Below are positions 1-64,000 of a stretch of 64,000 nucleotides of DNA, one piece after another. How positions within the stretch are numbered: the first letter of the stretch is position 1; every line of letters begins with the position of its first letter. The translations under genes and the position numbers were made by a program. The stretch spans positions 45,022-109,021 of the forward strand of contig JAMDDE010000076.1 in assembly GCA_023489235.1 (NCBI GenBank). The letters are read 5' to 3'. The notes beneath the pieces were generated by a model, which saw only the letters and a list, made by a program, of their open reading frames with translations, ran no database searches and had not been told where the DNA came from. This stretch comes from Actinomycetota bacterium (GTDB lineage Bacteria; Actinomycetota; Acidimicrobiia; Acidimicrobiales; JAMDDE01).

Positions 1-942
1 GCGCAATGTCCCTTGATCAATCCCACCTCTTCCCAGTGGAGAACGCCCTCTATGGGCTAGCACCAAGGGAGCTACCAGACGGACATCCTCCGGTGATACA
101 GTGCTCCTACCGTTCCAAGCAGCATGTGCCGCTGCTGCTCGGCAAATGACGATGTCCGGGCGCAGTCCTTCGACGCCCAGTGATGCGCAGAGGTAGCAGA
201 CCTGCCTGAACAAACCGTCATCTATAGTTGCTGGTCGACTACGTGCCAGCCTATCTCTCAACTCTCTAGTTTCAGTGGAGAACTGTTCTACGAACCGAAG
301 TGGGTCCTCGTCGAACTGTAGTCGTCTGCGCACTGCAATTGCCCTCTGTACAGGATCGGTTATAGCTTTTACCTCTACGGAGAGTCCGAATCGATCAACT
401 AGCTGAGGTCGAAGCTCTCCTTCCTCGGGATTCATGGAGCCAATGAGCACGAACCTTGCAGGATGCTCGAAGGAGATGCCCTCCCTTTCTACCCGATTGA
501 CTCCACTAGCTGCAACGTCTAGCAAAACGTTGACGAGATGATCGGGCAACAGATTTACCTCGTCAACGTAGAGTACGCCGTTATGAGCCATTTGAAGGAG
601 ACCGGGACGAAAGCGGTGTTCTTTCTCCACAAGTGCAGCTTGAATATCAACGCTGCCTATCACCCTATCCTCAGTGCTCCCGATGGGAAGCTCGACGAAT
701 CCAGCTCCGTGTGGCAGAAGATCAGCAAGACCCCTTGCCAAAGTGGTCTTGGCTGACCCCTTCTCTCCACGGAGCAACACACCGCCTATCAATGGGTCAA
801 TTGCCGACAGGATGAGAGCGGTCTTCAACTCATCCTGTCCTACGACGGCAGCGAAGGGAAAGACCGGTTCAGGGGCCGTTTCTTGTCCGACTGGGATGGC
901 TGGGATGGAACCATGGGCGTCCGACCTACTGGCAAGCTCCAT
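1..942 (-). CDS. Mg-chelatase-type AAA+ ATPase (ChlI/BchI-like; probable ChlI-ChlD type cobaltochelatase subunit). 5' part only; the gene runs off the left edge.
   Basis: Not in the ORF track because it is open-ended. My own minus-strand translation from ATG (942-940) reads MELASRSDAHGS..FPFAAVVGQDELKTALILSAIDPLIGGVLLRGEKGSAKTTLARGLADLL (Walker A), GVLYVDEVNLLPDHLVNVLLDVAASG (Walker B) and FVLIGSMNPEEGELRPQLVDRFGL. No stop occurs before position 1. The start overlaps the cobN stop by 1 nt (TGATG). Confidence 0.8.
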   Translation of the reverse strand, partial: MELASRSDAHGSIPAIPVGQETAPEPVFPFAAVVGQDELKTALILSAIDPLIGGVLLRGEKGSAKTTLARGLADLLPHGAGFVELPIGSTEDRVIGSVDIQAALVEKEHRFRPGLLQMAHNGVLYVDEVNLLPDHLVNVLLDVAASGVNRVEREGISFEHPARFVLIGSMNPEEGELRPQLVDRFGLSVEVKAITDPVQRAIAVRRRLQFDEDPLRFVEQFSTETRELRDRLARSRPATIDDGLFRQVCYLCASLGVEGLRPDIVICRAAAAHAAWNGRSTVSPEDVRLVAPLVLAHRGRSPLGRGGIDQGTLR

Positions 943-3900
943 CAACTCTCCTCCCAGCCTTCTACCTCGAGTACTGTATCCTTGAGCATAGCTACCCTAT
1001 CCGGCGAGGCGTTCCACATCCCTCTGGTTACAGCCTCCAGGAGACGTTCAGCTATGGCCTTGAGCGCCCAGGGATTCGAGTGCTTGAAGAATTCTCTGAC
1101 AGCAGGATCGTCGAGGTAGGCATGGGCCATTCCCTCATACATCCAGGGCGATGCTACCAAGGCAGTGGCGTCGTATCCGAAGAAATAATCGACCGTAGCG
1201 GATATCTCGAAGGCTCCTTTGTACCCATGCCTCATCATTGCTGCAATCCACTTCGGGTTGAGGGCCCTAGCCCGAATTACTCTAGCCGCCTCCTCCGTCA
1301 AGGGTCGAACTATGGGCTTGGATGGGTTCGAGGAATCCCCGAAGTACGCTTTTGGCTGTCTACCCGATAGCGCCCTCACTGCTGCGATCAGCCCTCCATG
1401 TTCCTGGAAGTAATCGTCCGAATCAAAGATGTCGTGTTCCCTGTTGTCTTGGTTCTTGGTTGCCACATCCGTGGACATGAGCCTGGAACGCAATTCCTCT
1501 GCTGCAGGAAGTACCTCCTGACTGCTTGTATACCCGTAGCTGCTCCACTCCAAGAAGACCTGGGCAAGGTCATCCGAGGTACCCCATTTGCCTGCATCTA
1601 TGACCGGCAGAAGACCGGATCCGTATGCTCCGGCCTTTGGACCGAAAACTCTCGGTCCAGCGTACCTACTGGCACGAACAAAGTTGTGCTCGTCATCCTC
1701 TTCGACAGACAGGACTAGCGCAGCTGCTTCATTCAACAAATCGACTACGTGAGGAAAGGCATCTCGGAAAAACCCTGAAATCCGTAGAGTAACGTCGATC
1801 CGTGGACGACCAAGCTCTGCAAGATCAATTAACTGTAAACCCTCAACCCGCCCAGAGCTCTCCGACCACACAGGAGAAACGCCCATCAAGGCCAAGGCCT
1901 CCGCAATATCGTCCCCGCCAGTACGCATGGCTGAGGTTCCCCACATCACCAAACCTACCGACCTAGGGAAGCGCCCTTCCTCGTCGAGGTAACGGGCTAC
2001 GAGTTCATTCGCTAACCTGCTCCCAACCTCGAAAGCAAACTTGGTAGGTATCGACCGTGGATCCACGGAATAGAAGTTCCTACCCGTCGGTAGCACATGC
2101 GCCATACCTCTGCTTGGAGAACCGCTTGGGCCTGGAGGCACGAACTGGCCTCCTACGGCTCTCAATAAGTTGGTTAGTTCCTCCGGAGTTTGATTCAAGG
2201 CAGGTACAACTACATTGCAGATGAAAGCAAGGGTCTCGTCGTCTCCCTGGTAGACCCAACCCTCTTTCTGTAGTTGGACAAGCTGTTCCCTACAGGCTTC
2301 CTCCAATCGATCGAGCTCGGCTCTCCCGGCCTGTTCCAAGGCAATGCCGATCCTCTGGGCTATCACCTCCCGGAGGGAGGGCTTACCTCCCAGACGAGAG
2401 CGTCCCATAGCTGCCAACAGGTCGATCTGGGCATCACCAGTTGGAGCTCTGCCGAGCACGTGAAGTCCGCCCCTGATTGTCTGGTCCTTGAGCTCGCATA
2501 TGTAACCGTCTACTGTACTGATTAGCTCGTCGAAAGCGCTCTCCTCGATCGAGGGGAGTGCTTTCCCAGACCTTCCTCGAGCATCGTCCACCTCTATACC
2601 AAGATCCGAGAGTATATGGCTGGCTACTATGGACTCCCGAATTTGCTGGCGAATGAGTGGCAGCTTGGAGGGATCCATGACCTGATAGTGAGCGTGGGCA
2701 TCCAAGAGGTCCTCGAGAACCTGCAACTGTCCGTAGCTGCCTGCTCGCGTCAAAGGTGGTATCAAATGGTCCACTATCACTGCATGAGCTCTTCGCTTCG
2801 CCTGAGTGCCCTCTCCAGGATCGTTGACGATGAACGGATAGACGAGCGGCATCTCTCCCAAGGCAATGTCGGGATAGCACGACGAAGACAATCCCACTGC
2901 TTTCCCTGGCAACCATTCTAGAGATCCGTGCTTGCCTAGATGAATGAGGACATCAGCCTTCCATACGCTGTCCAACCAACGGTAGAAGGCAATGTAGTGA
3001 TGAGGAGGATCCAGGTCCTGTGCATGGTAGATGGCTATGGGGTCCTCTCCAAAGCCACGGGGTGGCTGTACTGCTATGAGCACTCCTCCAAGATCTATCC
3101 CAGGGAAGAGCAACTCCTTTCGAGAAGCTGCACCCTGGTCATATGCAGGGGCATCGGCAGCGTAGAAATTGCCAAAGGGCTCTTCGCTTGATTGGTCAAC
3201 GTATACATCTCCAGGGGGTGGTCCCCACCTGAGCTGCAGTTTCGACTGGACAGAGGAGGGCATGCGAGCGAAGGCTTTTTCTGTGTACTCCTCCCCTGGC
3301 CAGCGACCTGCAACCCTCTCAGCTTGCTCGGGACTCAGACTGTCTTTGTCATAACAGAGTCCAGCAGCTAGCTCCGCCATCAATGCATCTCCGCTCTTTG
3401 GCTTACGGTCCAAGCGGTAACCGGCTTCATCCAGCGCATCGAGGACGGCCATGATCGATGCGGGGGTATCCAAACCGACGGCGTTCCCAATTCGGGAACG
3501 CTTCGTGGGATAAGCAGACAGGACGATGGCCACACGACGTTCGGAGGGGTGCTTGCGTGACAGTGTAGCTAATCTAGCCACCAACCCAGCCAAGGCCCGA
3601 AGACGATCTGGTAGGGAACGATAAGCAGTAACACCCACTCCACCAGGATCGGAGATGTCGACAACCTCTTTGAAGGCAACAGGAACGGAGATGATACGAC
3701 CGTCCAACTCAGGGAGGGCGACTGCCATGACCACGTCCAACGGTGACAATCCGTTGGACGACCTCTCCCAAGCTCTAAAGGAATCAGTGACCACTAGAGC
3801 CTGCACTACTGGAACACCGAGCCTTCCCAAACTGGCGGTATCCTCAAATGTCTCCTCCTCTTCAAACTTTGCAGCGGTGAGCACAGTGGTCACCACCACA

Positions 3901-4697
3901 GCGGGAGAAAGAGAGGCCAAGAGATCCACTACCGTTACATTGCTTTCCTCTGAGGAAGGGAGATCCTCGGAGGAAAGCAGGGACTCCTTGAGTGGCCGAA
4001 GCGAGTAACAGTACACACAGGCTACGTCCAACCCCCTTGCGACAAGCGCTTCTTTTAGCTCATCCACGAACCAGGTGTTGCCGGAGAGATAGTGGGCACG
4101 GTAAAACAACACTACTGCCATCGGTCGGTCTTCATGACGACTAACCTCCCCGTAGAGTCCAAAAGCTGGGACTGCAATAGGGGACTTGTATTGTAGAGGC
4201 AAACCTACAAGCTCAGCTAACAAGTACCGGAGCAGGTTCTCCACATTCTCTCTGCCCCCTTGAGCAATGTAGTTGAAAGCTTGCTCATACAAAGAACGTT
4301 CAACCGTAGAGATTGCTGCCAACGAGGTATCCATGACCGCTTCACCATTAAAAACCAAGAGGTGGGCGTGGAGATCTATACAACGCCGACGGAGATCCAA
4401 CAGTCCCTTCTGCCAGGACGACTCTCCTCCCAGGAGTCTGAGGATCACGATACCTCCATTCGGCGGATTGAATGCCGGAAAGTCTCCCTCGACCTTCCTC
4501 ATCTCAATTGGCGGGAAACCACCCTCTACTCCTTCGGCAACTATCCGCAGAGTGAGCAAATCAGAGTCGATATTGGAAAGAAAGACAATGCTCGAACCAA
4601 GACCTTGACCGCTGTTCGGTAGGGATTGACTCCTGTTCGGTAGGGAGTCCTCAGACACGCTCGCCCATCCTCTCTGCTTCAGTGATGATCCTTTCAA
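942..4697 (-). CDS. cobN: Cobaltochelatase large subunit CobN
   Basis: 1251-aa ORF of CobN/Mg-chelatase H size. It has the N-terminal IVFLSNIDSDLL-type motif, sits in the cob operon and is followed by the ChlI-like ATPase. The track start at 4697 is TTG and overlaps cobQ by 47 nt. A GTG at 4658 (GTGTCTGA overlap with the cobQ stop) is an equally plausible start. Confidence 0.93.
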   Translation of the reverse strand: MKGSSLKQRGWASVSEDSLPNRSQSLPNSGQGLGSSIVFLSNIDSDLLTLRIVAEGVEGGFPPIEMRKVEGDFPAFNPPNGGIVILRLLGGESSWQKGLLDLRRRCIDLHAHLLVFNGEAVMDTSLAAISTVERSLYEQAFNYIAQGGRENVENLLRYLLAELVGLPLQYKSPIAVPAFGLYGEVSRHEDRPMAVVLFYRAHYLSGNTWFVDELKEALVARGLDVACVYCYSLRPLKESLLSSEDLPSSEESNVTVVDLLASLSPAVVVTTVLTAAKFEEEETFEDTASLGRLGVPVVQALVVTDSFRAWERSSNGLSPLDVVMAVALPELDGRIISVPVAFKEVVDISDPGGVGVTAYRSLPDRLRALAGLVARLATLSRKHPSERRVAIVLSAYPTKRSRIGNAVGLDTPASIMAVLDALDEAGYRLDRKPKSGDALMAELAAGLCYDKDSLSPEQAERVAGRWPGEEYTEKAFARMPSSVQSKLQLRWGPPPGDVYVDQSSEEPFGNFYAADAPAYDQGAASRKELLFPGIDLGGVLIAVQPPRGFGEDPIAIYHAQDLDPPHHYIAFYRWLDSVWKADVLIHLGKHGSLEWLPGKAVGLSSSCYPDIALGEMPLVYPFIVNDPGEGTQAKRRAHAVIVDHLIPPLTRAGSYGQLQVLEDLLDAHAHYQVMDPSKLPLIRQQIRESIVASHILSDLGIEVDDARGRSGKALPSIEESAFDELISTVDGYICELKDQTIRGGLHVLGRAPTGDAQIDLLAAMGRSRLGGKPSLREVIAQRIGIALEQAGRAELDRLEEACREQLVQLQKEGWVYQGDDETLAFICNVVVPALNQTPEELTNLLRAVGGQFVPPGPSGSPSRGMAHVLPTGRNFYSVDPRSIPTKFAFEVGSRLANELVARYLDEEGRFPRSVGLVMWGTSAMRTGGDDIAEALALMGVSPVWSESSGRVEGLQLIDLAELGRPRIDVTLRISGFFRDAFPHVVDLLNEAAALVLSVEEDDEHNFVRASRYAGPRVFGPKAGAYGSGLLPVIDAGKWGTSDDLAQVFLEWSSYGYTSSQEVLPAAEELRSRLMSTDVATKNQDNREHDIFDSDDYFQEHGGLIAAVRALSGRQPKAYFGDSSNPSKPIVRPLTEEAARVIRARALNPKWIAAMMRHGYKGAFEISATVDYFFGYDATALVASPWMYEGMAHAYLDDPAVREFFKHSNPWALKAIAERLLEAVTRGMWNASPDRVAMLKDTVLEVEGWEES

Positions 4698-6186
4698 GAA
4701 GGGCGAAATCGAGCTGGGAATCGAGGAGATCAGCCATTACATCTGCTTGTCCAATTCGTTCCTCGGCAAAGGAAGTGCTGCCTCCTCGAAAGCTTCTTCC
4801 TCGCCTGGAGGCAACTTCAGCTAGAAAGCAACGACGAAAATCATCTTGATCAAACAGGCCGTGCAAGTTGGTCCCATAGATGGCTCGTTCATGAACAGCA
4901 ATCCCCTCTCCACCTGAACCGTATCGATCATGAAGAACGGCAAATGGCTCCAAGGATACCAATGGGCGCACTATCCCGTGATGGATCTCGTACCCCTCTA
5001 TTGATTTCCCCAACGCCAATCCCTTTCTTTGCCTCACCACTTTCTCTGCTTGGAAGGTAGTAGTAGCATCCAACAATCCCAACCCTTCCACATGAACTTC
5101 CCCGTCTCCATTCTCCACTCGATCATGAATCTCCTTGCCTAAGATTTGATACCCTCCACAGATACCCAAAAGCGTTGTCCTGTTACCCGGTGCAGACAGC
5201 AATCCGTGAATTACTTGGTCAAGTCCGGTATCCCTCAGCCATCCAAGATCGGATACCGTCGACTTCGTCCCCGGTAGTATCAGGAGGTCTGGCATGCCCA
5301 GGGATGCTGGATGGGATACCAAACGAACGTGCACCTCTGGTTCTATGAACAAAGCATCGAAATCAGTGAAGTTGGATATATGAGGAAAGTTGATTACGGC
5401 TACATCTAGAAAACCATCCGGCAACTCAATCGCCTGCTGCTTTCGGTTCCACGCAAATGCATCCTTCAGAACCAACGAGTCTTCACCGTCCATGTACAGT
5501 CCGTGCAGGTAAGGTAGGACTGCCACAGTGGGAATTCCTGTCCGTAGCTCTAGCTCTTCCAGTCCATTGCCCAGAAGTGTTGGATCCCCCCTTAGCTTGT
5601 TGATGATGAACCCTCGTACGCCCGAGCGAAGAGATTCAGGCAGTAATGCAACCGTGCCGTAGAGGGAGGCAAATACCCCACCTCGATCAATGTCACCTAC
5701 GATCAGAGAAGCAAGTCCGGCCTCCGCTGCGAGGCGCAGATTGACGATATCCGAATCGAGGAGATTTATTTCCGCGGGACTTCCCGCTCCCTCGCAGATG
5801 ACTACATCGAATCGCTGCCTCAAGTCGGCAAGGGCATTTCTTACCTGTCCAAATAGGGATTGCTTCATAGCATGGTAGCTAGCCGCATCGAAATGCCCAA
5901 TTGCCTTTCCCATCACGATCACTTGAGAGGTACGCTCACTCGTAGGCTTGAGCAATACAGGATTCATCGTCACCTCTGGCTCCACTCCGGCGGCCAATGC
6001 TTGAGCTGCCTGGGCGCGTCCTATCTCTCCTCCGCTAGGAGTGACATAGGAGTTGAGCGCCATGTTCTGAGCCTTGAACGGTGCGACTGACACTCCACGC
6101 CTTGCCAGAAGCCTGCACAGTCCAGCGACTATCTGGCTCTTGCCGACATTGCTGCCAGTCCCAGCGATCATCACCCCGCCTCTCAT
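4651..6186 (-). CDS. cobQ: Cobyric acid synthase CobQ/CbiP
   Basis: MRGGVMIAGTGSNVGKSQIVAGLCRLL is the P-loop-like CobQ N-terminus. The C-terminal glutamine amidotransferase region contains GICGGYQILG. I moved the start to the internal ATG at 6186, which forms a 4-nt overlap with the cobD stop. The track ORF extends to 6291. Confidence 0.9.
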   Translation of the reverse strand: MRGGVMIAGTGSNVGKSQIVAGLCRLLARRGVSVAPFKAQNMALNSYVTPSGGEIGRAQAAQALAAGVEPEVTMNPVLLKPTSERTSQVIVMGKAIGHFDAASYHAMKQSLFGQVRNALADLRQRFDVVICEGAGSPAEINLLDSDIVNLRLAAEAGLASLIVGDIDRGGVFASLYGTVALLPESLRSGVRGFIINKLRGDPTLLGNGLEELELRTGIPTVAVLPYLHGLYMDGEDSLVLKDAFAWNRKQQAIELPDGFLDVAVINFPHISNFTDFDALFIEPEVHVRLVSHPASLGMPDLLILPGTKSTVSDLGWLRDTGLDQVIHGLLSAPGNRTTLLGICGGYQILGKEIHDRVENGDGEVHVEGLGLLDATTTFQAEKVVRQRKGLALGKSIEGYEIHHGIVRPLVSLEPFAVLHDRYGSGGEGIAVHERAIYGTNLHGLFDQDDFRRCFLAEVASRRGRSFRGGSTSFAEERIGQADVMADLLDSQLDFALLERIITEAERMGERV

Positions 6187-7169
6187 ACTGGATCGACCCC
6201 ATCCAGATCTTCGAGTTGGCTGCTCATCAGGTCCAGTGCTGAAGCAAGCCTCTCCAGGCCGTTCCAGTCCGGAACTGCTATACGCAACCATGACGGCATC
6301 CCGAAACTGGTGCAGTCCCGAACCATGATGCCCTGCATGGCAAGACCTTCACGTAGCCCTGCAACTTTCTTCACGACTATGTAGTTGGCGTCGGAGGGCT
6401 GAACCGAAAGGCCATGCGAGACAAGCAACCGAGTCATTTCAGCGCGGACGGTTGCTATTGCATGTGTCCATTCCTCCAACTCAGCTTGGTCGAGCAACTC
6501 AGGTAGGATAGAGAGGGCCAAGCTGTTGACTGACCACTGAGGTTGTTTTTTGAACAGCCTTCTCACCATCTCCTCCTCGGGGGCTATTAAGTAGCCAATC
6601 CGCAGTCCAGGACAGGCAAACACTTTGGTAAGCGAGCCAACCACCACTGCCCCTTTGTCCGCATCTCCTCGAGTCCATTTGCCGGTAGCTAGTGGGTAGA
6701 ATGCTTCGTCCCACAGGTAGGCAGATGCATTGGGAGGAGCTAGTCGTCCAGTTGGATTATTGGGGTTGGAGCGGAACAATGGAGCCCCGGGCACCACCTT
6801 TTCCAGATGACGCTCATACAAAGAGAACTCTGGCTGTTGCACATCCCCAATCTCCAGTTCTTGGGCCACTAATGCTATTGCTTCAGCTCCACCATTGGTG
6901 AGCAAGACCCTTTCTTCGTCCACTCCCATGACTTGGGCCAAGCGATGCACCGCCATAGTGCTTATAGTGGCGTCCGGGTAAGACTTCACGCTATCCAGGT
7001 GCTTCGACAACAAAACAGCCACATCTGGAGCAAAGGGGTTGAGACTAGCGGAGAGGTCGAGTACCGTCATTGGATCTATTCCCAGATATGAAGCAAGCAT
7101 TTTCCCGTCTCCTCCATGCTCCTGGACGGGCAACAGCACAGACGCATACTTGGAGATGTTGCGTATCAA
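6183..7169 (-). CDS. cobD: L-threonine-O-3-phosphate decarboxylase (CobD/CobC, class I/II aminotransferase fold)
   Basis: HGGD near the N-terminus, SNPNNPTG, a PLP-Lys context SLTKVFACPGLRIGY, and position between cbiB and cobQ. Confidence 0.8.
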   Translation of the reverse strand: MIRNISKYASVLLPVQEHGGDGKMLASYLGIDPMTVLDLSASLNPFAPDVAVLLSKHLDSVKSYPDATISTMAVHRLAQVMGVDEERVLLTNGGAEAIALVAQELEIGDVQQPEFSLYERHLEKVVPGAPLFRSNPNNPTGRLAPPNASAYLWDEAFYPLATGKWTRGDADKGAVVVGSLTKVFACPGLRIGYLIAPEEEMVRRLFKKQPQWSVNSLALSILPELLDQAELEEWTHAIATVRAEMTRLLVSHGLSVQPSDANYIVVKKVAGLREGLAMQGIMVRDCTSFGMPSWLRIAVPDWNGLERLASALDLMSSQLEDLDGVDPV

Positions 7170-8074
7170 CGAGCAATCCTCCTTCTCACGGAGAACAAAC
7201 CATGAACGAAGAGGATGAGGGCGCTATATGCCAAGGTAACTTCGTCAAGAACCTTGACCGCTGCTTCGATATCTTGTATCTCCACAGTCCTTCCGCGACC
7301 CATCAATGGTCTATGCTCCTCGACTCCTTGGTAGTAGTTGAGGCCACCAAGTCTTACCCCCAAGACGCTAGCGAATGCTGCCTCGACCACTCCTGCATTG
7401 GGTGATGGATGAGCAGGTGCAAACTCACGCACCCCTTCCCATACGGCCCATGCCGAACTCGGTCTCACTAGAGCTACCAGCAGTGCGGTCAAACGAGCCG
7501 GCACGAAGTTGCACACATCATCCAACTTGGCACTTGCCCATCCAAACCGCTTATATCTGTCGTTTTTGTAGCCAACCATCGCATCCATGGTATTGACGGC
7601 ACGATAGAAAGCCGTCCCTACAGCTCCGCCGATCATTGACCAAAAACCGGGAGCTACAACCGCATCCACTGTATTCTCCGCCACCGATTCCACGACTGCC
7701 CTGATGATCCCTTCCTCGTCGAGTCCGTCAACATCCCGGCCCACCAACGAAAGAAGATGTCTCCTTGCCGTTGCCGGATCCCCTCGTTCCAGGTCTTCTT
7801 GGATCGTCATTGCTGCCTTGCGCAAGGCGTGACCACCGCAGCTGAGGTAGGTCATGGTTACATTCGAACGAGCAATGCGCCCAGCTAATCCACCCAAAGC
7901 AGCTCCCAACACGGTATAGATGAGCCCTCTTAGACGAGAGTCGTCGAAGATCAGCCGTTCGATGAACATCATGATTCGTCCGTAGGCTACAAGAGGATGG
8001 ATACGCTCCGGTGGTTCGGGCAGGAGTCTGTCCGCCAACATACCCAACACTGCAGAGGTCATGCTCATCGCCAA
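7166..8074 (-). CDS. cbiB: Adenosylcobinamide-phosphate synthase CbiB
   Basis: 302-aa membrane protein with IHPLVAYGR near the N-terminus and cob operon context. It overlaps both neighbouring genes by a few nt. Confidence 0.88.
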   Translation of the reverse strand: MAMSMTSAVLGMLADRLLPEPPERIHPLVAYGRIMMFIERLIFDDSRLRGLIYTVLGAALGGLAGRIARSNVTMTYLSCGGHALRKAAMTIQEDLERGDPATARRHLLSLVGRDVDGLDEEGIIRAVVESVAENTVDAVVAPGFWSMIGGAVGTAFYRAVNTMDAMVGYKNDRYKRFGWASAKLDDVCNFVPARLTALLVALVRPSSAWAVWEGVREFAPAHPSPNAGVVEAAFASVLGVRLGGLNYYQGVEEHRPLMGRGRTVEIQDIEAAVKVLDEVTLAYSALILFVHGLFSVRRRIAR

Positions 8075-8781
8075 TGTGCTCCCGCCAGCAAAAGCCCTAC
8101 GGTTTCAGCTACAACAGCGCCTGCTCCAAGAACATCGCCAGTGAAGCCACCAATTCGTCTTATAGAGAACAACTGTACGATAGCATAGATGCATATGACA
8201 GAGCCTATGACGATAACCCCTCTCTCTGGCTGCCATAGCAGTCCAAAAGCACCTGCAAGAACAATTCCGTAGACGACCAAGATCAAGTTGGCCCGCCGGG
8301 AAAGCCCTATGAGCTTGGAAACCATGCCACCTTGCGTTCGAGCATAGGGCACAGCGCTTACCCCTCCAGCCATGCAGGTCCTGGAAGCCACCCATATGCC
8401 AGCGATCAAGAACGGAGCGGGGGTCAACATGCTGAGTGCGATCCATCTGAACAAAATCGTCATTACGCCTGCCGCTACTCCAAAGGCTCCTGATCTGGCA
8501 TCGGCCATTATGCTCAGGCGTTGCTCGGGGCTGACAGAGCTCAACAAGCCATCAGCAGCATCGACCACTCCGTCGAAGTGCAGCATTCCCGTAAGGAAGA
8601 GGTCGACAAGAACGGCTATCCCCCCAGCAAGCAAAGGGGACCATATGTGGGCAGCTAACCACCAGCTCCCCCCCACTGCCAGACCTAGTACCGTACCAAC
8701 TACAGGAAACCACCAGAGAGCTGATGGCGATGGTTCTTTCCCGGTTCCAAGCAGGCTGAGTAGAGAAAACGCTTCAAGCAT
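8065..8781 (-). CDS. cobS: Adenosylcobinamide-GDP ribazoletransferase (cobalamin synthase)
   Basis: 238-aa polytopic membrane protein with HFDGVVDAADGL and GGFTGDVLGA motifs typical of CobS/CobV. Confidence 0.88.
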   Translation of the reverse strand: MLEAFSLLSLLGTGKEPSPSALWWFPVVGTVLGLAVGGSWWLAAHIWSPLLAGGIAVLVDLFLTGMLHFDGVVDAADGLLSSVSPEQRLSIMADARSGAFGVAAGVMTILFRWIALSMLTPAPFLIAGIWVASRTCMAGGVSAVPYARTQGGMVSKLIGLSRRANLILVVYGIVLAGAFGLLWQPERGVIVIGSVICIYAIVQLFSIRRIGGFTGDVLGAGAVVAETVGLLLAGAHWR

Positions 8782-8783
8782 GG

Positions 8784-9362
8784 TTAGCGATGCTCAAGTC
8801 GATCCAGCTCATCTGGAGAAGGTTGAACTGCAGGATTGGGTACAGACAGATCAATTGCTCGACCAGCTATAGTGAAGAATACGTGCTCGGCAATGTCTGC
8901 CAATGCTTGGTTGAGCTCGCCCAAGATCTTCTGGAACCGTCTTCCTGCCGATGTGGTTGGATGAACGGACATACCCACTTCTTCGCTCACCAGCACCGTC
9001 GGCCATCTTCTCGCTTGCAGTGTCGCACCAAGTCGTTCCGACACCTTGTCCAAGTTATCCAGTCTGGCAAGCCAACTACCTACCGAATCCACCATGGCTA
9101 TTTGTTCGGTGTCGAACAGTACGTCATACAAGGTAGAGGGATCTATCAGTTCAACGGTTCGCCAGTTGCTCGGTCGACGTGCTTGATGTGCCTCCACCCT
9201 AGCCAACCACTCGTCATCGCCATAGGTGGATCCTTGTGGTAGTCCAGTAGCTATGTAGCTCACGCCACAGTGCAACTCATCATCGAGTTCGGTAACGAAC
9301 TTTTCTGCCAGTACTGATTTACCCGAGCTTGCCCCACCGAGCACAAGTATGCACCTACTCAT
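8784..9362 (-). CDS. cobU: Bifunctional adenosylcobinamide kinase / cobinamide-phosphate guanylyltransferase
   Basis: The N-terminal P-loop VLGGASSGKS, a size of 192 aa, and position as first gene after the B12 riboswitch. Confidence 0.88.
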   Translation of the reverse strand: MSRCILVLGGASSGKSVLAEKFVTELDDELHCGVSYIATGLPQGSTYGDDEWLARVEAHQARRPSNWRTVELIDPSTLYDVLFDTEQIAMVDSVGSWLARLDNLDKVSERLGATLQARRWPTVLVSEEVGMSVHPTTSAGRRFQKILGELNQALADIAEHVFFTIAGRAIDLSVPNPAVQPSPDELDRLEHR

Positions 9363-9371
9363 TGGGTGTTC

Positions 9372-9565
9372 CTTCGACGTCCACGCGTCACCTCCTCATC
9401 TGCCGCCTCAGCGACTTGGAACAGGCAGGTTTCCTGGCTTCCGGATCAAAGTTCTCCTCTACCTTCCAGCCACGCACGGTTGGCCGTGGTCATGCTGAGG
9501 TGACTCCCCGGTGACAGTTGCGGGACAGCCCCGGATTCTCACCGGGTTCCCTGCTCTGCTCTGTC
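9372..9565 (-). promoter_or_regulatory. Cobalamin (B12) riboswitch controlling the cobU-cobN operon
   Basis: The reverse complement of 9507-9552 reads GGGAACCCGGTGAGAATCCGGGGCTGTCCCGCAACTGTCACCGG, the conserved core. The reverse complement of 9424-9439 reads AGCCAGGAAACCTGCC, the B12 box. It lies directly upstream of cobU on the same strand. Confidence 0.88.
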
Positions 9566-9569
9566 CAAC

Positions 9570-11210
9570 TTAGCTTTGTGCAACGATCTTGCCAAACTGC
9601 TGCTTGACTCTAGCTACAACCTCGCCTGTAATTCCTCCGTCGACTTTGATTACCGGCAAGATGGATCGGAATGATCGTTCTCTAAGACATGACCACCACA
9701 CGCCGCTCCCATAGGCTATGTCCTCCAGCAAGCAGGCCACCGAGAAACCCGTCATGCCCTGAGGGGGCAGCTGTGCAAACCAGTTGGCTGAATAACGAAG
9801 TGCTATTGCCCCAATACACATACGACGCAGTTTTGTTGAGAACAGCGACGCCACCAATGTCACTGGCCACCACTCTCTAGTGCATGCTCTACTTAACATA
9901 CCTAAAGCGGAAAACTGAGAGGTTAAAGTCCATCGCGTGGACAACCACCACTTTGGGTCCAGCACTGAATCAGGTATCAAGGAGTGCAAAGTGTTCTTGG
10001 ATGACTTGACGCCCCTTGGAGCAGAGGAGAGCCTGGGAAGCCGTAAAGCGATCCAAACAATGGCTGTCAAGGTCCCTCCTACCCACCAGAGCAACGATCT
10101 TGAAATGCCAATGGCCACCAGACAGGCATCTCGTGGAGACAGTGATACAGGCGATACCGACCATGGATGCTTGTTGTCCAAGGAAGGAGCAGAGGTTCCA
10201 TAGTTGAACCGCTGACGCACGAAGGATCGTACTCCTTTGCGAACTGGATGGATTACCTCACTACTCGGGTCATATCTGACCACCCACCCTCTATCGCCAA
10301 GCCTCCAAAACAAGTCTACGTCTTCGCCGAAACGAAGCGATTCATCAAAACCGCCAACATCCACGAGAGCCTTACGCCTAACTACCACAGCTGCTGCAGG
10401 AACATACGGTACCTGCCCATTTCTTGCCACTACCGCTGGCCACACTCCCATGTCCAGAGGGGACCTCACTGAATCATGCGCTATTAGTGAACGCTGCAGC
10501 CATGAAAGCAACCTATTCCGTGAGCCCCATTCCCCATCTCTGTATTCTCGACCTCGATCCGCAAAGATCGGTTGAACCACTCGACTGGCAACTGCGCCAA
10601 CTCGAGGGTCGTTGAAGTAAGCAGTACAGCGAGCAATCCACCCAGGAGGTGGCATGCAACCTGAATCCAAGAAGGCAATTAGCTCCTCATCCATGGAACG
10701 CCAAGCAAAATTTCTTGCTGCAGCAGGGCCTTTGTTCTCTTCAAGGCGCAAGAGGGAGCCATTGAGCTGCTTTAAGTATTCCTGGATGATTGGATGATCT
10801 GAGAGTCGGTCGTTAGAGCCATCGTCTATTACTGTCACCCTTGTCCCTTCTGGCCTCACTCGAGGTAGCCTGGACAAGGTGGTACGGCATCCTTCAAGGT
10901 CTTGGTATACAGGTATGACTATACCCACTGTGCTGCGTGGTTGATGTTCAGGCAAAGGCAGTGGGTGCGCTATTTGGGCCCGAGACAGGAGACCTCGTAG
11001 GTGATCTTCGAGGTCATTAGGACTTGGATCAGTACCACTTGAACTACCCGACCCAACATCCTCAAAGATTTTTTTGGCAAGAGCAGCCCCTTCATCGGTC
11101 AAGCGAAGGATACGAAGTGGCCTACCGCCAACTAATACCTTTCGTTGTCGATCACTCCAGGTAAAGCGATCTAGGAGCACACTGCCTCGGCTTCCTGCCT
11201 TGGATTCCAA
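9570..11210 (-). CDS. mftF: Mycofactocin system glycosyltransferase (GT2 family, with C-terminal membrane domain)
   Basis: The N-terminus FTWSDRQRKVLVGGRPLRILRLTDEGAAL resembles MftF. The GT2 core shows VIPVY..VTVIDDGSND..GPAAARN..FLDSGC. The C-terminus is hydrophobic, and mft neighbours support the call. Confidence 0.7.
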   Translation of the reverse strand: MESKAGSRGSVLLDRFTWSDRQRKVLVGGRPLRILRLTDEGAALAKKIFEDVGSGSSSGTDPSPNDLEDHLRGLLSRAQIAHPLPLPEHQPRSTVGIVIPVYQDLEGCRTTLSRLPRVRPEGTRVTVIDDGSNDRLSDHPIIQEYLKQLNGSLLRLEENKGPAAARNFAWRSMDEELIAFLDSGCMPPPGWIARCTAYFNDPRVGAVASRVVQPIFADRGREYRDGEWGSRNRLLSWLQRSLIAHDSVRSPLDMGVWPAVVARNGQVPYVPAAAVVVRRKALVDVGGFDESLRFGEDVDLFWRLGDRGWVVRYDPSSEVIHPVRKGVRSFVRQRFNYGTSAPSLDNKHPWSVSPVSLSPRDACLVAIGISRSLLWWVGGTLTAIVWIALRLPRLSSAPRGVKSSKNTLHSLIPDSVLDPKWWLSTRWTLTSQFSALGMLSRACTREWWPVTLVASLFSTKLRRMCIGAIALRYSANWFAQLPPQGMTGFSVACLLEDIAYGSGVWWSCLRERSFRSILPVIKVDGGITGEVVARVKQQFGKIVAQS

Positions 11211-11274
11211 TACTCATGATTTTGATTGACAAGAAATAAAAAATTTCGTACCCACATGTCGAAGCTCTACATGT

Positions 11275-11304
11275 TCAATGATGCATTGAAAATGATGCAT
11301 TGAA
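11275..11304. promoter_or_regulatory. Operator-like tandem repeat between the ADH stop and the mftF start
   Basis: AATGATGCATTGAA occurs twice in tandem (11277-11290 and 11291-11304). The first copy sits inside the inverted repeat TCAATG-ATG-CATTGA (11275-11289). The site is 65-95 nt upstream of the mftF start. Confidence 0.3.
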
Positions 11305-11312
11305 GCTGGCAG

Positions 11313-12425
11313 CTACTCAAAGAGGATAACACCACGAATGTTCTTGCCATCCCGCATGTCTTGATACCCCTGATTCACCTCTGCAAGACTGTACGTCCTG
11401 GTGATCAGCTCATCGAGCTTTAGTTTCCCCTCTCTGTACAGATCGAGGATACGGGGCATGTCATATCGCGGATTGGCCGATCCAAAAATTGATCCGCGTA
11501 AATCCTTTTGGAACAAGGTGAGTTCAAATAACGAGAGTTGAACGTCACTCTGCAGAAATGGAGCTACAGCAGTTACCACGACTCGTCCACCCTTGGATAT
11601 CAAGGACATGGTTGGAGCAATCAAATCTCCACTAGCCACACTGGTCGTTATGATTGCTTTGTCGGCAAGCCTTCCCCAGGTAAGTTGGTTGACCAAGGCA
11701 TAAGCGGCTCCAAGGTCGGGGGCTGAGTGCGTGGCACCGAACACAGAGGCTTGCTCGCGTTTGAACGCCACCGGGTCAACAGCTACGATCCTTTCTGCTC
11801 CGGCAAGACGTGCACCTTGAATGGCATTCATGCCTACTCCTCCACAACCAACTACAACAACTGTATCGCCTGGAGCCACCTCTGCAGCGTATACAGCTGA
11901 TCCATATCCCGTAGTCACTCCACATCCAACCAATGCTGCCTTGTCCAGAGGGATATCGTCATCGATCTTGACCGCAGAGGCTTCGTTGACCACTACGTAT
12001 GGACTAAAAGTGCCGAGCAAGCAGAACGCTCCGGCTCCTTGACCCTTTGCCCTGATGCGATGTATCCCGTTGGAGACGGGGATTCCGGTAACTAGATTGG
12101 CCCCTAGGTCGCATAGGTTTTGATGTCCGCTCGAGCAAGAAGGGCACCGTCCGCATGCTGGTATGAAGGCCAATACCACGTGATCGCCCACGGAGAGGCT
12201 GTTCACCCCTGGACCAACGGCCTCCACTATACCCGCTCCTTCGTGTCCACCTACCATGGGCAGTGGTGCAGGTATGTCTCCAGTCAGCAAGTGCTCATCC
12301 GAGTGGCACAATCCTGAAGCTGCTAGCTTGACCAGCACCTCCCCTTCTACTGGATCATCCAGCTCTACCTCCTCCACGCTCCAGGAGGTGTTCAACTCCC
12401 ACAGCACCGCAGCTTGTGTCCTCAT
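11313..12425 (-). CDS. Zn-dependent alcohol dehydrogenase, NDMA-dependent / mycofactocin-coupled type
   Basis: 370 aa with GLCHSDEHL, GGHEGAGIVEAVGPGV, the structural-zinc Cys cluster CGRCPSCSSGHQNLC and the GCGGVG Rossmann motif. Mycofactocin neighbourhood. Confidence 0.75.
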   Translation of the reverse strand: MRTQAAVLWELNTSWSVEEVELDDPVEGEVLVKLAASGLCHSDEHLLTGDIPAPLPMVGGHEGAGIVEAVGPGVNSLSVGDHVVLAFIPACGRCPSCSSGHQNLCDLGANLVTGIPVSNGIHRIRAKGQGAGAFCLLGTFSPYVVVNEASAVKIDDDIPLDKAALVGCGVTTGYGSAVYAAEVAPGDTVVVVGCGGVGMNAIQGARLAGAERIVAVDPVAFKREQASVFGATHSAPDLGAAYALVNQLTWGRLADKAIITTSVASGDLIAPTMSLISKGGRVVVTAVAPFLQSDVQLSLFELTLFQKDLRGSIFGSANPRYDMPRILDLYREGKLKLDELITRTYSLAEVNQGYQDMRDGKNIRGVILFE

Positions 12426-12683
12426 ATCAGCCTCATCCTTTCTCGGCTCCTAACCAACCAAGAGCTCATCGATTCAATCACTGCCTCGTAATCTTTCCCT
12501 CTGTTTGGGAATTGCCTCCCTGCTACCCGAATACTTCCGTCTGCCCATGAATCATCATCCTTGATTATTGCAAACCTACGCAAGCACTTGCTAACTGATT
12601 GGAAGACATAGATCCTGGCAAGGTACGACGCTTACTCGACCGACCAGGTGCAAGAGATTCGATCGATTAGGGCATTGCTTGGA

Positions 12684-13493
12684 CTATCTAGTTGTAAAGC
12701 CAGCATCTACTACTAAGCAGGTTCCTGTAATGCCACTTGCAGCAGGGCTAGCTAGAAAGACAACTGCAGAAGCAATTTCGTCTGAATCGAGCAACCTACC
12801 GGTCAAATGCTGAGAAGCAAACTCATCTGAATCGGACAGATCATAAATTTTGGCGCTATGTTCCAACATTGGCCCTCTTGTAGATCCAGGGCATACTGCA
12901 TTGACCGTCACCCCTTCTCCTCCTAGCTCAGTAGCCATTGCCTTGATCAAGCCAATGACGCCATGCTTGGCTGCCGCATAAGCAGCAATACGCGGCATAC
13001 CCACTAACCCAGCAGTCGAGGAGATAGCTATGAATCGCCCTTGACGAGGAACGGGACGCCTCAAGATCTCTGGTATCGCTGCCTTTGCTAGGTTGAATAC
13101 CCCGGTCAGGTTTACATCGATCATCGTCTGCCAAGTATTATCCGATGTCTGCCAGACACTTTGGCCTCCAGCGATAGCTCCGGCAGCTGCAATAGCAATG
13201 TCCAGGCCACCAAAACGCTCTCTAGCCATTTGCACCGCCTCATCGAGCGCCTTCGGATCACGCACATCGACAGGAACAGCCACGGCTTGCTTGTTATCAA
13301 GCTCTTCCAGTACCCTACGCAAGTCATCGCTACTGGCCAATGGATACCCTATCTCGGGATCGTCATGACAGATGTCTACGAGGACCAAGTAATACTGCCT
13401 CGATGCCAACTGACGAGCAATAGAAGCACCAATACCTCGTCCAGCTCCAGTTATGATAGCTACGGGTTGCAAAGTATTTTTTTCCGCAAACAA
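12684..13493 (-). CDS. Mycofactocin-coupled SDR family oxidoreductase (carveol-dehydrogenase-like)
   Basis: TGAGRGIG, the family-typical insert VDICHDDPEIGYPLASSDDL, and the YAAAKHG catalytic motif. It is adjacent to mftE and the ADH. Confidence 0.68.
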   Translation of the reverse strand: MFAEKNTLQPVAIITGAGRGIGASIARQLASRQYYLVLVDICHDDPEIGYPLASSDDLRRVLEELDNKQAVAVPVDVRDPKALDEAVQMARERFGGLDIAIAAAGAIAGGQSVWQTSDNTWQTMIDVNLTGVFNLAKAAIPEILRRPVPRQGRFIAISSTAGLVGMPRIAAYAAAKHGVIGLIKAMATELGGEGVTVNAVCPGSTRGPMLEHSAKIYDLSDSDEFASQHLTGRLLDSDEIASAVVFLASPAASGITGTCLVVDAGFTTR

Positions 13494-13557
13494 AGTAATC
13501 CTCCCAACTGTTACAGAGCCAGGCTAGCGATCTGACTGCACCTCACCTGACCATGAG

Positions 13558-14316
13558 CTACTCATGTTCTGGCCATAGTTCAGCTACCGTGGATATCAAG
13601 TCTGCAAGCATAGAGGCCAATATCCGTTTGCCCTCCCCAGCAGAGGAGCCAACCGGATCGCCAAGTACTCCATTGGGTGAAACCGACTTCACTCCGAACA
13701 GTCGCATCTCTCTCCAAATATTCACAAGAGGCTCTTTGCACCCAGCTTCCATTTGGTCGGTTCTAACCAACTCAAGAGCCAACGCCAGCATGATAGAGGT
13801 CTCTATTCGTCCTGCATGCGAATCCCAGGTCTCCCCTTTTCCTCCTGCCATGACCCCCCTTGCACGTGGCCACCATACAACGGTCTTCCTCCCCTCAGCT
13901 GCAAGTCGCTCCTGGGCAGCTAGTAGCGACTCGGCATTGCCTCCGTGTCCGCTAATCAGTACAGCCCCCCTGAACAGAGAGGCAGAGCGAACCAGCTCTA
14001 CAAGAACCAGCTGCAATGCTTCAGCACCCATAGACAGCGTACCGGGGAAGTCCTTGTGCTCCCCGCTCGACCCATAGGGCAAGAGAGGTGCTACTAAAAT
14101 ATCTCTTCGCTGTAGTGCAAGTTGATAGGCCAGGTAGTTTGCCACAACGCTATCGGTACCTAGAGGAAGATGAGGACCATGCTGCTCTGTAGAGCCCAAG
14201 GGGACGACCAACAAGGTGTCTGCTGCTCTTGTCGCAACCTCCGGCCAGGTTAGAGTTTCGAGGCAAAAACCGCTCTCTTGTTGGTCCCATTCCTTCGACT
14301 TCTTCGACAACAGCAT
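13558..14316 (-). CDS. mftE: Creatininase-family peptidase, mycofactocin maturation MftE
   Basis: LLVVPLGSTEQHGPHLPLGTD is the creatininase-fold motif. Size is 252 aa and it sits in mft context. Confidence 0.72.
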   Translation of the reverse strand: MLLSKKSKEWDQQESGFCLETLTWPEVATRAADTLLVVPLGSTEQHGPHLPLGTDSVVANYLAYQLALQRRDILVAPLLPYGSSGEHKDFPGTLSMGAEALQLVLVELVRSASLFRGAVLISGHGGNAESLLAAQERLAAEGRKTVVWWPRARGVMAGGKGETWDSHAGRIETSIMLALALELVRTDQMEAGCKEPLVNIWREMRLFGVKSVSPNGVLGDPVGSSAGEGKRILASMLADLISTVAELWPEHE

Positions 14317-14609
14317 TCAGCTCGAAGACCCAAGGTATACATGATCTGTGCACACGATAAAAAATTTTACATTTATTAGCACTTATCGGTGCGATTGCCG
14401 AAGGCCTGGCGCCGTGGCGAGAACAAGTTCAACGATTCATTGCAGCCGGCCAACGAAGCAAATCCTCTCTTCCAGAGCTACAAGAAGATCAATCTAACAG
14501 TTGGCAGCACAACTACCTGTTGTAGTTGATAACCTCACAGTGTGGCTCAATAAAGATCCAGTAATGGTGGTCGAACAAAGACAAAGATAAAGACAAAATA
14601 TTTTCGGGA

Positions 14610-16604
14610 ATGAGAGTATTGGCCAAAAGAAGCAAAAACGTGCTTTCCTCGCAGTTCCTTCACCCCAATTTAGTGAAGGAACTGCGAGAGCAGACAGTAG
14701 GACTAGAGCGAGAGATAGAGCTCCTATGTGTGACTCTTGCCACTGGTCGCCATGTACTGCTCGAAGGACCACCCGGCACGGGCAAGTCCACCCTGCTCCG
14801 TTTGTTGGCTCAAGCCACGGGTACTGCTTTCGTCTTTGTGGAGGGCAATGCAGAGCTGACCCCGGCAAGACTCATTGGTTACCACGACCCAGCCATGGTC
14901 CTAGAGGTTGGTTACAAGCCAGAAGCCTTCGTTGAAGGCCCTCTCGTCATTGCCATGCAACAAGGAGCCCTTTTGTACATAGAAGAACTCAACAGGGTTC
15001 CGGAAGAGTGTCTAAACACGCTAGTGACCGCTCTAGCCGAAGGCGAGATATATGTTCCGAGGGTTGGCCGCATCGAAGCAGCTGATGGGTTTCGTATGGT
15101 AGCAGCCATGAACCCATTCGATGCAGTGGGGACCTCTAGGATCAGTCAAGCCGTATACGACCGTATGTGCCGAATAGCCATAGGCTACCAGGACTTCTCC
15201 GGTGAATGTGCAATAGTCGACAGACTGACCGGTCATTCCGATGAGATATCTGAAATTGCAGTAGAGCTCGTACGAGCTACTAGATCGCATCGAGACATCG
15301 TAACCGGCTCTTCTGTTCGTGGAGCTATAGACCTTACTCACCTCGCATTTGGATTGGCAAAGTTGCGTGGGGAGAGTGTACCCAGCCGCACTAGTCTGTT
15401 GGATGCCACATTGGTCGCAGTATCCGGCAGGATCAGAGTGGATGACTCGGCTCAACGTACCCCAGAGGAGATCCTTACCGAACTATTCGAAGAGGTACTG
15501 TCGAGACACTTTCAAAATACAGATAGTGAAGGTACATATCTTGAAGACCCAGGTAAACCCGCAGATGATCCAGATTTTTCCGCTACTCCGGAGGATGATC
15601 CAAGGAGATCGAACTGGGGAAAAGAGAATGGCCAGAGAATCGGTGATGCAACTACCGGACTCTCTGGCCAAGGAAAGCGTATCCTCGAGGGAAGATCAGC
15701 TGAAGCTGCTATATCACAAGCAGCTAGACGTACGGTGAGCAGGAAGTACTTAGCACGACGTTTTTCTGAATTCAGCTCACTCAGCCCTCGAGTAGGAACA
15801 CTCGACGAAGATGCTGCTGTAACCATGATCAAGAACGATTCGACCAGGGGAATCGAGTTGCTCTGCGAGATGGCCAATGCCACAGATCGAATGCTCGCCA
15901 AAGCAGCACGATCTCTAGCCACGCGCATCTTCGTAGACATGAGTAGGTCGGGTCATGACAGATGTCGTGGGCTGCATCGGATCGATCGAGACCACCATAG
16001 CTTAACGGGCGATCTCGACCTGGAAGGCACTCTCGAAACCACAGGAGGATTGAGACCAAAGTCTTCAGAAGACCTTCTCACCCTCTCCTGGCACGCCAGT
16101 CGTAAGGCGCTGTGTCTATTACTCGACAGAAGTGGTTCAATGGAAGGAAATCCTCTTGCACTTGCTTGTTTGGCTACAGCTGCCACTCTTACAGCTGGAA
16201 GGTCAAGAGCAGATGTAGCAGTGATCACATTTTCCAGTGAAGCTATAGTGGTCGTCCCCATGGGATCGAACTATTCAGTCCAATCGGCAGTAAACTCCTT
16301 GCTCTCGTTACGAGGAAGCGGGACAACTGATATCTCCAACGCATTCGCCGCTGCTGAGTTGCAGTTGAGTCGTAGTCCTTGCAAAACCAAGGAGGTAGTG
16401 CTGATCAGCGACTGTGTTGCCACTGCTGGTAACAGTCCTTTGGACTCGCTGAGAGGCATAGAGCTGCTTCATGTAATAAATACCAGCTACGACGAGGATG
16501 CACAGAACATGGGAAAGCTACTGGCAAAGCGAGGAAAGGGCAACTTTCAAGTAGCGACCGATCTTTCGAAGCTAGCCACTTCATTGCAGTCCATTCTTCT
16601 ATGA
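14610..16604 (+). CDS. Fusion protein: MoxR-like AAA+ ATPase (N-terminal) + acidic/Pro-rich linker + von Willebrand factor A domain (C-terminal)
   Basis: Walker A LLEGPPGTGKST, Walker B-like ALLYIEELNR and AAMNPFD place the N-terminus in the MoxR family. The C-terminus has CLLLDRSGSM (MIDAS DxSxS) followed by GSGTTD and VVLISD. The overall architecture resembles BchD/ChlD or CobS-CobT. Confidence 0.8.
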   Translation: MRVLAKRSKNVLSSQFLHPNLVKELREQTVGLEREIELLCVTLATGRHVLLEGPPGTGKSTLLRLLAQATGTAFVFVEGNAELTPARLIGYHDPAMVLEVGYKPEAFVEGPLVIAMQQGALLYIEELNRVPEECLNTLVTALAEGEIYVPRVGRIEAADGFRMVAAMNPFDAVGTSRISQAVYDRMCRIAIGYQDFSGECAIVDRLTGHSDEISEIAVELVRATRSHRDIVTGSSVRGAIDLTHLAFGLAKLRGESVPSRTSLLDATLVAVSGRIRVDDSAQRTPEEILTELFEEVLSRHFQNTDSEGTYLEDPGKPADDPDFSATPEDDPRRSNWGKENGQRIGDATTGLSGQGKRILEGRSAEAAISQAARRTVSRKYLARRFSEFSSLSPRVGTLDEDAAVTMIKNDSTRGIELLCEMANATDRMLAKAARSLATRIFVDMSRSGHDRCRGLHRIDRDHHSLTGDLDLEGTLETTGGLRPKSSEDLLTLSWHASRKALCLLLDRSGSMEGNPLALACLATAATLTAGRSRADVAVITFSSEAIVVVPMGSNYSVQSAVNSLLSLRGSGTTDISNAFAAAELQLSRSPCKTKEVVLISDCVATAGNSPLDSLRGIELLHVINTSYDEDAQNMGKLLAKRGKGNFQVATDLSKLATSLQSILL

Positions 16605-16768
16605 GTCCATGAGGATCGCTTGGCCCAAGATCGCGCCCCGCAAGTCCCTGGCTTGCATCCATGAGAAGAGCAAGATCAGTGTCAGCCAGTGCCTAGGATG
16701 GAGATTAGCAGTGATCGGTGTTACACTTAGGCTACTTCACGGTCAAGTCAGCAATTTAGCTAATCAAT

Positions 16769-17083
16769 ATGATAAATGAAAACCTTCTACTGGATCAGCA
16801 CCTGACCCTGAGCCCAACGGTATCCACCAGGAAAGAGCGTTTCGGTGCTTTGGTCTACAACCATGAAAACCGCAAATTGAGTTTTATTCGTTCCGAGGAA
16901 CTCCTCTGCATCATAGAGGATCTGCGACAAGGTGCCTCTGTAAAAGATGCTCTCGTTGCCAACAGGGTAGACCCTTCTAGATGGCCAACATTCGTAGCTA
17001 GTCTATCGACTTTGCTTGCACAAGGTTTCCTGGTCTCTGCTGGTGGAAGCAGTTCGTCACAGGCTGTTGTTCACACTAGTTAG
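16769..17083 (+). CDS. mftB: Mycofactocin biosynthesis chaperone (RRE protein) MftB
   Basis: 104 aa. The stretch ERFGALVYNHENRKLSFIRSEELLCIIEDL matches the MftB signature as I remember it. It lies directly upstream of mftA/mftC. Confidence 0.82.
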   Translation: MINENLLLDQHLTLSPTVSTRKERFGALVYNHENRKLSFIRSEELLCIIEDLRQGASVKDALVANRVDPSRWPTFVASLSTLLAQGFLVSAGGSSSSQAVVHTS

Positions 17084-17117
17084 CAGCTTTGTTGTTGCAC
17101 GAGTAGCTGTATATGCC

Positions 17118-17288
17118 ATGATTGAGACCATGACTGATAAGACCACTGCTACTAATACAAAGCTTCCTACTCATAGGACAGACAACGACCCGCAGCCCAC
17201 CTCGTCTGTTGCCGAGAATGCCCAATTGATAGCAGAGGAAATCCTCATAGAAGAGGTATCCATAGACGGCATGTGCGGAGTTTACTAA
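17118..17288 (+). CDS. mftA: Mycofactocin precursor peptide MftA
   Basis: The C-terminus EEILIEEVSIDGMCGVY-stop carries the canonical IDGMCGVY core. The track ORF (17016-) overlaps mftB, so I chose the first in-frame ATG after the mftB stop (17118). ATG at 17130 is also possible. Confidence 0.88.
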   Translation: MIETMTDKTTATNTKLPTHRTDNDPQPTSSVAENAQLIAEEILIEEVSIDGMCGVY

Positions 17289-17296
17289 GTTACGTC

Positions 17297-18457
17297 ATGT
17301 CCCTACGGATTAAAGAATACCTGAGGGAAGGTCTGAGCGCTCCCATCTGCCTTACCTGGGAACTTACCTATCGTTGCAACCTAGCGTGTGTACACTGTCT
17401 ATCCAACTCGGGTAATGCAGACCCTGCCGAGCTGGGTACTGAGCAAATTATGAATCTCGTCGACGAACTCGTTTCCATGGGAGTCTTCTACGTGAACGTA
17501 GGAGGAGGTGAACCGACTCTCCGTCCAGACTTCTTCGAGTTCCTCGAGCATGCCACAGCGCAACGACTCGGAATCAAATTCTCAACCAACGGAACCACTA
17601 TCAATAAAAAGCGAGCACAACGTCTCGCCGGAATGTCCTATCTAGATGTCCAAGTATCCATCGACGGTGCGGATCAAAGAACCAACGATGTAGTAAGGGG
17701 AAGGGGATCATTCTCTGCAGCACTGAGAGCACTAGCCAACTTGGCCGAGGCGGGCATGAACAACGTAAAGGTATCGGTGGTAGCTACTCGTTTCAACTTG
17801 GAACAGCTGGATACCTTGGAGGCATTGGCTGCTAGATACGGAGCTACTCTACGCATTACCAGACTACGTCCCTCCGGCAGAGGTGTCAGAAGTTGGCATA
17901 GGCTTCGCCCAACGAGAGAACAACTTCGAGAACTGCACCGCTGGCTCCTCGAGCACCCCCATGTCAGTACAGGAGACTCCTTTTTCCACCTCTCTCCATT
18001 CGGTGAACAGCTCGACGGTCTCAATATGTGCGGAGCGGGGAGAGTGGTCTGCCTGATAGATCCTCTAGGCGATGTATACGCTTGTCCATTTGCTATTCAT
18101 GAACAGTTCAGAGCAGGAAACGTAACCGACATCGGAGGTTTCAGACGGATCTGGGACTCCTCACTGGTTTTCGACTCACTAAGGCATGCTACGCCAACGG
18201 GCTCCTGTTCTAGTTGTTCAGTGTTTAACAACTGCGAAAGCGGTTGCATGGCCGCCAAGTTCTTTACTGGCCTGGATACAACAGGACCAGACCCAGAGTG
18301 CGTATTAGGCCATGGCGATAGTCCATTAGCCGAAGTGGAGAGGATGATCCCTCCTGCAGCTTCGTTGGACCACTCTCGCCATTCGTCTAACCCGATCGAG
18401 CAACAGCGAACCATTAGTGCTATTCCAGTATCCATCTCTACACATTGTGCATCGTGA
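17297..18457 (+). CDS. mftC: Mycofactocin radical SAM maturase MftC (SPASM domain)
   Basis: CNLACVHC is the CxxxCxxC radical SAM cluster. C-terminal Cys clusters are CGAGRVVC..ACPF and CSSCSVFNNCESGC. The track start at 17273 overlaps mftA, whereas ATG at 17297 follows the mftA stop. Confidence 0.9.
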   Translation: MSLRIKEYLREGLSAPICLTWELTYRCNLACVHCLSNSGNADPAELGTEQIMNLVDELVSMGVFYVNVGGGEPTLRPDFFEFLEHATAQRLGIKFSTNGTTINKKRAQRLAGMSYLDVQVSIDGADQRTNDVVRGRGSFSAALRALANLAEAGMNNVKVSVVATRFNLEQLDTLEALAARYGATLRITRLRPSGRGVRSWHRLRPTREQLRELHRWLLEHPHVSTGDSFFHLSPFGEQLDGLNMCGAGRVVCLIDPLGDVYACPFAIHEQFRAGNVTDIGGFRRIWDSSLVFDSLRHATPTGSCSSCSVFNNCESGCMAAKFFTGLDTTGPDPECVLGHGDSPLAEVERMIPPAASLDHSRHSSNPIEQQRTISAIPVSISTHCAS

Positions 18458-20556
18458 CCAGTGATCCTTCTCTGAGACTCTGTCAAGCCTTTCGCATAAG
18501 AGGCCTAGAGGCATCTTCTAGAGTGGTATTCGGCCCTCACGAAACCAATCTCGGAGAGGAGCGGAGATTCTCGCAAAGGCACGTAGCGTACTATCGCAGA
18601 CGTGCTGCAGGTGGAGCAGGTATCATTGTCACCGAAGAAGCGGCTGTGAATCCCAGTGACTGGCCCTACGAGCGCTCCCCTTTAGCTAGCCTGTGCGAAC
18701 GAGGGTGGAGACAGATCGCCCGTGCAGTGCACTCCGAGGGAGCATTGGCCATAGCTGCTCTCGGTCATAGTGGGGGGCAGGGAAGTTCAGCATACTCTCA
18801 AACAGCCCTACTTGCTCCATCGAGAGTGCCTGAGGTGGTAAGCCGGGAGATTCCCAAGGCCATGGAGTCAAGGGATATAGAATCAACCATCAACTCCTTC
18901 GCACGTTCCGCAATATCTGCAATAACGGCAGGCATGGATGGAGTTGAAATCAATGCTGGTCAGTACAGCCTGGTAAGGCAGTTCTTGTCTGGGCTGACCA
19001 ATCACCGAGGCGATGCTTACGGTAGCAATCGTCTTCTATTTCTCAAAGAAATTCTCCAAGCCATTCGGAGCAGAACGCCAAATGCTATCCTTGGGCTTCG
19101 CCTTTGCATAGATGAACTGGCTCCATGGGCTGGCATTACTCCAGAGATAGCGGTGGAATACATCCTCGGACTGGCCAATTCGATCGACTACATCACTTTG
19201 GTACGAGGATCCATCTACAGTGCTTGGGCAACTCGACCGGACTCGCATGTGGAACCAGGATTCAATCTCCCAGCAACTCGGATGATCAAGGAAGCATTGA
19301 AAGCTCATGACCTCTCGGTAACTCTCATTGCCCAAGGTTCCCTAGTGGACCCTCGCCAGGCCGAAGATGCTATTGCCGATGGGGTTGTAGACGCAGTGGA
19401 GATGACTCGCGCTCAGATTGCAGAGCCCGACTTGGTCAGCCTCCTCAGGTTGCACGGCCTTCGAGCTCGATACCGTCCTTGTATTCTTTGCAACCAAAAC
19501 TGTCAGGTTCGAGATCCTCGTAATCCCGTCATAGGATGCATCGGCAATCCTGAAGCAGGATATGAAGGCGCAGATGAGCTTCCGGGAAACTTTCTCGACA
19601 CCAAGCCCCTCTCCAAGGTTTTTGACGATCAGCCAGAGAATGAGGATAGCAGCAGAGAACCAACTGGGACTGAAAGGTCTGATAGAGCTGGATTCCGAGA
19701 GTCACGGTCGTCTCCTCCCGTAATAGTCATAGGTGGAGGACCCGCCGGTCTGGAGTGCGCTCGTACCGCTGCAACAAGGGGATTCCATGTGCAACTCTAC
19801 GAACGTTCCCACAGGTTGGGAGGGGCATTACGATTCATCTCCAATGCCGATGGCAAGCAACGTTTCTCTCTTTTGGCCGACTGGCTAGAGGGCGAATGCA
19901 TGAGCTTGGGCGTAGAGGTGATACTTGGAGTTGAGGCGACTCCTGAGCACCTGAGTGCTCCATCCCGTGCTGTTGTCATCTGCACTGGTTCTCGACCAGG
20001 AAGACTGACATTCCCCATTTCAGCTGATGGAGTCGTGATCGATCCAGCTGAGGCATTGAACAACATCGGTAGTATCGGAGTTCCAGATGGATCTCACCTA
20101 GTAGCATGGGATCCACTGGGAGGCTATCTGGTCCTTCCTCTGGTGGAGACATTGGCTCGACGGGGATACGAGCTCACTGTAGTTACGCCCGATCTAATCG
20201 TAGGTACTCAGTTGTCTAGAACCGGTGATCTCGTTCCCCTTCAGTCGCGTCTAGCTCACTTGGACGTACGTATGCTCAAGCACCATCGGATACGTGAGGT
20301 ATCAGCTGACGAGGTTGTAGTAGAGGACATCTTCACTAATAGAAGGTCGTCCATCTCTGCTGCTGGGATAATCAACGGGGGCCCCCGTTTACCCGATACC
20401 GATCTGTGGAATGCCACCAATCGCAGCTACGACCGTATTGGGGATGCCCTCGCTCCTCGCAGCATAGCTGAAGCTATATACGAAGGACGTCGTAAGGCGC
20501 TCGAACTGCCACTTTCTATATCTACTATCGGAAGCACCGTATCATCTGGAAGTTAA
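18454..20556 (+). CDS. FadH/OYE-family flavoprotein (2,4-dienoyl-CoA-reductase-like), mycofactocin-system type, copy 1
   Basis: An N-terminal OYE TIM barrel, the 4Fe-4S motif CILCNQNCQV..GCIGNP, and a C-terminal dinucleotide fold VIVIGGGPAGLECA. GTG at 18454 overlaps the mftC stop (GTGA); the track start is TTG at 18445. Confidence 0.72.
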   Translation: MTSDPSLRLCQAFRIRGLEASSRVVFGPHETNLGEERRFSQRHVAYYRRRAAGGAGIIVTEEAAVNPSDWPYERSPLASLCERGWRQIARAVHSEGALAIAALGHSGGQGSSAYSQTALLAPSRVPEVVSREIPKAMESRDIESTINSFARSAISAITAGMDGVEINAGQYSLVRQFLSGLTNHRGDAYGSNRLLFLKEILQAIRSRTPNAILGLRLCIDELAPWAGITPEIAVEYILGLANSIDYITLVRGSIYSAWATRPDSHVEPGFNLPATRMIKEALKAHDLSVTLIAQGSLVDPRQAEDAIADGVVDAVEMTRAQIAEPDLVSLLRLHGLRARYRPCILCNQNCQVRDPRNPVIGCIGNPEAGYEGADELPGNFLDTKPLSKVFDDQPENEDSSREPTGTERSDRAGFRESRSSPPVIVIGGGPAGLECARTAATRGFHVQLYERSHRLGGALRFISNADGKQRFSLLADWLEGECMSLGVEVILGVEATPEHLSAPSRAVVICTGSRPGRLTFPISADGVVIDPAEALNNIGSIGVPDGSHLVAWDPLGGYLVLPLVETLARRGYELTVVTPDLIVGTQLSRTGDLVPLQSRLAHLDVRMLKHHRIREVSADEVVVEDIFTNRRSSISAAGIINGGPRLPDTDLWNATNRSYDRIGDALAPRSIAEAIYEGRRKALELPLSISTIGSTVSSGS

Positions 20557-22679
20557 TGACCATGTCACGATATCCCATTTTGTTCTCACCAATACGCCTT
20601 GGTCCGGTTAAGGTCGAAAATCGAATCGTCTTCTCTGCACATCTGACCAACTACGCCTCCAATGGGTTGCCTACAGCTCAGCATGCTGCTTACTATGCCT
20701 CTAGAGCTAGAGGGGGCGCGGGACTCATCATTACTGAAGAACACTCGGTGCATCCTACTGATTGGCCCTACGAGAAGATGATCCATGCTTGGAAGCCAGA
20801 GGTCGTATCCGGCTACCGCCTTATCACCGATGCAGTTCACCAATACGGCACCCCCATATTTGCTCAAATCAACCATAATGGCGGGCAAGGCAGTGGCATG
20901 TATTCACGACTGCCTCTATGGGCACCTTCCCCTGTCGCCGACCCTCTTTTCAGGGAGGTTCCCCTTGAGATAGATGAAGAGAAAATTGAGGAAGTTATCG
21001 CTTCTTACGCCGATGTTGCCCTCCGGTGTAAACAGGGAGGTTTCGATGGAGTGGAACTACAGTGTTCTCACTCCTCAATAGTCAGGCAATTTCTCTCCCC
21101 TGCTACTAATTTGCGCTCCGACCAATACGGAGGCGACCTCGAGAATAGAGCCAGATTGTTATTGGAAATAACCGAAGCAGTTCGGCATGCAGTTGGAGAA
21201 GAAATGGCCATCGGAGTACGACTGTGTGGAGACGAACTCATCGAGGGTGGAACGGGCATAACAGAGGCTGTAGAAGTAGCCAAGATGATCGAGCAACAAG
21301 GTGTAGTGGACTACATAAACACCTCGATAGGAGTAGCTACAGCCACGCTATTCACCATTGAAGCTTCCATGCAGTTCCCTCCTGGGTATGCCCTTTTCAT
21401 TCCTAGTGCCATCAGATACGCCACCAACCTTCCTGTCGTTGGCGTTGGGCGTATCAAGGATCCACAACAAGCAGAGAAAGCACTTTCCGAAGGTTACTGT
21501 GACTTAGTAGGGATGGTGCGAGCTCAGATAGCCGACCCAGACTTTGCTAACAAGGCAGCGAACGGTACCCCAGAGAAGATCAGGCTATGCCTCTCTTGCA
21601 ACCAAGAGTGCGTTGGAAGAATGGGGTTGAATCGTTGGTTGGGCTGCATCGAGAATCCTCGAACAGGCAAGGAAAGCCATTTGCCGCCTCGTCCTGCTCG
21701 TACCCGTAAAAGAGTTCTCGTCATAGGAGCAGGGCCTGGAGGACTTCAAACAGCCATAGCCGCATCTTCAAGAGGGCATGAGGTTCTGGTTCTAGAGGCT
21801 ACCCCCCATCCAGGAGGACAGATACGCTTAGCAGCAAGCATTCCGCACAGAGCAGAGCTCTTCGATCTTGTTCGCAATCAGATGAATACCATCGCCGAAC
21901 TGGGGGTGAAGATCCTCTATGAGACACCAGGTACTCTGAGGAGCATAAAGGAGATCGATCCTTCGGTTGTTGTAGTAGCCACCGGATCTATTCCACAAAG
22001 ACCATCTTGGCTTCCTGCTCATCTCTACTTTCAAGATCATATTCAAGCTGGTTCGGCAACTTCCTTGTCACATCCCCACCCAGTTACCACTTTCAGTGAG
22101 CAACAATTACCAGGGGTCAGGGAGCTCTATCCGCCTTCATCCGGTGGGCCGGACAAGTTAGATGCTGATAGTGTCGAAGAGCCGATCATGGCAAGTAGAA
22201 CAGTTGCAGTGGATGTCCGCCATGTACTAGAAGGTATGGCTACTCCAAGAGGTCGTGTCGTGATAGTGGACGATCTCGGTTTTCATCAAGCAACCAGCGT
22301 TGCTGAACTCCTTGCCGATCGAGGGTGCTCAGTTACGGTTACGACATCTGCCATGATAGTTGGGCAGGACTTAGGGATCACGCTAGACCTGGAAGGCTGG
22401 AATATGAGAGCAGCTGCCAAAGGCATCACTCAACTCACAGAGCTGGTTCCCGAAGGGATATCCGAAGGAGAGATCGTTTTCTTGCATCATCCAAGTGGGA
22501 ACAGACTAGTTCTTCCTGCAGATTGGGTAGTTCTTGCTGTTCCACCAGAACCAAGTGAGAGCCTTTACTTCGAACTGATAGAGGAAGGTATCGAAACCTA
22601 TAGGGTAGGTGATGCAGTAGCTCCTCGAAAAGCCCACGCAGCAGTTCTCGAAGGCAATGCCGTGGGAGAGATGTTGTAG
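20556..22679 (+). CDS. FadH/OYE-family flavoprotein, mycofactocin-system type, copy 2
   Basis: Same architecture as copy 1: GLIITEEHSVHP, CLSCNQECVG..GCIENP and VLVIGAGPGGLQTA. Its ATG overlaps the upstream stop (TAATG). Confidence 0.72.
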   Translation: MTMSRYPILFSPIRLGPVKVENRIVFSAHLTNYASNGLPTAQHAAYYASRARGGAGLIITEEHSVHPTDWPYEKMIHAWKPEVVSGYRLITDAVHQYGTPIFAQINHNGGQGSGMYSRLPLWAPSPVADPLFREVPLEIDEEKIEEVIASYADVALRCKQGGFDGVELQCSHSSIVRQFLSPATNLRSDQYGGDLENRARLLLEITEAVRHAVGEEMAIGVRLCGDELIEGGTGITEAVEVAKMIEQQGVVDYINTSIGVATATLFTIEASMQFPPGYALFIPSAIRYATNLPVVGVGRIKDPQQAEKALSEGYCDLVGMVRAQIADPDFANKAANGTPEKIRLCLSCNQECVGRMGLNRWLGCIENPRTGKESHLPPRPARTRKRVLVIGAGPGGLQTAIAASSRGHEVLVLEATPHPGGQIRLAASIPHRAELFDLVRNQMNTIAELGVKILYETPGTLRSIKEIDPSVVVVATGSIPQRPSWLPAHLYFQDHIQAGSATSLSHPHPVTTFSEQQLPGVRELYPPSSGGPDKLDADSVEEPIMASRTVAVDVRHVLEGMATPRGRVVIVDDLGFHQATSVAELLADRGCSVTVTTSAMIVGQDLGITLDLEGWNMRAAAKGITQLTELVPEGISEGEIVFLHHPSGNRLVLPADWVVLAVPPEPSESLYFELIEEGIETYRVGDAVAPRKAHAAVLEGNAVGEML

Positions 22680-22683
22680 AGCC

Positions 22684-23649
22684 ATGGACAAGGGAACGAT
22701 AGCAGTCATACCTGTAAGAAAAGGGTTTGCTGATAACACGGTGAGCGAGGCCATTGCTGAGGCTGGCGGTAGAGCTATCCTGATTGGCGAGGAAACGGAG
22801 AGAGCAGCCTCTTTCCTTGAGACACCTTCCCTGCAGCTGCTTTGTCTGGAAGCTGTTGCTTTCTCCCCCGCAAGGTGGTCACTGTTGCTGAGAAGTTACC
22901 TTGAAGAACAGGATCTGGTGATCATTCCTGCTACTCCAGACGGTAGAGACCTGGCTCCACGTATTGCATACGAACTTAAATGGCCACTGATCACCGGAGC
23001 TATAAAGGTAGGTCCTGGATATGCTTATACCGTCCGTCATCCCCGAGAAACAATGTTGGAGTACCGTTTCGATCGACCAGTCGTAGTCACTATTCTGCCT
23101 GGCGCAAGAGGGCTTGAACCTCTACCGTCAGGGGCGGGCCATCCAAGTATCACTGTGTCGGACTCCACAATCGCTACCGAGTCATCAGAGGAAGGGTCAG
23201 ACGCGCTAGTACTGGACATACTGTCCAGTACACCAGGTGAGCTCAACTTGACAGAGGCTGAAAAAATTATTGCTGGCGGAGCAGGATTGGGAAGCAAGGA
23301 CGCTTTCGAGCTTCTCGAATTGCTTGCCGCTCGATTAGGTGCAGCAGCTGGAGCAACCAGAGTGGCTACGGATGCAGGGTGGTTGTCACATGATCGCCAA
23401 ATAGGCAGTACCGGTGTTACCGTAAGGCCATATTGGTACGTAGCACTAGGCATCTCTGGCGCCAGCCAACATCTAGCTGGGGTAGTTGACCCTGAACATG
23501 TAGCTGCAGTGAATCTGGATCCTAGTTGCCCCATGATGGCCCTGGCAGAATTGCCCATAGTAACCGATGCGCCAAAGGTTCTCGATGAGATGGTCAAAAT
23601 GCTTTCAGCCAACCGTCTCTCGACTGAGTTCATGAATCAACAGGTATAG
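22684..23649 (+). CDS. etfA: Electron transfer flavoprotein alpha subunit (EtfA/FixB-like)
   Basis: IIAGGAGLGSKDAFELLELLAARLGAAAGATRVATDAGW..QIGSTGVTVRP..YVALGISGASQH is the C-terminal FAD-binding signature. The ATG at 22684 lies 5 nt after the upstream stop. Confidence 0.82.
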   Translation: MDKGTIAVIPVRKGFADNTVSEAIAEAGGRAILIGEETERAASFLETPSLQLLCLEAVAFSPARWSLLLRSYLEEQDLVIIPATPDGRDLAPRIAYELKWPLITGAIKVGPGYAYTVRHPRETMLEYRFDRPVVVTILPGARGLEPLPSGAGHPSITVSDSTIATESSEEGSDALVLDILSSTPGELNLTEAEKIIAGGAGLGSKDAFELLELLAARLGAAAGATRVATDAGWLSHDRQIGSTGVTVRPYWYVALGISGASQHLAGVVDPEHVAAVNLDPSCPMMALAELPIVTDAPKVLDEMVKMLSANRLSTEFMNQQV

Positions 23650-23661
23650 GAGAGTCGCCAG

Positions 23662-24963
23662 GTGAGCGTGACCACTCAAGCAGTCGTTGTCGGTGCTGGG
23701 CCTGCGGGTTCAGCGGCAGCATTAGTGCTTGCTCGAGCTGGTTTCGAGGTAATCCTGTTGGAACGAGGTCCCTATCCAGGATCCAAGAACGTATACGGTG
23801 GAGTAGTTTACGGACGCATCCTCGATGAGTTGATACCGCAGTGGTGGGAGAACGCTCCTATCCAAAGATGGATCACTCGTAGATCCACTATGGTGTTGAC
23901 TGATTCTCAAGCGCTGAGCGTGGACTTTCGAACACAACATTGGAAGAGGCAGCCGTTCAATGGTGCAACTGCCTACAGATCAGAGTTTGATCCGTGGTTG
24001 GCCCATCAGGCAGAAAAAGATGGTGCCAAACTGCTTTGCTCTACTACTGCCGTTGGTCTTCTCAAGGAGAACGGGAAAGTAGTTGGTGTCCGCACTGACA
24101 GGCCAAATGGTGATCTTTACGCAAAGCTGGTGGTGGCGTGTGACGGGGTCAATTCATTGTTAGCAAAAGAAGCTGGCCTCTATGAAGATCTCGATGAAAG
24201 CAACTTCACCCTGGGCGTAAAGGAAGTCTGGCACCTAGGGAAGAAAGAGATAGACAGTCGCTTCGGCCTGAGTACAAATGAAGGGGTTGACATAGAGATA
24301 CTGGGAGGTACCAGCCCCATAGCTGGAGGAGGTTTTATATACACGAACTTGGATACCCTTGCGATTGGTGCAGTCCTTCGTTTGACGGATCTTGCTGCCT
24401 CTCGTAAACGGCCGGAGGAAATCGTAGCGAAGCTCCGTTCTCATCCTGCTATCGCTCCATGGTTCATTGGGAGCCACCTTGTAGAGTACTCTGCTCACTT
24501 GATACCTGAGGGAGGATATCACTCCATGCCCAGGCTGGTTGCTGATGGTCTACTCGTAGCTGGTGATGCAGCAGGGATGTGCTTGGCCACAGGTGTATGG
24601 CTGGAGGGGATCAACTACGCTATTGGCTCTGGAGCTATAGCAGGAAAGGTAGCTGCGGCTGCTCTGGCGCGAGGCGACTACTCTTCCTCCATGCTCTCGA
24701 AGTATGAATCCGAGTTGCACCATAGCTTCGTCATGAAGAACCACAAGAGGCTTCGTCACCTTCCTCATCTGGTCTTGTCAGAGCGGCTGCAATCACGTTA
24801 TCCCCAAGTACTCTGTAACGTAGTTGACAACATGTTCACGGTACGCGATCCACTTCCCAAACCGCGACTTTCTCAGCTGGTACGAGCAGAGTTGAAGAAA
24901 GCAGGAGTGCGGGGCACAGAGGTGCTCGCCGACCTTCTAAGTATTCTCCGGGATCTCCAATGA
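23662..24963 (+). CDS. fixC: FAD-dependent ETF:quinone-type oxidoreductase FixC
   Basis: VVVGAGPAGSAAALVLARAG..ERGPYPGSKNVYGG, a size of 433 aa, and location next to a FixX-type ferredoxin. Confidence 0.82.
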   Translation: MSVTTQAVVVGAGPAGSAAALVLARAGFEVILLERGPYPGSKNVYGGVVYGRILDELIPQWWENAPIQRWITRRSTMVLTDSQALSVDFRTQHWKRQPFNGATAYRSEFDPWLAHQAEKDGAKLLCSTTAVGLLKENGKVVGVRTDRPNGDLYAKLVVACDGVNSLLAKEAGLYEDLDESNFTLGVKEVWHLGKKEIDSRFGLSTNEGVDIEILGGTSPIAGGGFIYTNLDTLAIGAVLRLTDLAASRKRPEEIVAKLRSHPAIAPWFIGSHLVEYSAHLIPEGGYHSMPRLVADGLLVAGDAAGMCLATGVWLEGINYAIGSGAIAGKVAAAALARGDYSSSMLSKYESELHHSFVMKNHKRLRHLPHLVLSERLQSRYPQVLCNVVDNMFTVRDPLPKPRLSQLVRAELKKAGVRGTEVLADLLSILRDLQ

Positions 24964-25042
24964 CCTCGATGAAAAAGACCCACGCTCGCCGTTACCTCAA
25001 GCTCTCACACCAGATCCGTCTACAGTACCAGAGGGATCTCCA

Positions 25043-25498
25043 ATGAAAAAAGCCTACGCTCGCCGTTACCCTTCGGTAAAGAGTAGTCTTAGCAAACACA
25101 ACTCGACGAGACGCAATGAACCAACATATAACAGGTCATTGTTATATGACAGACCACTACCCTACGAAGAACTTGACTGGGCAGAGAGTTCCCCACTACC
25201 AAACGATCAGCTGTTGCATCCAGTTGCCTTCGAGGATCGTATGAACAGCGTACGCTTCGTCGTGCACGAACGCCCCCACATCACCATAGACAACGATGCT
25301 TGTAGGGGATGCACCACTAAAGCATGCGTGACTGCTTGCCCGGCAGGCCTATTTGTGCCTACAGCAGACGGTGGCATCCTCTTCAACTACGAGCAGTGCT
25401 TCGAATGCGGGACGTGCTACATGGTCTGCAACAACAAAGGAGCAATTAACTGGAATTACCCTATAGGGGGGTATGGAGTGGAGTTCCGATATGCCTGA
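25043..25498 (+). CDS. fixX: FixX-type ferredoxin-like protein with an unusual basic N-terminal extension of about 55 aa
   Basis: The C-terminal ~95 aa align by eye to FixX: RPHITID..CRGCTTKACVTACPAG..CFECGTCYMVC..GGYGVEFRY. The true start is uncertain. Confidence 0.75.
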   Translation: MKKAYARRYPSVKSSLSKHNSTRRNEPTYNRSLLYDRPLPYEELDWAESSPLPNDQLLHPVAFEDRMNSVRFVVHERPHITIDNDACRGCTTKACVTACPAGLFVPTADGGILFNYEQCFECGTCYMVCNNKGAINWNYPIGGYGVEFRYA

Positions 25499-26450
25499 CC
25501 ACGCTAAACTCCTAAGAACCTTGGGAACAGAAACCTCTTGCTTGACCATAGGAGTAGCCATGAAAGGGGATGAAACGGCTACGATGAACTATCCTCTCAC
25601 CGATAGTGGTGATCATACCAAGCGGCATGCAGCAATTCCTTTCTCCGATCAAGCAGCCTTGGAGGTTGCCCTTTCGCTCAAGAACGACCTAGGTGCCAAG
25701 GTGCTATGTTGTTCCGTCGGTTCCATACAAGTCAGATCCATGCTTTCTTCAACGTTAGCCCTCGGAGCCGACCAAGCTGTACTAATTATGAGCCCGAGCG
25801 GTCTCTCCAATGTGGAAATAGCAGCCAACCTTGCTGCTACCTTGGTCAATTGCTCTTTCGTGTTCTGTGGAAGCTCCAGTAATGATGCCCTCACCCCCGC
25901 AGTACCTGGACTGCTGGCAGCAATGCTCGAAGCCCAACAGGCTCTAGGTGTATCAACCATAACTGTAAGCTCTGGGAGTACCACAGCAGAAGCAAACAGC
26001 CAAGAGCACCAGACTGAAGACTCAGATGCTCCCGATCGTCCCCCTTCGCTTCTAGTAGAGCGAAAGTTTGCCCGTGGAAAACGTGAACTCCTCAGGTTGA
26101 CCCCTAGAGGAGTCATATCGGTGGATCCCTATGCGGCAAAGCTGCGCAGAGCCTCTCTGGATGCAGCTCTTGCCAGAAGTGAAGCGGAGGTGGTAGTGAG
26201 ACCAACTGTGTCCTTGCCCACTCAGTGGCAATCCATGGTGCTCCACCCAATTGGATCTTCTCCTTATCGACCACGGACCAAGCTCCTGCAAGGACCTGAT
26301 CAAAGTCTTCCTGTCCAAGAGCGCATCGCTGTGCTACTAACAGGAGGAAATCCTGCTAGACGAGCCGAGCCATTGTACTTGGATCCCAAATCAGCTGCCC
26401 AACTACTGCTTGAGACCATATCCGCTTGGGATCGGAGTGAACGAAGATGA
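25491..26450 (+). CDS. etfB: Electron transfer flavoprotein beta subunit (EtfB/FixA-like), divergent and long
   Basis: IPFSDQAALEVALSLKNDLGAKVLCCSVGS..LSSTLALGADQAVLI matches the EtfB core pattern. ATG at 25491 has a GGAG 7 nt upstream and overlaps the fixX stop by 8 nt. The track start is 25473. Confidence 0.7.
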   Translation: MPDHAKLLRTLGTETSCLTIGVAMKGDETATMNYPLTDSGDHTKRHAAIPFSDQAALEVALSLKNDLGAKVLCCSVGSIQVRSMLSSTLALGADQAVLIMSPSGLSNVEIAANLAATLVNCSFVFCGSSSNDALTPAVPGLLAAMLEAQQALGVSTITVSSGSTTAEANSQEHQTEDSDAPDRPPSLLVERKFARGKRELLRLTPRGVISVDPYAAKLRRASLDAALARSEAEVVVRPTVSLPTQWQSMVLHPIGSSPYRPRTKLLQGPDQSLPVQERIAVLLTGGNPARRAEPLYLDPKSAAQLLLETISAWDRSERR

Positions 26451-26522
26451 TCCTTCCGCATACCGCCCTCAACTCGTGTCCACTGGTCATCTCATGAGCG
26501 AACTTTCAAGTATGGTAAGTAG

Positions 26523-27047
26523 ATGAGTCGTCCAACCTCTCGCGTGCTGTTGAATACCGGAGATGGCAAAGGTAAATCCTCCGCAGCCTTCGGGGTAATG
26601 GTTAGAGCTTGGGCTAGAGGGTGGACCGTAGGCGTCGTGCAGTTCATCAAAAGCGAGAAATGGGTGGTAGGAGAGCGCAAGCTAGCCCGTCATCTAGACA
26701 TAAACTGGCACACCCTTGGGGATGGCTTCACATGGGAGTCGACTGATATCGACCACTCTGCTCAAATGGCTCGACATGCATTCGAAGTGGCTGCAGAGAT
26801 GTTGAAGAGTGGAAACTATGATCTTATAATCCTAGATGAGTTTACTTATCCCTTGACCTACGGCTGGATAGAGAAGGATGCAGCCATTCAAGCCATCAAA
26901 GGTCGCTCCCCGAAGACCAATGTTGTCATAACCGGACGTAATGCACCATTGGAGTTATTGGAACTAGCGGACACAGCCACGGAGATGCGCAAGTTGAAGC
27001 ATGCCTATGATCAAGGTATCCGGGCCAGAAAGGGCATAGAATACTGA
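26523..27047 (+). CDS. cobO: Cob(I)yrinic acid a,c-diamide adenosyltransferase
   Basis: LLNTGDGKGKSSAAFG..GVVQFIKS..LDEFTYP..VVITGR is a typical CobO/BtuR pattern. Confidence 0.9.
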   Translation: MSRPTSRVLLNTGDGKGKSSAAFGVMVRAWARGWTVGVVQFIKSEKWVVGERKLARHLDINWHTLGDGFTWESTDIDHSAQMARHAFEVAAEMLKSGNYDLIILDEFTYPLTYGWIEKDAAIQAIKGRSPKTNVVITGRNAPLELLELADTATEMRKLKHAYDQGIRARKGIEY

Positions 27048-27060
27048 GGCGCAGAATACA

Positions 27061-28464
27061 GTGAATATACTGGGCAACCGATTGGTCATAGCAGGGACTC
27101 ATTCCGGGGTAGGCAAGACGACTGTAGCTGTGGGGATAATGGCTGCTCTACGAAAACGTGCTTTCAAGGTAGGAGCAGCCAAAGTAGGCCCTGATTTCAT
27201 TGACCCTGGTTACCATGGACTAGCCACAGGAAGACCGAGCAGGAATCTCGACCCATGGATCATGGGTGAACGCTATATAGCTCCAGGTGCACTCAGGGCA
27301 GCCGATGGCACCGACTTACTGATCATTGAGGGGGTGATGGGTCTTTTCGACGGGTCTTCCATGCCTCGACCTCCGGTTGATCCAACTATCCGTACCTCGT
27401 TCTCTGAAAGTCCATTATTTGGAAGCACAGCTCATGTGGCTAATTTGCTTGCTTCCCCTACCGTACTAGTAGTTGACGCATCGTCCATGAGCACCTCCAT
27501 AGCCGCTTTGGTTCAGGGATATGCACACTTTCACCCTTCTGTCCCTATATCTGGAGTCATCCTCAACAAAGTGGCTGGAAAGGGTCATGAAGAGCTACTC
27601 CGTTCCTCCCTGGAGCTCACAGGCATACCTATCTACGGGGTGCTTTACAGGGATGACGCCTTCTCTTGGCGGGACCGACATCTTGGTCTCGTACCGGTCG
27701 TAGAGAAGACCAAGGAGGTATCTACCAGTATAGTCAGGCTGGCGACAGTGACGGAGAGGTCCGTTGATATAGAAGGACTACTCAAACTAGCTGCGCAAGC
27801 CCCAGCAATTCCAGCTGAGTATCTTCCTCCGGCTGTACGAACAGGAAGCGCAAGAGTAGCAGTGGCTTCTGGGCCAGCTTTTAGCTTCATCTACCCTGAC
27901 AATCTGGAAAGACTCCGACAAGCAGGTGCTGAGATAGTCGAGTTCGACCCCTTATGCGACGAGAAGTTGCCGGAAGGTGTCTCAGCTCTGTACATAGGGG
28001 GCGGCTTTCCAGAGGTTTATGCCGAAGCGCTTGCTGCTAATACTTCTCTCAACGCTGAAGTACGCGACAGAATTGATCGAGGACTTGTCACTTGGGCAGA
28101 GTGCGGGGGAATGCTGTGGTTGGCTCGCTCCATGGATGACAAGAGGATGAGCGGGGTGCTGCCAGCAGAGGCAAGAATGACCAATTCGTTGACGCTAGGT
28201 TACCGCATTGCCAAGGCAACAACGGACAACCCTCTCGTCCCTGAAGGCTATCCTCTGAGAGGACACGAGTTCCATTATTCTTCCATGGACCCCCCTGGTA
28301 GAGCTCTAAGGATCTTCGCCCGCAACCATCACGAGCACGGAGGATATGCTTCTTCAACACTGATAGCCTCTTACTTGCACTTCCATCTCGGTGCTGATCC
28401 AAGGCCTGCTCAGCGTTTTGTGAAGATAGCTTCGGAATCGCTAACTACTACTTCAACCCGTTGA
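27061..28464 (+). CDS. cobB: Cobyrinic acid a,c-diamide synthase
   Basis: VIAGTHSGVGKTTVAVGIMAAL, GPDFIDPGYH, and a C-terminal amidotransferase domain with ECGGMLWL. Size 467 aa. Confidence 0.9.
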   Translation: MNILGNRLVIAGTHSGVGKTTVAVGIMAALRKRAFKVGAAKVGPDFIDPGYHGLATGRPSRNLDPWIMGERYIAPGALRAADGTDLLIIEGVMGLFDGSSMPRPPVDPTIRTSFSESPLFGSTAHVANLLASPTVLVVDASSMSTSIAALVQGYAHFHPSVPISGVILNKVAGKGHEELLRSSLELTGIPIYGVLYRDDAFSWRDRHLGLVPVVEKTKEVSTSIVRLATVTERSVDIEGLLKLAAQAPAIPAEYLPPAVRTGSARVAVASGPAFSFIYPDNLERLRQAGAEIVEFDPLCDEKLPEGVSALYIGGGFPEVYAEALAANTSLNAEVRDRIDRGLVTWAECGGMLWLARSMDDKRMSGVLPAEARMTNSLTLGYRIAKATTDNPLVPEGYPLRGHEFHYSSMDPPGRALRIFARNHHEHGGYASSTLIASYLHFHLGADPRPAQRFVKIASESLTTTSTR

Positions 28465-28988
28465 TCGTGATCTTCTTCGGGTAAACTGTCTTTTATTTGT
28501 TCGTCGAAGCCAATCCCAATAGTTACAGTAGAGGCAGGCAAGGTCTGTAAGAATTTGTCGTAAAATCCCTTTCCATATCCAATGCGAGCTCCACGTCGGT
28601 CAAAGCCGAGACCCGGTACCAAGACGACATCGATCAGTTCAGCAGGAACCGTCCTCTTTTCAACCGGTTCCATCGTACCGTATTCGCTTCTTTCCAACTC
28701 CAGCGAAGCGTCATATATCACTGGATATAGCCGTGCCCCATCTATACGAGGCACGAGTACTAGTTTGCCATGGCTGAGAAGCCGTTCAAGTATGAGGGAT
28801 GTATCCACCTCGCTAGCAAAGGATATAAAGCCCATAACCGTCTTTGCACCCATCAGGACAGGAAGATCGAACAGTCTTCTGGCCACTGACACAGATTTAC
28901 TTTGTCTCACGGCGAAAGGAATGAGGTCTCTTTCCTGACGTAGTTGCTTGCGCAGCAGGGCTTTAGCAGCAACTATAGAGTTCATCAT
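28410..28988 (-). CDS. 5-formyltetrahydrofolate cyclo-ligase
   Basis: KALLRKQLRQERD at the N-terminus and the VPGLGFDRRGARIGYGKGFYD motif. Its 3' end overlaps the cobB 3' end by 55 nt (convergent). Confidence 0.85.
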   Translation of the reverse strand: MMNSIVAAKALLRKQLRQERDLIPFAVRQSKSVSVARRLFDLPVLMGAKTVMGFISFASEVDTSLILERLLSHGKLVLVPRIDGARLYPVIYDASLELERSEYGTMEPVEKRTVPAELIDVVLVPGLGFDRRGARIGYGKGFYDKFLQTLPASTVTIGIGFDEQIKDSLPEEDHDQRVEVVVSDSEAIFTKR

Positions 28989-29030
28989 CTACTACCTTAA
29001 TCGAGGGTGCTTTTCAGTAATGTGAACCTT

Positions 29031-29207
29031 CCCGTTCTCGAGTACAGATTGCAGCGGTGCTGAGTGCAAGTCTCACCGTTGCATCCGATGGGGGCAGCGG
29101 CTAAACGGCTACCATCCGTCCCGTGAAGTACCGGCCGCTGGTAACAGCCCCGTGGATTGGTGGTTGCCCCGCCAGTGCTCCTTGATCCCATAGCTATAAA
29201 CCAACGG
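29031..29207 (-). ncRNA. Candidate 6S RNA (ssrS-like): a ~177-nt long imperfect hairpin immediately upstream of the 5-FTHF cyclo-ligase gene
   Basis: Hand-folded nested helices are 29095-29101/29134-29140, 29091-29094/29148-29151, 29083-29086/29154-29157, 29074-29077/29159-29162, 29066-29069/29164-29167 and 29032-29036/29203-29207, with internal loops between them. The ssrS-ygfA synteny is known from E. coli. Strand was assigned by synteny only. Confidence 0.35.
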
Positions 29208-29513
29208 CTTACGGGACGCTCGTCGGTCAGTCGACAGGACCTTTGCTAAGACAACAAGAGCTACCTGTTGTCGCTGTTCCAGGGCGCGATTCCCTGGTGG
29301 AAGTCGGGAGCGCTGTTCGCCCAGCGGCTCGAAAGATTCCTCCGTAGTTTTAAGAATGGTTTCTGGCGCGTTTGCTAAACTTAAAATTGTCTTTGGCGAT
29401 GGGGCTCGCCATTATTTGCTGGGTGTAGTTTTCGGCAAACAGTAGCTTTGCGCAGGTCAAGAGCACCAGCTGATAGCTCCTTCATCATATGCAGTTGTTG
29501 TGAAGGAGTAGCT

Positions 29514-31247
29514 ATGCATGAGGTAAACGAATTAAACGATCTGGTAAACCTGGCAAAGCAACTGGCAGAGGCTGTGGAAGATCGAGGTGAGTTGGCCGTG
29601 CGAGCTCAACGCCTGGTTGAACGAGTCAGCACGGGGCAGTTCCACATCGTTGTCGCTGGTGATTTCAAACGGGGAAAATCCACCTTGATCAATGCCTTGC
29701 TCGGAGAGGAGGTTCTTCCTAGCGGAGTACTCCCTCTGACCGCCATCGCTACGGAAGTACACTTCGGGCCGAGAGCTACTCAGGTGGTTCATCTGGACGG
29801 GTCATCCATTCGTATACCCGAAGAGGAGATATCACTGTATGTCACCGAGAGATTTAATCCAGCAAACATACGCCGTGTTGCTCGTGTAGAAGTTTATCGA
29901 GAATCTCCCTTGCTAAGATCCGGCCTTGTGCTGGTAGACACTCCTGGAACAGGCTCTGTGTATCTTCACAATAGCGAGGAGGCACAGGGTGCACGCCAAA
30001 GAGCCGATGGTGCGATCGTGGTGCTATCAGCAGATAGTCCTCTGTCGCAAAATGAGAAGGAGCTATTGGCATCCGTAATAGATCAACATGGCCGGGTGTT
30101 CGTAGTCTTGAACAAAGTCGATTACTTGAACCCTTCCGAGATTCGTGAGGTAAGAGAGTTCATAGAAAAGTCGCTTGCTGAGCTCTCTCGGACACCTCCT
30201 ACTCTGTACTGCATCGCAGCCAAGAATGCTCTTGCCGCAAGACTACGTGGTGAAGCTCCAAGTGACAGTGGGGAGTTCGAAAAGTTTCTCTCTGAACTTA
30301 TATCTTTCGTGGAGAGAGACCTTGTCGGTGCTCGCGATATAGTAGCCCGCCGTGAGCTAGAGCGAATTTCTATAGACCTAGAGAACATGATTGCTCTAGA
30401 GAATGCAGCTCTTGATCTTGACGTAGCTACTCTTACAGAAAAAATTGCCAAATTCAAAGAGGAAGCAACCGTCATCCGCACGGGTTTCGAAGAGGACTCT
30501 GTACTTCTTCGTCATGAAGTGAATCAACTTACCGCTTCCATAGCTGATGATCTAAACAATTTTGCTACCAAGGAACCGTTCAGGTGGATGGGGGTACTGA
30601 GCGATACTGCTGGAATCCTTCCCCTGTCTGGCCTCGATGAAGGTTTATTAAACAAAGTAGAGGAGTGTGTACGTAACGGTTTCGAAGAGTTCAGGCAAAA
30701 GGAGACAGAGCGAGTAGACAGAGCATGGCGAGAGATAGCCGATCGCTTCCGCTACAGGACACAAAAAAGAGTTGATGCCCTGCGGCAACTTGCAGCTTCT
30801 ATATTCGAGGTAACCGTCCCTAGCCTTCCTGTTCCGCAGCTGGAGGAAGAGCAGGAACGATTTTTCTATCTCTTCTTGCACATCGGGTCTGCAGGTATCA
30901 CTCTAACACCACTTCTGCGCAGGTTACTGCCTGGGGAGGTAGCACGACGAAGGGCCTTGACCAAAGCGCAACTGTACCTGAAAGAGGAGTTCGCCAAACA
31001 TGCTGGGAGGGCGCGGTGGGACTTGACCCAACGAGCAGAGACACTGCGTAGAAAGTTCGAGTCGACGATGCGTTCAGAGGTAGAGGGGGTAACCGCTTCT
31101 ATCCTCGAGGCGATAACTCGAGCAGAGGATCTACGCAGTGCCAGTCAAGCTCATCGACAAGCTAGAGAATCAGTGAACGCTGCTTCATTGGAGGCAGCTT
31201 CACGTATAATTGCAAAAATACGTTCGCTCGCTTTACCACAGAAATAG
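29514..31247 (+). CDS. Bacterial dynamin-like GTPase
   Basis: VVAGDFKRGKSTLINALLG (G1), LVDTPGTGS (G3) and VLNKVD (G4), followed by a long coiled-coil-like C-terminus. ATG at 29514 has GAAGGAG 5 nt upstream. The track start is 29448. Confidence 0.85.
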   Translation: MHEVNELNDLVNLAKQLAEAVEDRGELAVRAQRLVERVSTGQFHIVVAGDFKRGKSTLINALLGEEVLPSGVLPLTAIATEVHFGPRATQVVHLDGSSIRIPEEEISLYVTERFNPANIRRVARVEVYRESPLLRSGLVLVDTPGTGSVYLHNSEEAQGARQRADGAIVVLSADSPLSQNEKELLASVIDQHGRVFVVLNKVDYLNPSEIREVREFIEKSLAELSRTPPTLYCIAAKNALAARLRGEAPSDSGEFEKFLSELISFVERDLVGARDIVARRELERISIDLENMIALENAALDLDVATLTEKIAKFKEEATVIRTGFEEDSVLLRHEVNQLTASIADDLNNFATKEPFRWMGVLSDTAGILPLSGLDEGLLNKVEECVRNGFEEFRQKETERVDRAWREIADRFRYRTQKRVDALRQLAASIFEVTVPSLPVPQLEEEQERFFYLFLHIGSAGITLTPLLRRLLPGEVARRRALTKAQLYLKEEFAKHAGRARWDLTQRAETLRRKFESTMRSEVEGVTASILEAITRAEDLRSASQAHRQARESVNAASLEAASRIIAKIRSLALPQK

Positions 31248-31290
31248 CGTTCTGCCACCTCGCAAAGGTGAGCTCACGCTTACCGTCCGC

Positions 31291-32403
31291 TCAATGCTCG
31301 TGAATGATCACACCTCTGATGTTTTTGCCATCAAGTAGATCTTGATATCCTTGGTTGATCTCATCTAGCGTATATGTCTTGGTGACTAGCTCATCGAGCT
31401 TAAGCAAGCCAGCTCTATAAAGGTCCAAGAGCTTGCCGATCTCGTAAACGGGATTGGATGACCCGAAAAGCGTTCCCTTGACCGTCTTCTCGAAGAGCGT
31501 CATGACCGCCCCAGGTAGTTGGACTGTATATTTACTTGGATCCGCCAACCCGGTTATCACCATCGTGCCACCCTTGCGAATGGCATTAAAACCAGCTTGC
31601 ACCACTGCTTCGTTTACGATGTCCACCGTGACGATAGCCTTGTCAGCTCCTACACCTCGGGTTAGATCCCCAATTAGAGTTGCTGCTTCCTCAGCTGAGG
31701 ACACCGTATGAGTAGCCCCGAGCTGAGATGCCATCTCCCTTTTGTTGGATAGAGGATCTACGGCAATAACCTCCTTGGCACCAGCAAAATGTGCTCCTTG
31801 AACAGCATTTATACCAATGCCACCAATGCCGTAGATTACAACCGTATCACCAGGTTCTACCTCGGCAGCATGTACAGCTGATCCCCATCCGGTCGGGACC
31901 CCGCAACCAACTAGTACAGCAGTACTGAGGTCGAAATCATCATCAACTTTCACACAGGATGCCTCAGAGATAACGGCGTATTGAGAAAAAGTACCCAACA
32001 TGCAAAGTCCCCCGAGATCCTGTCCTTGGTAATGGAACCGATAGGTTCCGTCAGGTAAGCATCCATCCATGATGGTTGCCCCCATATCGCAAAGATTCTG
32101 ATGTCCGGTGGAACAAAAGCGACAGTGGCCACAGGATGGGATGAAGGAGCACACTACATGATCGCCTGGCTTTACCCTGGTAACTCCCGGGCCCACCTCC
32201 TCGATTACCCCAGCTCCTTCATGTCCACCAACGATTGGGAAACGCGGTACGAGATCACCGTGGCGCAAATGCTCATCGGAATGGCATAGGCCTGCTGCTT
32301 CGAAGCGGATGAGCACCTCGCCATCCTTTGGAGGATCAAGGTCTACTTCTATTACATCCCAATCCTGGTGAACACCCCACAACACGGCTGCTTTGGTCTT
32401 CAT
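31291..32403 (-). CDS. Zn-dependent alcohol dehydrogenase, NDMA-dependent type (paralogue of 11313-12425)
   Basis: 370 aa with GLCHSDEHL, GGHEGAGVIEEVGPGV and CGHCRFCSTGHQNLC. It is collinear with the first ADH over its full length. Confidence 0.75.
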   Translation of the reverse strand: MKTKAAVLWGVHQDWDVIEVDLDPPKDGEVLIRFEAAGLCHSDEHLRHGDLVPRFPIVGGHEGAGVIEEVGPGVTRVKPGDHVVCSFIPSCGHCRFCSTGHQNLCDMGATIMDGCLPDGTYRFHYQGQDLGGLCMLGTFSQYAVISEASCVKVDDDFDLSTAVLVGCGVPTGWGSAVHAAEVEPGDTVVIYGIGGIGINAVQGAHFAGAKEVIAVDPLSNKREMASQLGATHTVSSAEEAATLIGDLTRGVGADKAIVTVDIVNEAVVQAGFNAIRKGGTMVITGLADPSKYTVQLPGAVMTLFEKTVKGTLFGSSNPVYEIGKLLDLYRAGLLKLDELVTKTYTLDEINQGYQDLLDGKNIRGVIIHEH

Positions 32404-32554
32404 GTACTCCCCCTTCTTGCCATTGGCCTTTAACTGTACTGGCCAACGACAACCTTAACAATACAAACAAATATCTTGCCAGTCGCTCTGGTTGCCTTGA
32501 TTGGCCTGATCTGCTCGGCGGCTTCGACAACAGGTACCGCTCTGGATACCTTGA

Positions 32555-33448
32555 TCAGCCACCCACATCATCATGCCGTGGAGTCGCTGCAGTAGAAAGA
32601 AACTCCTCAACTCCTCCAAACAATCCATACCGAGCGTTATCCACATCATGGGGAAGACGGCTTCTGGCGAGGATGTACTCCTCGAACGGATAGGCAAACT
32701 GTGGATCGAATCCCGCCCAGAAGGGAGAATCGGGGTCAATTTGAGTGGCATGAGCATGCAGTGCAGCAGATACTCTGCTCAAGTACTTGGATATGTCAAC
32801 ACGTACGACGTTATCGGAGAGCTCAGGCAATTTATCCACCCAACGATCATCGAAAGGGGGATTCATGCCTCGAGAACGAAAGTTGGCAATGATAGACCTC
32901 GCTCGTTCTTTCGACCATACTACGTAGTAGAGCTTCAAAGGAGCGAACGGAGGCCCAGCTCCTGGGTAGACGTTTCCATCGGCTGCAGCCTCGAAAGCAG
33001 CTACTGTCACCTCATGAGCCTTCAAGTGGTCAGGATGACGGTATCCCCCTTGCTCTTGAGGGTAAGCCACAATCACCTGGGGTTTCGAGCGTCTGATCTC
33101 TGCCACGAGTCGCTCGACTGCTTCGGCTATGGGAGCAGCAGCAAAACTATGTGGATGGCTATTGGCTGGAGAACCAGGCATTCCTGAATCACGGTAGCCG
33201 AGGAATCGAATCTCATCGTACCCAATTAGGGTTGCTGCCTTGTTTAACTCCTGCTTACGGATACGAGCAAGGTTGCTACGCACCTCCGGAGTGTCCAACC
33301 TAGGGTTGAGCACGTCCCCCTCTTCGCCCCCGGTGCAGCACACAAGTACTGTATGCACACCGGCATCGTGGTATAGGGCTACGGTGCCGGCTCCCTTGGA
33401 TGATTCGTCATCAGGATGAGCATGGACTGTCATCAAACAGGCGGCCAT
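32555..33448 (-). CDS. mca: Mycothiol S-conjugate amidase-like PIG-L/LmbE family deacetylase
   Basis: LMTVHAHPDDESSKGAGTVALY..VLVCCTGGEEGDVLNP closely follows the Mca/MshB N-terminal pattern. At 297 aa, the size is Mca-like. Confidence 0.72.
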   Translation of the reverse strand: MAACLMTVHAHPDDESSKGAGTVALYHDAGVHTVLVCCTGGEEGDVLNPRLDTPEVRSNLARIRKQELNKAATLIGYDEIRFLGYRDSGMPGSPANSHPHSFAAAPIAEAVERLVAEIRRSKPQVIVAYPQEQGGYRHPDHLKAHEVTVAAFEAAADGNVYPGAGPPFAPLKLYYVVWSKERARSIIANFRSRGMNPPFDDRWVDKLPELSDNVVRVDISKYLSRVSAALHAHATQIDPDSPFWAGFDPQFAYPFEEYILARSRLPHDVDNARYGLFGGVEEFLSTAATPRHDDVGG

Positions 33449-33573
33449 ATAGACAACCTACCTCACGTGATATATAGACGGTCGCAGGATCAACTATGCT
33501 ATTTGTAGGCTGCCTCCTCAAGGGGCACCTCCCCACACAGAGTGCATTACCACACGACGGAGGGACCAGGCTA

Positions 33574-34365
33574 ATGGGCGTGATGAAGCGATTATCAGGG
33601 ATACTACAAGCTAAGGCCAACAAGGTCTTGGACAAAGCTGAGGATCCAAGGGAGACGCTCGATCTCTCTTACGAGAAACAGCTGGAGCAACTCCAACAAG
33701 TACGGCGGAGCGTTGCCGATGTAGCCACTGCTCGCAAACGTATAGAACTGCAAGCACAACAGCTACAACAATCAGCAGCCAAGCTACAAGATCAAGCGCG
33801 TCAAGCAATGTCGCAGGGCAGGGAGGATCTTGCTCGCGAAGCCCTTCAACGACGCGCTGGGATAGCTAGCCAACTACAGGATCTGGAAGCACAACATCAG
33901 CAAGTGGCTGCTCAGGAACAGAAGCTTATAGCTACCACTCAACGACTTCAGGCACAGGTCGAGTCATTCAGGACTCAGAAAGAAACCATCAAAGCCACTT
34001 ACACGGCGGCCAAGGCACAGACCACTATTGACGAAACTCTCTCGGGCATCTCAGAAGAGATGAGCGATGCTGGGTTGGCTCTACAACGAGCCAAGGACAA
34101 AGTCGAGAATATGCAAGCACGCGCTGGTGCGGTCGACGAGCTCCTCGCTTCTGGAGCCCTCACCGATCTCACCCAGCCCGTAGACAGCATTCAAGCGGAA
34201 TTGGACAAGACTTCTACCAATGCACAGGTCGAGGCTGAGCTCGCTCAGCTGAAGGCTGAACAACTTGGAGCTGCTTCACCTGCAGGGGCTCTTTCGGCTC
34301 CAACACCACCTCCTGAGCAAGATCAACAGCAAGATGTTGCCCCAAGCGATGGTAGCCCGGCATGA
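33574..34365 (+). CDS. pspA: PspA/IM30 family protein
   Basis: MKRLSGILQAKANKVLDKAEDPRETLDLSYEKQLEQLQQVRRSVADV plus a long heptad-rich body. ATG at 33574 lies about 10 nt after GGAGGG. The track start is 33496. Confidence 0.88.
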   Translation: MGVMKRLSGILQAKANKVLDKAEDPRETLDLSYEKQLEQLQQVRRSVADVATARKRIELQAQQLQQSAAKLQDQARQAMSQGREDLAREALQRRAGIASQLQDLEAQHQQVAAQEQKLIATTQRLQAQVESFRTQKETIKATYTAAKAQTTIDETLSGISEEMSDAGLALQRAKDKVENMQARAGAVDELLASGALTDLTQPVDSIQAELDKTSTNAQVEAELAQLKAEQLGAASPAGALSAPTPPPEQDQQQDVAPSDGSPA

Positions 34366-34643
34366 TCGTTCGTATTCTCGGTGAAGGCCAATACGAGCTG
34401 CCAACCAACTACCACGACCACTTGGCTGAACTAGATGAGGAGTTGGCCAAGGCCATCGAAGCAAACGATGAGGCAGCATTCTCTGCAACACTCGATGCTC
34501 TCATTCACGAGATCAAATCAGCGGGTACGCCTGTGGAGTTGGACAGATTCGTTCCGTCCAACATGATTCTTCCTTCCTTGGACACGCCTCTTTCCGAAGT
34601 AAAAGAGCTTCTTGCGGAAGGTACAATAGGAGAACAAGGGTAA
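34362..34643 (+). CDS. PspA-associated small protein (PspAA-like)
   Basis: 93 aa, starting MIVRILGEGQYELP. Its start overlaps the pspA stop (ATGA). Family name is from memory only. Confidence 0.5.
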   Translation: MIVRILGEGQYELPTNYHDHLAELDEELAKAIEANDEAAFSATLDALIHEIKSAGTPVELDRFVPSNMILPSLDTPLSEVKELLAEGTIGEQG

Positions 34644-34646
34644 ATC

Positions 34647-35573
34647 ATGGCATCACGCAGTCGTTTCCCGGCAGACAAGGGCTTGGTTGCACGCATGACG
34701 TTGACCATGTTCCTGCTTGGACTTCTGTATGTACTCTTTGTGGGGGTCTTGATTGCCCTAGGCATCCCCTTGATCTTGGTCTTGGTCATAGCAGTAGTAG
34801 TTCTGTTCATTCAGTACTATTTTTCCGACAAAATCGCTCTGTTCGGTATGCATGGGCATATAGTGACTCCCGAACAAGCTCCTACATTACATGGGGTAGT
34901 TGATCGTCTTTCCGCCCTTGCCAACATGCCTAAACCGCGAGTAGCTATCGCAGATAGCGATATACCTAATGCCTTCGCCACGGGGAGGAATCAGGCCAAT
35001 GCGGTGGTGTGCGTCACTACTGGGTTACTCAGGAGACTCAATGAACCAGAGTTGGAAGCAGTGCTCTCTCATGAGCTCTCGCATGTCGCTCACCGAGACG
35101 TGGCCGTAATGACCATAGCCAGCTTCTTGGGGATTTTGGCAGGACTATTGACCAGGGCAATGCTTTATGCTGGATTATTCGGTGGTTTTGGTGGTGACAG
35201 GGGCAGTGCTGAGGGTGACCAGCTCGCTATCATGGAGCTAGGTATCATGCTGGTATCAGCAATAGTTTACGTAATCAGCTTCCTATTGATTCGAGCTCTA
35301 TCCAGGTATCGGGAGCTCGCTGCCGATCGTTCAGGTGCCATACTGATAGGTCGACCATCACTACTGGCCTCAGCTCTAGTAAAGATATCTGGAGAAATGA
35401 GTCGTATCCCTACTCGTGATATCCGCTCAGCTCAGTACTTCAATGCTTTCTACTTCACCCCAGCAATGACTAATGGTCCGAGCATATCCAACTTGTTCTC
35501 CACACATCCATCACTTCAGAAGCGACTGGACCAACTGTCCAGACTAGAGGCTCAGATGGAGCGTCCCGCGTGA
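34647..35573 (+). CDS. htpX: HtpX-like M48 zinc metalloprotease
   Basis: HELSHVAHRD (HExxH), N-terminal transmembrane segments, and the FSTHPSLQKR C-terminal motif. Confidence 0.88.
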   Translation: MASRSRFPADKGLVARMTLTMFLLGLLYVLFVGVLIALGIPLILVLVIAVVVLFIQYYFSDKIALFGMHGHIVTPEQAPTLHGVVDRLSALANMPKPRVAIADSDIPNAFATGRNQANAVVCVTTGLLRRLNEPELEAVLSHELSHVAHRDVAVMTIASFLGILAGLLTRAMLYAGLFGGFGGDRGSAEGDQLAIMELGIMLVSAIVYVISFLLIRALSRYRELAADRSGAILIGRPSLLASALVKISGEMSRIPTRDIRSAQYFNAFYFTPAMTNGPSISNLFSTHPSLQKRLDQLSRLEAQMERPA

Positions 35574-36151
35574 AACTATTCGATACACTTCTAGGCCGAA
35601 CCAAACCTGTTCAAGCCAATCTGGACAATTTATTTGCCCTACCGGGAGCAGCGATCACACTGGAGACAGCAGCGGGATACAAACCAACTGGCCGCGCTGG
35701 TGTTTGTTTCAAGCCACCTGCAGGCCAAAGCTTCGCTGACATACGACAAGAGATAGAACAAATCTTGGAGATGCCCGATCCAACCTCGAAGAACAACGCT
35801 CTGCTCAAGGACACCACCGACAACTACGGCTATCAATGGATAGTGGTGACCAATGATGATTTTGATGCATTGGTCACTCAAGTACATGTAGTCAACTCTT
35901 CACTTGCTGAAAATGGATACGGTCCCCAGCTGCTCTGTTCGGTATTCGGATTTGCGAGCACCACAGGAACTGATACGCCAATGTACCTCGTTTACCTATT
36001 CAAACAGGGCAGTTTTTACCCGTTCGCTCCCCTGCCCAACGAACGCAGGGACAACGAAGCAGAACTACGCTTGAAGAGCATCTGTGCAGGAGACCTGCGG
36101 ATTGAGCCTGACCTATCCAGATGGTTTCCAATCTGGGATCTACCGCTTTGA
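35570..36151 (+). CDS. PspA-associated protein (PspAB-like)
   Basis: 193 aa, starting MKLFDTLLGRTKPVQANLDNLFALPGAAITLE. It overlaps the htpX stop by 4 nt. Family name is from memory only. Confidence 0.45.
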   Translation: MKLFDTLLGRTKPVQANLDNLFALPGAAITLETAAGYKPTGRAGVCFKPPAGQSFADIRQEIEQILEMPDPTSKNNALLKDTTDNYGYQWIVVTNDDFDALVTQVHVVNSSLAENGYGPQLLCSVFGFASTTGTDTPMYLVYLFKQGSFYPFAPLPNERRDNEAELRLKSICAGDLRIEPDLSRWFPIWDLPL

Positions 36152-36401
36152 ATACGGTTCACTGAAGACGTTCCTGCCCTCTCTTGTCCTCATCCCTCTG
36201 GGCATCCCTGTACAAGACTTTCAATACGTACACATGTCCTTGGCTAGAAAGACTACTAATACGAAGTTAGCCACATATGCAACTATCTGTAGCTGAGATC
36301 AAGTTCATCTCCTATATCTGGGAAGAACAATGTATCAATACAAAGTTGCTTTTGGGATAAGGCCATGTACAACCATTCGATGAAAGTGTAACAAAAATTT
36401 A

Positions 36402-36428
36402 ATACCCCTCCCCAGGGGGGTGGGGTAT
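36402..36428. promoter_or_regulatory. CsoR operator (GC-rich pseudo-palindrome) overlapping a TATACT -10-like box
   Basis: ATACCCCTCCCCAGGGGGGTGGGGTAT is a near-perfect inverted repeat of the ATACCC..GGGTAT type known for CsoR-family operators. TATACT follows at 36425-36430. Confidence 0.7.
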
Positions 36429-36836
36429 ACTAAAAGTGTGATACCCGAGCACAAACAAGCGGCACTGCAAAGACTGAAGACCATTAGAGGGCACCTCGAT
36501 GGACTCATCAAAATGGTCGATTCAGAGGTGTACTGCCCGGAATTGATGAAACAAGTAGCCGCTGTACAGGCTTCGCTGGAACGCGTCAATCGCATTCTTC
36601 TTCAAAACCATCTGGAGACCTGTGTCACCGAAGCAATCCAACAAGGTGGTGGCAGAGAGAAGATAGCTGAGCTAATCGAGGCATTGAGATATAACGGTGG
36701 CCTGACCGACTTTCGTGAGCGAGGATCGGATGCCTTTGATACAACATTATTGAACGGACATACGAGCTGTAGAGAAAGCTCAACGAACAAGGATGGAGAG
36801 ACAGCCAAACAGCGGATGGATCACGGTGGATGCTGA
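36420..36836 (+). CDS. csoR: CsoR-family copper-sensing repressor
   Basis: LQRLKTIRGHLDGLIKMVDSEVYCPELMKQVAAVQASLERVNRILLQNHLETC contains the Cys/His ligand pattern. The track start, GTG at 36420, lies inside the operator. GTG at 36438 is more likely, giving a near-leaderless transcript. Confidence 0.85.
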   Translation: MGYTKSVIPEHKQAALQRLKTIRGHLDGLIKMVDSEVYCPELMKQVAAVQASLERVNRILLQNHLETCVTEAIQQGGGREKIAELIEALRYNGGLTDFRERGSDAFDTTLLNGHTSCRESSTNKDGETAKQRMDHGGC

Positions 36837-36970
36837 TGTGGACAACTATGCCCTCGGTCATTGGGTGGGAGTACTAGCTAGACGAATTTGCTCTCGGAAA
36901 GGAGCAATGTATCAAAGGTCTGCCATTTGTTCGATGGAAACAAGAAACAAGAAAGAGGAAATAAGGGTAA

Positions 36971-39220
36971 GTGAACAAGAGTATTCCTTTGTCAACTGAG
37001 AACCAATCGGTTGATACTACCCCCGACGATGGCCACTTGGCCCATCCAGTGCTAGACCTTACTGTCTTGGACATAAAAGGCATGACCTGTGCCTCTTGCG
37101 TAAGGCGAGTGGAAAAGGCTATCTCCTCTGTAGAAGGGGTAAAGGCTGCTAGTGTAAACCTGGCTACCGAAAAGGCAGAGGTTTCCCTGGAAGGTTCTGT
37201 ATCACCAGAACAACTAATCGAGGCTGTAAGACGAGTTGGCTACGAAGCAGAACTGGAGATTGCAGATACCGACATCAACCCCGTCGAAAAACGACGGGTG
37301 CAACGTACGGCTGAACTACATAGACGTCAGCTGCAGTTGGCAACGGGTATAGCCTTCAGCATAGGAGTCCTAGTAGTGGAGTACGGTTTCCCTCATGCAT
37401 CTTGGTCGAGGCTAACCCAACTCCTTCTTGCACTCCCTGTATATCTGTGGGTTGGTTGGCTCTTCCACCGCCCGGCGATAGTATCCGCCTTGCACGGCAG
37501 CGTAAACATGGACACTTTGGTTTCTCTTGGATCAACTGTCGCTTTCATCTACTCCGTTGTAGCCACTATCTTCATCCCCAGGGCAGCCACCTACTTCGAT
37601 GTGGCAGCTTTGATCATAACTTTCATCTCCATAGGCAAGTACCTGGAAATAGTAGCTAAGGGCAAGGCATCTCAAGCAATCGAGATGCTGGCCTTGCTCC
37701 AGCCTCAGATCGCCCACCGACTGGGGAAGGGAGATACAGTTATGGATACACCTGTAGACCGGTTGGTTCTGCAGGATAAGGTACTAATCAAGCCAGGAGA
37801 GCGAGTACCAATCGATGGTCTGGTGGTAGAGGGAGACTCTGAAGTGGACTGCTCGACCATGACCGGCGAGTCCATGCCCGTACATGTCAAGCCAGGAGAC
37901 AGTGTGTTAGCTGGTACAGTCAATGGTTCTGGGCCATTGGTCGTCGAGGTGAATCGTACAAGTGACAATACAGTTCTCGCTCAGATCATCTCTTTGGTCG
38001 AGAAAGCACAAGCCGAGAAGGCTCCTATCCAACGACTGGCCGACCGAGTATCAGCTGTATTCGTTCCAGTGATCATAGCGATTTCATTAGCAACCTTTGG
38101 GGGGTGGCTGCTGTACAGCCACAACTTCACTGAGGCCATGATTCCAGCTGTTGCAGCTCTAGTGATTGCTTGCCCTTGTGCCCTTGGGCTAGCTACTCCT
38201 GTAGCAGTGATGGTCTCTTCTGGCAAGGGAGCTGAGATGGGCCTCCTCATCAGAGGTGGAGAGACCTTGGAACAAATTCATGCACTGACTGCGATCGTCG
38301 TAGACAAGACAGGTACTTTGACCATGGGTGAACCAACCGTGGTAGATATGCTCCCCCTGGGAGATCGAGATCTCCACACTGCACTAAGCCTAGTTGCTCG
38401 CATAGAGGCCACATCGGAACATCCGTTGGCTAAAGCGATAGTTCGTAAAGCGCAAGAGTACGGAGTGAGTATAGAGCGTACTTCTCTTGAATCGGTCAAG
38501 AGTATACCCGGAATGGGGATAGAGGGCACGATCGACCAAAAGGTGATAAGAGTAGGGGCAGCTACATGGATCGAGGGTTTTATCGGAAAAAGCCATATTC
38601 CAAACGAGCTGTCGGCGGCCGATAAGACGATCGTGCTAGCAGCAGAGGACAATCATCCCATCTTAGTGTTGGCTATTGCTGATCCTCTGCGTCCCGATGC
38701 TGTTGCAGGTATTGCGAAGCTGCACTCCATGGGGCTCAAAGTCATACTCGCCACTGGAGACAATGAAGTTACCGCCCAGTCAATCGCACATCAACTAGGA
38801 ATAGACGAAGTGCACTCGCAGATGACTCCGCAGAGCAAAGCAGAACTGGTCTCCTCTCTTCAAAAAGTTGAAAAAGGCAAGCTGGCTATGGTGGGTGATG
38901 GAGTAAATGATGCACTTGCCTTGACCGTAGCCGACGTAGGGATAGCCATGGGAACCGGTAGCGGCACAGCTATGGCGAGTGCAGCCATCACTCTGGTGCA
39001 CGGAGACATAGGGGCTGTGGCTGACGCCATAGCTTTGTCCAAGGCCACCTTGTCTATCATCAAGCAGAATTTGGCCTGGGCATTTGGGTACAACTTGGTT
39101 TTGGTACCTCTTGCTGCTTTCGGGACAATACCTCCAGTTGCTGCTGCAGCCGCGATGGCGGCCAGTTCGGTAAGTGTAGTAACCAACTCGTTAAGACTCC
39201 GGCGGTTCCACAATGGCTGA
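36971..39220 (+). CDS. copA: Copper-translocating P1B-type ATPase
   Basis: An N-terminal HMA domain with GMTCASC, the transmembrane CPC motif, DKTGTLT and GDGVNDA. Confidence 0.93.
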   Translation: MNKSIPLSTENQSVDTTPDDGHLAHPVLDLTVLDIKGMTCASCVRRVEKAISSVEGVKAASVNLATEKAEVSLEGSVSPEQLIEAVRRVGYEAELEIADTDINPVEKRRVQRTAELHRRQLQLATGIAFSIGVLVVEYGFPHASWSRLTQLLLALPVYLWVGWLFHRPAIVSALHGSVNMDTLVSLGSTVAFIYSVVATIFIPRAATYFDVAALIITFISIGKYLEIVAKGKASQAIEMLALLQPQIAHRLGKGDTVMDTPVDRLVLQDKVLIKPGERVPIDGLVVEGDSEVDCSTMTGESMPVHVKPGDSVLAGTVNGSGPLVVEVNRTSDNTVLAQIISLVEKAQAEKAPIQRLADRVSAVFVPVIIAISLATFGGWLLYSHNFTEAMIPAVAALVIACPCALGLATPVAVMVSSGKGAEMGLLIRGGETLEQIHALTAIVVDKTGTLTMGEPTVVDMLPLGDRDLHTALSLVARIEATSEHPLAKAIVRKAQEYGVSIERTSLESVKSIPGMGIEGTIDQKVIRVGAATWIEGFIGKSHIPNELSAADKTIVLAAEDNHPILVLAIADPLRPDAVAGIAKLHSMGLKVILATGDNEVTAQSIAHQLGIDEVHSQMTPQSKAELVSSLQKVEKGKLAMVGDGVNDALALTVADVGIAMGTGSGTAMASAAITLVHGDIGAVADAIALSKATLSIIKQNLAWAFGYNLVLVPLAAFGTIPPVAAAAAMAASSVSVVTNSLRLRRFHNG

Positions 39221-39288
39221 GGTGACACCGCCTCACCTTTGGGCGTCGGTAAAATCAAACTCCTCCGGCGGTTCCACAATGGCTGAGG
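39197..39288 (+). repeat. 26-bp direct repeat duplicating the last codons and stop of copA
   Basis: CTCCGGCGGTTCCACAATGGCTGAGG occurs at 39197-39222 (the end of copA, RRFHNG-stop) and again identically at 39263-39288. A small hairpin, GGTGA..TCACC followed by TTT, lies between the copies. Confidence 0.9.
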
Positions 39289-39387
39289 AGAACTCGACCT
39301 TCTTGGTGAACAATTGTAGGACAAAGCTGGAAGAACAATAGCAGGGTGAGCAATAGTACTAGAGACTTGAAAGGAGAACTAACTGTC

Positions 39388-39594
39388 ATGGCGAGTATGT
39401 CAGCTGTAGCAGAAGATATATCTTGCAATCATTGCAAGCACACTATTGAGAGTGCATTGGGCTCGTACAAAGGCATACAGAAAGTATCGGTGGACGTTGA
39501 TAGCAAAACAGTGGAGGTCGACTACGACGATACCCAGGTAAGCTGGGAAGAGATCAGCTCAGAGCTTGCCGAGATAGGTTATCCGGTGAGTTGA
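39388..39594 (+). CDS. copZ: Heavy-metal-associated (HMA) domain copper chaperone
   Basis: 68 aa with the CxxC motif ISCNHCKHTIESAL and a beta-alpha-beta-beta-alpha-beta-like length. AAAGGAG lies about 9 nt upstream of ATG 39388. The track start is GTG at 39346. Confidence 0.8.
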   Translation: MASMSAVAEDISCNHCKHTIESALGSYKGIQKVSVDVDSKTVEVDYDDTQVSWEEISSELAEIGYPVS

Positions 39595-39603
39595 CCAGTA
39601 GGC

Positions 39604-39810
39604 ATGAGCTCGACCTCTATAACTGAAGGAGAGATCAGCTACTGCAGCTATTGCGGCCAACCTTACGGCTCGTGCAGGGGAAGCTGTAGAAACAACCTCG
39701 ATCCACCACGCTTCTGTCCCGTGTGCGGTTATCGACTAAGCGTTATAATCACACCGCTTGGCTTCCGTGCCAAGTGCAGAACCCATGGGGAGTTGGATTT
39801 GGCACATTAG
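39604..39810 (+). CDS. Small Cys-rich zinc-ribbon protein of unknown function
   Basis: 68 aa with CSYCGQPYGSCRGSC..FCPVCGY, i.e. two CxxC pairs plus extra Cys residues. It begins 10 nt after the copZ stop, on the same strand. Confidence 0.45.
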   Translation: MSSTSITEGEISYCSYCGQPYGSCRGSCRNNLDPPRFCPVCGYRLSVIITPLGFRAKCRTHGELDLAH

Positions 39811-39822
39811 CTAATGCAAGTG

Positions 39823-40488
39823 TCAACTCTTGGGAACTTCTAGGCTATTGGTGACTTCAGTCAGCGATGAAGCCACCAACAAGCCCTCATGCTGCTCCAG
39901 CCACTCACGGTTCCGTTGATGCAATGGAGATTGGTAGTCGTAGCGGTTCAAGAATACGATGGTTCGAGGCAGCTTGGACAGTGCGGCCACGGCAAGTCGC
40001 ACATGGCTTATCGTCCCTAGTCCAGGATGAGCTACCAGTATTGCCGCATCAACTCCTGCAGCAACGAGGAGATCGGCTGCGTCGCCATCGCTGGCTTGGG
40101 GAGAGCCAACTCCTCCGGCTGTCTCTATCAAACCGATATTCACCGGTGGTTCCGGCCAATATAGATCAGCAAGCAGATCAGCAATGGTAAAAAGTGATCT
40201 CCCTAAGGCTTCTGCTGCCATTGGTGGGGCCATTGGCAACTCGTACCACCGCTCTGGTGGACATACCGTAGTTGGCCTCTCCCCACTAGCCTCTGCCAAC
40301 AGTTCAGCATCGGTAGAGCCAGCATCGACAGGATCGAATGATTGGGCAAGCTTTCTTGCGGCTACATCAAGCCCTATCCTTCGGAGTTGCGTGAGGAGAG
40401 CGACAGAGAAAAAGGTCTTACCTACCTCGGTATCTGTACCGCAAACTCCTATAAGATATGTGGGACGCATTTTCATACGCACCTTCAA
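39823..40488 (-). CDS. bioD: Dethiobiotin synthetase
   Basis: LIGVCGTDTEVGKTFFSVAL is the P-loop-like BioD N-terminus, with ETAGGVGSP further in. The true start may be an internal ATG (40476 or 40470). Confidence 0.78.
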   Translation of the reverse strand: MKVRMKMRPTYLIGVCGTDTEVGKTFFSVALLTQLRRIGLDVAARKLAQSFDPVDAGSTDAELLAEASGERPTTVCPPERWYELPMAPPMAAEALGRSLFTIADLLADLYWPEPPVNIGLIETAGGVGSPQASDGDAADLLVAAGVDAAILVAHPGLGTISHVRLAVAALSKLPRTIVFLNRYDYQSPLHQRNREWLEQHEGLLVASSLTEVTNSLEVPKS

Positions 40489-40674
40489 GTTTAGAGTGTG
40501 CCTGCTCGCAGGACACTCATTGATACCATGTTTCGGGACTACCGCTGTATCTTCGACACACCTGGAGATAGGTTCAGCATCACCTAGAGTCGTTGTCGAG
40601 GTTCTGGCAGGGACAGCAGCAGTGCCGTGAAAGAGGAACCCTGCTTCAGCTATGGGAGAGGGTTGGACTAGACA

Positions 40675-41643
40675 TCAGATGGACGAACCAGCAAATCGAT
40701 TGAGCAGCGCTTCGGCTCCTGAAGTAATGGCAGTTATGAATTCAGCCGCAGTTGTTTCTTTCTTGACCAGCCCAACTGATTGCCCCGCGTAGATGAACGC
40801 CGTATCGTAATCTCCGGTCTTGATGGCTTGCATGAGAACCTCTCTCGCCTCCTCGGAGTTGCTCAACTCTTCCTCGCTGCCATGCCAGGTATCAGTAAAT
40901 TGATTGCGCAACGCTCTGCCTGGGAAGGCAATAGGCCAACCAGCACCTTGAGCGATGTCGAATACCCTTGTAGAAATGGTATCTCCAGGTCCAGCACGCA
41001 GTATTCGTTGTCTTGCCTCTGGACTCGTTGCACTCTCCGTGCAAGCAAGGAATGGAGTCCCAATCCACGCGCCTGCTGCTCCTGCAGCCAAAACGGCAGC
41101 CAGTCCTGAAGCTGTGGCTATACCTCCCGCAGCCACTACAGGAATGCTATCGGCTATCTCCAACACCACTTGGAGGAGTACTAGCGTACTCATTTCGTCA
41201 CGCCCATGTCCTCCTCCCTCTCCACCACGAGCTACAAGGATATCCACCGATGCCTCAATGGCCTCTGCAGCCTCCTCGACGCTCCCAACCTGAGCAGCCA
41301 CCCGTAGCCCAGCCGCCTTGAAAGCTGAAATATACTTGGTCAAAGTGCCAAACGATACTGAAACCAAGTCAGGACGTTGAGCAATCGTGGCATCTACCAT
41401 CTCTGGATGGTCGTCGAGCACCCATGCCATCAAGCCAATACCATACGGTTTTCCCCCCTGTTTGGCCTCTGCAGCCTCCTCTGCGATGCTCTCAGGAGTG
41501 TCGGCATTGCCCGCGGCAATCATCCCCAAACCACCAGCGGCGGAAATGGCTGCTGCAAGCTTCCCCCCACCTACCTTGTACATAGGAGCACCAATAATTG
41601 GCACTTCTATGTTCAACAAATCACATACTGTGGTGTGCAGCAC
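40675..41643 (-). CDS. Nitronate monooxygenase / NPD-family FMN oxidoreductase
   Basis: IIGAPMYKVGGGKLAAAISAAGGLGMIAAG, VARGGEGGGH and PVVAAGGIATASG match the NMO (2-nitropropane dioxygenase-like) pattern. Confidence 0.8.
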   Translation of the reverse strand: MLHTTVCDLLNIEVPIIGAPMYKVGGGKLAAAISAAGGLGMIAAGNADTPESIAEEAAEAKQGGKPYGIGLMAWVLDDHPEMVDATIAQRPDLVSVSFGTLTKYISAFKAAGLRVAAQVGSVEEAAEAIEASVDILVARGGEGGGHGRDEMSTLVLLQVVLEIADSIPVVAAGGIATASGLAAVLAAGAAGAWIGTPFLACTESATSPEARQRILRAGPGDTISTRVFDIAQGAGWPIAFPGRALRNQFTDTWHGSEEELSNSEEAREVLMQAIKTGDYDTAFIYAGQSVGLVKKETTAAEFITAITSGAEALLNRFAGSSI

Positions 41644-41698
41644 AAACTTTTAGTTTAATGCTTCTTGGACGGCAAATGATCACACGCTCCAAAAATGA

Positions 41699-42175
41699 TC
41701 ACGTCTCCAAGGGTCCGGCATCCTCACTGCCTTGACGAATTCCTTGCCCTGCCCTACGCGTAAGTTGTTCCGGCTCATAGAGCAACCAATAAGCATTACG
41801 GGCATGCTTCCTCGCCCGGTCATGGCATATGGCAGCAAGAGCTTTTGGATCATCTGCTTCAGTCTCGTAAACAAAGACTTCCAGTATGTGCGTGTTGGTC
41901 ATCAACTCAGCCATGGCTAGGGCTTGTGATGCCTCATGAGCACACACTTGATCTACAGGTGCACTGCCGGCCATACCCAACGCCACTACGGTTCTGCAAG
42001 CATGTTCCTCGATAAGTATTTTGGCCTCAACAGCAAGATCCTTGAAACCAGGAACGGTCCTGTAGAGGATCTCGAACCTCTCTCCATACCCAGGACAAGA
42101 ACGTAACTCAGCTAGAGCAGTAGAACCCATATCCACTCTGGCAAACATCGTATCTACAACGCCTATGCGATCCAT
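41699..42175 (-). CDS. Archaeal-type riboflavin synthase (lumazine-synthase fold)
   Basis: GVVDTMFARVDMGS..YRTVPGFKDLAVEAKILIEE..ALGMAGSAPVDQVCAHEASQALAMAELMTNTHILEVFVYE..YWLLYEPEQLTRRAGQGIRQGSEDAGP is collinear with the Methanocaldococcus jannaschii riboflavin synthase sequence as I recall it. Confidence 0.72.
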   Translation of the reverse strand: MDRIGVVDTMFARVDMGSTALAELRSCPGYGERFEILYRTVPGFKDLAVEAKILIEEHACRTVVALGMAGSAPVDQVCAHEASQALAMAELMTNTHILEVFVYETEADDPKALAAICHDRARKHARNAYWLLYEPEQLTRRAGQGIRQGSEDAGPLET

Positions 42176-42274
42176 ATGAAGACACTATCCTTATTCGGGA
42201 TGAACAATGAATTCGATCGCAACTGCATGGAGGATGGCACCTCAATAGGGAGAGGAGGACTAGCGGCAGATCCC

Positions 42275-43561
42275 ATGGGCACAAAGGAGGCTTGGATCTA
42301 CAGGGATATGAGCCATGTATGGCATGGCTTCACCCAGATGTCCACCTTCACCGATTGGGAGCCCATCATCGTAGAATCAGGTGATGGGAGATATCTCATA
42401 GACGTTGATGGCAAGAGGTACTTCGATGCCATCTCATCTTTATGGGTGACCACTCTCGGACATTGCATCCCAGAGCTCAACAAAGCCATCATTGATCAGT
42501 TAGGCCGCATTGCTCATTCGACCTTACTGGGAAATGGCAATGTAGCAGTTGTCGAGTTGGCCGAACAACTTGCTCAAGTAGTTCCAGTCAACTCCCCCCA
42601 CTTCTTGTTCGCCTCCGATGGTGCCAGTGCAGTTGAACAGGGTATAAAAATTGCCTTTCAGTACTGGCACAACCAAGGAGCGAAGGGCAAGAACACCTAT
42701 TTGAGCTTCACGGATGCATACCATGGTGACACGATTGGAGCGATGTCCATAGGAGACAAGGGATTCGGCACCGACCTGTTTGATCCCCTTCGCTTCGAAA
42801 TCATCCGTACTCCTGGGTACCAAAATAAAGATTGGCTTGAACTAGCGGCAAGAAGCATAACTGACAACGCCCACAGGATTGCAGCTGTAGTAGTAGAGCC
42901 GATAGTGCAAGCTGCATCTGGAATGCACATTACTGATCCCGCTAAGCTTGCCCAACTTGCTGAGATCTGCACAAGACATGGGGTTCTCCTCGTCTTCGAT
43001 GAAGTGGCAACCGGTTTCGGCAGGACGGGAGTACTGTTCGCATCAGAGCTTTGCGGAGTACAGCCAGACATACTGTGCATAGGCAAAGGGTTGACTGGGG
43101 GATATCTACCAATGTCCGCAACGGTCGTATCCGAAGCAGTCTATGCAGAATTTCTCGGACAAAATGAAAGAGCTTTGTACCATGGTCACTCCTATGGGGG
43201 GAACGCGCTGGCAGCTGCTGTTGCAAAGCGGCATCTAGAACTCATCAACTCTTGGAACGTGCTGGACAATGTAACCACTAGAGCCAAGGAATTGTCTTAT
43301 CTACTAGAGGAGAGGATACGGCCTTGCAAGGGAGTGAGAGACATACGTCATGCAGGGCTGATGTGCGGCATAGAGGTGGATCCCTATGCGGATGTGCCAG
43401 GAAAGAGAGGAAAAGAAATTTGTGCTTTTGCAACACGTAACGGTATTCTCCTCCGACCGCTTGGTGATGTCGTAGTGTTGATGCCACCACTTACAACTAC
43501 CGCAGAAGAGCTGGAGATGGTGGTAGCCACAGTGCAGGAGGCACTGGTAGCAAATGGCTGA
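42275..43561 (+). CDS. bioA: Adenosylmethionine-8-amino-7-oxononanoate aminotransferase
   Basis: VWHGFTQM, DEVATGFGRTG and the class III aminotransferase pattern. The track ORF starts at 42176 and abuts the divergent gene, so an internal ATG (42275) is more plausible. Confidence 0.88.
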   Translation: MGTKEAWIYRDMSHVWHGFTQMSTFTDWEPIIVESGDGRYLIDVDGKRYFDAISSLWVTTLGHCIPELNKAIIDQLGRIAHSTLLGNGNVAVVELAEQLAQVVPVNSPHFLFASDGASAVEQGIKIAFQYWHNQGAKGKNTYLSFTDAYHGDTIGAMSIGDKGFGTDLFDPLRFEIIRTPGYQNKDWLELAARSITDNAHRIAAVVVEPIVQAASGMHITDPAKLAQLAEICTRHGVLLVFDEVATGFGRTGVLFASELCGVQPDILCIGKGLTGGYLPMSATVVSEAVYAEFLGQNERALYHGHSYGGNALAAAVAKRHLELINSWNVLDNVTTRAKELSYLLEERIRPCKGVRDIRHAGLMCGIEVDPYADVPGKRGKEICAFATRNGILLRPLGDVVVLMPPLTTTAEELEMVVATVQEALVANG

Positions 43562-44645
43562 TAGTTGGGAACACTGGGTAGAGTACTCCTCTGCCAGGAT
43601 TATCGCGGCAGGAAGATGGAGGACACAAACAGTAAGAGAGGACAAAGGCGAGATCACCAACTTCGCTACCAACGACTACTTAGGTCTTTCCCAACACGAG
43701 CAGGTGCGATCTGCGGCCTCCTCTGCCATAGCCCGCTGGGGTACAGGCTCAGGGAGCTCCAGACTGGTATCCGGCACTCTTTCCATTCACCAACAACTAG
43801 AGGAGGCTATTGCCAGCTGGAAAAGTAGCGAGGATGCCGCGGTGTTTCCCTCTGGGTTCCTTACCAACTTGGGAGTGATGACCACATTTGGAGCAGAGGG
43901 AGTGGTGGTGTTCTCGGATGAGCTCAACCATGCCTCGATAATCGACGGATGCAGATTGGCCAAAGGTGAGGTACATGTATACCGTCATCGTGACATGGAA
44001 CACCTTGAATCTCTCTTGAAGCAATATACTCATCGAGGAAGTAGATCATTAGTAGTATCCGATCTTGTCTTCTCCATGGACGGCGACGTCGCTCCCGCTC
44101 ATGAACTCATGAATATCTGTGAGCGCTTCGATGCCCTTTTGGTCATAGATGAAGCACATGGACTGTTCCAGGAGGTCAGTTACGAAATCCCCACCTTGCG
44201 AGTTGGTACGCTCTCCAAAACCCTTGGCTCGTTGGGCGGTTTCGTAGCTGGACCAGCTTCTTACATAAACTTCCTGCGCAATGTAGCTCGTTCCTACATA
44301 TTCACTACCGCATTGTCACCACCAGATGCGGCTGCAGCACTTGCAGCCATCTCATTGTTGCGCTCCGAGGAAGGGAAATCGCTACTGGCCAAGGTCAGGA
44401 CAAATATAGATCTTCTACGAGCAGGCTGGCCATCGCCAATCATCCCTGTACTGGTAGGCGATGAAGCCAGTGCACTGTCTGTATCCCGAAAGCTACTGGA
44501 AAGATCAATGCTCGTACCTGCTATTAGACCCCCTTCCGTACCTGCAGGTACCTCGAGATTGAGAGTATCCCTCAGCGCTTCTCACACCGTCAATGAGGTA
44601 CTCACCTTGAGATCCTCCTTGGCGGAGTTGAACCTACCTCTCTAG
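43554..44645 (+). CDS. bioF: 8-amino-7-oxononanoate synthase
   Basis: NDYLGLS, DEAHG and GTLSKTLGSLGG (PLP-Lys). It overlaps the bioA stop by 8 nt. Confidence 0.88.
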   Translation: MADSWEHWVEYSSARIIAAGRWRTQTVREDKGEITNFATNDYLGLSQHEQVRSAASSAIARWGTGSGSSRLVSGTLSIHQQLEEAIASWKSSEDAAVFPSGFLTNLGVMTTFGAEGVVVFSDELNHASIIDGCRLAKGEVHVYRHRDMEHLESLLKQYTHRGSRSLVVSDLVFSMDGDVAPAHELMNICERFDALLVIDEAHGLFQEVSYEIPTLRVGTLSKTLGSLGGFVAGPASYINFLRNVARSYIFTTALSPPDAAAALAAISLLRSEEGKSLLAKVRTNIDLLRAGWPSPIIPVLVGDEASALSVSRKLLERSMLVPAIRPPSVPAGTSRLRVSLSASHTVNEVLTLRSSLAELNLPL

Positions 44646-46030
44646 AGATCTACTTGTTCCTTGGTAAGCTTCACAAATTTGACATACCTGCGATCTACAC
44701 TCTCCCTCCAGATTTGGTCAGGTTCGACAACTCGGTCGACGCGATGCCACCTACGGGCATCATCCAACGAACTTTCCAAGCCAACAGCAAGTCTGGCCAG
44801 GTAGGCTGCTCCAAGGGCACCGCTTTGGGCAACACTGCTCACCTCTACCGGCAAACCAGTGCAGTCGGCTATGGCTTGCATCCACTCCTTGGATCTGCTG
44901 CCCCCTCCGCCGGCAATGATTCTCTTCGCCTCTATGCCTGCTTGCTTCGCCCTCTCCAAGTATTGACGAACTACGAACCCAGAGGCCTCGAATGCAGCTC
45001 GTCTAATAGCAACTGGTCCATGCAATGGATTCAAGTCAGTCAATTCTGCAACGGCTGATTGTCTGGCCCGTATGCGATCCCTGAGTTCATACGGTCTCCA
45101 TACTGGTATCGAGAAGGGATCGTGAGGCAGCGGTAGCGAATCCTTCAACCTGCTTCCACTCAAAGAACACGCCCACTCTATGAAAGTGCCCCCAACACTG
45201 CTCGGCCCTCCCAGGAGATTTACCCCGGGATGCAAGTGAGGAACGCTCCATAGCCCATCGACCGCCTCCGTCTTGGAAGTCACTATCCATACAATCATGG
45301 TGCTTCCAGCAACCAGAAGTACGTCTCCCTCGAGGTTCGCACCTGACACCAACTGCTCACAGAATGCATCAGCACTCCCAGCAACCAATGCTGCTTTGCC
45401 CTCCCCCACTTGCACCTCTCCCCCAACGGTGGCTACTTGAGCTACTGGCGGTAACTGGCAAGGGAGAGCCCCTATGGTTTGCAGTGCGGCTCTGTCCCAG
45501 TTGATCCCATCCTGAAGAGGCAACATCGTCATGGCCACAGTCGTATCGATGAGCGGAGATCCTCCAAGGACATACGAAGCTACTGCTTGAGCTGGCCAAT
45601 AACCAGCAGCAGCTGGGAAAGTATTATAAAGGTAGGAAAGAAAGCCACTGGCTTGTTGAATAGCACCCAAGCCAAGGGTGGGGTCCTCGACGAAACTGGC
45701 AGCATGACTAGTTGCTCCACGCTCATCCCCATAGAGTATTCCTGCCCCTAAAGGCACTCCCTCTGCATCCACTGCTGTCAATGAAGGAACTATTCCAGTA
45801 ACGCACACCCCGCTCACACAATCAGGATGGTCGAGTTGGGAAAGGATAAAGGAGAAGGCTGTTCGCGTCTGGTCTCGCCAGACACGCCGGGCATTGTGCT
45901 CGAATCTATGCAAAGAAGGGATCATGAGGTCGTGACGCAGGCATGTGCTCTTCAGCACATAGCCATCATCATCAACCACCAATGCTTTGGTAGCACTAGT
46001 TCCTACATCGACTCCTACAGTGATGCCCAA
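44642..46030 (-). CDS. FGGY-family carbohydrate kinase (xylulokinase-like)
   Basis: VGVDVGTSATKALVVD at the N-terminus, the C-terminal GGGSRSKEWMQAIADCTG motif, and a size of 462 aa. Confidence 0.82.
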   Translation of the reverse strand: MGITVGVDVGTSATKALVVDDDGYVLKSTCLRHDLMIPSLHRFEHNARRVWRDQTRTAFSFILSQLDHPDCVSGVCVTGIVPSLTAVDAEGVPLGAGILYGDERGATSHAASFVEDPTLGLGAIQQASGFLSYLYNTFPAAAGYWPAQAVASYVLGGSPLIDTTVAMTMLPLQDGINWDRAALQTIGALPCQLPPVAQVATVGGEVQVGEGKAALVAGSADAFCEQLVSGANLEGDVLLVAGSTMIVWIVTSKTEAVDGLWSVPHLHPGVNLLGGPSSVGGTFIEWACSLSGSRLKDSLPLPHDPFSIPVWRPYELRDRIRARQSAVAELTDLNPLHGPVAIRRAAFEASGFVVRQYLERAKQAGIEAKRIIAGGGGSRSKEWMQAIADCTGLPVEVSSVAQSGALGAAYLARLAVGLESSLDDARRWHRVDRVVEPDQIWRESVDRRYVKFVKLTKEQVDL

Positions 46031-46147
46031 GCAAGCCCCTTACCGTTGAGTGCAGTAATAAATGCAGTAATCATCGATACCTCCAAACGAGGATGCAACC
46101 AGAATGCACCCAAGTTCCTCTTTATACATCAATATACGGTTTTGGTG

Positions 46148-46903
46148 ATGAAATTAAGCTATCCTGCCTCCGTGGAGATGCATTCCGAAAATGACACCAG
46201 CATTCCGGAAAATGACGCGGGCAACAACTGGAAAATTGACGAGCTGGCCCATAGGTCTGGATTGACCGTCGATACCATTCGCTTTTATCAAAGAGAAGGG
46301 TTGTTGCCACCAGTGACCCGTAAAGGTCGCTCTTCTCGCTATGGGCCAGTGCATCTAAGGCAACTAGAGCGTATAAGAGAGCTCCAATCACACCATCTAA
46401 GCCTTGCTGCCATCAAATCACTTGCAGAAGAGGGACAGCTAGATCTGATCGAAACCCTCATAGTCGGTACAGGGCAACGCTACGAGCGTTCCGAGCTGAT
46501 CGTCCAGAGTGGACTGAGCAGCGAGTTCGTCAATGAACTAGAAGATGCAGGACTTATCCAAGTATCCCAGGCACGGAATGGCGAGTCCTATGATGCTGCT
46601 GACCTCCAGGTGCTTCACGCGGTAAAGGGACTACTAGAACTAGGGATGCCTAGAGCAGCAATAGTTCAGATGGCCAAAGTATACCTCAAGCACTTCTCTG
46701 CAATAGAGGAAGAACTAGTTACTCTTTTTACAGGTGGGGAGAGTTCGCTGTCCCTGGAAGAGCTGGAACCACTCTATGACCAAGCTGCATTTGAGATCAA
46801 TAATTTGCTTCCCTTGGTTGCAACCATCCTCAACCACATCCATCAGCGCACAATCCAAAGAGTTACCATCCAAGCCGTACGACTGAGTGCAGAGGAACTC
46901 TAA
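46148..46903 (+). CDS. MerR-family transcriptional regulator
   Basis: WKIDELAHRSGLTVDTIRFYQREGLLPP is a MerR HTH. The track ORF (45827-) overlaps the divergent kinase, so I used the internal ATG at 46148. Confidence 0.82.
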   Translation: MKLSYPASVEMHSENDTSIPENDAGNNWKIDELAHRSGLTVDTIRFYQREGLLPPVTRKGRSSRYGPVHLRQLERIRELQSHHLSLAAIKSLAEEGQLDLIETLIVGTGQRYERSELIVQSGLSSEFVNELEDAGLIQVSQARNGESYDAADLQVLHAVKGLLELGMPRAAIVQMAKVYLKHFSAIEEELVTLFTGGESSLSLEELEPLYDQAAFEINNLLPLVATILNHIHQRTIQRVTIQAVRLSAEEL

Positions 46904-46914
46904 CTATCTTCTGA

Positions 46915-47829
46915 TTGTACCCCTCCATAACCTCCGAGCTACACTATACCTCCGTGAAAGGTGAATGGATCGACTACGAAGGACCTAGAGGAAAACTCAA
47001 CGGTTATCTGGTGTCACCTGACCCTGCTTACACATCCAGCTCTCTGCCGGGTGTAATCGTAGTGCAGGAAGTATGGGGTGTGGATGAGCATATAAAGGAC
47101 GTAACTGAGCGGATTGCCGCTGCTGGATATGTAGCTCTAGCCCCTGATCTCTACTCTCTTGGGGGAGCTAGACCCCCGGAGCTCGAACCTCATCGAATCG
47201 AAGCAGTAAAGGCATTCATGGAGTCCCTACCTCCATCTGCTTGGATGGATCAGGAGCAGAGAGACAAAGCCTTGGATAAGTTACCTGCAGATCAACGTTC
47301 CTTGGTACAGACCTCCCTAGCTATGCTCTTCGGTCAGGCAAGGGATACCGAAGGGTGGGTGAACGATCTCACAGGTGCTGTTCGTTTCCTTCGTGCACAT
47401 GACCGAGTAAGGGGTGCACGTATAGGTGCATTCGGCTTTTGTATGGGTGGAGGTCTTACTGCATTGCTTGCCTGCACAGAGAACTCTCTCTCTGCGGCAG
47501 GTATATTTTATGGGTCATCCCCCTCGGCTGATCAGGCTGCTGCTCTTGTATGCCCAACCATAGGATTCTACGGAGAAGAAGATCAACGTATCACCGAAGG
47601 CGTTCCTGCTTTCGCAAAGACCGTAGCAGAGCACGGGGGACATTTCGAAGGGTATATATACCCTGGCGCACCTCACAGTTTCTTCAATGACACTCGCAGC
47701 TCTTACAGAGTGGATGCCGCTAGGCACGCTTGGGCCGAATTGCTCCGATTCTTCGGGCAGAACCTCTCAGGCGAGCTTTTCCCACCATCCGGCACTACCC
47801 AAGTAGGATCGCAATCCACCACAGCATGA
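46915..47829 (+). CDS. Dienelactone hydrolase family protein
   Basis: PGVIVVQEVWGVDEHIKDVTERIAAAGYVALAPDLY and GAFGFCMGG (nucleophile elbow with Cys). Confidence 0.82.
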   Translation: MYPSITSELHYTSVKGEWIDYEGPRGKLNGYLVSPDPAYTSSSLPGVIVVQEVWGVDEHIKDVTERIAAAGYVALAPDLYSLGGARPPELEPHRIEAVKAFMESLPPSAWMDQEQRDKALDKLPADQRSLVQTSLAMLFGQARDTEGWVNDLTGAVRFLRAHDRVRGARIGAFGFCMGGGLTALLACTENSLSAAGIFYGSSPSADQAAALVCPTIGFYGEEDQRITEGVPAFAKTVAEHGGHFEGYIYPGAPHSFFNDTRSSYRVDAARHAWAELLRFFGQNLSGELFPPSGTTQVGSQSTTA

Positions 47830-47901
47830 ATTCATCCAACGAAATCTACAGCTGTCGGTCGGAATCTCAACATCCAGGGTAGATGCAGATAAGATGATCA
47901 A

Positions 47902-48204
47902 ATGATACGAAGTGTAGCGGTATTTCGACTCAAGGATGGAGTACCAGCCGAGCGCATCTCGGAGATCCTAAGCGCCCTCTTCTCGCTGGAGATTGAAGGT
48001 GCGATAGTTACTGGAGGAGAGGACCTTGGATTACGTGGAGGAAATGCCCACTTCGCTGTAGTGACCGATCTAGTTGATGAAGAGGCTTACCGACGTTACG
48101 ACGAGGATCCTGAGCACAACCGTATAAGGCGCGAACTCGTCAATCCTGTAGCAGAATCCATAGAACGTTGCCAGTTCTTTCTGAACCGCTCACTGAACGA
48201 CTAA
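47902..48204 (+). CDS. Dabb (stress-responsive alpha/beta barrel) family protein
   Basis: 100 aa, with the RSVAVFRLKDGV..FAVVTDLVDEEAYRRYDEDPEH pattern. Confidence 0.68.
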   Translation: MIRSVAVFRLKDGVPAERISEILSALFSLEIEGAIVTGGEDLGLRGGNAHFAVVTDLVDEEAYRRYDEDPEHNRIRRELVNPVAESIERCQFFLNRSLND

Positions 48205-48607
48205 GCACCCCTGTTTGCGAACATGGACCGCCCTATCTTCGGATGGAATTTGCAGTGGATCTCTCTCAACTCCCGTGTGGCACAGCGGCACGTCGCGAAG
48301 CTCTGTGCAAGAACCCTTCCCAACCCAGCGTACGCAACATCCATGCAGCGACTGTACTATTGGGAGGAGATGAAGCCCCTTTGTTGGCCATGCGCCTGAC
48401 TACAGTGGTAGCTTCCAGCGGAACCCGCAACAGTCGATGCCGAATCTCTTGCCCAACAGACTCGGATTGAATGGATTCGCCGTCATCTGCTTCCACATAT
48501 TTTAGAGTACATCCTCCGGAGTCATTACTCAAGGCACAGTGACGAATATGTGCAGATTCTATAGAAGGATTTATAAAATGTTCAGCTAGACGCGGAATAC
48601 TAGATAC

Positions 48608-49303
48608 ATGCCCATGCGCGTGCTGGTTGTAGATGACGATCCTGCTGTGAGACGCTCCTTGGAGCGTGCACTCAAACTCGAGGGATACGAGGTGGAACTT
48701 GCCGAAGGTGGGCGTCAAGCTCTCAATGTGCTCATGGATCACTCTCCCGATGCTGTCGTCTTGGATCTCATGATGCCTGAGATCGATGGTTTGGAGGTTT
48801 GCAGACGTCTACGAGCAGCTGGGGACTGGACCCCTATCTTGATACTAACCGCCAGAGATGCAGTAGACGACCGGGTGTCAGGATTGGACGCCGGAGCAGA
48901 CGATTATTTAGTCAAACCCTTTGCTCTGGCAGAGTTGCTAGCAAGGTTGAGGGCGCTGCTGCGCCGTCACGGAGAGGACAACTCTGGAGTCCTCCGTTTC
49001 GCAGACTTAACGCTTGATCAAGCAAGCCATGAGGTGAGTCGAGCAGGAAAGCCCCTGGCGCTCACCCGCACAGAGTTCTCCTTGCTGGAACTATTCCTCA
49101 ACAATCCACGTCAAGTGCTGACTCGGGAGGTGATACTCGATCGCGTATGGGGATACGACTTTCAGACAACCTCAAACTCCCTGGAGGTATACATTGGCTA
49201 CCTACGCAGGAAGACAGAGGAGGGTGGTCTGCCTAGACTGATCCACACCGTACGAGGAGTAGGTTATATATTGAAGGAACCAAGCAGTCAGCAGGAGCAT
49301 TAA
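48608..49303 (+). CDS. OmpR-family response regulator
   Basis: [17 protein letters not shown], and a winged-helix C-terminus with VRGVGY. Confidence 0.92.
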
Positions 49304-50667
49304 TGACCCTTCATGGTCGACTCACCATGGCTGCGGCTGTAGCCGTAGCAGTGGCCATGGTGTTGGTGGCGGTATCTGCTTTCTTCATAGTTGACCACGA
49401 TCTGTACCATGCTTTGGATGTCAGCTTGCGGCATAGGACAGTGCGTCTAGCAGATCATATCGATGCAGCTTCCCGATCGCTGTTCCCGACGCGGATCACC
49501 CTGCCCTCTGACAGCGTTGCTCAAATAGTAGGACCAACTGGAGTCATTCAACCTCTTGGACTTACTCAGCAAACCATACCGATTGCTCCTCAGGTAGCTC
49601 AGGTGGCTCAGGGCAATCATCCCCCGCTGTTCTACAGAGCCAATATAGCCGGGCAACCAATGGAGGTACTCGCCGTACCCGTACTGGCTGCTTCTGCCTT
49701 GGAAGTGGCTACCCCCATAAGCTCCATCAACAACCAACTCCATGACCTTGCTATCTTGCTGGCCATCCTTATTGGAATTGGTATTGCCTTAGCGGCGACC
49801 CTAGGGTGGCTCGTCTCACGAACCGCCCTGCTCCCTTTGGACAGGTTAACCGCTACCATGGAGACGGTTGCAGAGACCACAGACTTGTCGAAGAGAATTG
49901 AGGTAAAGCGCCAAGACGAGCTGGGACGGTTGGGCAAGAGCTTCAACCGCCTGCTGGAAGCTGTGCAACGCTCTCGTCAGACCCAACGTCAGCTAGTTGA
50001 GGATGCCGCTCATGAACTGCGTACACCATTGACAAGTATTCGAACCAATGCTGAGGTCATTCGCGAGATAGATCGACTATCACCAGCAGAGGCCGAGCAG
50101 TTGATCTCGGACATAGTCACCCAAGTAGAGGAACTGAGTGACTTGGTCGGCAATTTAGTCGAGCTCTCCAGAGAAGAGGAGAGTCCCGCTGCAATGCTAC
50201 CTATAGACCTGGACGAGGTCGTATGGGAAACGGTTCACCGAGCTGAGGCACATGCTCGCACCAAACAAGTAACCATCTCCAAGCAGATCTATCCTTGCAA
50301 GGTATTGGCGGTGCCGCAAAGACTTGCTCGGGCTATAGCCAACTTGCTTGATAATGCCCTCAAATGGAGCCCGGTAGGAGGAACTATAGAGATTACCTGC
50401 CAAGACGGTCGAATAACCGTGAGCGATCATGGACCAGGGATAGCTCCAGAAGATCTACCGTACGTGTTCGACCGATTCTATCGTGCTCCTAGTGCTAGAC
50501 AAATGCCTGGGTCAGGGTTAGGACTGGCTATAGTGCGCCAAGTGGTCGAATCCTGCAAAGGAACCGTAACCATCAGTACTCCTCCAGAAGGAGGGACTAC
50601 CGTCCAAATCAGCATTCCTACTCTCACCGTCCAAGAGAGCTCCTCATTGCCAGACGACGAGCAATAA
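49303..50667 (+). CDS. Sensor histidine kinase (two transmembrane segments, HAMP, HisKA, HATPase_c)
   Basis: H-box AAHELRTPLTSI, N-box LLDNALKWS and G-box GSGLGLAIV. Its start overlaps the response regulator stop (TAATG). Confidence 0.92.
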   Translation: MTLHGRLTMAAAVAVAVAMVLVAVSAFFIVDHDLYHALDVSLRHRTVRLADHIDAASRSLFPTRITLPSDSVAQIVGPTGVIQPLGLTQQTIPIAPQVAQVAQGNHPPLFYRANIAGQPMEVLAVPVLAASALEVATPISSINNQLHDLAILLAILIGIGIALAATLGWLVSRTALLPLDRLTATMETVAETTDLSKRIEVKRQDELGRLGKSFNRLLEAVQRSRQTQRQLVEDAAHELRTPLTSIRTNAEVIREIDRLSPAEAEQLISDIVTQVEELSDLVGNLVELSREEESPAAMLPIDLDEVVWETVHRAEAHARTKQVTISKQIYPCKVLAVPQRLARAIANLLDNALKWSPVGGTIEITCQDGRITVSDHGPGIAPEDLPYVFDRFYRAPSARQMPGSGLGLAIVRQVVESCKGTVTISTPPEGGTTVQISIPTLTVQESSSLPDDEQ

Positions 50668-51889
50668 GCATAGCTGCCGCCCCGATCAGGGCTTCTCCCG
50701 CCGCTACCGACCATGCCAAAGAGTAAGATGAGTGCTCTAACAGTAAGCCAAAGCCAAGTGGCCCTAGGGCTGCCCCAGTGTATACACCGGTTTGAGTCAC
50801 CCCTGTAGCCTTACCCGGAGCAGCTGGGTAAAGACGTACTACAGAGTAGTTGAACAATCCATTCCAACCCCACCCGAGTCCAAACGCCAGTGCTTCGCCT
50901 ATGATCACCAACTCCGGCACAGTCGTAGCCAGGCCGAGAAAACCAACTGCGCCGAGAGCAAGCATGGTGGCTACCACCACCAAGTGCTTGCTGTTTCGGC
51001 GGTCGGCTCTCACCCCTACCACTAACCGTGCAGCCACGCACACCCCTGCACCTCCAGCAGCAACAGCTCCAGCTACTCCTGGAGAAAGCCCACTGCTCAC
51101 TACTGTCGAAACCGTGTATGCGCCCAAGCAATTGCTGGCTGAGACTCCCAGAGCAGCTCCAACTGCCAGAGCAATGAATGCCCCATAGGGAAAGCGACTC
51201 GAGTGATCGAGTATAGCTCTCTCGTAGCTCAGTGACTGCTCCTTTGGACCATTGTTTGCACCTGCCGTTTCGTCATCTCTACGCTGCGGCAGCAACGGAG
51301 AGACTGAACCTTCGTGTCTGTATATCACTCTCTCCCCCTCCTTGAGCAGTACGGACGCTCCCCCAAGAAGAGGAAGCAACACTGCTAGTCCAAATGCCCA
51401 CCTCCAACCAATAGTCAAAGCAATGAGAGGGACTGAGGCTCCTCCAATCAAGGTAGCCATCGGCATTGCACTTTGCTTCAGGCCAAATGCAAATCCTTGC
51501 CGATCTCTCGACACTCCTTTGGCCAGATACAAGTTTGCAGAAGGTTGCGCCAAGCCATTGGCCACTCCGCCAATGATCAAGGCCAGAACAAGATCTCCCC
51601 AACTGTGAACTGCTATGGCCATGGCTAAAAGCACACATGAACTCACGAGGCTGGAGATCAACAAACTCTTACGTGCGCCCATCCTCTCCACTAGGCCCCC
51701 CAGGGCTACGGAAAATATGGCTGCTGTACAAAAGAATGCAGCAACTGCAATACCAAGCTGCGCCTCCCCAAAGGAAAGACTGCTGCGTAGCTGCACGGAT
51801 AGTCCTCCTGTCACGAATACAGGGAGAACTCCACCCATGGCTACAAAGCTGGCACCAATGACCACCCAGGACGAGCTGACCCCTCTCAT
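50624..51889 (-). CDS. MFS transporter
   Basis: 421 aa with roughly 12 hydrophobic segments. Its 3' end overlaps the kinase 3' end by 44 nt (convergent). Confidence 0.8.
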   Translation of the reverse strand: MRGVSSSWVVIGASFVAMGGVLPVFVTGGLSVQLRSSLSFGEAQLGIAVAAFFCTAAIFSVALGGLVERMGARKSLLISSLVSSCVLLAMAIAVHSWGDLVLALIIGGVANGLAQPSANLYLAKGVSRDRQGFAFGLKQSAMPMATLIGGASVPLIALTIGWRWAFGLAVLLPLLGGASVLLKEGERVIYRHEGSVSPLLPQRRDDETAGANNGPKEQSLSYERAILDHSSRFPYGAFIALAVGAALGVSASNCLGAYTVSTVVSSGLSPGVAGAVAAGGAGVCVAARLVVGVRADRRNSKHLVVVATMLALGAVGFLGLATTVPELVIIGEALAFGLGWGWNGLFNYSVVRLYPAAPGKATGVTQTGVYTGAALGPLGFGLLLEHSSYSLAWSVAAGEALIGAAAMLIARRLAMRSSLGR

Positions 51890-51969
51890 CCCTCGAGCAC
51901 CGTGATGTTTTTAGCAATTTCTTCGAGAACTCTCAGCGAGCTATAACTCCTTTTCTCTATGGTTTTACC

Positions 51970-53514
51970 GTGAGTAAACCACGACTACCTTGGCTGATAC
52001 CTATAGGGGTTGGTGTCGTTTTGATAGTCGTAGTCGCCACAGCTGCATTCGGTGGATCTCACCTAGTTGGTGCGGGCCACAAGGGCAAGTCCCATCGCTT
52101 CGCCACTGGTATTACGGCCGTAGAAGCTGCTAGAGCTGTAACCGGGAGTGCAACTTCAAACCTCTCCATATCCGGCTCCATAGCCGCTACCTCCGAGTTG
52201 TCTATTACTGCTGCTACATCAGCCAGATTATCCACCGTTTACGTAACTCCATCCGAACAAGTAGTCAAAGGGCAAACTATAGCAACCCTATATAATCCGA
52301 CTGCTGCGTCCCAACTTGCGCAAGCACAAGCAGCTTTGGCTACCGCCGAAGCCAAGTTGCAAGCTGCCGAAGCCGGACCAACCCCCCAAGAGATTGCTCT
52401 CGACCAAGCTAACGTAGAAAAAGCTCAGGCAGCCCTCAATGGAGCTCAGCAAGCTTACCAAAGCGAGGTGGATCTCTACGATCAAGGTAAAGCAACCGAA
52501 CAAGAACTCACGCAAGCATACAACTCCTTGACGGAGGCCAAGGCTGCTTTGGCTGCTGCCCAAGCTCAAGCGGCATTGGATAGCTCACCGCCACCATCTA
52601 CTTCCTTGACAGTATTGAAAGACGGCGTGATCGAGGCTAGTGCCGCTTTAGCCTCACTGAAGGCAACCTTGGCTGAGGATACGATTACGGCGCCATTCTC
52701 GGGGACAATTACCTCAGTACCAGCTACTCCTGGAGAAATGGTTTCCCCTGGGACAACTATTGCCACGATCCAATCCGATCAGCTGGTGATGGAAGGTCCA
52801 TTATCCGAGCAAGATCTAGCTCTGGTGAACATTGGGGACAGCGCAACGGTTACCATTCCCGTCAGTAATGATCCGCTCGTTGGACGCGTAACCTCCGTAG
52901 CGCCTTCCGGCAATCCCTCTTCTCTCACCTTCACGGTGACAATCTCTTTGCAGGATCAACCATCTTGGGTGAAAAGTGGCGAGTCTGCATTGGCCTCTAT
53001 TGTCACCAAACGCTTTTCACCTGCTGTGCTCGTCCCCGCTTCGGCAATTGTCAACATAAACGGCCACCCGCAAGTATTCGTCATTACCAACCCGGCAACT
53101 AGCGATACGAATATTGCAAATACAAAGAGCGGAAGGGTAACCACAAGCAAGAAATCGGGTACATTGCCCAAGCATAAGAAGGGGCACGGGGAGCACAAGC
53201 ACAGTAAAAAGAGATCCTCCGGTGCTCAAACCTCGACCAAGTCATCAACGATAAAGCTGGTCAACGTAACGCCCTCTCTCTCCAATGGCTCCATCACCAT
53301 GGTTACCGGAATAACCGGTGGAACTGAGGTGGTAGCAGTAGGACAGACGTACTTAGCCCCAGGAGACAAGGTCAGAGTAACCGGCATGATATCGGTACCC
53401 TCCTCGCTGGTAGGAACAGCAGTTGGAGGAGCTCTCACTGCCCCTGTTGCTGCTGCCTCTACGGGAACCCCTCTCCCGTCGACAACCTTGAAAGGTGCTA
53501 AAGGGGCTAAGTAA
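51970..53514 (+). CDS. Efflux RND periplasmic adaptor (HlyD/MFP family) with a Lys/Ser-rich insertion
   Basis: An N-terminal transmembrane anchor, an Ala/Gln-rich coiled-coil hairpin, beta-barrel segments (ITAPFSGTIT), and a position directly upstream of the RND pump. Confidence 0.82.
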   Translation: MSKPRLPWLIPIGVGVVLIVVVATAAFGGSHLVGAGHKGKSHRFATGITAVEAARAVTGSATSNLSISGSIAATSELSITAATSARLSTVYVTPSEQVVKGQTIATLYNPTAASQLAQAQAALATAEAKLQAAEAGPTPQEIALDQANVEKAQAALNGAQQAYQSEVDLYDQGKATEQELTQAYNSLTEAKAALAAAQAQAALDSSPPPSTSLTVLKDGVIEASAALASLKATLAEDTITAPFSGTITSVPATPGEMVSPGTTIATIQSDQLVMEGPLSEQDLALVNIGDSATVTIPVSNDPLVGRVTSVAPSGNPSSLTFTVTISLQDQPSWVKSGESALASIVTKRFSPAVLVPASAIVNINGHPQVFVITNPATSDTNIANTKSGRVTTSKKSGTLPKHKKGHGEHKHSKKRSSGAQTSTKSSTIKLVNVTPSLSNGSITMVTGITGGTEVVAVGQTYLAPGDKVRVTGMISVPSSLVGTAVGGALTAPVAAASTGTPLPSTTLKGAKGAK

Positions 53515-56500
53515 TGGCGGGTTCCCGTGAGTACAGTGAAGAACCAATCCAGCAACACTCTATCGCCCCAGCAGCCTCCACATCCAAGTGGAACCTGACG
53601 GCTCTTTCGATAAAACGTCCTGTAACCATCCTCATGGTATTGGGCTTCTTCGTCATAGCTGGCCTAGTTGCCTTTACCAAGCTTCCTGTGCGCAGACTCC
53701 CCAATATCAACTACCCTTATGTCCGAGTAGTCATTGGAGACCCTGGGTCCAATGCCTCCACCATAAGCCAGCAAATAACCACTCCGATAGAGAAAGCCCT
53801 CAGCTCGGAGTCTGGAGTGGTATCCATGGTGGGCACGTCCGCTCCCGGCAGGTCAGAGGTTGCTCTCCAGTTCGTCGGAGGAACCAACATCGACCAAAAG
53901 GCTGCGAGTATTGCTTTGGCCTTGGAGAAGATTGCTCATTCCCTACCCTCTGGGGCAACCCCACCCTCGATCATCAAAGCGAATCCATCTGCTCTGCCGA
54001 TGATGGATGTAGCTATTTATGGACCACTGGCTAGCTCTCAGCTGTATACACTAGCCACTAATCTCGTGGCCCCTACACTTCAAGAGATCTCAGGAGTGGC
54101 TCAAGTAGCCGTGGTAGGAGGGCGCCCTGCAGTGGTCAATATAGACGTTCACTCCTCTGAACTAGCCGCTTACGGCATCTCAATGGCTCAAGTGGATGCA
54201 GCCTTACGTGCTCAAAACACCGCGATAACCGGTGGGCTTACAGTTGTCGGCAACCAGGAGCTACTTGTGCGTACCCATGGAGGGTACTCATCTGTAGCTG
54301 CTCTCCAATCGCTACCCATACTGTCTCGACCGGGTGGAGCCGTTTTGTTGGGAGATGTGGCTACTATTACCCAGGGATTGGCTCAAGAGCAGTCCAACGC
54401 TACCTTGAATGGGAAACCAGCAGTAGGCCTAGTAATAACCGCTTCCTCTACTGCCAATGCCTTGTCGGTGGACAACCAGATTCGACAAGCCCTTAAAGAA
54501 CTGCAACCCCAGCTACCTTCTGGGGTGTCTACCACTATCACCGGTGATGTAACCAACTATGTACGAGCGGCACTGTCCAACGTGGAACTCGACTTGTTCT
54601 TGGGTATATTCATCGCTGCGTTAGTGCTAGCCATATTCCTGCATCGCCTGACCAACACCATCATTGTAATGCTGGCGATTCCCGTATCTCTCATCTCCAC
54701 CTTCGCAGTGATGTACTTCCTCCATTTCAGCTTGGATCTCATCTCTTTGATGGCCTTGTCGCTCCTCATAGGCATCTTGGTAGACGACTCCATAGTGGTA
54801 CTGGAGAACATCCATCGTCATCGAGCCATGGGTAAAGAACCAGGACAAGCAGCTATAGACGGTCGCATGGAGATTGGAGCAGCTGCTGTAGCCATCACTT
54901 TGACAGATGTAGTCGTATATGCTCCCGTAGCATTCGTCAGTGGGAATGTCGGTCAGCTCTTTAGGGAGTTCGGCCTTACTATTGTAGCTGCGACACTCTT
55001 CTCGCTATTGGTTTCCTACACTCTCACTCCAATGTTGGCAGCTAGGTGGTCCAAGCGAATGCCACGGCCTCACTCGCTCACCGCTCGATACGGGGAATGG
55101 TTCGATGGTCTATTCGATCACCTTCGTTCCATCTATCGTCACGTCATATCCTGGAGTTTGCACCACCGCTTATCCGTACTGACCGTAGCAGTAGCTGCCG
55201 CTGTAGTAAGCGTGGTGATCGTTAAATCTGGAGTGATACCAACTACGTTCGTCCCCCCTGAGGACAACGGAGTGCTCAATGTAAACGCCACTTTGCCAAT
55301 AGGCACCCCCCTTGCACAAGCACAATCCACCCTTGCTTCCTTTGCCAAGCGCATCCAGCATCTGCCCGGGGTAAAGCGTGTGTTCGTATCAGCTGGCTAT
55401 CAAGGAGGGGGAGGAGCGGCACACAATCTCGGTCAGCTTACCGTAGACCTTGATCCAAGAGGCAGCCGTCCTCCAATAAAGGACTACATTCACAAAGTTG
55501 ACCTTCTAGCTCAGCACTACCCTGGTCTTATTGCTCACGGACACGTGCAGAACCCCTTCATTGCTTCTGGTGCTCGTGCTGCGTCGATAAATCTTCTTGG
55601 TCCTAATCTAAACACACTGGACGCTCTAGCCAACAAGATAGTTTCCACCTTGGCTCACTCCAATGCAGTAACCCAAGTATCTGCTTCCATTCCTCAACCA
55701 ACTCCAGAGCTATCCGTAAACATCAACCAACCTATGGCAACATATCTTGGTGTAAACACCGCCACCATTGGTTCCACAATTGCTGCAGCCCTTGGAGGAA
55801 CGACCGTCCCTCCCCTGGTAACCTCTCCCAACGCCCCATCGGAACCCATCCAGATAACTTTAGGCAGTGGAAATAAACTCACCCCTGCACAGCTCGATAA
55901 CATTCCCATACCTACTAGCCACGGTGCAGTTCCACTATCTACCGTTGCCACCTTGAGTGAAGCGCCTGGTCCAGCAAAGATAACTCAGATCAATCGTGAG
56001 TACGCGGTGTCCATCTCTGCATCGAGTCCCACGGGCAACTCTGGACCGGCAACCACTGCTCTCGTTGATGCAGCACACCAAGTTGGTTTGCCCACTGGCT
56101 ATGCCCTCTCGATAGCAGGACAGTCAAAGGCGCAATCCACTGCATTCGGTCCTCTGATAGAAGCTCTAGGACTATCCATAGTGCTCGTCTACATGCTCAT
56201 GGCGGCATTGTACGAGTCCTTGTTGGATCCGCTGGCAGTCTTATTTGCAGTTCCTCTAGCCACGGTTGGTGCTTTGGTTGCTCTATGGCTCTCTGGACTG
56301 CCTCTTTCCATCTTCGCTCTTTTAGCAATGATCATGTTGATGGGTCTGGTCTCCAAGAACTCCATCCTGATCGTCGACTACACCAAAACACTCCGCAAGA
56401 GAGGTCTTAACCGAGATGCAGCGATAGTGGAGGCAGGAGCTACAAGAATACGTCCCATACTAATGACTACAGCCACGATGGTTGGAGCAATGCTTCCACT

Positions 56501-56699
56501 TGCTCTCAGCCACGGTTCAGGAGCATCAGAACGAATGCCCATAGGCACCGTGCTCATAGGTGGTCTTCTCTCCTCCACCTTGCTTACCTTGTTGGTGGTA
56601 CCTGTCTTCTACAGCTTGATCGACGATGGGGTGGCTCTAGCCCATCGACTGCTGCACAGAGGTCGTATCAAGGACGACACCGAATTGATCAACACATGA
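53514..56699 (+). CDS. RND efflux permease (AcrB/HAE family)
   Basis: 1061 aa with the internally duplicated 12-TM organisation. Shows SLLIGILVDDSIVVLENI and MLMGLVSKNSILIVDY motifs. Confidence 0.92.
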   Translation: MAGSREYSEEPIQQHSIAPAASTSKWNLTALSIKRPVTILMVLGFFVIAGLVAFTKLPVRRLPNINYPYVRVVIGDPGSNASTISQQITTPIEKALSSESGVVSMVGTSAPGRSEVALQFVGGTNIDQKAASIALALEKIAHSLPSGATPPSIIKANPSALPMMDVAIYGPLASSQLYTLATNLVAPTLQEISGVAQVAVVGGRPAVVNIDVHSSELAAYGISMAQVDAALRAQNTAITGGLTVVGNQELLVRTHGGYSSVAALQSLPILSRPGGAVLLGDVATITQGLAQEQSNATLNGKPAVGLVITASSTANALSVDNQIRQALKELQPQLPSGVSTTITGDVTNYVRAALSNVELDLFLGIFIAALVLAIFLHRLTNTIIVMLAIPVSLISTFAVMYFLHFSLDLISLMALSLLIGILVDDSIVVLENIHRHRAMGKEPGQAAIDGRMEIGAAAVAITLTDVVVYAPVAFVSGNVGQLFREFGLTIVAATLFSLLVSYTLTPMLAARWSKRMPRPHSLTARYGEWFDGLFDHLRSIYRHVISWSLHHRLSVLTVAVAAAVVSVVIVKSGVIPTTFVPPEDNGVLNVNATLPIGTPLAQAQSTLASFAKRIQHLPGVKRVFVSAGYQGGGGAAHNLGQLTVDLDPRGSRPPIKDYIHKVDLLAQHYPGLIAHGHVQNPFIASGARAASINLLGPNLNTLDALANKIVSTLAHSNAVTQVSASIPQPTPELSVNINQPMATYLGVNTATIGSTIAAALGGTTVPPLVTSPNAPSEPIQITLGSGNKLTPAQLDNIPIPTSHGAVPLSTVATLSEAPGPAKITQINREYAVSISASSPTGNSGPATTALVDAAHQVGLPTGYALSIAGQSKAQSTAFGPLIEALGLSIVLVYMLMAALYESLLDPLAVLFAVPLATVGALVALWLSGLPLSIFALLAMIMLMGLVSKNSILIVDYTKTLRKRGLNRDAAIVEAGATRIRPILMTTATMVGAMLPLALSHGSGASERMPIGTVLIGGLLSSTLLTLLVVPVFYSLIDDGVALAHRLLHRGRIKDDTELINT

Positions 56700-56785
56700 A
56701 TGAATCGGATGAGTGAGTTGGAATGCCACAAGGAGGACTGAACCAGAGATCAGGTGAGTTGAAGGATGGAGGCCAATGAAGATCA

Positions 56786-57319
56786 ATGAAGGAGTATCCC
56801 GCAATGAGCCGTGTTACAGATGAGAACCCCGTAGAGACTCAACTGAAGAGAACGACTATCTTAACACCATGGACTGGCATCAAGAGTATCAAGAGTATTG
56901 AAAGGAGAGGCCATCCAGGGAAGGGACGAACTCTAGCCGTAGCCATATCACTCAGCTCCCTCTCCTTCTTGGCCGTGGCCTGTGGCTCATCGACTACTTC
57001 TGCCTCTACACTTACCAAACAGTCGACCCCTTCTGTGTCATCCGCTACCAAGCACAAGAGGTCGCTCAAGCATGCCGAACACAAGAAACATCCTGTACTG
57101 CTTGGCACAGTGACGACAGTTGGACCTACTAGTTTATCGATCCTTCAGAAGAACGGCACTAGGAGAACCGTTACCCTAGAGTCATCCACCGTCTACAAGA
57201 AGTCAGGAGCCAAGGTCAACCAATCCTCGCTGACCACCGGAGAACGAGTAAGGGTGCGTTTAGGTACGGGTACCTCGTCAGATGTGGCCAAAATCGTGAA
57301 CATCCTACCTTCTAGTTGA
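56786..57319 (+). CDS. Putative lipoprotein of unknown function
   Basis: Lipobox-like LAVAC-GSS follows a hydrophobic stretch, and the C-terminal region is beta-rich. The start codon is uncertain. Confidence 0.5.
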   Translation: MKEYPAMSRVTDENPVETQLKRTTILTPWTGIKSIKSIERRGHPGKGRTLAVAISLSSLSFLAVACGSSTTSASTLTKQSTPSVSSATKHKRSLKHAEHKKHPVLLGTVTTVGPTSLSILQKNGTRRTVTLESSTVYKKSGAKVNQSSLTTGERVRVRLGTGTSSDVAKIVNILPSS

Positions 57320-57327
57320 GGTCCGAA

Positions 57328-59019
57328 ATGTACAGAACCACCCTGAAACGATTGCTTCGTATCGGGCAGTCCAAAGCAGTTCGCTTTGGACTACCTCTCC
57401 TGTTGCTCGCTGCTGGACTATTAGTTTCATCCTCAATCCTGATCGCCACATCAAACATTGCCTATGCCCAATCCTCATCATGCCCATCTAGTTACTTCAC
57501 CGTGGAAGCTGTCCCAGGGACAACTCCACAGACAGCCAAGTTGGGCACAGCATTCGGAACTCCTCTCTCGGTATCGGTCATGGAAACAACTTACAGTTCC
57601 AGTTCCAGCTCCAGCTGCACAACTACTATCTCGGGAGTGCCCGGGGTAGTAGTCACCTATGCGGCACCAACCACCGGAGCATCCGGCAGCTTCTCCAACA
57701 CCTCAACCGGTACCACAACCGTGGCAACCAACTCCAACGGAATAGCCACCCCTCCTTCTTTCATCGCCAACGACCAAGCAGGTAGTTATGTGGTCACTGC
57801 CGTGACCTCCTATGGAACGGCATCCTTCGAACTGACCAATACAGCTGTGGGCATCCCTGCCAGTATCACTGCTGTAGCCGGCAGTGATCAATCAACTACA
57901 GTAGGCACTAGCTTTGCTGAGCAGTTGCAAGCGCAGGTGCTGGACGCCAACGGCGATCCAGTGAGTGGGGTCACTGTTACCTTCACTGCACCAGGTGGAG
58001 GGCTCCCAAGCGGAACCTTTACTAGCGGAGGAACCTCCACTCAAGCTACGACTAACGAAGAAGGCATAGCGATAGCCCTGCCCTTTACGGCCAACCTAAG
58101 TGCAGGTACCTACAACGTCTATGCAAATGTCTCTGGACTGAGCACTAGCGCCGTGTTCTCCCTGACCAATCTTCCTTCTACCCCCTCCTCGATGTCGGTG
58201 GTGTCCGGCAATTCTCAGTCAGCCATCGTCACGCAAAGCTTCTCGGAGGCACTGGCAGTATTGGTTACTGACCAATACCACAATCCAGTCCCGGGAGTTA
58301 CCGTAACCTTCAATGCCCCAACCACAGGGCCTAGTGGGTATTTCAACGGAGGTGCAGCGGTGGTACAAGAGACCACGAATACTAATGGAATTGCAGAACC
58401 TCCCTCGTTCACAGCAAATGGTCAAGCGGGTGGACCTTACTACGTCACAGCTACCCTTCCTGGCATCAACCCGGTCCAGTTTGCCTTGACCAACCTTCCT
58501 CCAAGTGCTTATTGGACAGCAGCCACGAACGGTAGCGTGTCCAACTTCGGGAATGCTTCCTACTTCGGTTCGGCCTACGGCTTGACCGGTGGCTCCCCCG
58601 TGGTGTCCATGGCTGCCACCCCGAATGGGCAAGGTTACTGGTTGACTACCGCCAACGGCTCGGTCTTCGGCTTCGGGAATGCTTCCTACTTCGGTTCGGC
58701 CTACGGCTTGACCGGTGGCTCCCCCGTGGTGTCCATGGCTGCCACCCCGAATGGGCAAGGTTACTGGTTGACTACCGCCAACGGCTCGGTCTTCGGCTTC
58801 GGGAATGCTTCCTACTTCGGTTCGGCCTACGGCTCACTTCTACCTGGCAACACTGTAGTCTCCCTGGCACCTGCCCCAGGTGGAGATGGATACTGGATAG
58901 CTGGTTCCGAAGGACAGGTCTTTGCCTTCGGAGATGCACAGTTCTCAGGAGCTACACTCGACATACCCTCTGATAACCCTACTGCAGCTATAGTTTCAGT
59001 CCGGCAACCGCCCACTTAG
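57328..59019 (+). CDS. Secreted protein: signal peptide + about four Ig-like (invasin/intimin Big_1-like) domains + C-terminal 42-aa propeller-blade-like repeats
   Basis: Signal peptide [25 protein letters not shown]. Repeated TxVxGxxQSxxVGxxFxxxLxVxVxDxxGNPVxGVTVTF units. C-terminal repeats [25 protein letters not shown]. The track start is TTG at 57316. Confidence 0.75.
58549..58833 (+). repeat. Perfect 126-bp in-frame tandem repeat (2.26 copies) inside the secreted-protein gene
   Basis: 58549-58674 and 58675-58800 are identical base for base on my own comparison. A third copy starts at 58801 and stays identical for about 33 nt. Confidence 0.95.
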
Positions 59020-60246
59020 ATAATCATCATATGCAGCCAGGTCAAGCAAGCCATGTCCAGAGTAATCAAACAATATTACTTTTTCTACTCCCTCCTCCTT
59101 AGCGGCTAGAGCTTCATCTATAACCGCACGAATTGCATGACCCGTCTCCGGTGCACACACCGTTCCTTGAGTCCTGGCAAACTGGACTGCTGCTTCAAAT
59201 ACCTTGCCTTGTGGGTATGCTATAGCTTCCATCCGTCCTTGCTTGACTAGATGAGAGATGATAGGGGCATCGCCATGGTATCGTAGGCCCCCAGCGTGGA
59301 TAGAAGGGGGAACGAAATCGTGACCTAGCGTATACATGGACAGCAATGGAGTAAGTCCTGCTACATCACCATAATCGTATTCAAATTTCCCCCTGGTGAG
59401 CGTTGGGCAGGAAGTGGGCTCGACTGCCACTAGTCTTACATCTTCGTCGGGAACGAACGGCAGAGCAATGCCACCGAGATTAGATCCACCGCCACAGGCA
59501 GCCAAGACAACGTCAGGACCATCTTCCCCTGCTAGTTTGAGCTGTTCTTTGGCTTCCAGTCCGATAACTGTTTGGTGAAGTAATACATGATTGAGAACCG
59601 AGCCCAAAGAGTAGTGAGTATCAGAACGGCTAGCGGCGTCACGAACAGCATCGCTTATAGCCGTACCCAGTGATCCAGGATGATCTGGTTGATCAACAGG
59701 CGAGGGCTCAACAGATCCACCCCATGTCTCCATAAGTACTCTCCGGTAAGGCTTCTGCTGAAATGAAGCCCGTACCATGTAGACCTTGACCTCCAGGTCG
59801 AACAGTGCTCCAGCAAAGCAAAGGGCACTCCCCCACTGCCCTGCACCGGTCTCAGTGCTCAACCTCCGCACTCCCTCTATCTTGTTGTAATATGCTTGCG
59901 GCACGGCAGTATTGGGTTTGTGAGAACCTGCCGGAGAGACGGATTCGTCTTTGTAGTAGATACGTGCTGGAGTATGAAGGGCCTCCTCCAGTCGACGAGC
60001 TCGAACGAGAGGGGTCGGTCGCCACAGTCGCAGAGCGTCAACTACTTGACCCGGAATATCCACCCACGGCTCCTGGGACATCTCTTGTTCGATCAGCGCA
60101 GTGGGAAAGAGTGGAGCAAGGTCTTCTGGGGTAACCGGTTGGCGAGTAGCCGGATGCAAAGGCGGGTCGAGGGGGACAGAGAGCCTAGGGAGCACATTAA
60201 ACCAGGCATCAGGAAGGCTCTTTTCGTCTAGGTACCACCGGTTCAC
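58996..60246 (-). CDS. TrpB-like PLP-dependent enzyme (tryptophan synthase beta, TrpB2 type)
   Basis: The N-terminus [17 protein letters not shown], the PLP-Lys region GSHKPNTA, and GGGSNLGG. Confidence 0.85.
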
Positions 60247-60303
60247 TTGGCAACCTCCTTGGTCAACTGCTTGTTGGTATCCGATTAGTATTAATATTCA
60301 CGC

Positions 60304-60903
60304 CTAACTACCGAGCATCTCGCTGAGTCGATCCGCAAGAGCCTTGAATGCCAAACCTCGATGCGAGATCGAATTCTTTTGTTCCACGCTCATCTCCGCA
60401 AAAGTAAGTCCGCCCCCTCCGTTGGGTAGAAATACTGGATCATACCCAAATCCACCATTACCCTTAGGTATCCTGGTGATCATACCACTCACTACTCCTT
60501 CAGCAAGAAGCTCAGTGTCATCAGGAAACGCCAGGAGAGCAACCGTACGGAACCGAGCGCGACGATCATCCACTTGATCAAGTTCCCTGAGCAGCTTTGC
60601 CACATTATCAGCGTAACTGGCATGTTCGCCAGCGTACCTGGATGAACGAACTCCTGGAGCACCCTCTAAGGCAAATACCTCTAATCCAGTGTCATCTGCC
60701 AAAGCAGCTTTACCTGTGGCATCGACCAATGCCCTTGCCTTAAGACGAGCATTCTCCTCGAGAGTTGATCCCGTCTCCTCTACCTCAGGTACATGCCCAG
60801 GACGGTCAAGAAGTTCCACTGGCAAGGAGACCTGTTGGAATACCTTCGTAATCTCTGCCACCTTGTCTCTGTTGGCAGTAGCTAATACAATTGTAAGTAT
60901 CAT
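60304..60903 (-). CDS. rdgB: Non-canonical purine NTP pyrophosphatase RdgB/HAM1
   Basis: VLATANRDKVAEI, DDTGLEV and FGYDPVF. ATG at 60903 is preferred over the track GTG at 60930, which lies in an AT-rich stretch. Confidence 0.88.
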   Translation of the reverse strand: MILTIVLATANRDKVAEITKVFQQVSLPVELLDRPGHVPEVEETGSTLEENARLKARALVDATGKAALADDTGLEVFALEGAPGVRSSRYAGEHASYADNVAKLLRELDQVDDRRARFRTVALLAFPDDTELLAEGVVSGMITRIPKGNGGFGYDPVFLPNGGGGLTFAEMSVEQKNSISHRGLAFKALADRLSEMLGS

Positions 60904-61085
60904 ATTTATATATTTGTATATATGATTCACAGTACCTTATGATAGTGAAATCAATCACCTTAGATCTGTAAATTCTGTATTGGGGCTTGTATTCGAGATA
61001 GCCTTGATTTGGTTCGAGCCGACTACCGCATCCCTTAAGCCTCTGGACCTCTCCTTTGCAGCAGGAGGGAGATCAGCCACGTCTA

Positions 61086-61826
61086 TCATCGTTGCACAGG
61101 AGGGTTGGACAAGGTCGCCTCTTCGATCTGCAGCAACTCACCAACCCCTTTTTCTGCAAGCACAAGGAGTTGGTCTAGTTCCTGATGAGAAAAGGGTTTT
61201 CCCTCGGCAGTTCCCTGGATCTCTATGAAGCGTCCCGAGGATGTCATCACCACGTTCATGTCAACTTCAGCACGGGAATCCTCACCGTAATCAAGATCCA
61301 GCATCGGCATGTCGTCCACTATTCCTACCGATACTGCTGCAGCCGCTTCCTGAAGAGGGTTAGAGGGGATGAGACCACGTCCAATCATCCTGGTGAAACA
61401 GTCGTGCAGTGCAATGTATGCACCACAGATTGAAGCAGTCCGAGTTCCTCCATCGGCTTGTAAAACATCGCAATCCACTACTACCTGCAGTTCGCCCATG
61501 ACAGATAGATCACAGACGGAACGAAGTGCTCTTCCAATTAGCCGTTGAATCTCCTGCGTTCTACCTGACTGCCTGCCTCGAGTCGCTTCCCTATCAGTGC
61601 GTTCAACTGTCGAGCCAGGCAACAGCGAGTATTCAGCAGTTACCCACCCCTTCCCGCTTCCTTTAAGCCATGGGGGGACTTGCTCTTTCAGCGAAGCGGT
61701 ACACAAGACCTTGGTCTTTCCCATCACCACCAGAACCGAACCGTCAGCAAACTCTGTAAAGTCTCTTTCGTAGCTCGTTGGTCGTAGTTCATCCAGAGCT
61801 CGACCGTCGCTACGTACCATCTTCAT
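61086..61826 (-). CDS. rph: Ribonuclease PH
   Basis: VRSDGRALDELRP, TAEYSLLPGST and DCDVLQADGGTRTASI. The start ATG at 61826 is 2 nt after the upstream stop. The track start is TTG at 61838. Confidence 0.92.
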   Translation of the reverse strand: MKMVRSDGRALDELRPTSYERDFTEFADGSVLVVMGKTKVLCTASLKEQVPPWLKGSGKGWVTAEYSLLPGSTVERTDREATRGRQSGRTQEIQRLIGRALRSVCDLSVMGELQVVVDCDVLQADGGTRTASICGAYIALHDCFTRMIGRGLIPSNPLQEAAAAVSVGIVDDMPMLDLDYGEDSRAEVDMNVVMTSSGRFIEIQGTAEGKPFSHQELDQLLVLAEKGVGELLQIEEATLSNPPVQR

Positions 61827-61828
61827 GT

Positions 61829-62551
61829 TTATACCCAAAAGATCGCTCCTTGTTCTGCAATTTCCACCTGGGAACCGTAAGCCTCATTTGCCTGTGCCTG
61901 GATGTCTTCGACCGATAGCGTAGGCCAGATATGTGTTAACACCAAGCGACCTATCCCCGCTGATCGTGCCATCTCCCCTGCTTGTCTAGCACTCATATGG
62001 CCAATCCCATCCCGTTCGTATCGAGCAGTAAATGTAGCCTCGCATAGAGCCATATCCAGACCCTCCCCCAAAGCTTCCAAGGACCAGGCGGGACCAGTGT
62101 CTGCTGAATAGCCCAGTGATCTCCCTCCAGCATCTATCCGTATCGCCAAGGTCTTAGGCTTGTGATCGGTACGACTGAAGCTTACAACCATGTCAAATAC
62201 CTCAATACGGTCACCATCATCCACCTCTGTCCACGACAGTGCCCCGTTCTCCCGGTGATAGCATCGTTCCCTCACCCCAAAAGGGGCGTATACTGCTACA
62301 TTGCTCCTGCCTAAGCCATATCTGGCTAGTACGGCATAACCATCCAAGTCGGAACAGTGATCAGGGTGCTCGTGACTGATTACTATTGCATCCACCGCAC
62401 CGGGATCAGAGTACAGTTGTAAATTCGCTAAACTGCCCGGCCCAGCTTCTACCCATATAGTGGTAGGACCATCACTGAGCAAATAGCCACTACAAGAACC
62501 ACCAGGGCCAGGATAACCACCATCTCGTCCGAGAACTCGGAGACTCAGCAT
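61829..62551 (-). CDS. MBL-fold metallo-hydrolase
   Basis: VISHEHPDHCSD is the HxHxDH motif. The internal ATG at 62551 avoids overlap with the divergent gene. The track ORF extends to 62767. Confidence 0.8.
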   Translation of the reverse strand: MLSLRVLGRDGGYPGPGGSCSGYLLSDGPTTIWVEAGPGSLANLQLYSDPGAVDAIVISHEHPDHCSDLDGYAVLARYGLGRSNVAVYAPFGVRERCYHRENGALSWTEVDDGDRIEVFDMVVSFSRTDHKPKTLAIRIDAGGRSLGYSADTGPAWSLEALGEGLDMALCEATFTARYERDGIGHMSARQAGEMARSAGIGRLVLTHIWPTLSVEDIQAQANEAYGSQVEIAEQGAIFWV

Positions 62552-62584
62552 GCGCAGTCGTTGGTTTCTTTGTAAACTTGCTCC

Positions 62585-63001
62585 ATGGCACCACTGCTCA
62601 GCGACACATCTAAAGCCCTTCTTTCCAAGCCTGTATTCGCAAACATTGCTACTGTAAACGATAGATGCGAGCCGCAGCTCACGCCAGTGTGGATAGACTT
62701 CGAAGGAGATGACATCCTGTTCAACACTGCAGAGGGTCGCACCAAGGCTGTCAACCTTCGCAAACATCCCGATCTTGCTATATCAGTAGTAGATCCTGCT
62801 GATCCGTACAACTCAGTATTGATAGTAAGAGGCAAGGCAATTGAGATCACCGAGGAAGGCGCAGATGAGCACATAGATGCTCTGGCCCAGAAGTATCTAG
62901 GGAGAACCCCATACCCTTTCAGGCAGCCGGGTGAGAAACGCCTCAAGGTAAGGGTTCGTATCGAGAGGGTGGTGTCCGAACCTTCTCCGCCTTCATCATA
63001 G
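62585..63001 (+). CDS. PPOX-class (pyridoxamine 5'-phosphate oxidase-like) probable F420-dependent protein
   Basis: 138 aa with LLSKPVFANIATVNDRCEPQLTPVWIDFEGDDILFNT..RKHPDLAISVVDP, the split-barrel family pattern. Confidence 0.62.
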   Translation: MAPLLSDTSKALLSKPVFANIATVNDRCEPQLTPVWIDFEGDDILFNTAEGRTKAVNLRKHPDLAISVVDPADPYNSVLIVRGKAIEITEEGADEHIDALAQKYLGRTPYPFRQPGEKRLKVRVRIERVVSEPSPPSS

Positions 63002-63039
63002 CTTGGGCCATCATCTTATCTTGAGCCAGATGATTCCAC

Positions 63040-63160
63040 CTATACTGTTCCATCACTCATCCACTGTGAGTTGGTGAGTGAACCTCCCCGCCCTTACGGA
63101 CGGGTCTTCTACCCATCCGCTCGGTTGGTAGTTACTTGACATCGCCGTCCTCACGCCACC
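63040..63160 (-). ncRNA. Candidate TnpB omega-RNA (reRNA) scaffold / IS right-end region
   Basis: Lies immediately 3' of the tnpB stop on the minus strand. It has a 7-bp stem capped by a GTAA (GNRA) tetraloop (63086-63104), plus CTACC..GGTAG and CACTCA..TGAGTG helices. Boundaries were not determined. Confidence 0.35.
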
Positions 63161-64000
63161 GTGACCAACTGGTCTAGTTCTGGGAAACTGGTGGATGATT
63201 GGGCTTGTTTTTGCTTGCTTGATGAGACTTCTCCCACCAAGGCCCGGTTCTGGGCGCTACTCAGAGCTCTGGCCTTTCGGCACTGCACCTTTTGGTATGC
63301 CTCCCGCTGGTCTTTTGACCAACGTTTGACAGCCCGGAGATACGTGACACGGATTTTGACATCCGATCCTATTGGGACATAACTCCCATGTATTGCCTTC
63401 TGGAGAGTGTTGATGGCTCCTACGGCATCTCGATGACAAACAAAGCCACAATCTTGGTTTGTGCATCGGTAGTACCGACCATTTGGTCGGTTGCGTGCTC
63501 CACACGCTGGATGGGTCTTTGTTGAGCCAGATTCGTCTAGGTGTTCTCCTTCTATTCCTGTTTTCTCGTCTACGTATTGTTCCTGACGACCTCTTGACCA
63601 CTGTGAGAGGTTCTGGCGTAGATGACGATTGGCTGAACGGCGTTGTTTGGTTCTTTGTTCAATCCCCCGCACATCTTCATAGACAAGACGACCACTGTTG
63701 TGGGCAATGACATGGTTGGCTGCCTTATGTGCAACTTGATGGTCGAAGTCTTTGAGTCTGTAGTTGGCCTTAGCTTGGATCTTCTTCTTTGAAGCCACTA
63801 ACTTGCGATGATGCCGGGAACCGTTCTTTGTTCTGGAGATCTTTTGTTGGATAGATGCGACTGACTTGTTTCGCAGACGCTTAATGGCCCTTCCTTCTTT
63901 ACCGTTAATGATCGTCACATCGATATTGTGCTCGTCTACCCAAGTAGCAAGTGCCATCGGGTTGATGATTCCCTCGTCAACAGCGGTCACGTTTTCACCA
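63151..64000 (-). CDS. tnpB: IS200/IS605-family TnpB (RNA-guided endonuclease), C-terminal ~280 aa; the gene continues beyond the right edge
   Basis: RuvC-like AVDEGIINP, LVYEDVRGI and CHRDAVGAINTL. The zinc finger is HPACGARNRPNGRYYRCTNQDCGFVC. The reading frame is open up to position 64000. Confidence 0.82.
   Translation of the reverse strand, partial: GENVTAVDEGIINPMALATWVDEHNIDVTIINGKEGRAIKRLRNKSVASIQQKISRTKNGSRHHRKLVASKKKIQAKANYRLKDFDHQVAHKAANHVIAHNSGRLVYEDVRGIEQRTKQRRSANRHLRQNLSQWSRGRQEQYVDEKTGIEGEHLDESGSTKTHPACGARNRPNGRYYRCTNQDCGFVCHRDAVGAINTLQKAIHGSYVPIGSDVKIRVTYLRAVKRWSKDQREAYQKVQCRKARALSSAQNRALVGEVSSSKQKQAQSSTSFPELDQLVTVA

Follow-up and report, generated by a model that had tools for sequence, protein, structure and literature searches.

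A mycofactocin gene cluster with an OYE/ETF/FixCX block at the usual position of mftD

Results

Maturation genes, client dehydrogenases, and an accessory gene

We analyzed a 64,000-nucleotide stretch of an Actinomycetota contig (here, the window) that carries a mycofactocin (mft) island. Nine same-strand genes at 16769-26450 follow one another in the order mftB, mftA, mftC, OYE1, OYE2, etfA, fixC, fixX, and etfB. A divergent arm on the minus strand consists of mftF, the mycofactocin glycosyltransferase (9570..11210; TIGR03965, 324 bits, cut-off 280), an NDMA-dependent (nicotinoprotein) Zn alcohol dehydrogenase (ADH) that is a predicted mycofactocin client (11313..12425; TIGR03989, 585 bits, cut-off 440), a mycofactocin-coupled SDR oxidoreductase (12684..13493; TIGR04504 SDR_subfam_2, 349 bits, cut-off 250), and mftE, a creatininase-family peptidyl-dipeptidase (13558..14316; TIGR03964, 247 bits, cut-off 172). 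The first-pass annotation had given this composition for the arm, and every member scored above its NCBIfam cut-off. The mftF coordinates are those of the longest open reading frame (ORF); as called, the gene encodes 536 aa. A cobalamin cluster surrounds the island.

On the plus strand, mftB encodes the peptide chaperone (16769..17083; TIGR03967, 73.5 bits, cut-off 33), mftA a 56-aa precursor peptide (17118..17288; TIGR03969, 52.6 bits, cut-off 25), and mftC the radical SAM/SPASM maturase (17297..18457; TIGR03962, 536 bits, cut-off 265). The C terminus of MftA reads ...EEVSIDGMCGVY, its last residues being IDGMCGVY, and this is the sole MftA within the window. The start of mftC was called at the ATG at 17297 (386 aa); the longest ORF runs from the GTG at 17273.

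The two arms are separated by a plus-strand gene for a fused MoxR-type AAA+ ATPase and VWA protein (14610..16604; Pfam bpMoxR, AAA_3, AAA_5, and VWA_CoxE), which had zero matches among mft-specific models. Homologues of the fusion (45-58% identity) were found in 11 other mft loci without cob genes, and in Haloterrigena the module is adjoined by VWA and AAA as separate genes. This protein is probably an accessory or assembly factor for type II mft clusters (see below). A second NDMA-dependent Zn-ADH, beyond the span covered by the first-pass annotation (31291..32403, minus strand; TIGR03989, 561 bits, cut-off 440), is likely a further mycofactocin client.

OYE, ETF, and Fix genes

OYE1 (18454..20556) and OYE2 (20556..22679), both on the plus strand, exceeded the cut-offs of the models for mycofactocin-system FadH/OYE oxidoreductases 1 (TIGR03996, 685 bits, cut-off 628) and 2 (TIGR03997, 919 bits, cut-off 793), scoring as mycofactocin-specific proteins and not as ordinary FadH. 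Each combines an FMN barrel, a four-Cys [4Fe-4S] motif, and a single GxGxxG domain (OYE1, CILCNQNCQVRDPRNPVIGC and GGGPAG; OYE2, CLSCNQECVGRMGLNRWLGC and GAGPGG). Relatives of OYE1 in the PDB were FadH, HADH, and NCR (~120 bits), and the top match overall for OYE2 was FadH (276 bits). OYE2 shares the FMN barrel and [4Fe-4S] motif of the Escherichia coli FadH 2,4-dienoyl-CoA reductase (1PS9), but FadH Tyr166 is replaced by Ser and Glu164 by His, and the second GxGxxG, the NADPH motif of FadH, is absent in both OYE families, in each of which one GxGxxG is invariant. The last domain of OYE2 aligned best with histamine dehydrogenase (28 bits versus 4.8 for FadH).

We also compared the OYEs with trimethylamine dehydrogenase (TMADH) and its ETF from Methylophilus methylotrophus (PDB 2TMD; TMADH-ETF complex, 1O94) and with histamine dehydrogenase (HADH; 3K30). 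With these enzymes the OYEs have in common the FMN TIM barrel, a [4Fe-4S] motif of the form CxxCxxxC...C, a single GxGxxG of the ADP/FAD type, and a third domain devoid of an NAD(P)H motif; an ETF, the known redox partner of TMADH, is encoded in the window. Identity to these enzymes was low (~170-200 bits), and the covalent-FMN Cys of TMADH and HADH is present in neither OYE1 nor OYE2 (TMADH Cys30 is Leu in OYE2); therefore, both fall outside the TMADH/HADH amine dehydrogenase group. The active sites of OYE1 and OYE2 are distinct and conserved separately. Some OYE relatives bear the database names DgcA, N-methylproline demethylase, or 2,4-dienoyl-CoA reductase.

The four remaining genes are also on the plus strand. 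EtfA (22684..23649) matched the model for mycofactocin-associated ETF alpha (NF038209, 326 bits, cut-off 240) and has relatives in at least 471 species. FixC (23662..24963), a FAD protein homologous to ETF:quinone oxidoreductase, matched Thermotoga maritima FixC (7KOE_C, 258 bits) and generic models only (PRK10015/FixC, ~320 bits, under the cut-off); it belongs to a separate clade, with 56-59% identity to proteins of mft loci and no more than 37.5% to YdiS or the FixC of rhizobia. FixX (25043..25498), a ferredoxin with two four-Cys motifs and an N-terminal extension of ~60 aa, likewise matched generic models only, under the cut-off (PRK15449 FixX, 69.5 bits over residues 60-150), and its ATG at 25043 is preceded by the Shine-Dalgarno-like AGAGGGA. 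The divergent EtfB (25491..26450) scored 132 bits against TIGR04503 (mft_etfB), under the cut-off of 200, and lacks the family nucleotide-site motif CGDxSxDRG[ST]GS. Its top PDB match was 5OW0_B at a low 37 bits, which we take to be a nonbifurcating ETF. The "zipper" of this protein reads DALTPA where the family has DRG[ST]GS; the bifurcating type has DGDTAQ and the canonical type DDDxNQ (PMC8958531).

Scoring against the NCBIfam/TIGRFAM mycofactocin models, which the first-pass annotation had proposed, thus placed MftB, MftA, MftC, MftE, MftF, the ADH, the SDR, OYE_1, OYE_2, and mft_etfA above their cut-offs and mft_etfB below. Its belief that pipelines name mycofactocin-associated ETF subunits was correct, as the models NF038209 and TIGR04503 exist.

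Operon structure

The gene calls, junctions, and motifs quoted in the first-pass annotation were each found again in the sequence as described. The mftC stop overlaps the GTG start of OYE1 (GTGA at 18454-18457, -4 nt), OYE1 and OYE2 meet in TAATG at 20554-20558 (-1 nt), the etfA ATG at 22684 and the fixC GTG at 23662 are preceded by gaps of 4 and 12 nt, and fixX and etfB share an ATG..TGA overlap at 25491-25498 (-8 nt). Further gaps separate mftB from mftA (34 nt), mftA from mftC (8 nt), and fixC from fixX (79 nt). The last is a tandem duplication of ~80 nt of an ancestral ATGA overlap, spanning the fixC stop and the fixX start (24950..25070, plus strand) and marked by two direct repeats, one of 14 nt (100% identity, spacing 83 nt) and one of 28 nt (89% identity, spacing 74 nt). 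A weak test for signals on the plus strand of 16769-26450 gave no promoter-like sites and 6 terminator-like sites, versus 9.6 expected from shuffled sequence. The six-gene block of OYE1, OYE2, EtfA, FixC, FixX, and EtfB is translationally coupled.

Conservation and specificity of the block

We examined 80 species loci, 65 of which reach at least 3 kb beyond etfA. EtfA, FixC, and FixX were successive in mft loci in all 65 of these, and the A-C-X order was kept in 68 of the 69 independent species loci having both fixC and fixX, an arrangement beyond chance. EtfB was recovered in 59 loci, and mft biosynthetic genes were found in 65/80, the rest being contigs that end early with one exception (L015). 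The OYEs were more variable: OYE1 was found in only 34/80 loci, 11/80 had no OYE within 10 kb, and roughly half of the loci from Acidimicrobiia had OYE2 separated from etfA. The two-OYE pairing is thus not universal. No ferredoxin or flavodoxin acceptor gene was conserved across the loci.

Five annotated Streptomyces plasmid loci carry mftA-B-C-OYE1-OYE2-etfA-"FAD-dependent oxidoreductase"-"4Fe-4S dicluster"-etfB-(SDR)-mftF/mftE, and Haloterrigena pHTUR01 has a diverged form, OYE-like-etfA-fixC-fixX-etfB, adjoining mftABCF. Among 72,556 plasmids, mft-EtfA was found in exactly 6 records, all with mftC (6/6). The same 6 records held OYE2 at >50% identity (next matches, ≤34%) and FixC at 56-59% (next, ≤37.5%). 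The EtfA, OYE2, and FixC clades are not equally common without mftC; they were found solely beside mft genes. The island is a bona fide mycofactocin cluster linked to an OYE pair plus EtfA-FixC-FixX-EtfB, and this variant is widely conserved.

Comparison with known mft clusters and Fix systems

The mycobacterial cluster mftR/mftA-B-C-D-E-F-G (Mycobacterium tuberculosis Rv0691A-Rv0697 and M. smegmatis; the type is also found in Tsukamurella, M. chubuense, and Streptomyces NBC_00080) shares with the window an MftA ending in IDGMCGVY, MftB, MftC, MftE, MftF, and NDMA-type ADH and SDR nicotinoprotein clients. In contrast, the window is without MftD, MftG, and mftR, has six extra genes at mftD's place, and is ordered B-A-C rather than A-B-C. 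It is closer to the PGAP-annotated type II mft clusters of Streptomyces plasmids and Amycolatopsis/Saccharopolyspora genomes, whose genes are named "mycofactocin system FadH/OYE family oxidoreductase 1/2" and [quoted passage not shown] The gene set, the OYE1-OYE2-A-C-X-B order, and the overlapping or near-abutting genes are common to both, although protein identity is only 38-60%, and in the window the mftE-SDR-ADH-mftF arm is inverted and so divergent, MoxR and VWA are fused, EtfB is deviant, and the setting is a cobalamin cluster. EtfABCX/FixABCX systems (T. maritima 7KOE; Azotobacter and Rhodopseudomonas Fix) have the same four subunits, with FixX a 2x[4Fe-4S] ferredoxin; the window differs in its A-C-X-B order, in an EtfB motif other than the bifurcating one, and in the coupling to OYE-type dehydrogenases.

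Absence of MftD and MftG from the loci

MftD, premycofactocin synthase, is an O2-dependent flavoenzyme that converts AHDP, the 3-amino-pyrrolidinone from which premycofactocin is made, to the redox-active keto-amide by oxidative deamination. MftG is a mycofactocinol dehydrogenase that re-oxidizes mycofactocinol in M. smegmatis and ties mycofactocin to respiration; ∼25% of mftC genomes are without it, among them Amycolatopsis, Saccharopolyspora, Ilumatobacter, Iamia, Aquihabitans, and haloarchaea (eLife 2025, PMC11778925). The block was found in these same lineages. Motif and tblastn searches of the 80 species loci and the window (~1.35 Mb, up to 10 kb around the clusters) detected neither MftD nor MftG, nor did tblastn searches of the five type II loci on Streptomyces plasmids; positive controls were recovered.

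Conversely, the four mftD-bearing records (Tsukamurella, M. chubuense, Streptomyces NBC_00080, and T. roseum) were all without the block, which occupies mftD's usual position, and both types of cluster occur within Streptomyces. The block excludes mftD and mftG alike, but its anti-correlation is perfect with mftD and imperfect with mftG, since the T. roseum locus has mftD but lacks both mftG and the block; recycling apparently has other solutions. Saccharopolyspora mft clusters have TIGR03997 and no mftD (PMC11162802), and S. erythraea produces methylmycofactocin in oxidized and reduced forms (PMC9679996).

Discussion

We propose that the window holds a "type II" mycofactocin cluster in which the block would stand in for MftD and probably for MftG and would deliver electrons to quinone by way of ETF and FixCX. 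Judging from gene content and sequence motifs, we put the probability of this reading at roughly 0.45, somewhat short of even odds. The cluster encodes the proteins of peptide maturation (MftB, A, C, E, and F) and nicotinoprotein clients but neither MftD nor MftG. The paralogous FMN/[4Fe-4S] enzymes OYE1 and OYE2 would act at C3 of the mycofactocin pyrrolidinone core, where their predicted substrates, AHDP and mycofactocinol, differ solely in NH2 versus OH. In the division of labor that we infer, one OYE would oxidize the AHDP amine (biosynthesis), and the other, or both, the mycofactocinol alcohol (turnover). Because the OYEs have no NAD(P)H site, electrons would flow from FMN through [4Fe-4S] to the dedicated ETF, as in TMADH, and the ETF would reduce the FixC/FixX ETF:quinone oxidoreductase, with menaquinone as the presumed acceptor. 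The premycofactocin midpoint potential is approximately -255 mV (PMC8406134), and transfer to menaquinone would thus be downhill. The nearest match of FixC is the T. maritima protein, which forms the arm of EtfABCX that reduces quinone; we counted this in favor of the type II reading. Counted against it were the off-motif, sub-cut-off EtfB, the missing covalent-FMN Cys, the incomplete pairing of the OYEs, the T. roseum locus, and the chance that an unlinked LldD-family enzyme carries out the MftD step.

The first-pass annotation saw the block solely as a route for mycofactocinol re-oxidation (dehydrogenase to mycofactocin to OYE pair to ETF to FixCX to quinone), in effect an MftG analogue. A four-gene ETF and quinone-reductase chain does fit catabolic flux better than trace biosynthesis, genera without MftG coincide with carriers of the block, and the potentials permit the transfer. 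An unlinked enzyme would then carry out the MftD step. The OYE/ETF/FixCX association stood, but that account overlooked the missing mftD, which is replaced at its very position and with which the anti-correlation is the stricter one, and Saccharopolyspora makes the keto-amide cofactor although its clusters have no mftD. It is therefore more probable that at least one OYE serves biosynthesis as an AHDP dehydrogenase than that it works in recycling alone, and we regard a block for recycling only as unlikely. Somewhat less likely still is a purely biosynthetic block, in which an OYE1/OYE2 heterodimer would replace MftD as an O2-independent AHDP dehydrogenase, ETF/FixCX would be its obligatory sink, and recycling would take place elsewhere. 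It is favored by the strict exclusivity of the block and mftD, which share one position, and by a superfamily that includes amine-oxidizing, ETF-coupled enzymes, with relatives named DgcA or N-methylproline demethylase; we also count for it that the OYE families occur in anaerobes with mft clusters. However, six tightly coupled genes are a heavy outlay for cofactor-level flux, two separately conserved active sites suggest two substrates, and the same lineages, being without MftG, still require an enzyme for recycling.

Electrons could also run the other way, with a FixABCX-like complex feeding them from NADH or quinol to OYEs that reduce mycofactocin or another substrate, or mycofactocinol electrons could be bifurcated to quinone and ferredoxin, a variant that the first-pass annotation had raised. 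FixC most resembles its counterpart in the T. maritima EtfABCX, which bifurcates, YdiS is among its next-best relatives, and E. coli systems of the FixABCX/YdiQRST type are regarded as electron donors to reductases. The EtfB zipper, being of neither the bifurcating nor the canonical type (PMC8958531), lends bifurcation no backing, and the structural match to 5OW0_B (low-scoring, presumably nonbifurcating) and the lack of a conserved ferredoxin or flavodoxin acceptor gene in the loci make this direction improbable. That the OYEs are ordinary 2,4-dienoyl-CoA or enoate reductases and ETF/FixCX serves fatty-acid oxidation, all of them incidental neighbors, is hardly credible: FadH is the top single PDB match of OYE2 and 2,4-dienoyl-CoA reductase is among the database names, but the clades are confined to mft loci, the NADPH GxGxxG is missing, Ser takes the place of the OYE Tyr proton donor, and the OYE1 start overlaps the mftC stop.

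The association is already present in annotation names. Mycofactocinol re-oxidation, which the first-pass annotation called uncharacterized, is carried out by MftG in M. smegmatis (PMC11778925). For the roughly one-quarter of mycofactocin users that do without MftD and MftG, the type II block is a candidate substitute.

Layout and identity of the mycofactocin operon

The genes mftB, mftA, mftC, OYE1, OYE2, etfA, fixC, fixX, and etfB occupy positions 16769 to 26450 (+) of the window (G+C content, ∼52%), nine genes in one direction. The ORF listing, the translations, and a direct reading of the junctions agreed with the genes and junctions described in the first-pass annotation. Spacers of 34 nt and 8 nt separate mftB from mftA and mftA from mftC. 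The start codon of OYE1 (18454 to 20556, +) overlaps the mftC stop at GTGA, and OYE1 overlaps OYE2 (20556 to 22679, +) at TAATG. Spacings of 4 nt (OYE2 to etfA), 12 nt (etfA to fixC), and 79 nt (fixC to fixX) follow, and fixX and etfB overlap by 8 nt. The 79-nt gap is a tandem duplication (∼80 nt) of a former ATGA overlap, which appears to have turned that overlap into the sole sizeable gap within the six-gene block from OYE1 to etfB. The duplication, at 24950 to 25070 (+), covers the fixC stop and the fixX start; GGGATCTCCAATGA occurs twice, and ATGAAAAAGACCCACGCTCGCCGTTACC stands against ATGAAAAAAGCCTACGCTCGCCGTTACC. In two tests that are weak ones, no promoter-like sites were found on the forward strand within the operon, and terminator-like sites were rarer there than in shuffled sequence. 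The identical OYE2 protein was present on 24 metagenome contigs, with unchanged gene order around it in the 6 places examined. The source, an uncultured bacterium, was assigned to the Actinomycetota from its mycothiol amidase gene and from the closest relatives of its proteins.

Proteins were named with NCBIfam models at their curated cutoffs. MftA (TIGR03969, 52.6 bits; C-terminal end, IDGMCGVY), the MftB chaperone (TIGR03967, 73.5 bits), the MftC radical SAM/SPASM maturase (TIGR03962, 536 bits), the MftE peptidase (TIGR03964, 247 bits), and the MftF glycosyltransferase (TIGR03965, 324 bits) all scored above cutoff, as did the NDMA-type Zn-dependent alcohol dehydrogenase (Zn-ADH) and the mycofactocin-coupled SDR. 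Whole-protein scores also exceeded the cutoffs for OYE1, which adjoins mftC (TIGR03996, 685 bits; cutoff, 628), and OYE2 (TIGR03997, 919 bits; cutoff, 793), the two mycofactocin-system FadH/OYE oxidoreductases. EtfA was identified as the mycofactocin-associated ETF alpha subunit (NF038209, 326 bits; cutoff, 240). EtfB fell below the cutoff of the beta subunit model TIGR04503 (132 bits; cutoff, 200), which is still its best family, and its gene position is conserved. Because NCBIfam names both subunits, the statement in the first-pass annotation that annotation pipelines recognize mycofactocin-associated ETF subunits was correct. Together with the FixC FAD protein and the FixX ferredoxin, all four subunits of a FixABCX/EtfABCX-type system are present. 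FixC matched Thermotoga maritima FixC (7KOE_C) with 258 bits, and FixX has two four-Cys ([4Fe-4S]) motifs; both proteins were under the equivalog cutoffs of the generic FixC and FixX models, and NCBIfam has no mycofactocin-specific model for either.

Some features of the window locus are its own. Its gene order at 16769 to 18457 (+) is mftB-mftA-mftC, and mftA-mftB-mftC was found in 23/23 scorable species loci and in 9/9 annotated plasmid records examined. MftA is long (56 amino acids), and the window contains no other MftA. FixX carries a basic N-terminal extension of ∼60 amino acids (25043 to 25240, +) that is lacking in the FixX proteins of Streptomyces clusters (95 to 103 amino acids); the extension may be real, since a Shine-Dalgarno-like AGAGGGA stands before the ATG at 25043.

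Conservation of the block and its linkage to mycofactocin

An EtfA profile built from 22 aligned homologues was scanned against one genome per species, and at least 471 species were found to encode a relative. The best 80 of these species' loci (mostly Acidimicrobiia MAGs, with Amycolatopsis, Saccharopolyspora, and Solirubrobacterales) formed our comparison set, in which neighboring genes were located by tblastn with the window proteins. Both fixC and fixX lay downstream of etfA in 65/65 loci reaching at least 3 kb past etfA, the order A-C-X held in 68 of the 69 loci having both genes, and a divergent EtfB came next in 59 loci. Mycofactocin biosynthetic genes were present in 65/80 loci, and all others except one (L015) were contigs cut short. 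OYE2 was found in 63/80 loci and OYE1 in 34/80, and in some loci of this set the OYE pair lies away from the ETF genes.

Annotated records gave a similar picture. Five Streptomyces plasmid loci read mftA-B-C-OYE1-OYE2-etfA-"FAD-dependent oxidoreductase"-"4Fe-4S dicluster"-etfB-(SDR)-mftF/mftE. On Haloterrigena turkmenica pHTUR01 (85566 to 91264), a single OYE-like gene is followed by etfA-fixC-fixX-etfB beside mftA-B2-C-F; these block genes carry generic RefSeq names only. Among 72,556 plasmids, exactly 6 records encode the mft-type EtfA. The same 6 contain OYE2 at >50% identity (next matches, ≤34%) and FixC at 56 to 59% identity (next matches, ≤37.5%, rhizobial FixC and Escherichia coli YdiS), and mftC is present in 6/6. 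The first-pass annotation had held that the linkage to mycofactocin would fail if these clades were as common without mftC. Because all six plasmid records carry mftC, the clades are not equally common without it, and the linkage survives.

We also looked for recurring neighbor families among ORFs of at least 200 amino acids outside the known matches in the 80 loci. In 22 Acidimicrobiia loci with a nonadjacent OYE2 (e.g., L025:9173-9943), the gene immediately upstream of etfA encodes a DedA/UptA-family membrane protein. Downstream of mftF, two ORF families recur in ∼16 loci each (e.g., L065:16019-17011 and L082:18162-19382), one resembling an alanine-racemase N-terminal domain protein and the other a multipass membrane protein; neither had an NCBIfam match.

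Absence of MftD and MftG

The first-pass annotation overlooked that the window lacks both the premycofactocin synthase MftD and the mycofactocinol dehydrogenase MftG, as established by motif and tblastn searches. MftD is defined by TIGR03966 (FMN_dh, with the motif SNHGGNNLD), and MftG is a GMC-family oxidoreductase (TIGR03970 and relatives). The motif search covered the 80 species loci and the window (∼1.35 Mb). Three MftD and two MftG sequences from real proteins served as tblastn queries, for which the five Streptomyces plasmid loci were added, and the positive controls were detected. We use type II for mft clusters that have the block and lack MftD and MftG. MftD gave no motif or tblastn match across the 64-kb window and all type II loci (≤10 kb around the clusters), and over the same range in the window and the loci there was no GMC signature and no tblastn match with either MftG query. 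The ORF L015:10045-11154, which resembled MftD in its LldD-like motif, was discarded as spurious, having no NCBIfam match. Conversely, the block was missing from 4/4 mftC records with mftD (Tsukamurella, Mycobacterium chubuense, Streptomyces NBC_00080, and T. roseum). Streptomyces contains clusters of both types, and the block and mftD share one position, after mftC. In the loci and records examined, the block and mftD/mftG were thus mutually exclusive.

These absences fit published surveys. MftD was described in "most but not all" species (Haft 2011), and Saccharopolyspora clusters without mftD yet with TIGR03997 have been listed with BGCFlow (PMC11162802). Mycofactocins are made by Saccharopolyspora erythraea, in which oxidized and reduced forms were detected, and by Amycolatopsis methanolica (PMC9679996). 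MftG is encoded in 75% of mftC genomes, and the substitute in the remainder was left open (PMC11778925). The table of that paper shows Amycolatopsis (9/10), Saccharopolyspora entries, Ilumatobacter, Iamia, Aquihabitans, Frankia, Geobacter, and haloarchaea without MftG (PMC11778925), and the lineages so listed are largely those in which we found the block.

OYE1 and OYE2 lack hallmark residues of FadH and of trimethylamine dehydrogenase

Both ∼700-amino-acid OYE proteins combine an OYE barrel with a CxxCxxxC(x11)C motif and a single GxGxxG, and they belong to the FadH/NCR/TMADH/histamine dehydrogenase superfamily. Across 36 OYE1 and 50 OYE2 sequences, one GxGxxG was invariant and no second was found, so the NADPH site of FadH is missing from both families. 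The typical OYE Tyr proton donor (Tyr166 in FadH, the 2,4-dienoyl-CoA reductase) is Ser in OYE2, where Gln/His stands in place of the His/His pair that binds the carbonyl. TMADH binds 6-S-cysteinyl FMN at Cys30 ("vpHCigag"), whereas OYE2 reads "saHLtnya" there, with Leu for Cys, and OYE1 reads HETN. With the NADPH-binding GxGxxG, the covalent-FMN Cys, and the Tyr donor all missing, OYE1 and OYE2 are neither FadH- nor TMADH-type members. Active-site motifs differ between the two families, each conserved separately.

The last domain of OYE2 is closest to histamine dehydrogenase (28 bits, versus 4.8 for FadH). Like TMADH and histamine dehydrogenase, the OYE proteins have a [4Fe-4S] motif, a single GxGxxG, and a third domain without an NAD(P)H motif. 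As in TMADH, whose acceptor is ETF (complex 1O94), their electrons would have to go to an external protein. From gene adjacency, we infer that ETF is the partner of OYE1 and OYE2.

Neighboring genes

Flanking the mft island are the two parts of a split cobalamin cluster, at 942 to 9606 (−) and 26523 to 28464 (+). The left part, cobN-cobQ-cobD-cbiB-cobS-cobU, lies behind a cobalamin riboswitch (9407 to 9606, 91.6 bits) that covers the final 37 nt of the mftF ORF; the right part, cobO-cobB, starts 72 nt past etfB on the same strand. A fused MoxR-type AAA+/VWA protein is encoded at 14610 to 16604 (+), 164 nt upstream of mftB, and has no mycofactocin-specific family model. In 11 further mft loci, none with cob genes, homologues of it, fused or as two genes, adjoin the NDMA-type ADH, and separate VWA and AAA genes accompany the Haloterrigena module. 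We therefore set aside a CobS/CobT-like partner of CobN as the main reading of this protein. The protein may act as a chaperone in assembling the ADH or the OYE/ETF complex, and in the window it may have a dual role. Another NDMA-dependent Zn-ADH (561 bits) is encoded 5 kb past the island, within 31291 to 33448 (−), adjoined by a mycothiol conjugate amidase (Mca-like, 260 bits, slightly below cutoff). Between cobB/5-formyl-THF cyclo-ligase and this ADH, a dynamin-like GTPase (∼577 to 599 amino acids) is encoded at 29448 to 31247 (+).

Proposed function and alternative readings

We consider it very probable that the block is a mycofactocin-dedicated module standing in for MftD, MftG, or both. 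The full statement, that it substitutes for MftD and probably also for MftG via OYE/ETF/FixCX to quinone, we put at a probability of roughly 0.45. Under this proposal, the OYE enzymes would oxidize C3 of the pyrrolidinone core, namely, the C3 amine of AHDP (the 3-amino-pyrrolidinone precursor of premycofactocin) during biosynthesis and the C3 alcohol of mycofactocinol during turnover. Electrons would pass from FMN to the [4Fe-4S] cluster, to ETF, and via FixCX to quinone. The midpoint potential of premycofactocin is ∼−255 mV (PMC8406134), and electron transfer to menaquinone would therefore be downhill. A more specific version, which we hold somewhat more tentatively, is an oxygen-independent two-enzyme replacement of MftD and MftG. 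One OYE would be an AHDP:ETF dehydrogenase and the other a mycofactocinol:ETF dehydrogenase, with a dedicated ETF and a FixCX menaquinone reductase forming a new respiratory entry in the ∼25% of mycofactocin organisms without MftG. Its users would include Acidimicrobiia, many Pseudonocardiales and Streptomyces, and haloarchaea.

Four other readings are less probable. A block serving cofactor recycling only would fit the missing MftG and leave the missing MftD aside; we regard it as unlikely. One serving biosynthesis only would fit the missing MftD and leave the missing MftG aside, and we find it a little less likely again. That the genes are incidental neighbors is hardly credible given their recurrence beside mft genes in species loci and plasmids. 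Reverse or bifurcating operation, the latter raised as a variant in the first-pass annotation, is improbable: a FixABCX-type subunit set is present, and the variant gained no support from EtfB, whose "zipper" fits neither known type. The zipper reads DGDTAQ in bifurcating ETFs and DDDxNQ in canonical ones (group 1, AMP site) (PMC8958531). Aligned against 4KPU_B and 5OL2_B, it is DRG[ST]GS in 59 mft-EtfBs and DALTPA in the window EtfB; the Paracoccus ETF 1EFP_B reads DNDMNA at this position. By this motif, the window ETF fits neither class, bifurcating (no DGDTAQ) or canonical group 1 (no DDDxNQ). Judged by its sequence, the mft-type ETF is a separate class. The window EtfB (25491 to 26450, +) is an atypical member with a low-complexity insert, reading CGSSSNDALTPA versus the near-invariant mft-EtfB motif CGDxSxDRG[ST]GS.

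Significance of the block

In the literature searched, we did not find mycofactocin joined with ETF, FixC, or bifurcation terms. Since curated family names and RefSeq annotation already hold the association, the window locus is a divergent member of a known, functionally uncharacterized cluster type. Mycofactocin supports the oxidation of alcohols and other compounds in actinobacteria, Mycobacterium tuberculosis among them. How it connects to respiration became known as late as 2025, with MftG (PMC11778925). The block supplies concrete candidates for both gaps, the replacement of MftG and that of MftD, and is testable because culturable hosts have it (Streptomyces, S. erythraea, and Amycolatopsis). 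The value of the locus is that two open replacement questions become direct experiments. If the proposal is true, BGC detection rules that now demand MftD would need correcting, and the block would bring a new class of substrates coupled to ETF and a further route of quinone reduction into the respiratory chain, a mycofactocinol:quinone oxidoreductase.

Follow-up and report, generated by a model that had tools for sequence, protein, structure and literature searches.

The window, by which we mean the whole 64-kb (64,000-nucleotide) stretch of actinomycetotal DNA that was analysed, carries a mycofactocin locus (Table 1). Family membership was called with the NCBIfam curated cut-offs, and mftA, mftB, mftC, mftE and mftF all scored above them, in agreement with a preliminary description of this DNA that had found the five genes recognisable. 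The precursor gene mftA is adjoined by mftB and mftC. MftC is 394 aa long as an ORF of the window and 386 aa in public assemblies, where a later start is used. Homologues of the MoxR/VWA protein, fused or split, were present at 12 of the 80 mftC loci that make up our genome sample and at many metagenome loci, a recurrent link to mft loci. Partnership with CobN, which is encoded nearby, in the manner of CobS/CobT was considered for this protein, but the chelatase matches were weak (48 and 36 bits), and its recurrence in mft loci with no cob genes seen beside them also disfavours such a role.

Table 1. Features of the window, with the family models that they match
Feature	Coordinates	Strand	Family match
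mftF, mycofactocin glycosyltransferase	9570..11210	-	TIGR03965, 324 bits (cut-off 280)
NDMA-dependent (mycofactocin-linked) Zn alcohol dehydrogenase	11313..12425	-	TIGR03989, 585 bits (cut-off 440)
Mycofactocin-coupled SDR oxidoreductase	12684..13493	-	TIGR04504, 349 bits (cut-off 250)
mftE, AHDP-releasing peptidase	13558..14316	-	TIGR03964, 247 bits (cut-off 172)
MoxR-type AAA+/VWA fusion protein	14610..16604	+	Pfam AAA_5, VWA_2, VWA_CoxE
mftB, precursor-binding chaperone	16769..17083	+	TIGR03967, 73.5 bits (cut-off 33)
mftA, 56-aa precursor, C-terminal IDGMCGVY (translation)	17118..17288	+	TIGR03969, 52.6 bits (cut-off 25)
mftC, radical SAM/SPASM maturase	17297..18457	+	TIGR03962, 536 bits (cut-off 265)
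OYE1	18454..20556	+	TIGR03996, 685 bits (cut-off 628)
OYE2	20556..22679	+	TIGR03997, 919 bits (cut-off 793)
EtfA, mycofactocin-associated ETF alpha	22684..23649	+	NF038209, 326 bits (cut-off 240)
FixC-like FAD oxidoreductase (ETF:quinone oxidoreductase type)	23662..24963	+	NF007542 FixC, 318 bits (below cut-off 610); NF007450, 326 bits (below cut-off); faint Pfam ETFQO_UQ-bd
FixX-like ferredoxin	25043..25498	+	NF011993 FixX, 69.5 bits (below cut-off 166)
EtfB, mycofactocin-associated type	25473..26450	+	TIGR04503, 132 bits (below cut-off 200); Pfam ETF
Second NDMA-dependent alcohol dehydrogenase	31291..32403	-	TIGR03989, 561 bits (cut-off 440)
PspA-associated protein B	35570..36151		
NMO-type FMN enzyme (FMN TIM-barrel)	40675..41643		Pfam NMO

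Gene junctions are tight from mftC through etfB. The start of OYE1 overlaps the stop of mftC (GTGA), and the start of OYE2 overlaps the stop of OYE1 (TAATG). TIGR03996 and TIGR03997 are curated under the names "mycofactocin system FadH/OYE oxidoreductase 1 and 2", and homologues of both proteins already bear these names at JGI and NCBI; their scores bear out the earlier view that two FMN/FeS/FAD OYE-type enzymes hold the slot downstream of mftC. OYE1 and OYE2 have a common build, with an FMN barrel, a CxxCxxxC..C motif whose iron-sulfur Cys columns are invariant in the OYE alignment, one GxGxxG and a third domain without a dinucleotide motif. The active-site residues, in window numbering, are N167..Q170 in OYE1 and Q169..H172 in OYE2. 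In alignments with PDB sequences, the C-terminal domains aligned with those of histamine dehydrogenase (HADH), NCR and trimethylamine dehydrogenase (TMADH) and not with the NADPH domain of FadH (71 bits for the HADH C-terminal domain against OYE1, 2.6 bits for the FadH C-terminal region against OYE2). Judging from these alignments, OYE1 and OYE2 are built like the ETF-linked amine dehydrogenases TMADH and histamine dehydrogenase, a likeness newly recognised here. From gene adjacency alone, we infer that the ETF would be their electron partner. A literature search turned up no paper on what the mycofactocin OYE or ETF proteins do, and the families have no assigned function in the papers found.

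Three genes known from other mycofactocin loci are missing. MftD is the FMN-dependent deaminase that converts AHDP to premycofactocin and ammonia, forming the redox-active keto-amide, and MftG is a GMC dehydrogenase that feeds mycofactocin electrons into respiration; the two functions have been demonstrated in mycobacteria only. None of the ~55 large ORFs scanned in the 64-kb window matched the MftD model TIGR03966, and a tblastn search of the window with a verified MftD (723 bits on TIGR03966) reached no E-value better than 2.9. Against all stop-to-stop six-frame segments of the window, an HMM made from 31 MftD sequences scored 9.7 bits at best. The best tblastn E-value in the window was 0.48 for MftR and 1.7 for MftG; the ORFs included no TetR match, and the sole TetR-sized ORF without an NCBIfam match encodes PspA-associated protein B. 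MftD and MftR (or any TetR regulator) are thus absent from the 64 kb, as first described. The absence of MftG, the curated operon type, the ETF/FixCX genes in the block and the reports of the mftD gap from 2011 and 2024 go beyond that description. MftD was recognised early as not universal (Haft 2011), and Saccharopolyspora clusters lack mftD (TIGR03966) and carry TIGR03997 (BGCFlow, NAR 2024, PMC11162802).

The preliminary description had offered two options for the gap, an mftD elsewhere in the genome or a non-orthologous substitute, with the NMO-type FMN enzyme as one candidate for the latter. The choice of options was sound; the NMO enzyme as substitute we reject, and consider it extremely improbable that it stands in for MftD. 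It is an FMN TIM-barrel protein and the only ORF to resemble the MftD HMM, marginally (9.7 bits, E = 0.022), but its best NCBIfam match is FabK. Its gene belongs to a biotin/riboflavin cluster, where it is flanked by bioD and an archaeal-type riboflavin synthase gene near bioA and bioF. It lies 14 kb beyond etfB, with which the mft operon ends, and homologues occur in 0 of the 80 mftC loci of the genome sample.

The matches listed by an MftC profile search of genome contigs were all from other Actinomycetota and did not include the window's own species. Together with a metagenome sample of 80 OYE1 loci, the genome sample places the window in a known and widespread variant of the mycofactocin operon. 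About 90 related loci, from many lineages, have the OYE1-OYE2-EtfA-FixC-FixX-EtfB block after mftC; where such a locus is more complete, the six genes sit between mftC and mftE, which is the usual mftD slot. The order mftB-C-OYE1-OYE2-etfA-fixC-fixX-etfB-mftE-(SDR)-mftF was found in loci L068, L078, L089 and L090 and in 13 metagenome loci. The closest relative, with an MftC 85% identical, has the same synteny, and its 17.5-kb contig lacks mftD. Among the metagenome OYE1 loci MftD was found in 1/80 and MftG in 0/80. The OYE/ETF arrangement is not new. The mftD gap is real, and it is a stable feature of an already known type of operon, not a chance event on one contig.

Within the genome sample, MftG was present at 0/14 OYE loci and 21/66 others (p = 0.016, uncorrected for phylogeny), and MftD at 4/14 and 28/66, respectively (p = 0.39), that is, with no anti-correlation. 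Eight of the nine otherwise complete loci (C+E+F) without mftD also lack OYE genes. The mft genes are often scattered: only ~26 of the 80 loci have MftE at 10 kb or less from mftC, and the Nocardia loci have neither D nor E nearby. Loci of the Ilumatobacteraceae type (mftB-C-plsY-like-dedA-like-mftE-mftF) contain neither mftD nor OYE genes; the two genes in their mftD slot were considered as substitutes and set aside, being by eye PlsY-like and DedA-like membrane proteins and not oxidoreductases. Four Rhodococcus-type loci combine mftC-mftD-OYE1-SDR-OYE2 in a single operon, and the OYE pair of one of them, from Rhodococcus yananensis (L049), passes the TIGR03996 and TIGR03997 cut-offs. MftG is found in all Rhodococcus genomes of a published table (PMC11778925). 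Because Rhodococcus has mftD, MftG and both OYE genes, the two OYE families as a whole are not simple substitutes for MftD or MftG.

A survey of mftB-A-C-OYE relatives for mftD, as proposed in the preliminary description, had an outcome that divides along the active-site residues. All mftD-less OYE loci of the type (~83 loci, none with mftD nearby) show N..Q in OYE1 with Q..H in OYE2. At all five loci that do have mftD beside the OYE genes, OYE1 has D..P, and OYE2 has Q..Q in the four in which it was recovered. By these residues there are two subtypes, N..Q/Q..H with no mftD nearby and usually with ETF, and D..P/Q..Q with mftD and mftR and no ETF nearby. The split may be mere phylogeny. The signature is newly described here and would allow a prediction of the OYE pairs to which the activity discussed below belongs.

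The best explanation overall, to which we give a little less than an even chance, is an OYE/ETF-type operon whose OYE pair would carry out an oxidation at C3 of the mycofactocin ring. In this operon mftB, mftA and mftC are translationally coupled to OYE1 and OYE2, and EtfA, FixC, FixX and EtfB come next. In the proposed mechanism, OYE1 and OYE2, probably as a heterodimer, would oxidise carbon 3 of the pyrrolidinone ring. With AHDP, they would attack the C3-NH2 and so perform the MftD step; with mycofactocinol, they would probably attack the C3-OH and so perform the MftG step too. The OYE pair would hand its electrons to the dedicated ETF, from where they would travel through FixCX to quinone, and no mftD is presumed elsewhere in the genome. 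The parts of this account differ in strength. What the sequences show directly is gene content and order, family membership, motifs and co-occurrence; the substrate, the heterodimer and the course of the electrons are proposed. The block is likely to form a redox module that is coupled to ETF and works on mycofactocin, and the balance tips slightly towards its re-oxidising mycofactocinol. That it does MftD's job is plausible, if unproven, and its replacing MftD falls just short of an even bet. Circumstantial support for the OYE option comes from the position of the block after mftC, the amine-dehydrogenase build and a signature confined to mftD-less loci. The option is weakened by the Rhodococcus mftD beside OYE1 and OYE2, by the lack of OYE genes at most of the otherwise complete mftD-less loci and by the dispersal of mft genes. 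A six-gene electron chain also looks excessive for a biosynthetic step needed once per molecule, which argues against replacement of MftD.

A bolder form, in which a single non-O2 dehydrogenase system (OYE1/OYE2-EtfAB-FixCX) would replace both MftD and MftG and N..Q/Q..H would mark the dual-function subtype, is rather unlikely. Here oxidation of the ring C3-NH2 or C3-OH would fall to one OYE subunit or to both, with electrons again reaching quinone by way of the dedicated ETF, and the D..P/Q..Q pair of Rhodococcus would act otherwise. By analogy with FixABCX, the composition of the system might let it bifurcate electrons to ferredoxin. The potential of premycofactocin is near -255 mV, which would permit such bifurcation.

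The mftD gene could instead lie elsewhere in the genome, with OYE1/OYE2-ETF-FixCX only recycling the cofactor (from mycofactocinol to quinone) in the place of MftG. To this reading we give perhaps a third of the weight. Dispersal of mft genes is common, a dedicated ETF/FixCX chain would suit high-flux recycling, and MftG is absent from all OYE loci of both the genome (0/14) and the metagenome (0/80) samples. About 25% of mftC genomes lack MftG, and the authors of the MftG study left its replacement in these as an open question (PMC11778925). Lineages without MftG genome-wide include Frankia, Geotalea and Saccharopolyspora (PMC11778925), the last with clusters that carry TIGR03997. Frankia and Geotalea presumably carry OYE genes, going by the TIGR03996 entry. 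On the other side, it would be odd for A, B, C, E and F to share a packed operon in many lineages with D alone excluded, and the mftD slot in those lineages is always taken by the block. Rhodococcus also has MftG as well as the OYE pair.

Two further readings have less in their favour. The OYE pair could be ETF- or mycofactocin-dependent reductases of a catabolic substrate (of the enoyl-, dienoyl- or aromatic-CoA type), with mftD elsewhere or otherwise replaced, which we think improbable. The structures nearest to OYE2 are indeed 2,4-dienoyl-CoA reductase (276 bits) and 2-naphthoyl-CoA reductase (257 bits), and the Rhodococcus arrangement, with a mycofactocin-coupled SDR between OYE1 and OYE2, resembles a catabolic module. 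However, most OYE sequences have Ser, and a few have Ala, in place of the proton-donor Tyr of FadH and OYE enzymes (FadH Y166), nor do they conserve FadH H252. The block has no accompanying CoA-ligase or hydratase genes and is translationally coupled to mftC among maturation genes. Less probable still, to the point of being a minor concern, is that there is no dedicated AHDP deaminase and that the final cofactor is a different one or the oxidation adventitious. Several complete-looking loci without mftD and OYE genes, such as those of the Ilumatobacteraceae type, would fit this reading. Against it, Saccharopolyspora erythraea, with a cluster that lacks mftD, produces MMFT-2, -2H2 and -3, the normal keto and hydroxy (deaminated) forms, with the exact expected masses (PMC9679996).

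In the same organism MftG is lacking genome-wide (PMC11778925, supplementary file 2), and the species, being cultured, could be used to probe the activity proposed for the OYE pair. MftD too is missing from a share of mftC genomes, and the operon type supplies concrete candidate enzymes for both the MftD and the MftG gaps. In practice, mftD-less clusters of this kind are misfiled as ranthipeptides, since TIGR03966 is demanded by the rule in antiSMASH 6.1.1 (PMC11162802).

Among characterised enzymes, TMADH and histamine dehydrogenase oxidise amines with imine hydrolysis and deliver the electrons to ETF. They share with OYE1 and OYE2 the domain order, the FMN barrel, the [4Fe-4S] motif, the ADP/FAD-type fold and a third domain without an NAD(P)H motif; ETF genes (etfA, etfB) adjoin the OYE genes, and the equivalent of TMADH His172 is retained in OYE2. 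The catalytic details differ. The Cys that carries 6-S-cysteinyl FMN (TMADH Cys30, HADH Cys35) is Glu in OYE1 and Leu in OYE2. The amine pocket (TMADH Tyr60/Trp264/Trp355, HADH Gln65/Trp267/Asp358) is replaced by Glu, Ser/Thr and a gap, and the TMADH triad residues Tyr169 and Asp267 are absent. TMADH and histamine dehydrogenase are homodimers, whereas OYE1 and OYE2 are two paralogues. The missing Cys30 and aromatic bowl count against the OYE pair as a replacement for MftD.

E. coli FadH is the top PDB sequence match of both OYE proteins, with the FMN domain, the four-Cys motif and the FAD fold in common. Its Tyr166 is Ser in both window proteins, and its His252 is Ser in OYE1 and Ala in OYE2. 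The NADPH domain of FadH reportedly contains a GxGxxG motif, according to the 1PS9 paper; this region is unaligned, and the OYE proteins have no second GxGxxG. The FixABCX system has the same set of EtfA, FixC, FixX and EtfB, and among the NCBIfam models those of FixC and FixX fit the counterparts here best. Every Fix match in the window is below its cut-off, though, and EtfA fits the mycofactocin-specific model and not FixB. FixABCX is linked to nitrogenase, whereas the window genes are linked to mycofactocin.

The Saccharopolyspora clusters (PMC11162802), compared with the window by the absence of mftD and the presence of TIGR03997, have an MftA that likewise ends in IDGMCGVY. Saccharopolyspora differs in being a cultured genus in which methylmycofactocins have been detected experimentally. 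With the canonical mycobacterial locus (mftR / mftA-B-C-D-E-F + mftG) the window shares the IDGMCGVY end of MftA, MftB, MftC, MftE and MftF, together with a mycofactocin-linked SDR and NDMA-type alcohol dehydrogenases nearby. It differs in having no MftD, MftR or MftG and six additional genes after mftC, in the upstream position of mftE and mftF on the opposite strand, and in the setting of the cluster among cobalamin synthesis genes.

NCBIfam scans of all large ORFs in the window recovered mftA, mftB, mftC, mftE and mftF, and all five maturation genes exceeded the curated cut-offs, as expected from the preliminary description. No ORF in the 64 kb matched TIGR03966 (MftD, the FMN-dependent AHDP deaminase). 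The verified MftD of a related locus, which scores 723 bits against TIGR03966, gave a best E-value of 2.9 as a tblastn query, and an HMM of 31 MftD sequences run against all stop-to-stop segments in six frames reached at best 9.7 bits, on the ORF of the NMO/FabK-like enzyme. References for the TetR regulator MftR and for MftG, the mycofactocinol-oxidising enzyme of mycobacteria, also found nothing in the window. The sole unannotated ORF of TetR-like size was rejected as MftR, being a PspA-associated protein. The earlier claim that mftD and mftR are missing from the 64 kb is confirmed, and mftG is missing too. The slot after mftC is filled, as had been described, by two 700-aa FMN/Fe-S flavoproteins, OYE1 and OYE2, with tight junctions: the mftC stop and OYE1 start overlap in GTGA, and the OYE1 stop and OYE2 start in TAATG.

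Features mapped in the window (about 52% G+C), with positions in nucleotides
Feature	Position	Strand	Remarks
cobN to cobU	942-9362	-	cobalamin genes
mftF	9570-11210	-	NCBIfam, above curated cut-off
NDMA-type alcohol dehydrogenase	11313-12425	-	NCBIfam
mycofactocin-coupled SDR	12684-13493	-	NCBIfam
mftE	13558-14316	-	NCBIfam, above curated cut-off
MoxR-AAA+/VWA fusion	14610-16604	+	NCBIfam map; 290-bp divergent spacer from mftE
56-aa ORF between MoxR/VWA gene and mftB	16609-16779		some public assemblies (L003, L005, L006) annotate it as a gene; no Pfam match recorded
mftB	16769-17083	+	NCBIfam, above curated cut-off
mftA	17118-17288	+	C-terminal IDGMCGVY; NCBIfam, above curated cut-off
mftC	17297-18457	+	NCBIfam, above curated cut-off
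OYE1	18454-20556	+	TIGR03996 member
OYE2	20556-22679	+	TIGR03997 member
EtfA, FixC-like, FixX-like, EtfB (in this order)	after OYE2, ending 26450	+	EtfA matches NF038209
cobA, cobB	26523-28464		directly after EtfB
second NDMA-type dehydrogenase	31291-32403		NCBIfam
mycothiol-conjugate-amidase-like protein	32555-33448		adjoins second NDMA-type dehydrogenase; TIGR03446 260.5 bits, just below the 277 cut-off
PspA-like, HtpX, PspA-associated protein B	33496-36151		stress cluster
CsoR/RicR-like repressor, copper P-type ATPase	36420-39220		after stress cluster
biotin cluster (bioD, bioA, bioF)	39823-44645		encloses NMO/FabK-like FMN enzyme (40675-41643) and archaeal-type riboflavin synthase (TIGR01506)
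TnpB-family RNA-guided endonuclease, C-terminal part	63151-63990		near window end; match spans model positions 200-389 only; probably a truncated transposon remnant

The mycofactocin cluster sits inside a cobalamin synthesis cluster (cobN, cobQ, cobD, cbiB, cobS and cobU upstream; cobA and cobB downstream), and cobA also directly follows etfB in the nearest relative lineage (L087). The MoxR-type AAA+ ATPase and its VWA domain form one protein in the window and are encoded by two separate genes elsewhere; they recur beside mycofactocin genes (L020, L022, L039, L040, L045, L047, L048, L055, L057, L066, L072, L074 and many of L100-L163), often adjoining NDMA-type alcohol dehydrogenases, and match no mycofactocin-specific family.

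We compared three long contigs (L089-L091) and 80 metagenome loci picked by similarity to the window OYE1. The dominant order was (moxR/vwa←) mftB mftC OYE1 OYE2 etfA fixC fixX etfB mftE (SDR) mftF, and thus the six-gene block from OYE1 to etfB occupies exactly the mycobacterial mftD position. Thirteen metagenome loci carry mftC through mftE in this order. MftD was found in one of the 80 (L167; mftR← mftB-C-D-OYE1-OYE2, no ETF) and MftG in none.

Against PDB sequences, OYE2 scored 276 bits with E. coli FadH, 257 with 2-naphthoyl-CoA reductase and about 199 with trimethylamine and histamine dehydrogenases (TMADH, HADH). OYE1 lies much further from any solved structure, with a best score of 123 bits, and its C-terminal half is closest to HADH (71 bits). 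OYE1 and OYE2 each contain a single CxxCxxxC..C motif and a single GxGxxG, and the stretch between the two is about 36 residues longer in OYE1 (GxGxxG at position 427, versus 391 in OYE2). In the third domain OYE1 has AWDPLGGYL and OYE2 has VVIVDDLGFHQA; TMADH and HADH likewise have no dinucleotide motif at this site. TMADH, HADH and FadH sequences, rebuilt from printed alignments with numbering that agreed with the residues known from structural papers, were aligned with 30 OYE1 and OYE2 orthologues. Four Fe-S cysteines and two FMN-site arginines were invariant. The proton-donor tyrosine of FadH/OYE enzymes is Ser or Ala in the orthologues. At the TMADH Cys30 column most OYE1 sequences have Glu, and OYE2 has Leu; the amine-binding bowl of TMADH and HADH is absent. 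By motifs and alignment, OYE1 and OYE2 have the electron-transfer build common to ETF-linked amine dehydrogenases, without their substrate pocket or the ene-reductase proton donor.

The columns of TMADH Tyr169 and His172, where OYE enzymes have their substrate-carbonyl-binding pair, divide the loci. The window has N..Q in OYE1 (GVE[IVL]NxGQ) with Q..H in OYE2 (ELQCSHS), and so do all other loci of its type that lack mftD: six genome loci and, among the 85 loci L087-L171, about 76. Where mftD adjoins the OYE genes, OYE1 has D..P (5/5) and OYE2 has Q..Q (4/4 recovered). Geodermatophilus loci combine D..A with Q..Q and have no mftD nearby. Four metagenome loci (L155, L159, L166, L171) have mftR and OYE genes without mftD, or intermediate OYE1 signatures (D..Q, E..Q, D..S), so the two subtypes are not perfectly discrete. 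The split may reflect function or only ancestry. A single Corynebacteriales clade may make up the D..P group.

We also surveyed 80 actinomycetotal genome loci (L007-L086; mftC with 10-kb flanks) by calling and clustering ORFs and using NCBIfam to verify representatives of MftD, MftG and MftR. Here and in the metagenome survey, co-occurrence was counted locally (≤10 kb), on loci that include truncated contigs and are not phylogenetically independent. Of the 80 loci, 32 have MftD no more than 10 kb from mftC and 14 have OYE1 and/or OYE2. Four of the latter, all Rhodococcus-type (L030, L049, L054, L080), are arranged as mftR← mftB-C-D-OYE1-SDR-OYE2, and the R. yananensis OYE proteins (L049) exceed the TIGR03996 and TIGR03997 cut-offs; the other ten have no mftD nearby. 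With shared ancestry uncorrected, the anti-correlation of OYE with MftD was not significant (4/14 OYE loci versus 28/66 others, p = 0.39), whereas that with MftG was (0/14 versus 21/66, p = 0.016). The mft genes are often dispersed: only about 26 of the 80 loci have MftE near mftC. In 16 Nocardia loci (L008-L010, L013, L014, L016, L017, L019, L027, L029, L037, L042, L051, L061, L064, L073) mftF and mftG come after a fused MftB-MftC, with neither mftD nor mftE within 10 kb, so their pathway genes lie at separate places in the genome. C, E and F occur together in 23 loci, nine without mftD, and only one of these nine has OYE genes. In Ilumatobacteraceae-type loci (L040, 11119-12351; L048; L055; L083, 1354-2595) the mftC-mftE slot, the usual place of mftD, holds a PlsY-like membrane protein with a GSGNPG motif, followed by a DedA-like membrane protein in L040, L048 and L083.

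Related clusters have been noted before. Seventeen Saccharopolyspora clusters lack mftD and carry a TIGR03997 gene, and antiSMASH misfiled them because of this lack (BGCFlow paper 2024, PMC11162802). Since MMFT-2, MMFT-2H2 and MMFT-3 were detected in S. erythraea (Ellerhorst et al. 2022, PMC9679996), the deaminated, redox-active core is still made by an organism without mftD in its cluster.

Our tentative preference is that the six-gene block replaces MftD, an idea that is reasonable, now better specified and unproven. The conserved slot, the translational coupling to mftC, the predicted amine-dehydrogenase-like, ETF-dependent architecture, the signature split and the Saccharopolyspora data speak for it. 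The Rhodococcus co-occurrence with mftD and mftG, mftD-less loci without OYE genes, frequent gene scattering, the missing amine pocket and an electron chain large for a one-off maturation step count against it; that mftD lies elsewhere in the genome and the block only recycles the cofactor is a less probable but serious alternative. In this preferred reading, one dehydrogenase system would perform both C3 oxidations. The MftD and mycofactocinol steps are chemically close, both oxidising C3 of the same ring, bearing NH2 or OH, and MftD belongs to an alpha-hydroxy-acid oxidase family, so a single system could plausibly serve both. In vitro, O2 served MftD as acceptor; premycofactocin reportedly lies near -255 mV.

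A literature search found no paper testing the function of mycofactocin OYE or ETF proteins. The families are named: TIGR03996 and TIGR03997 are titled "mycofactocin system FadH/OYE family oxidoreductase 1 and 2" and NF038209 "mycofactocin-associated ETF alpha", and hundreds of homologues carry these names in JGI and NCBI annotation. Frankia, Rhodococcus, Pelotomaculum thermopropionicum and Geobacter uraniireducens appear in the TIGRFAMs entry for TIGR03996. OYE2 is present on 24 public contigs of up to 447 kb, mostly from MAGs labelled Actinomycetota by NCBI. Among other lineages, the closest has an MftC that is 85% identical (next relatives only about 60-65%); it shares the gene order from dehydrogenase through cobA, and mftD was not found on its 17.5-kb JGI contig. 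The window locus is a further member of this known, named operon type, whose mftD gap is already in print.
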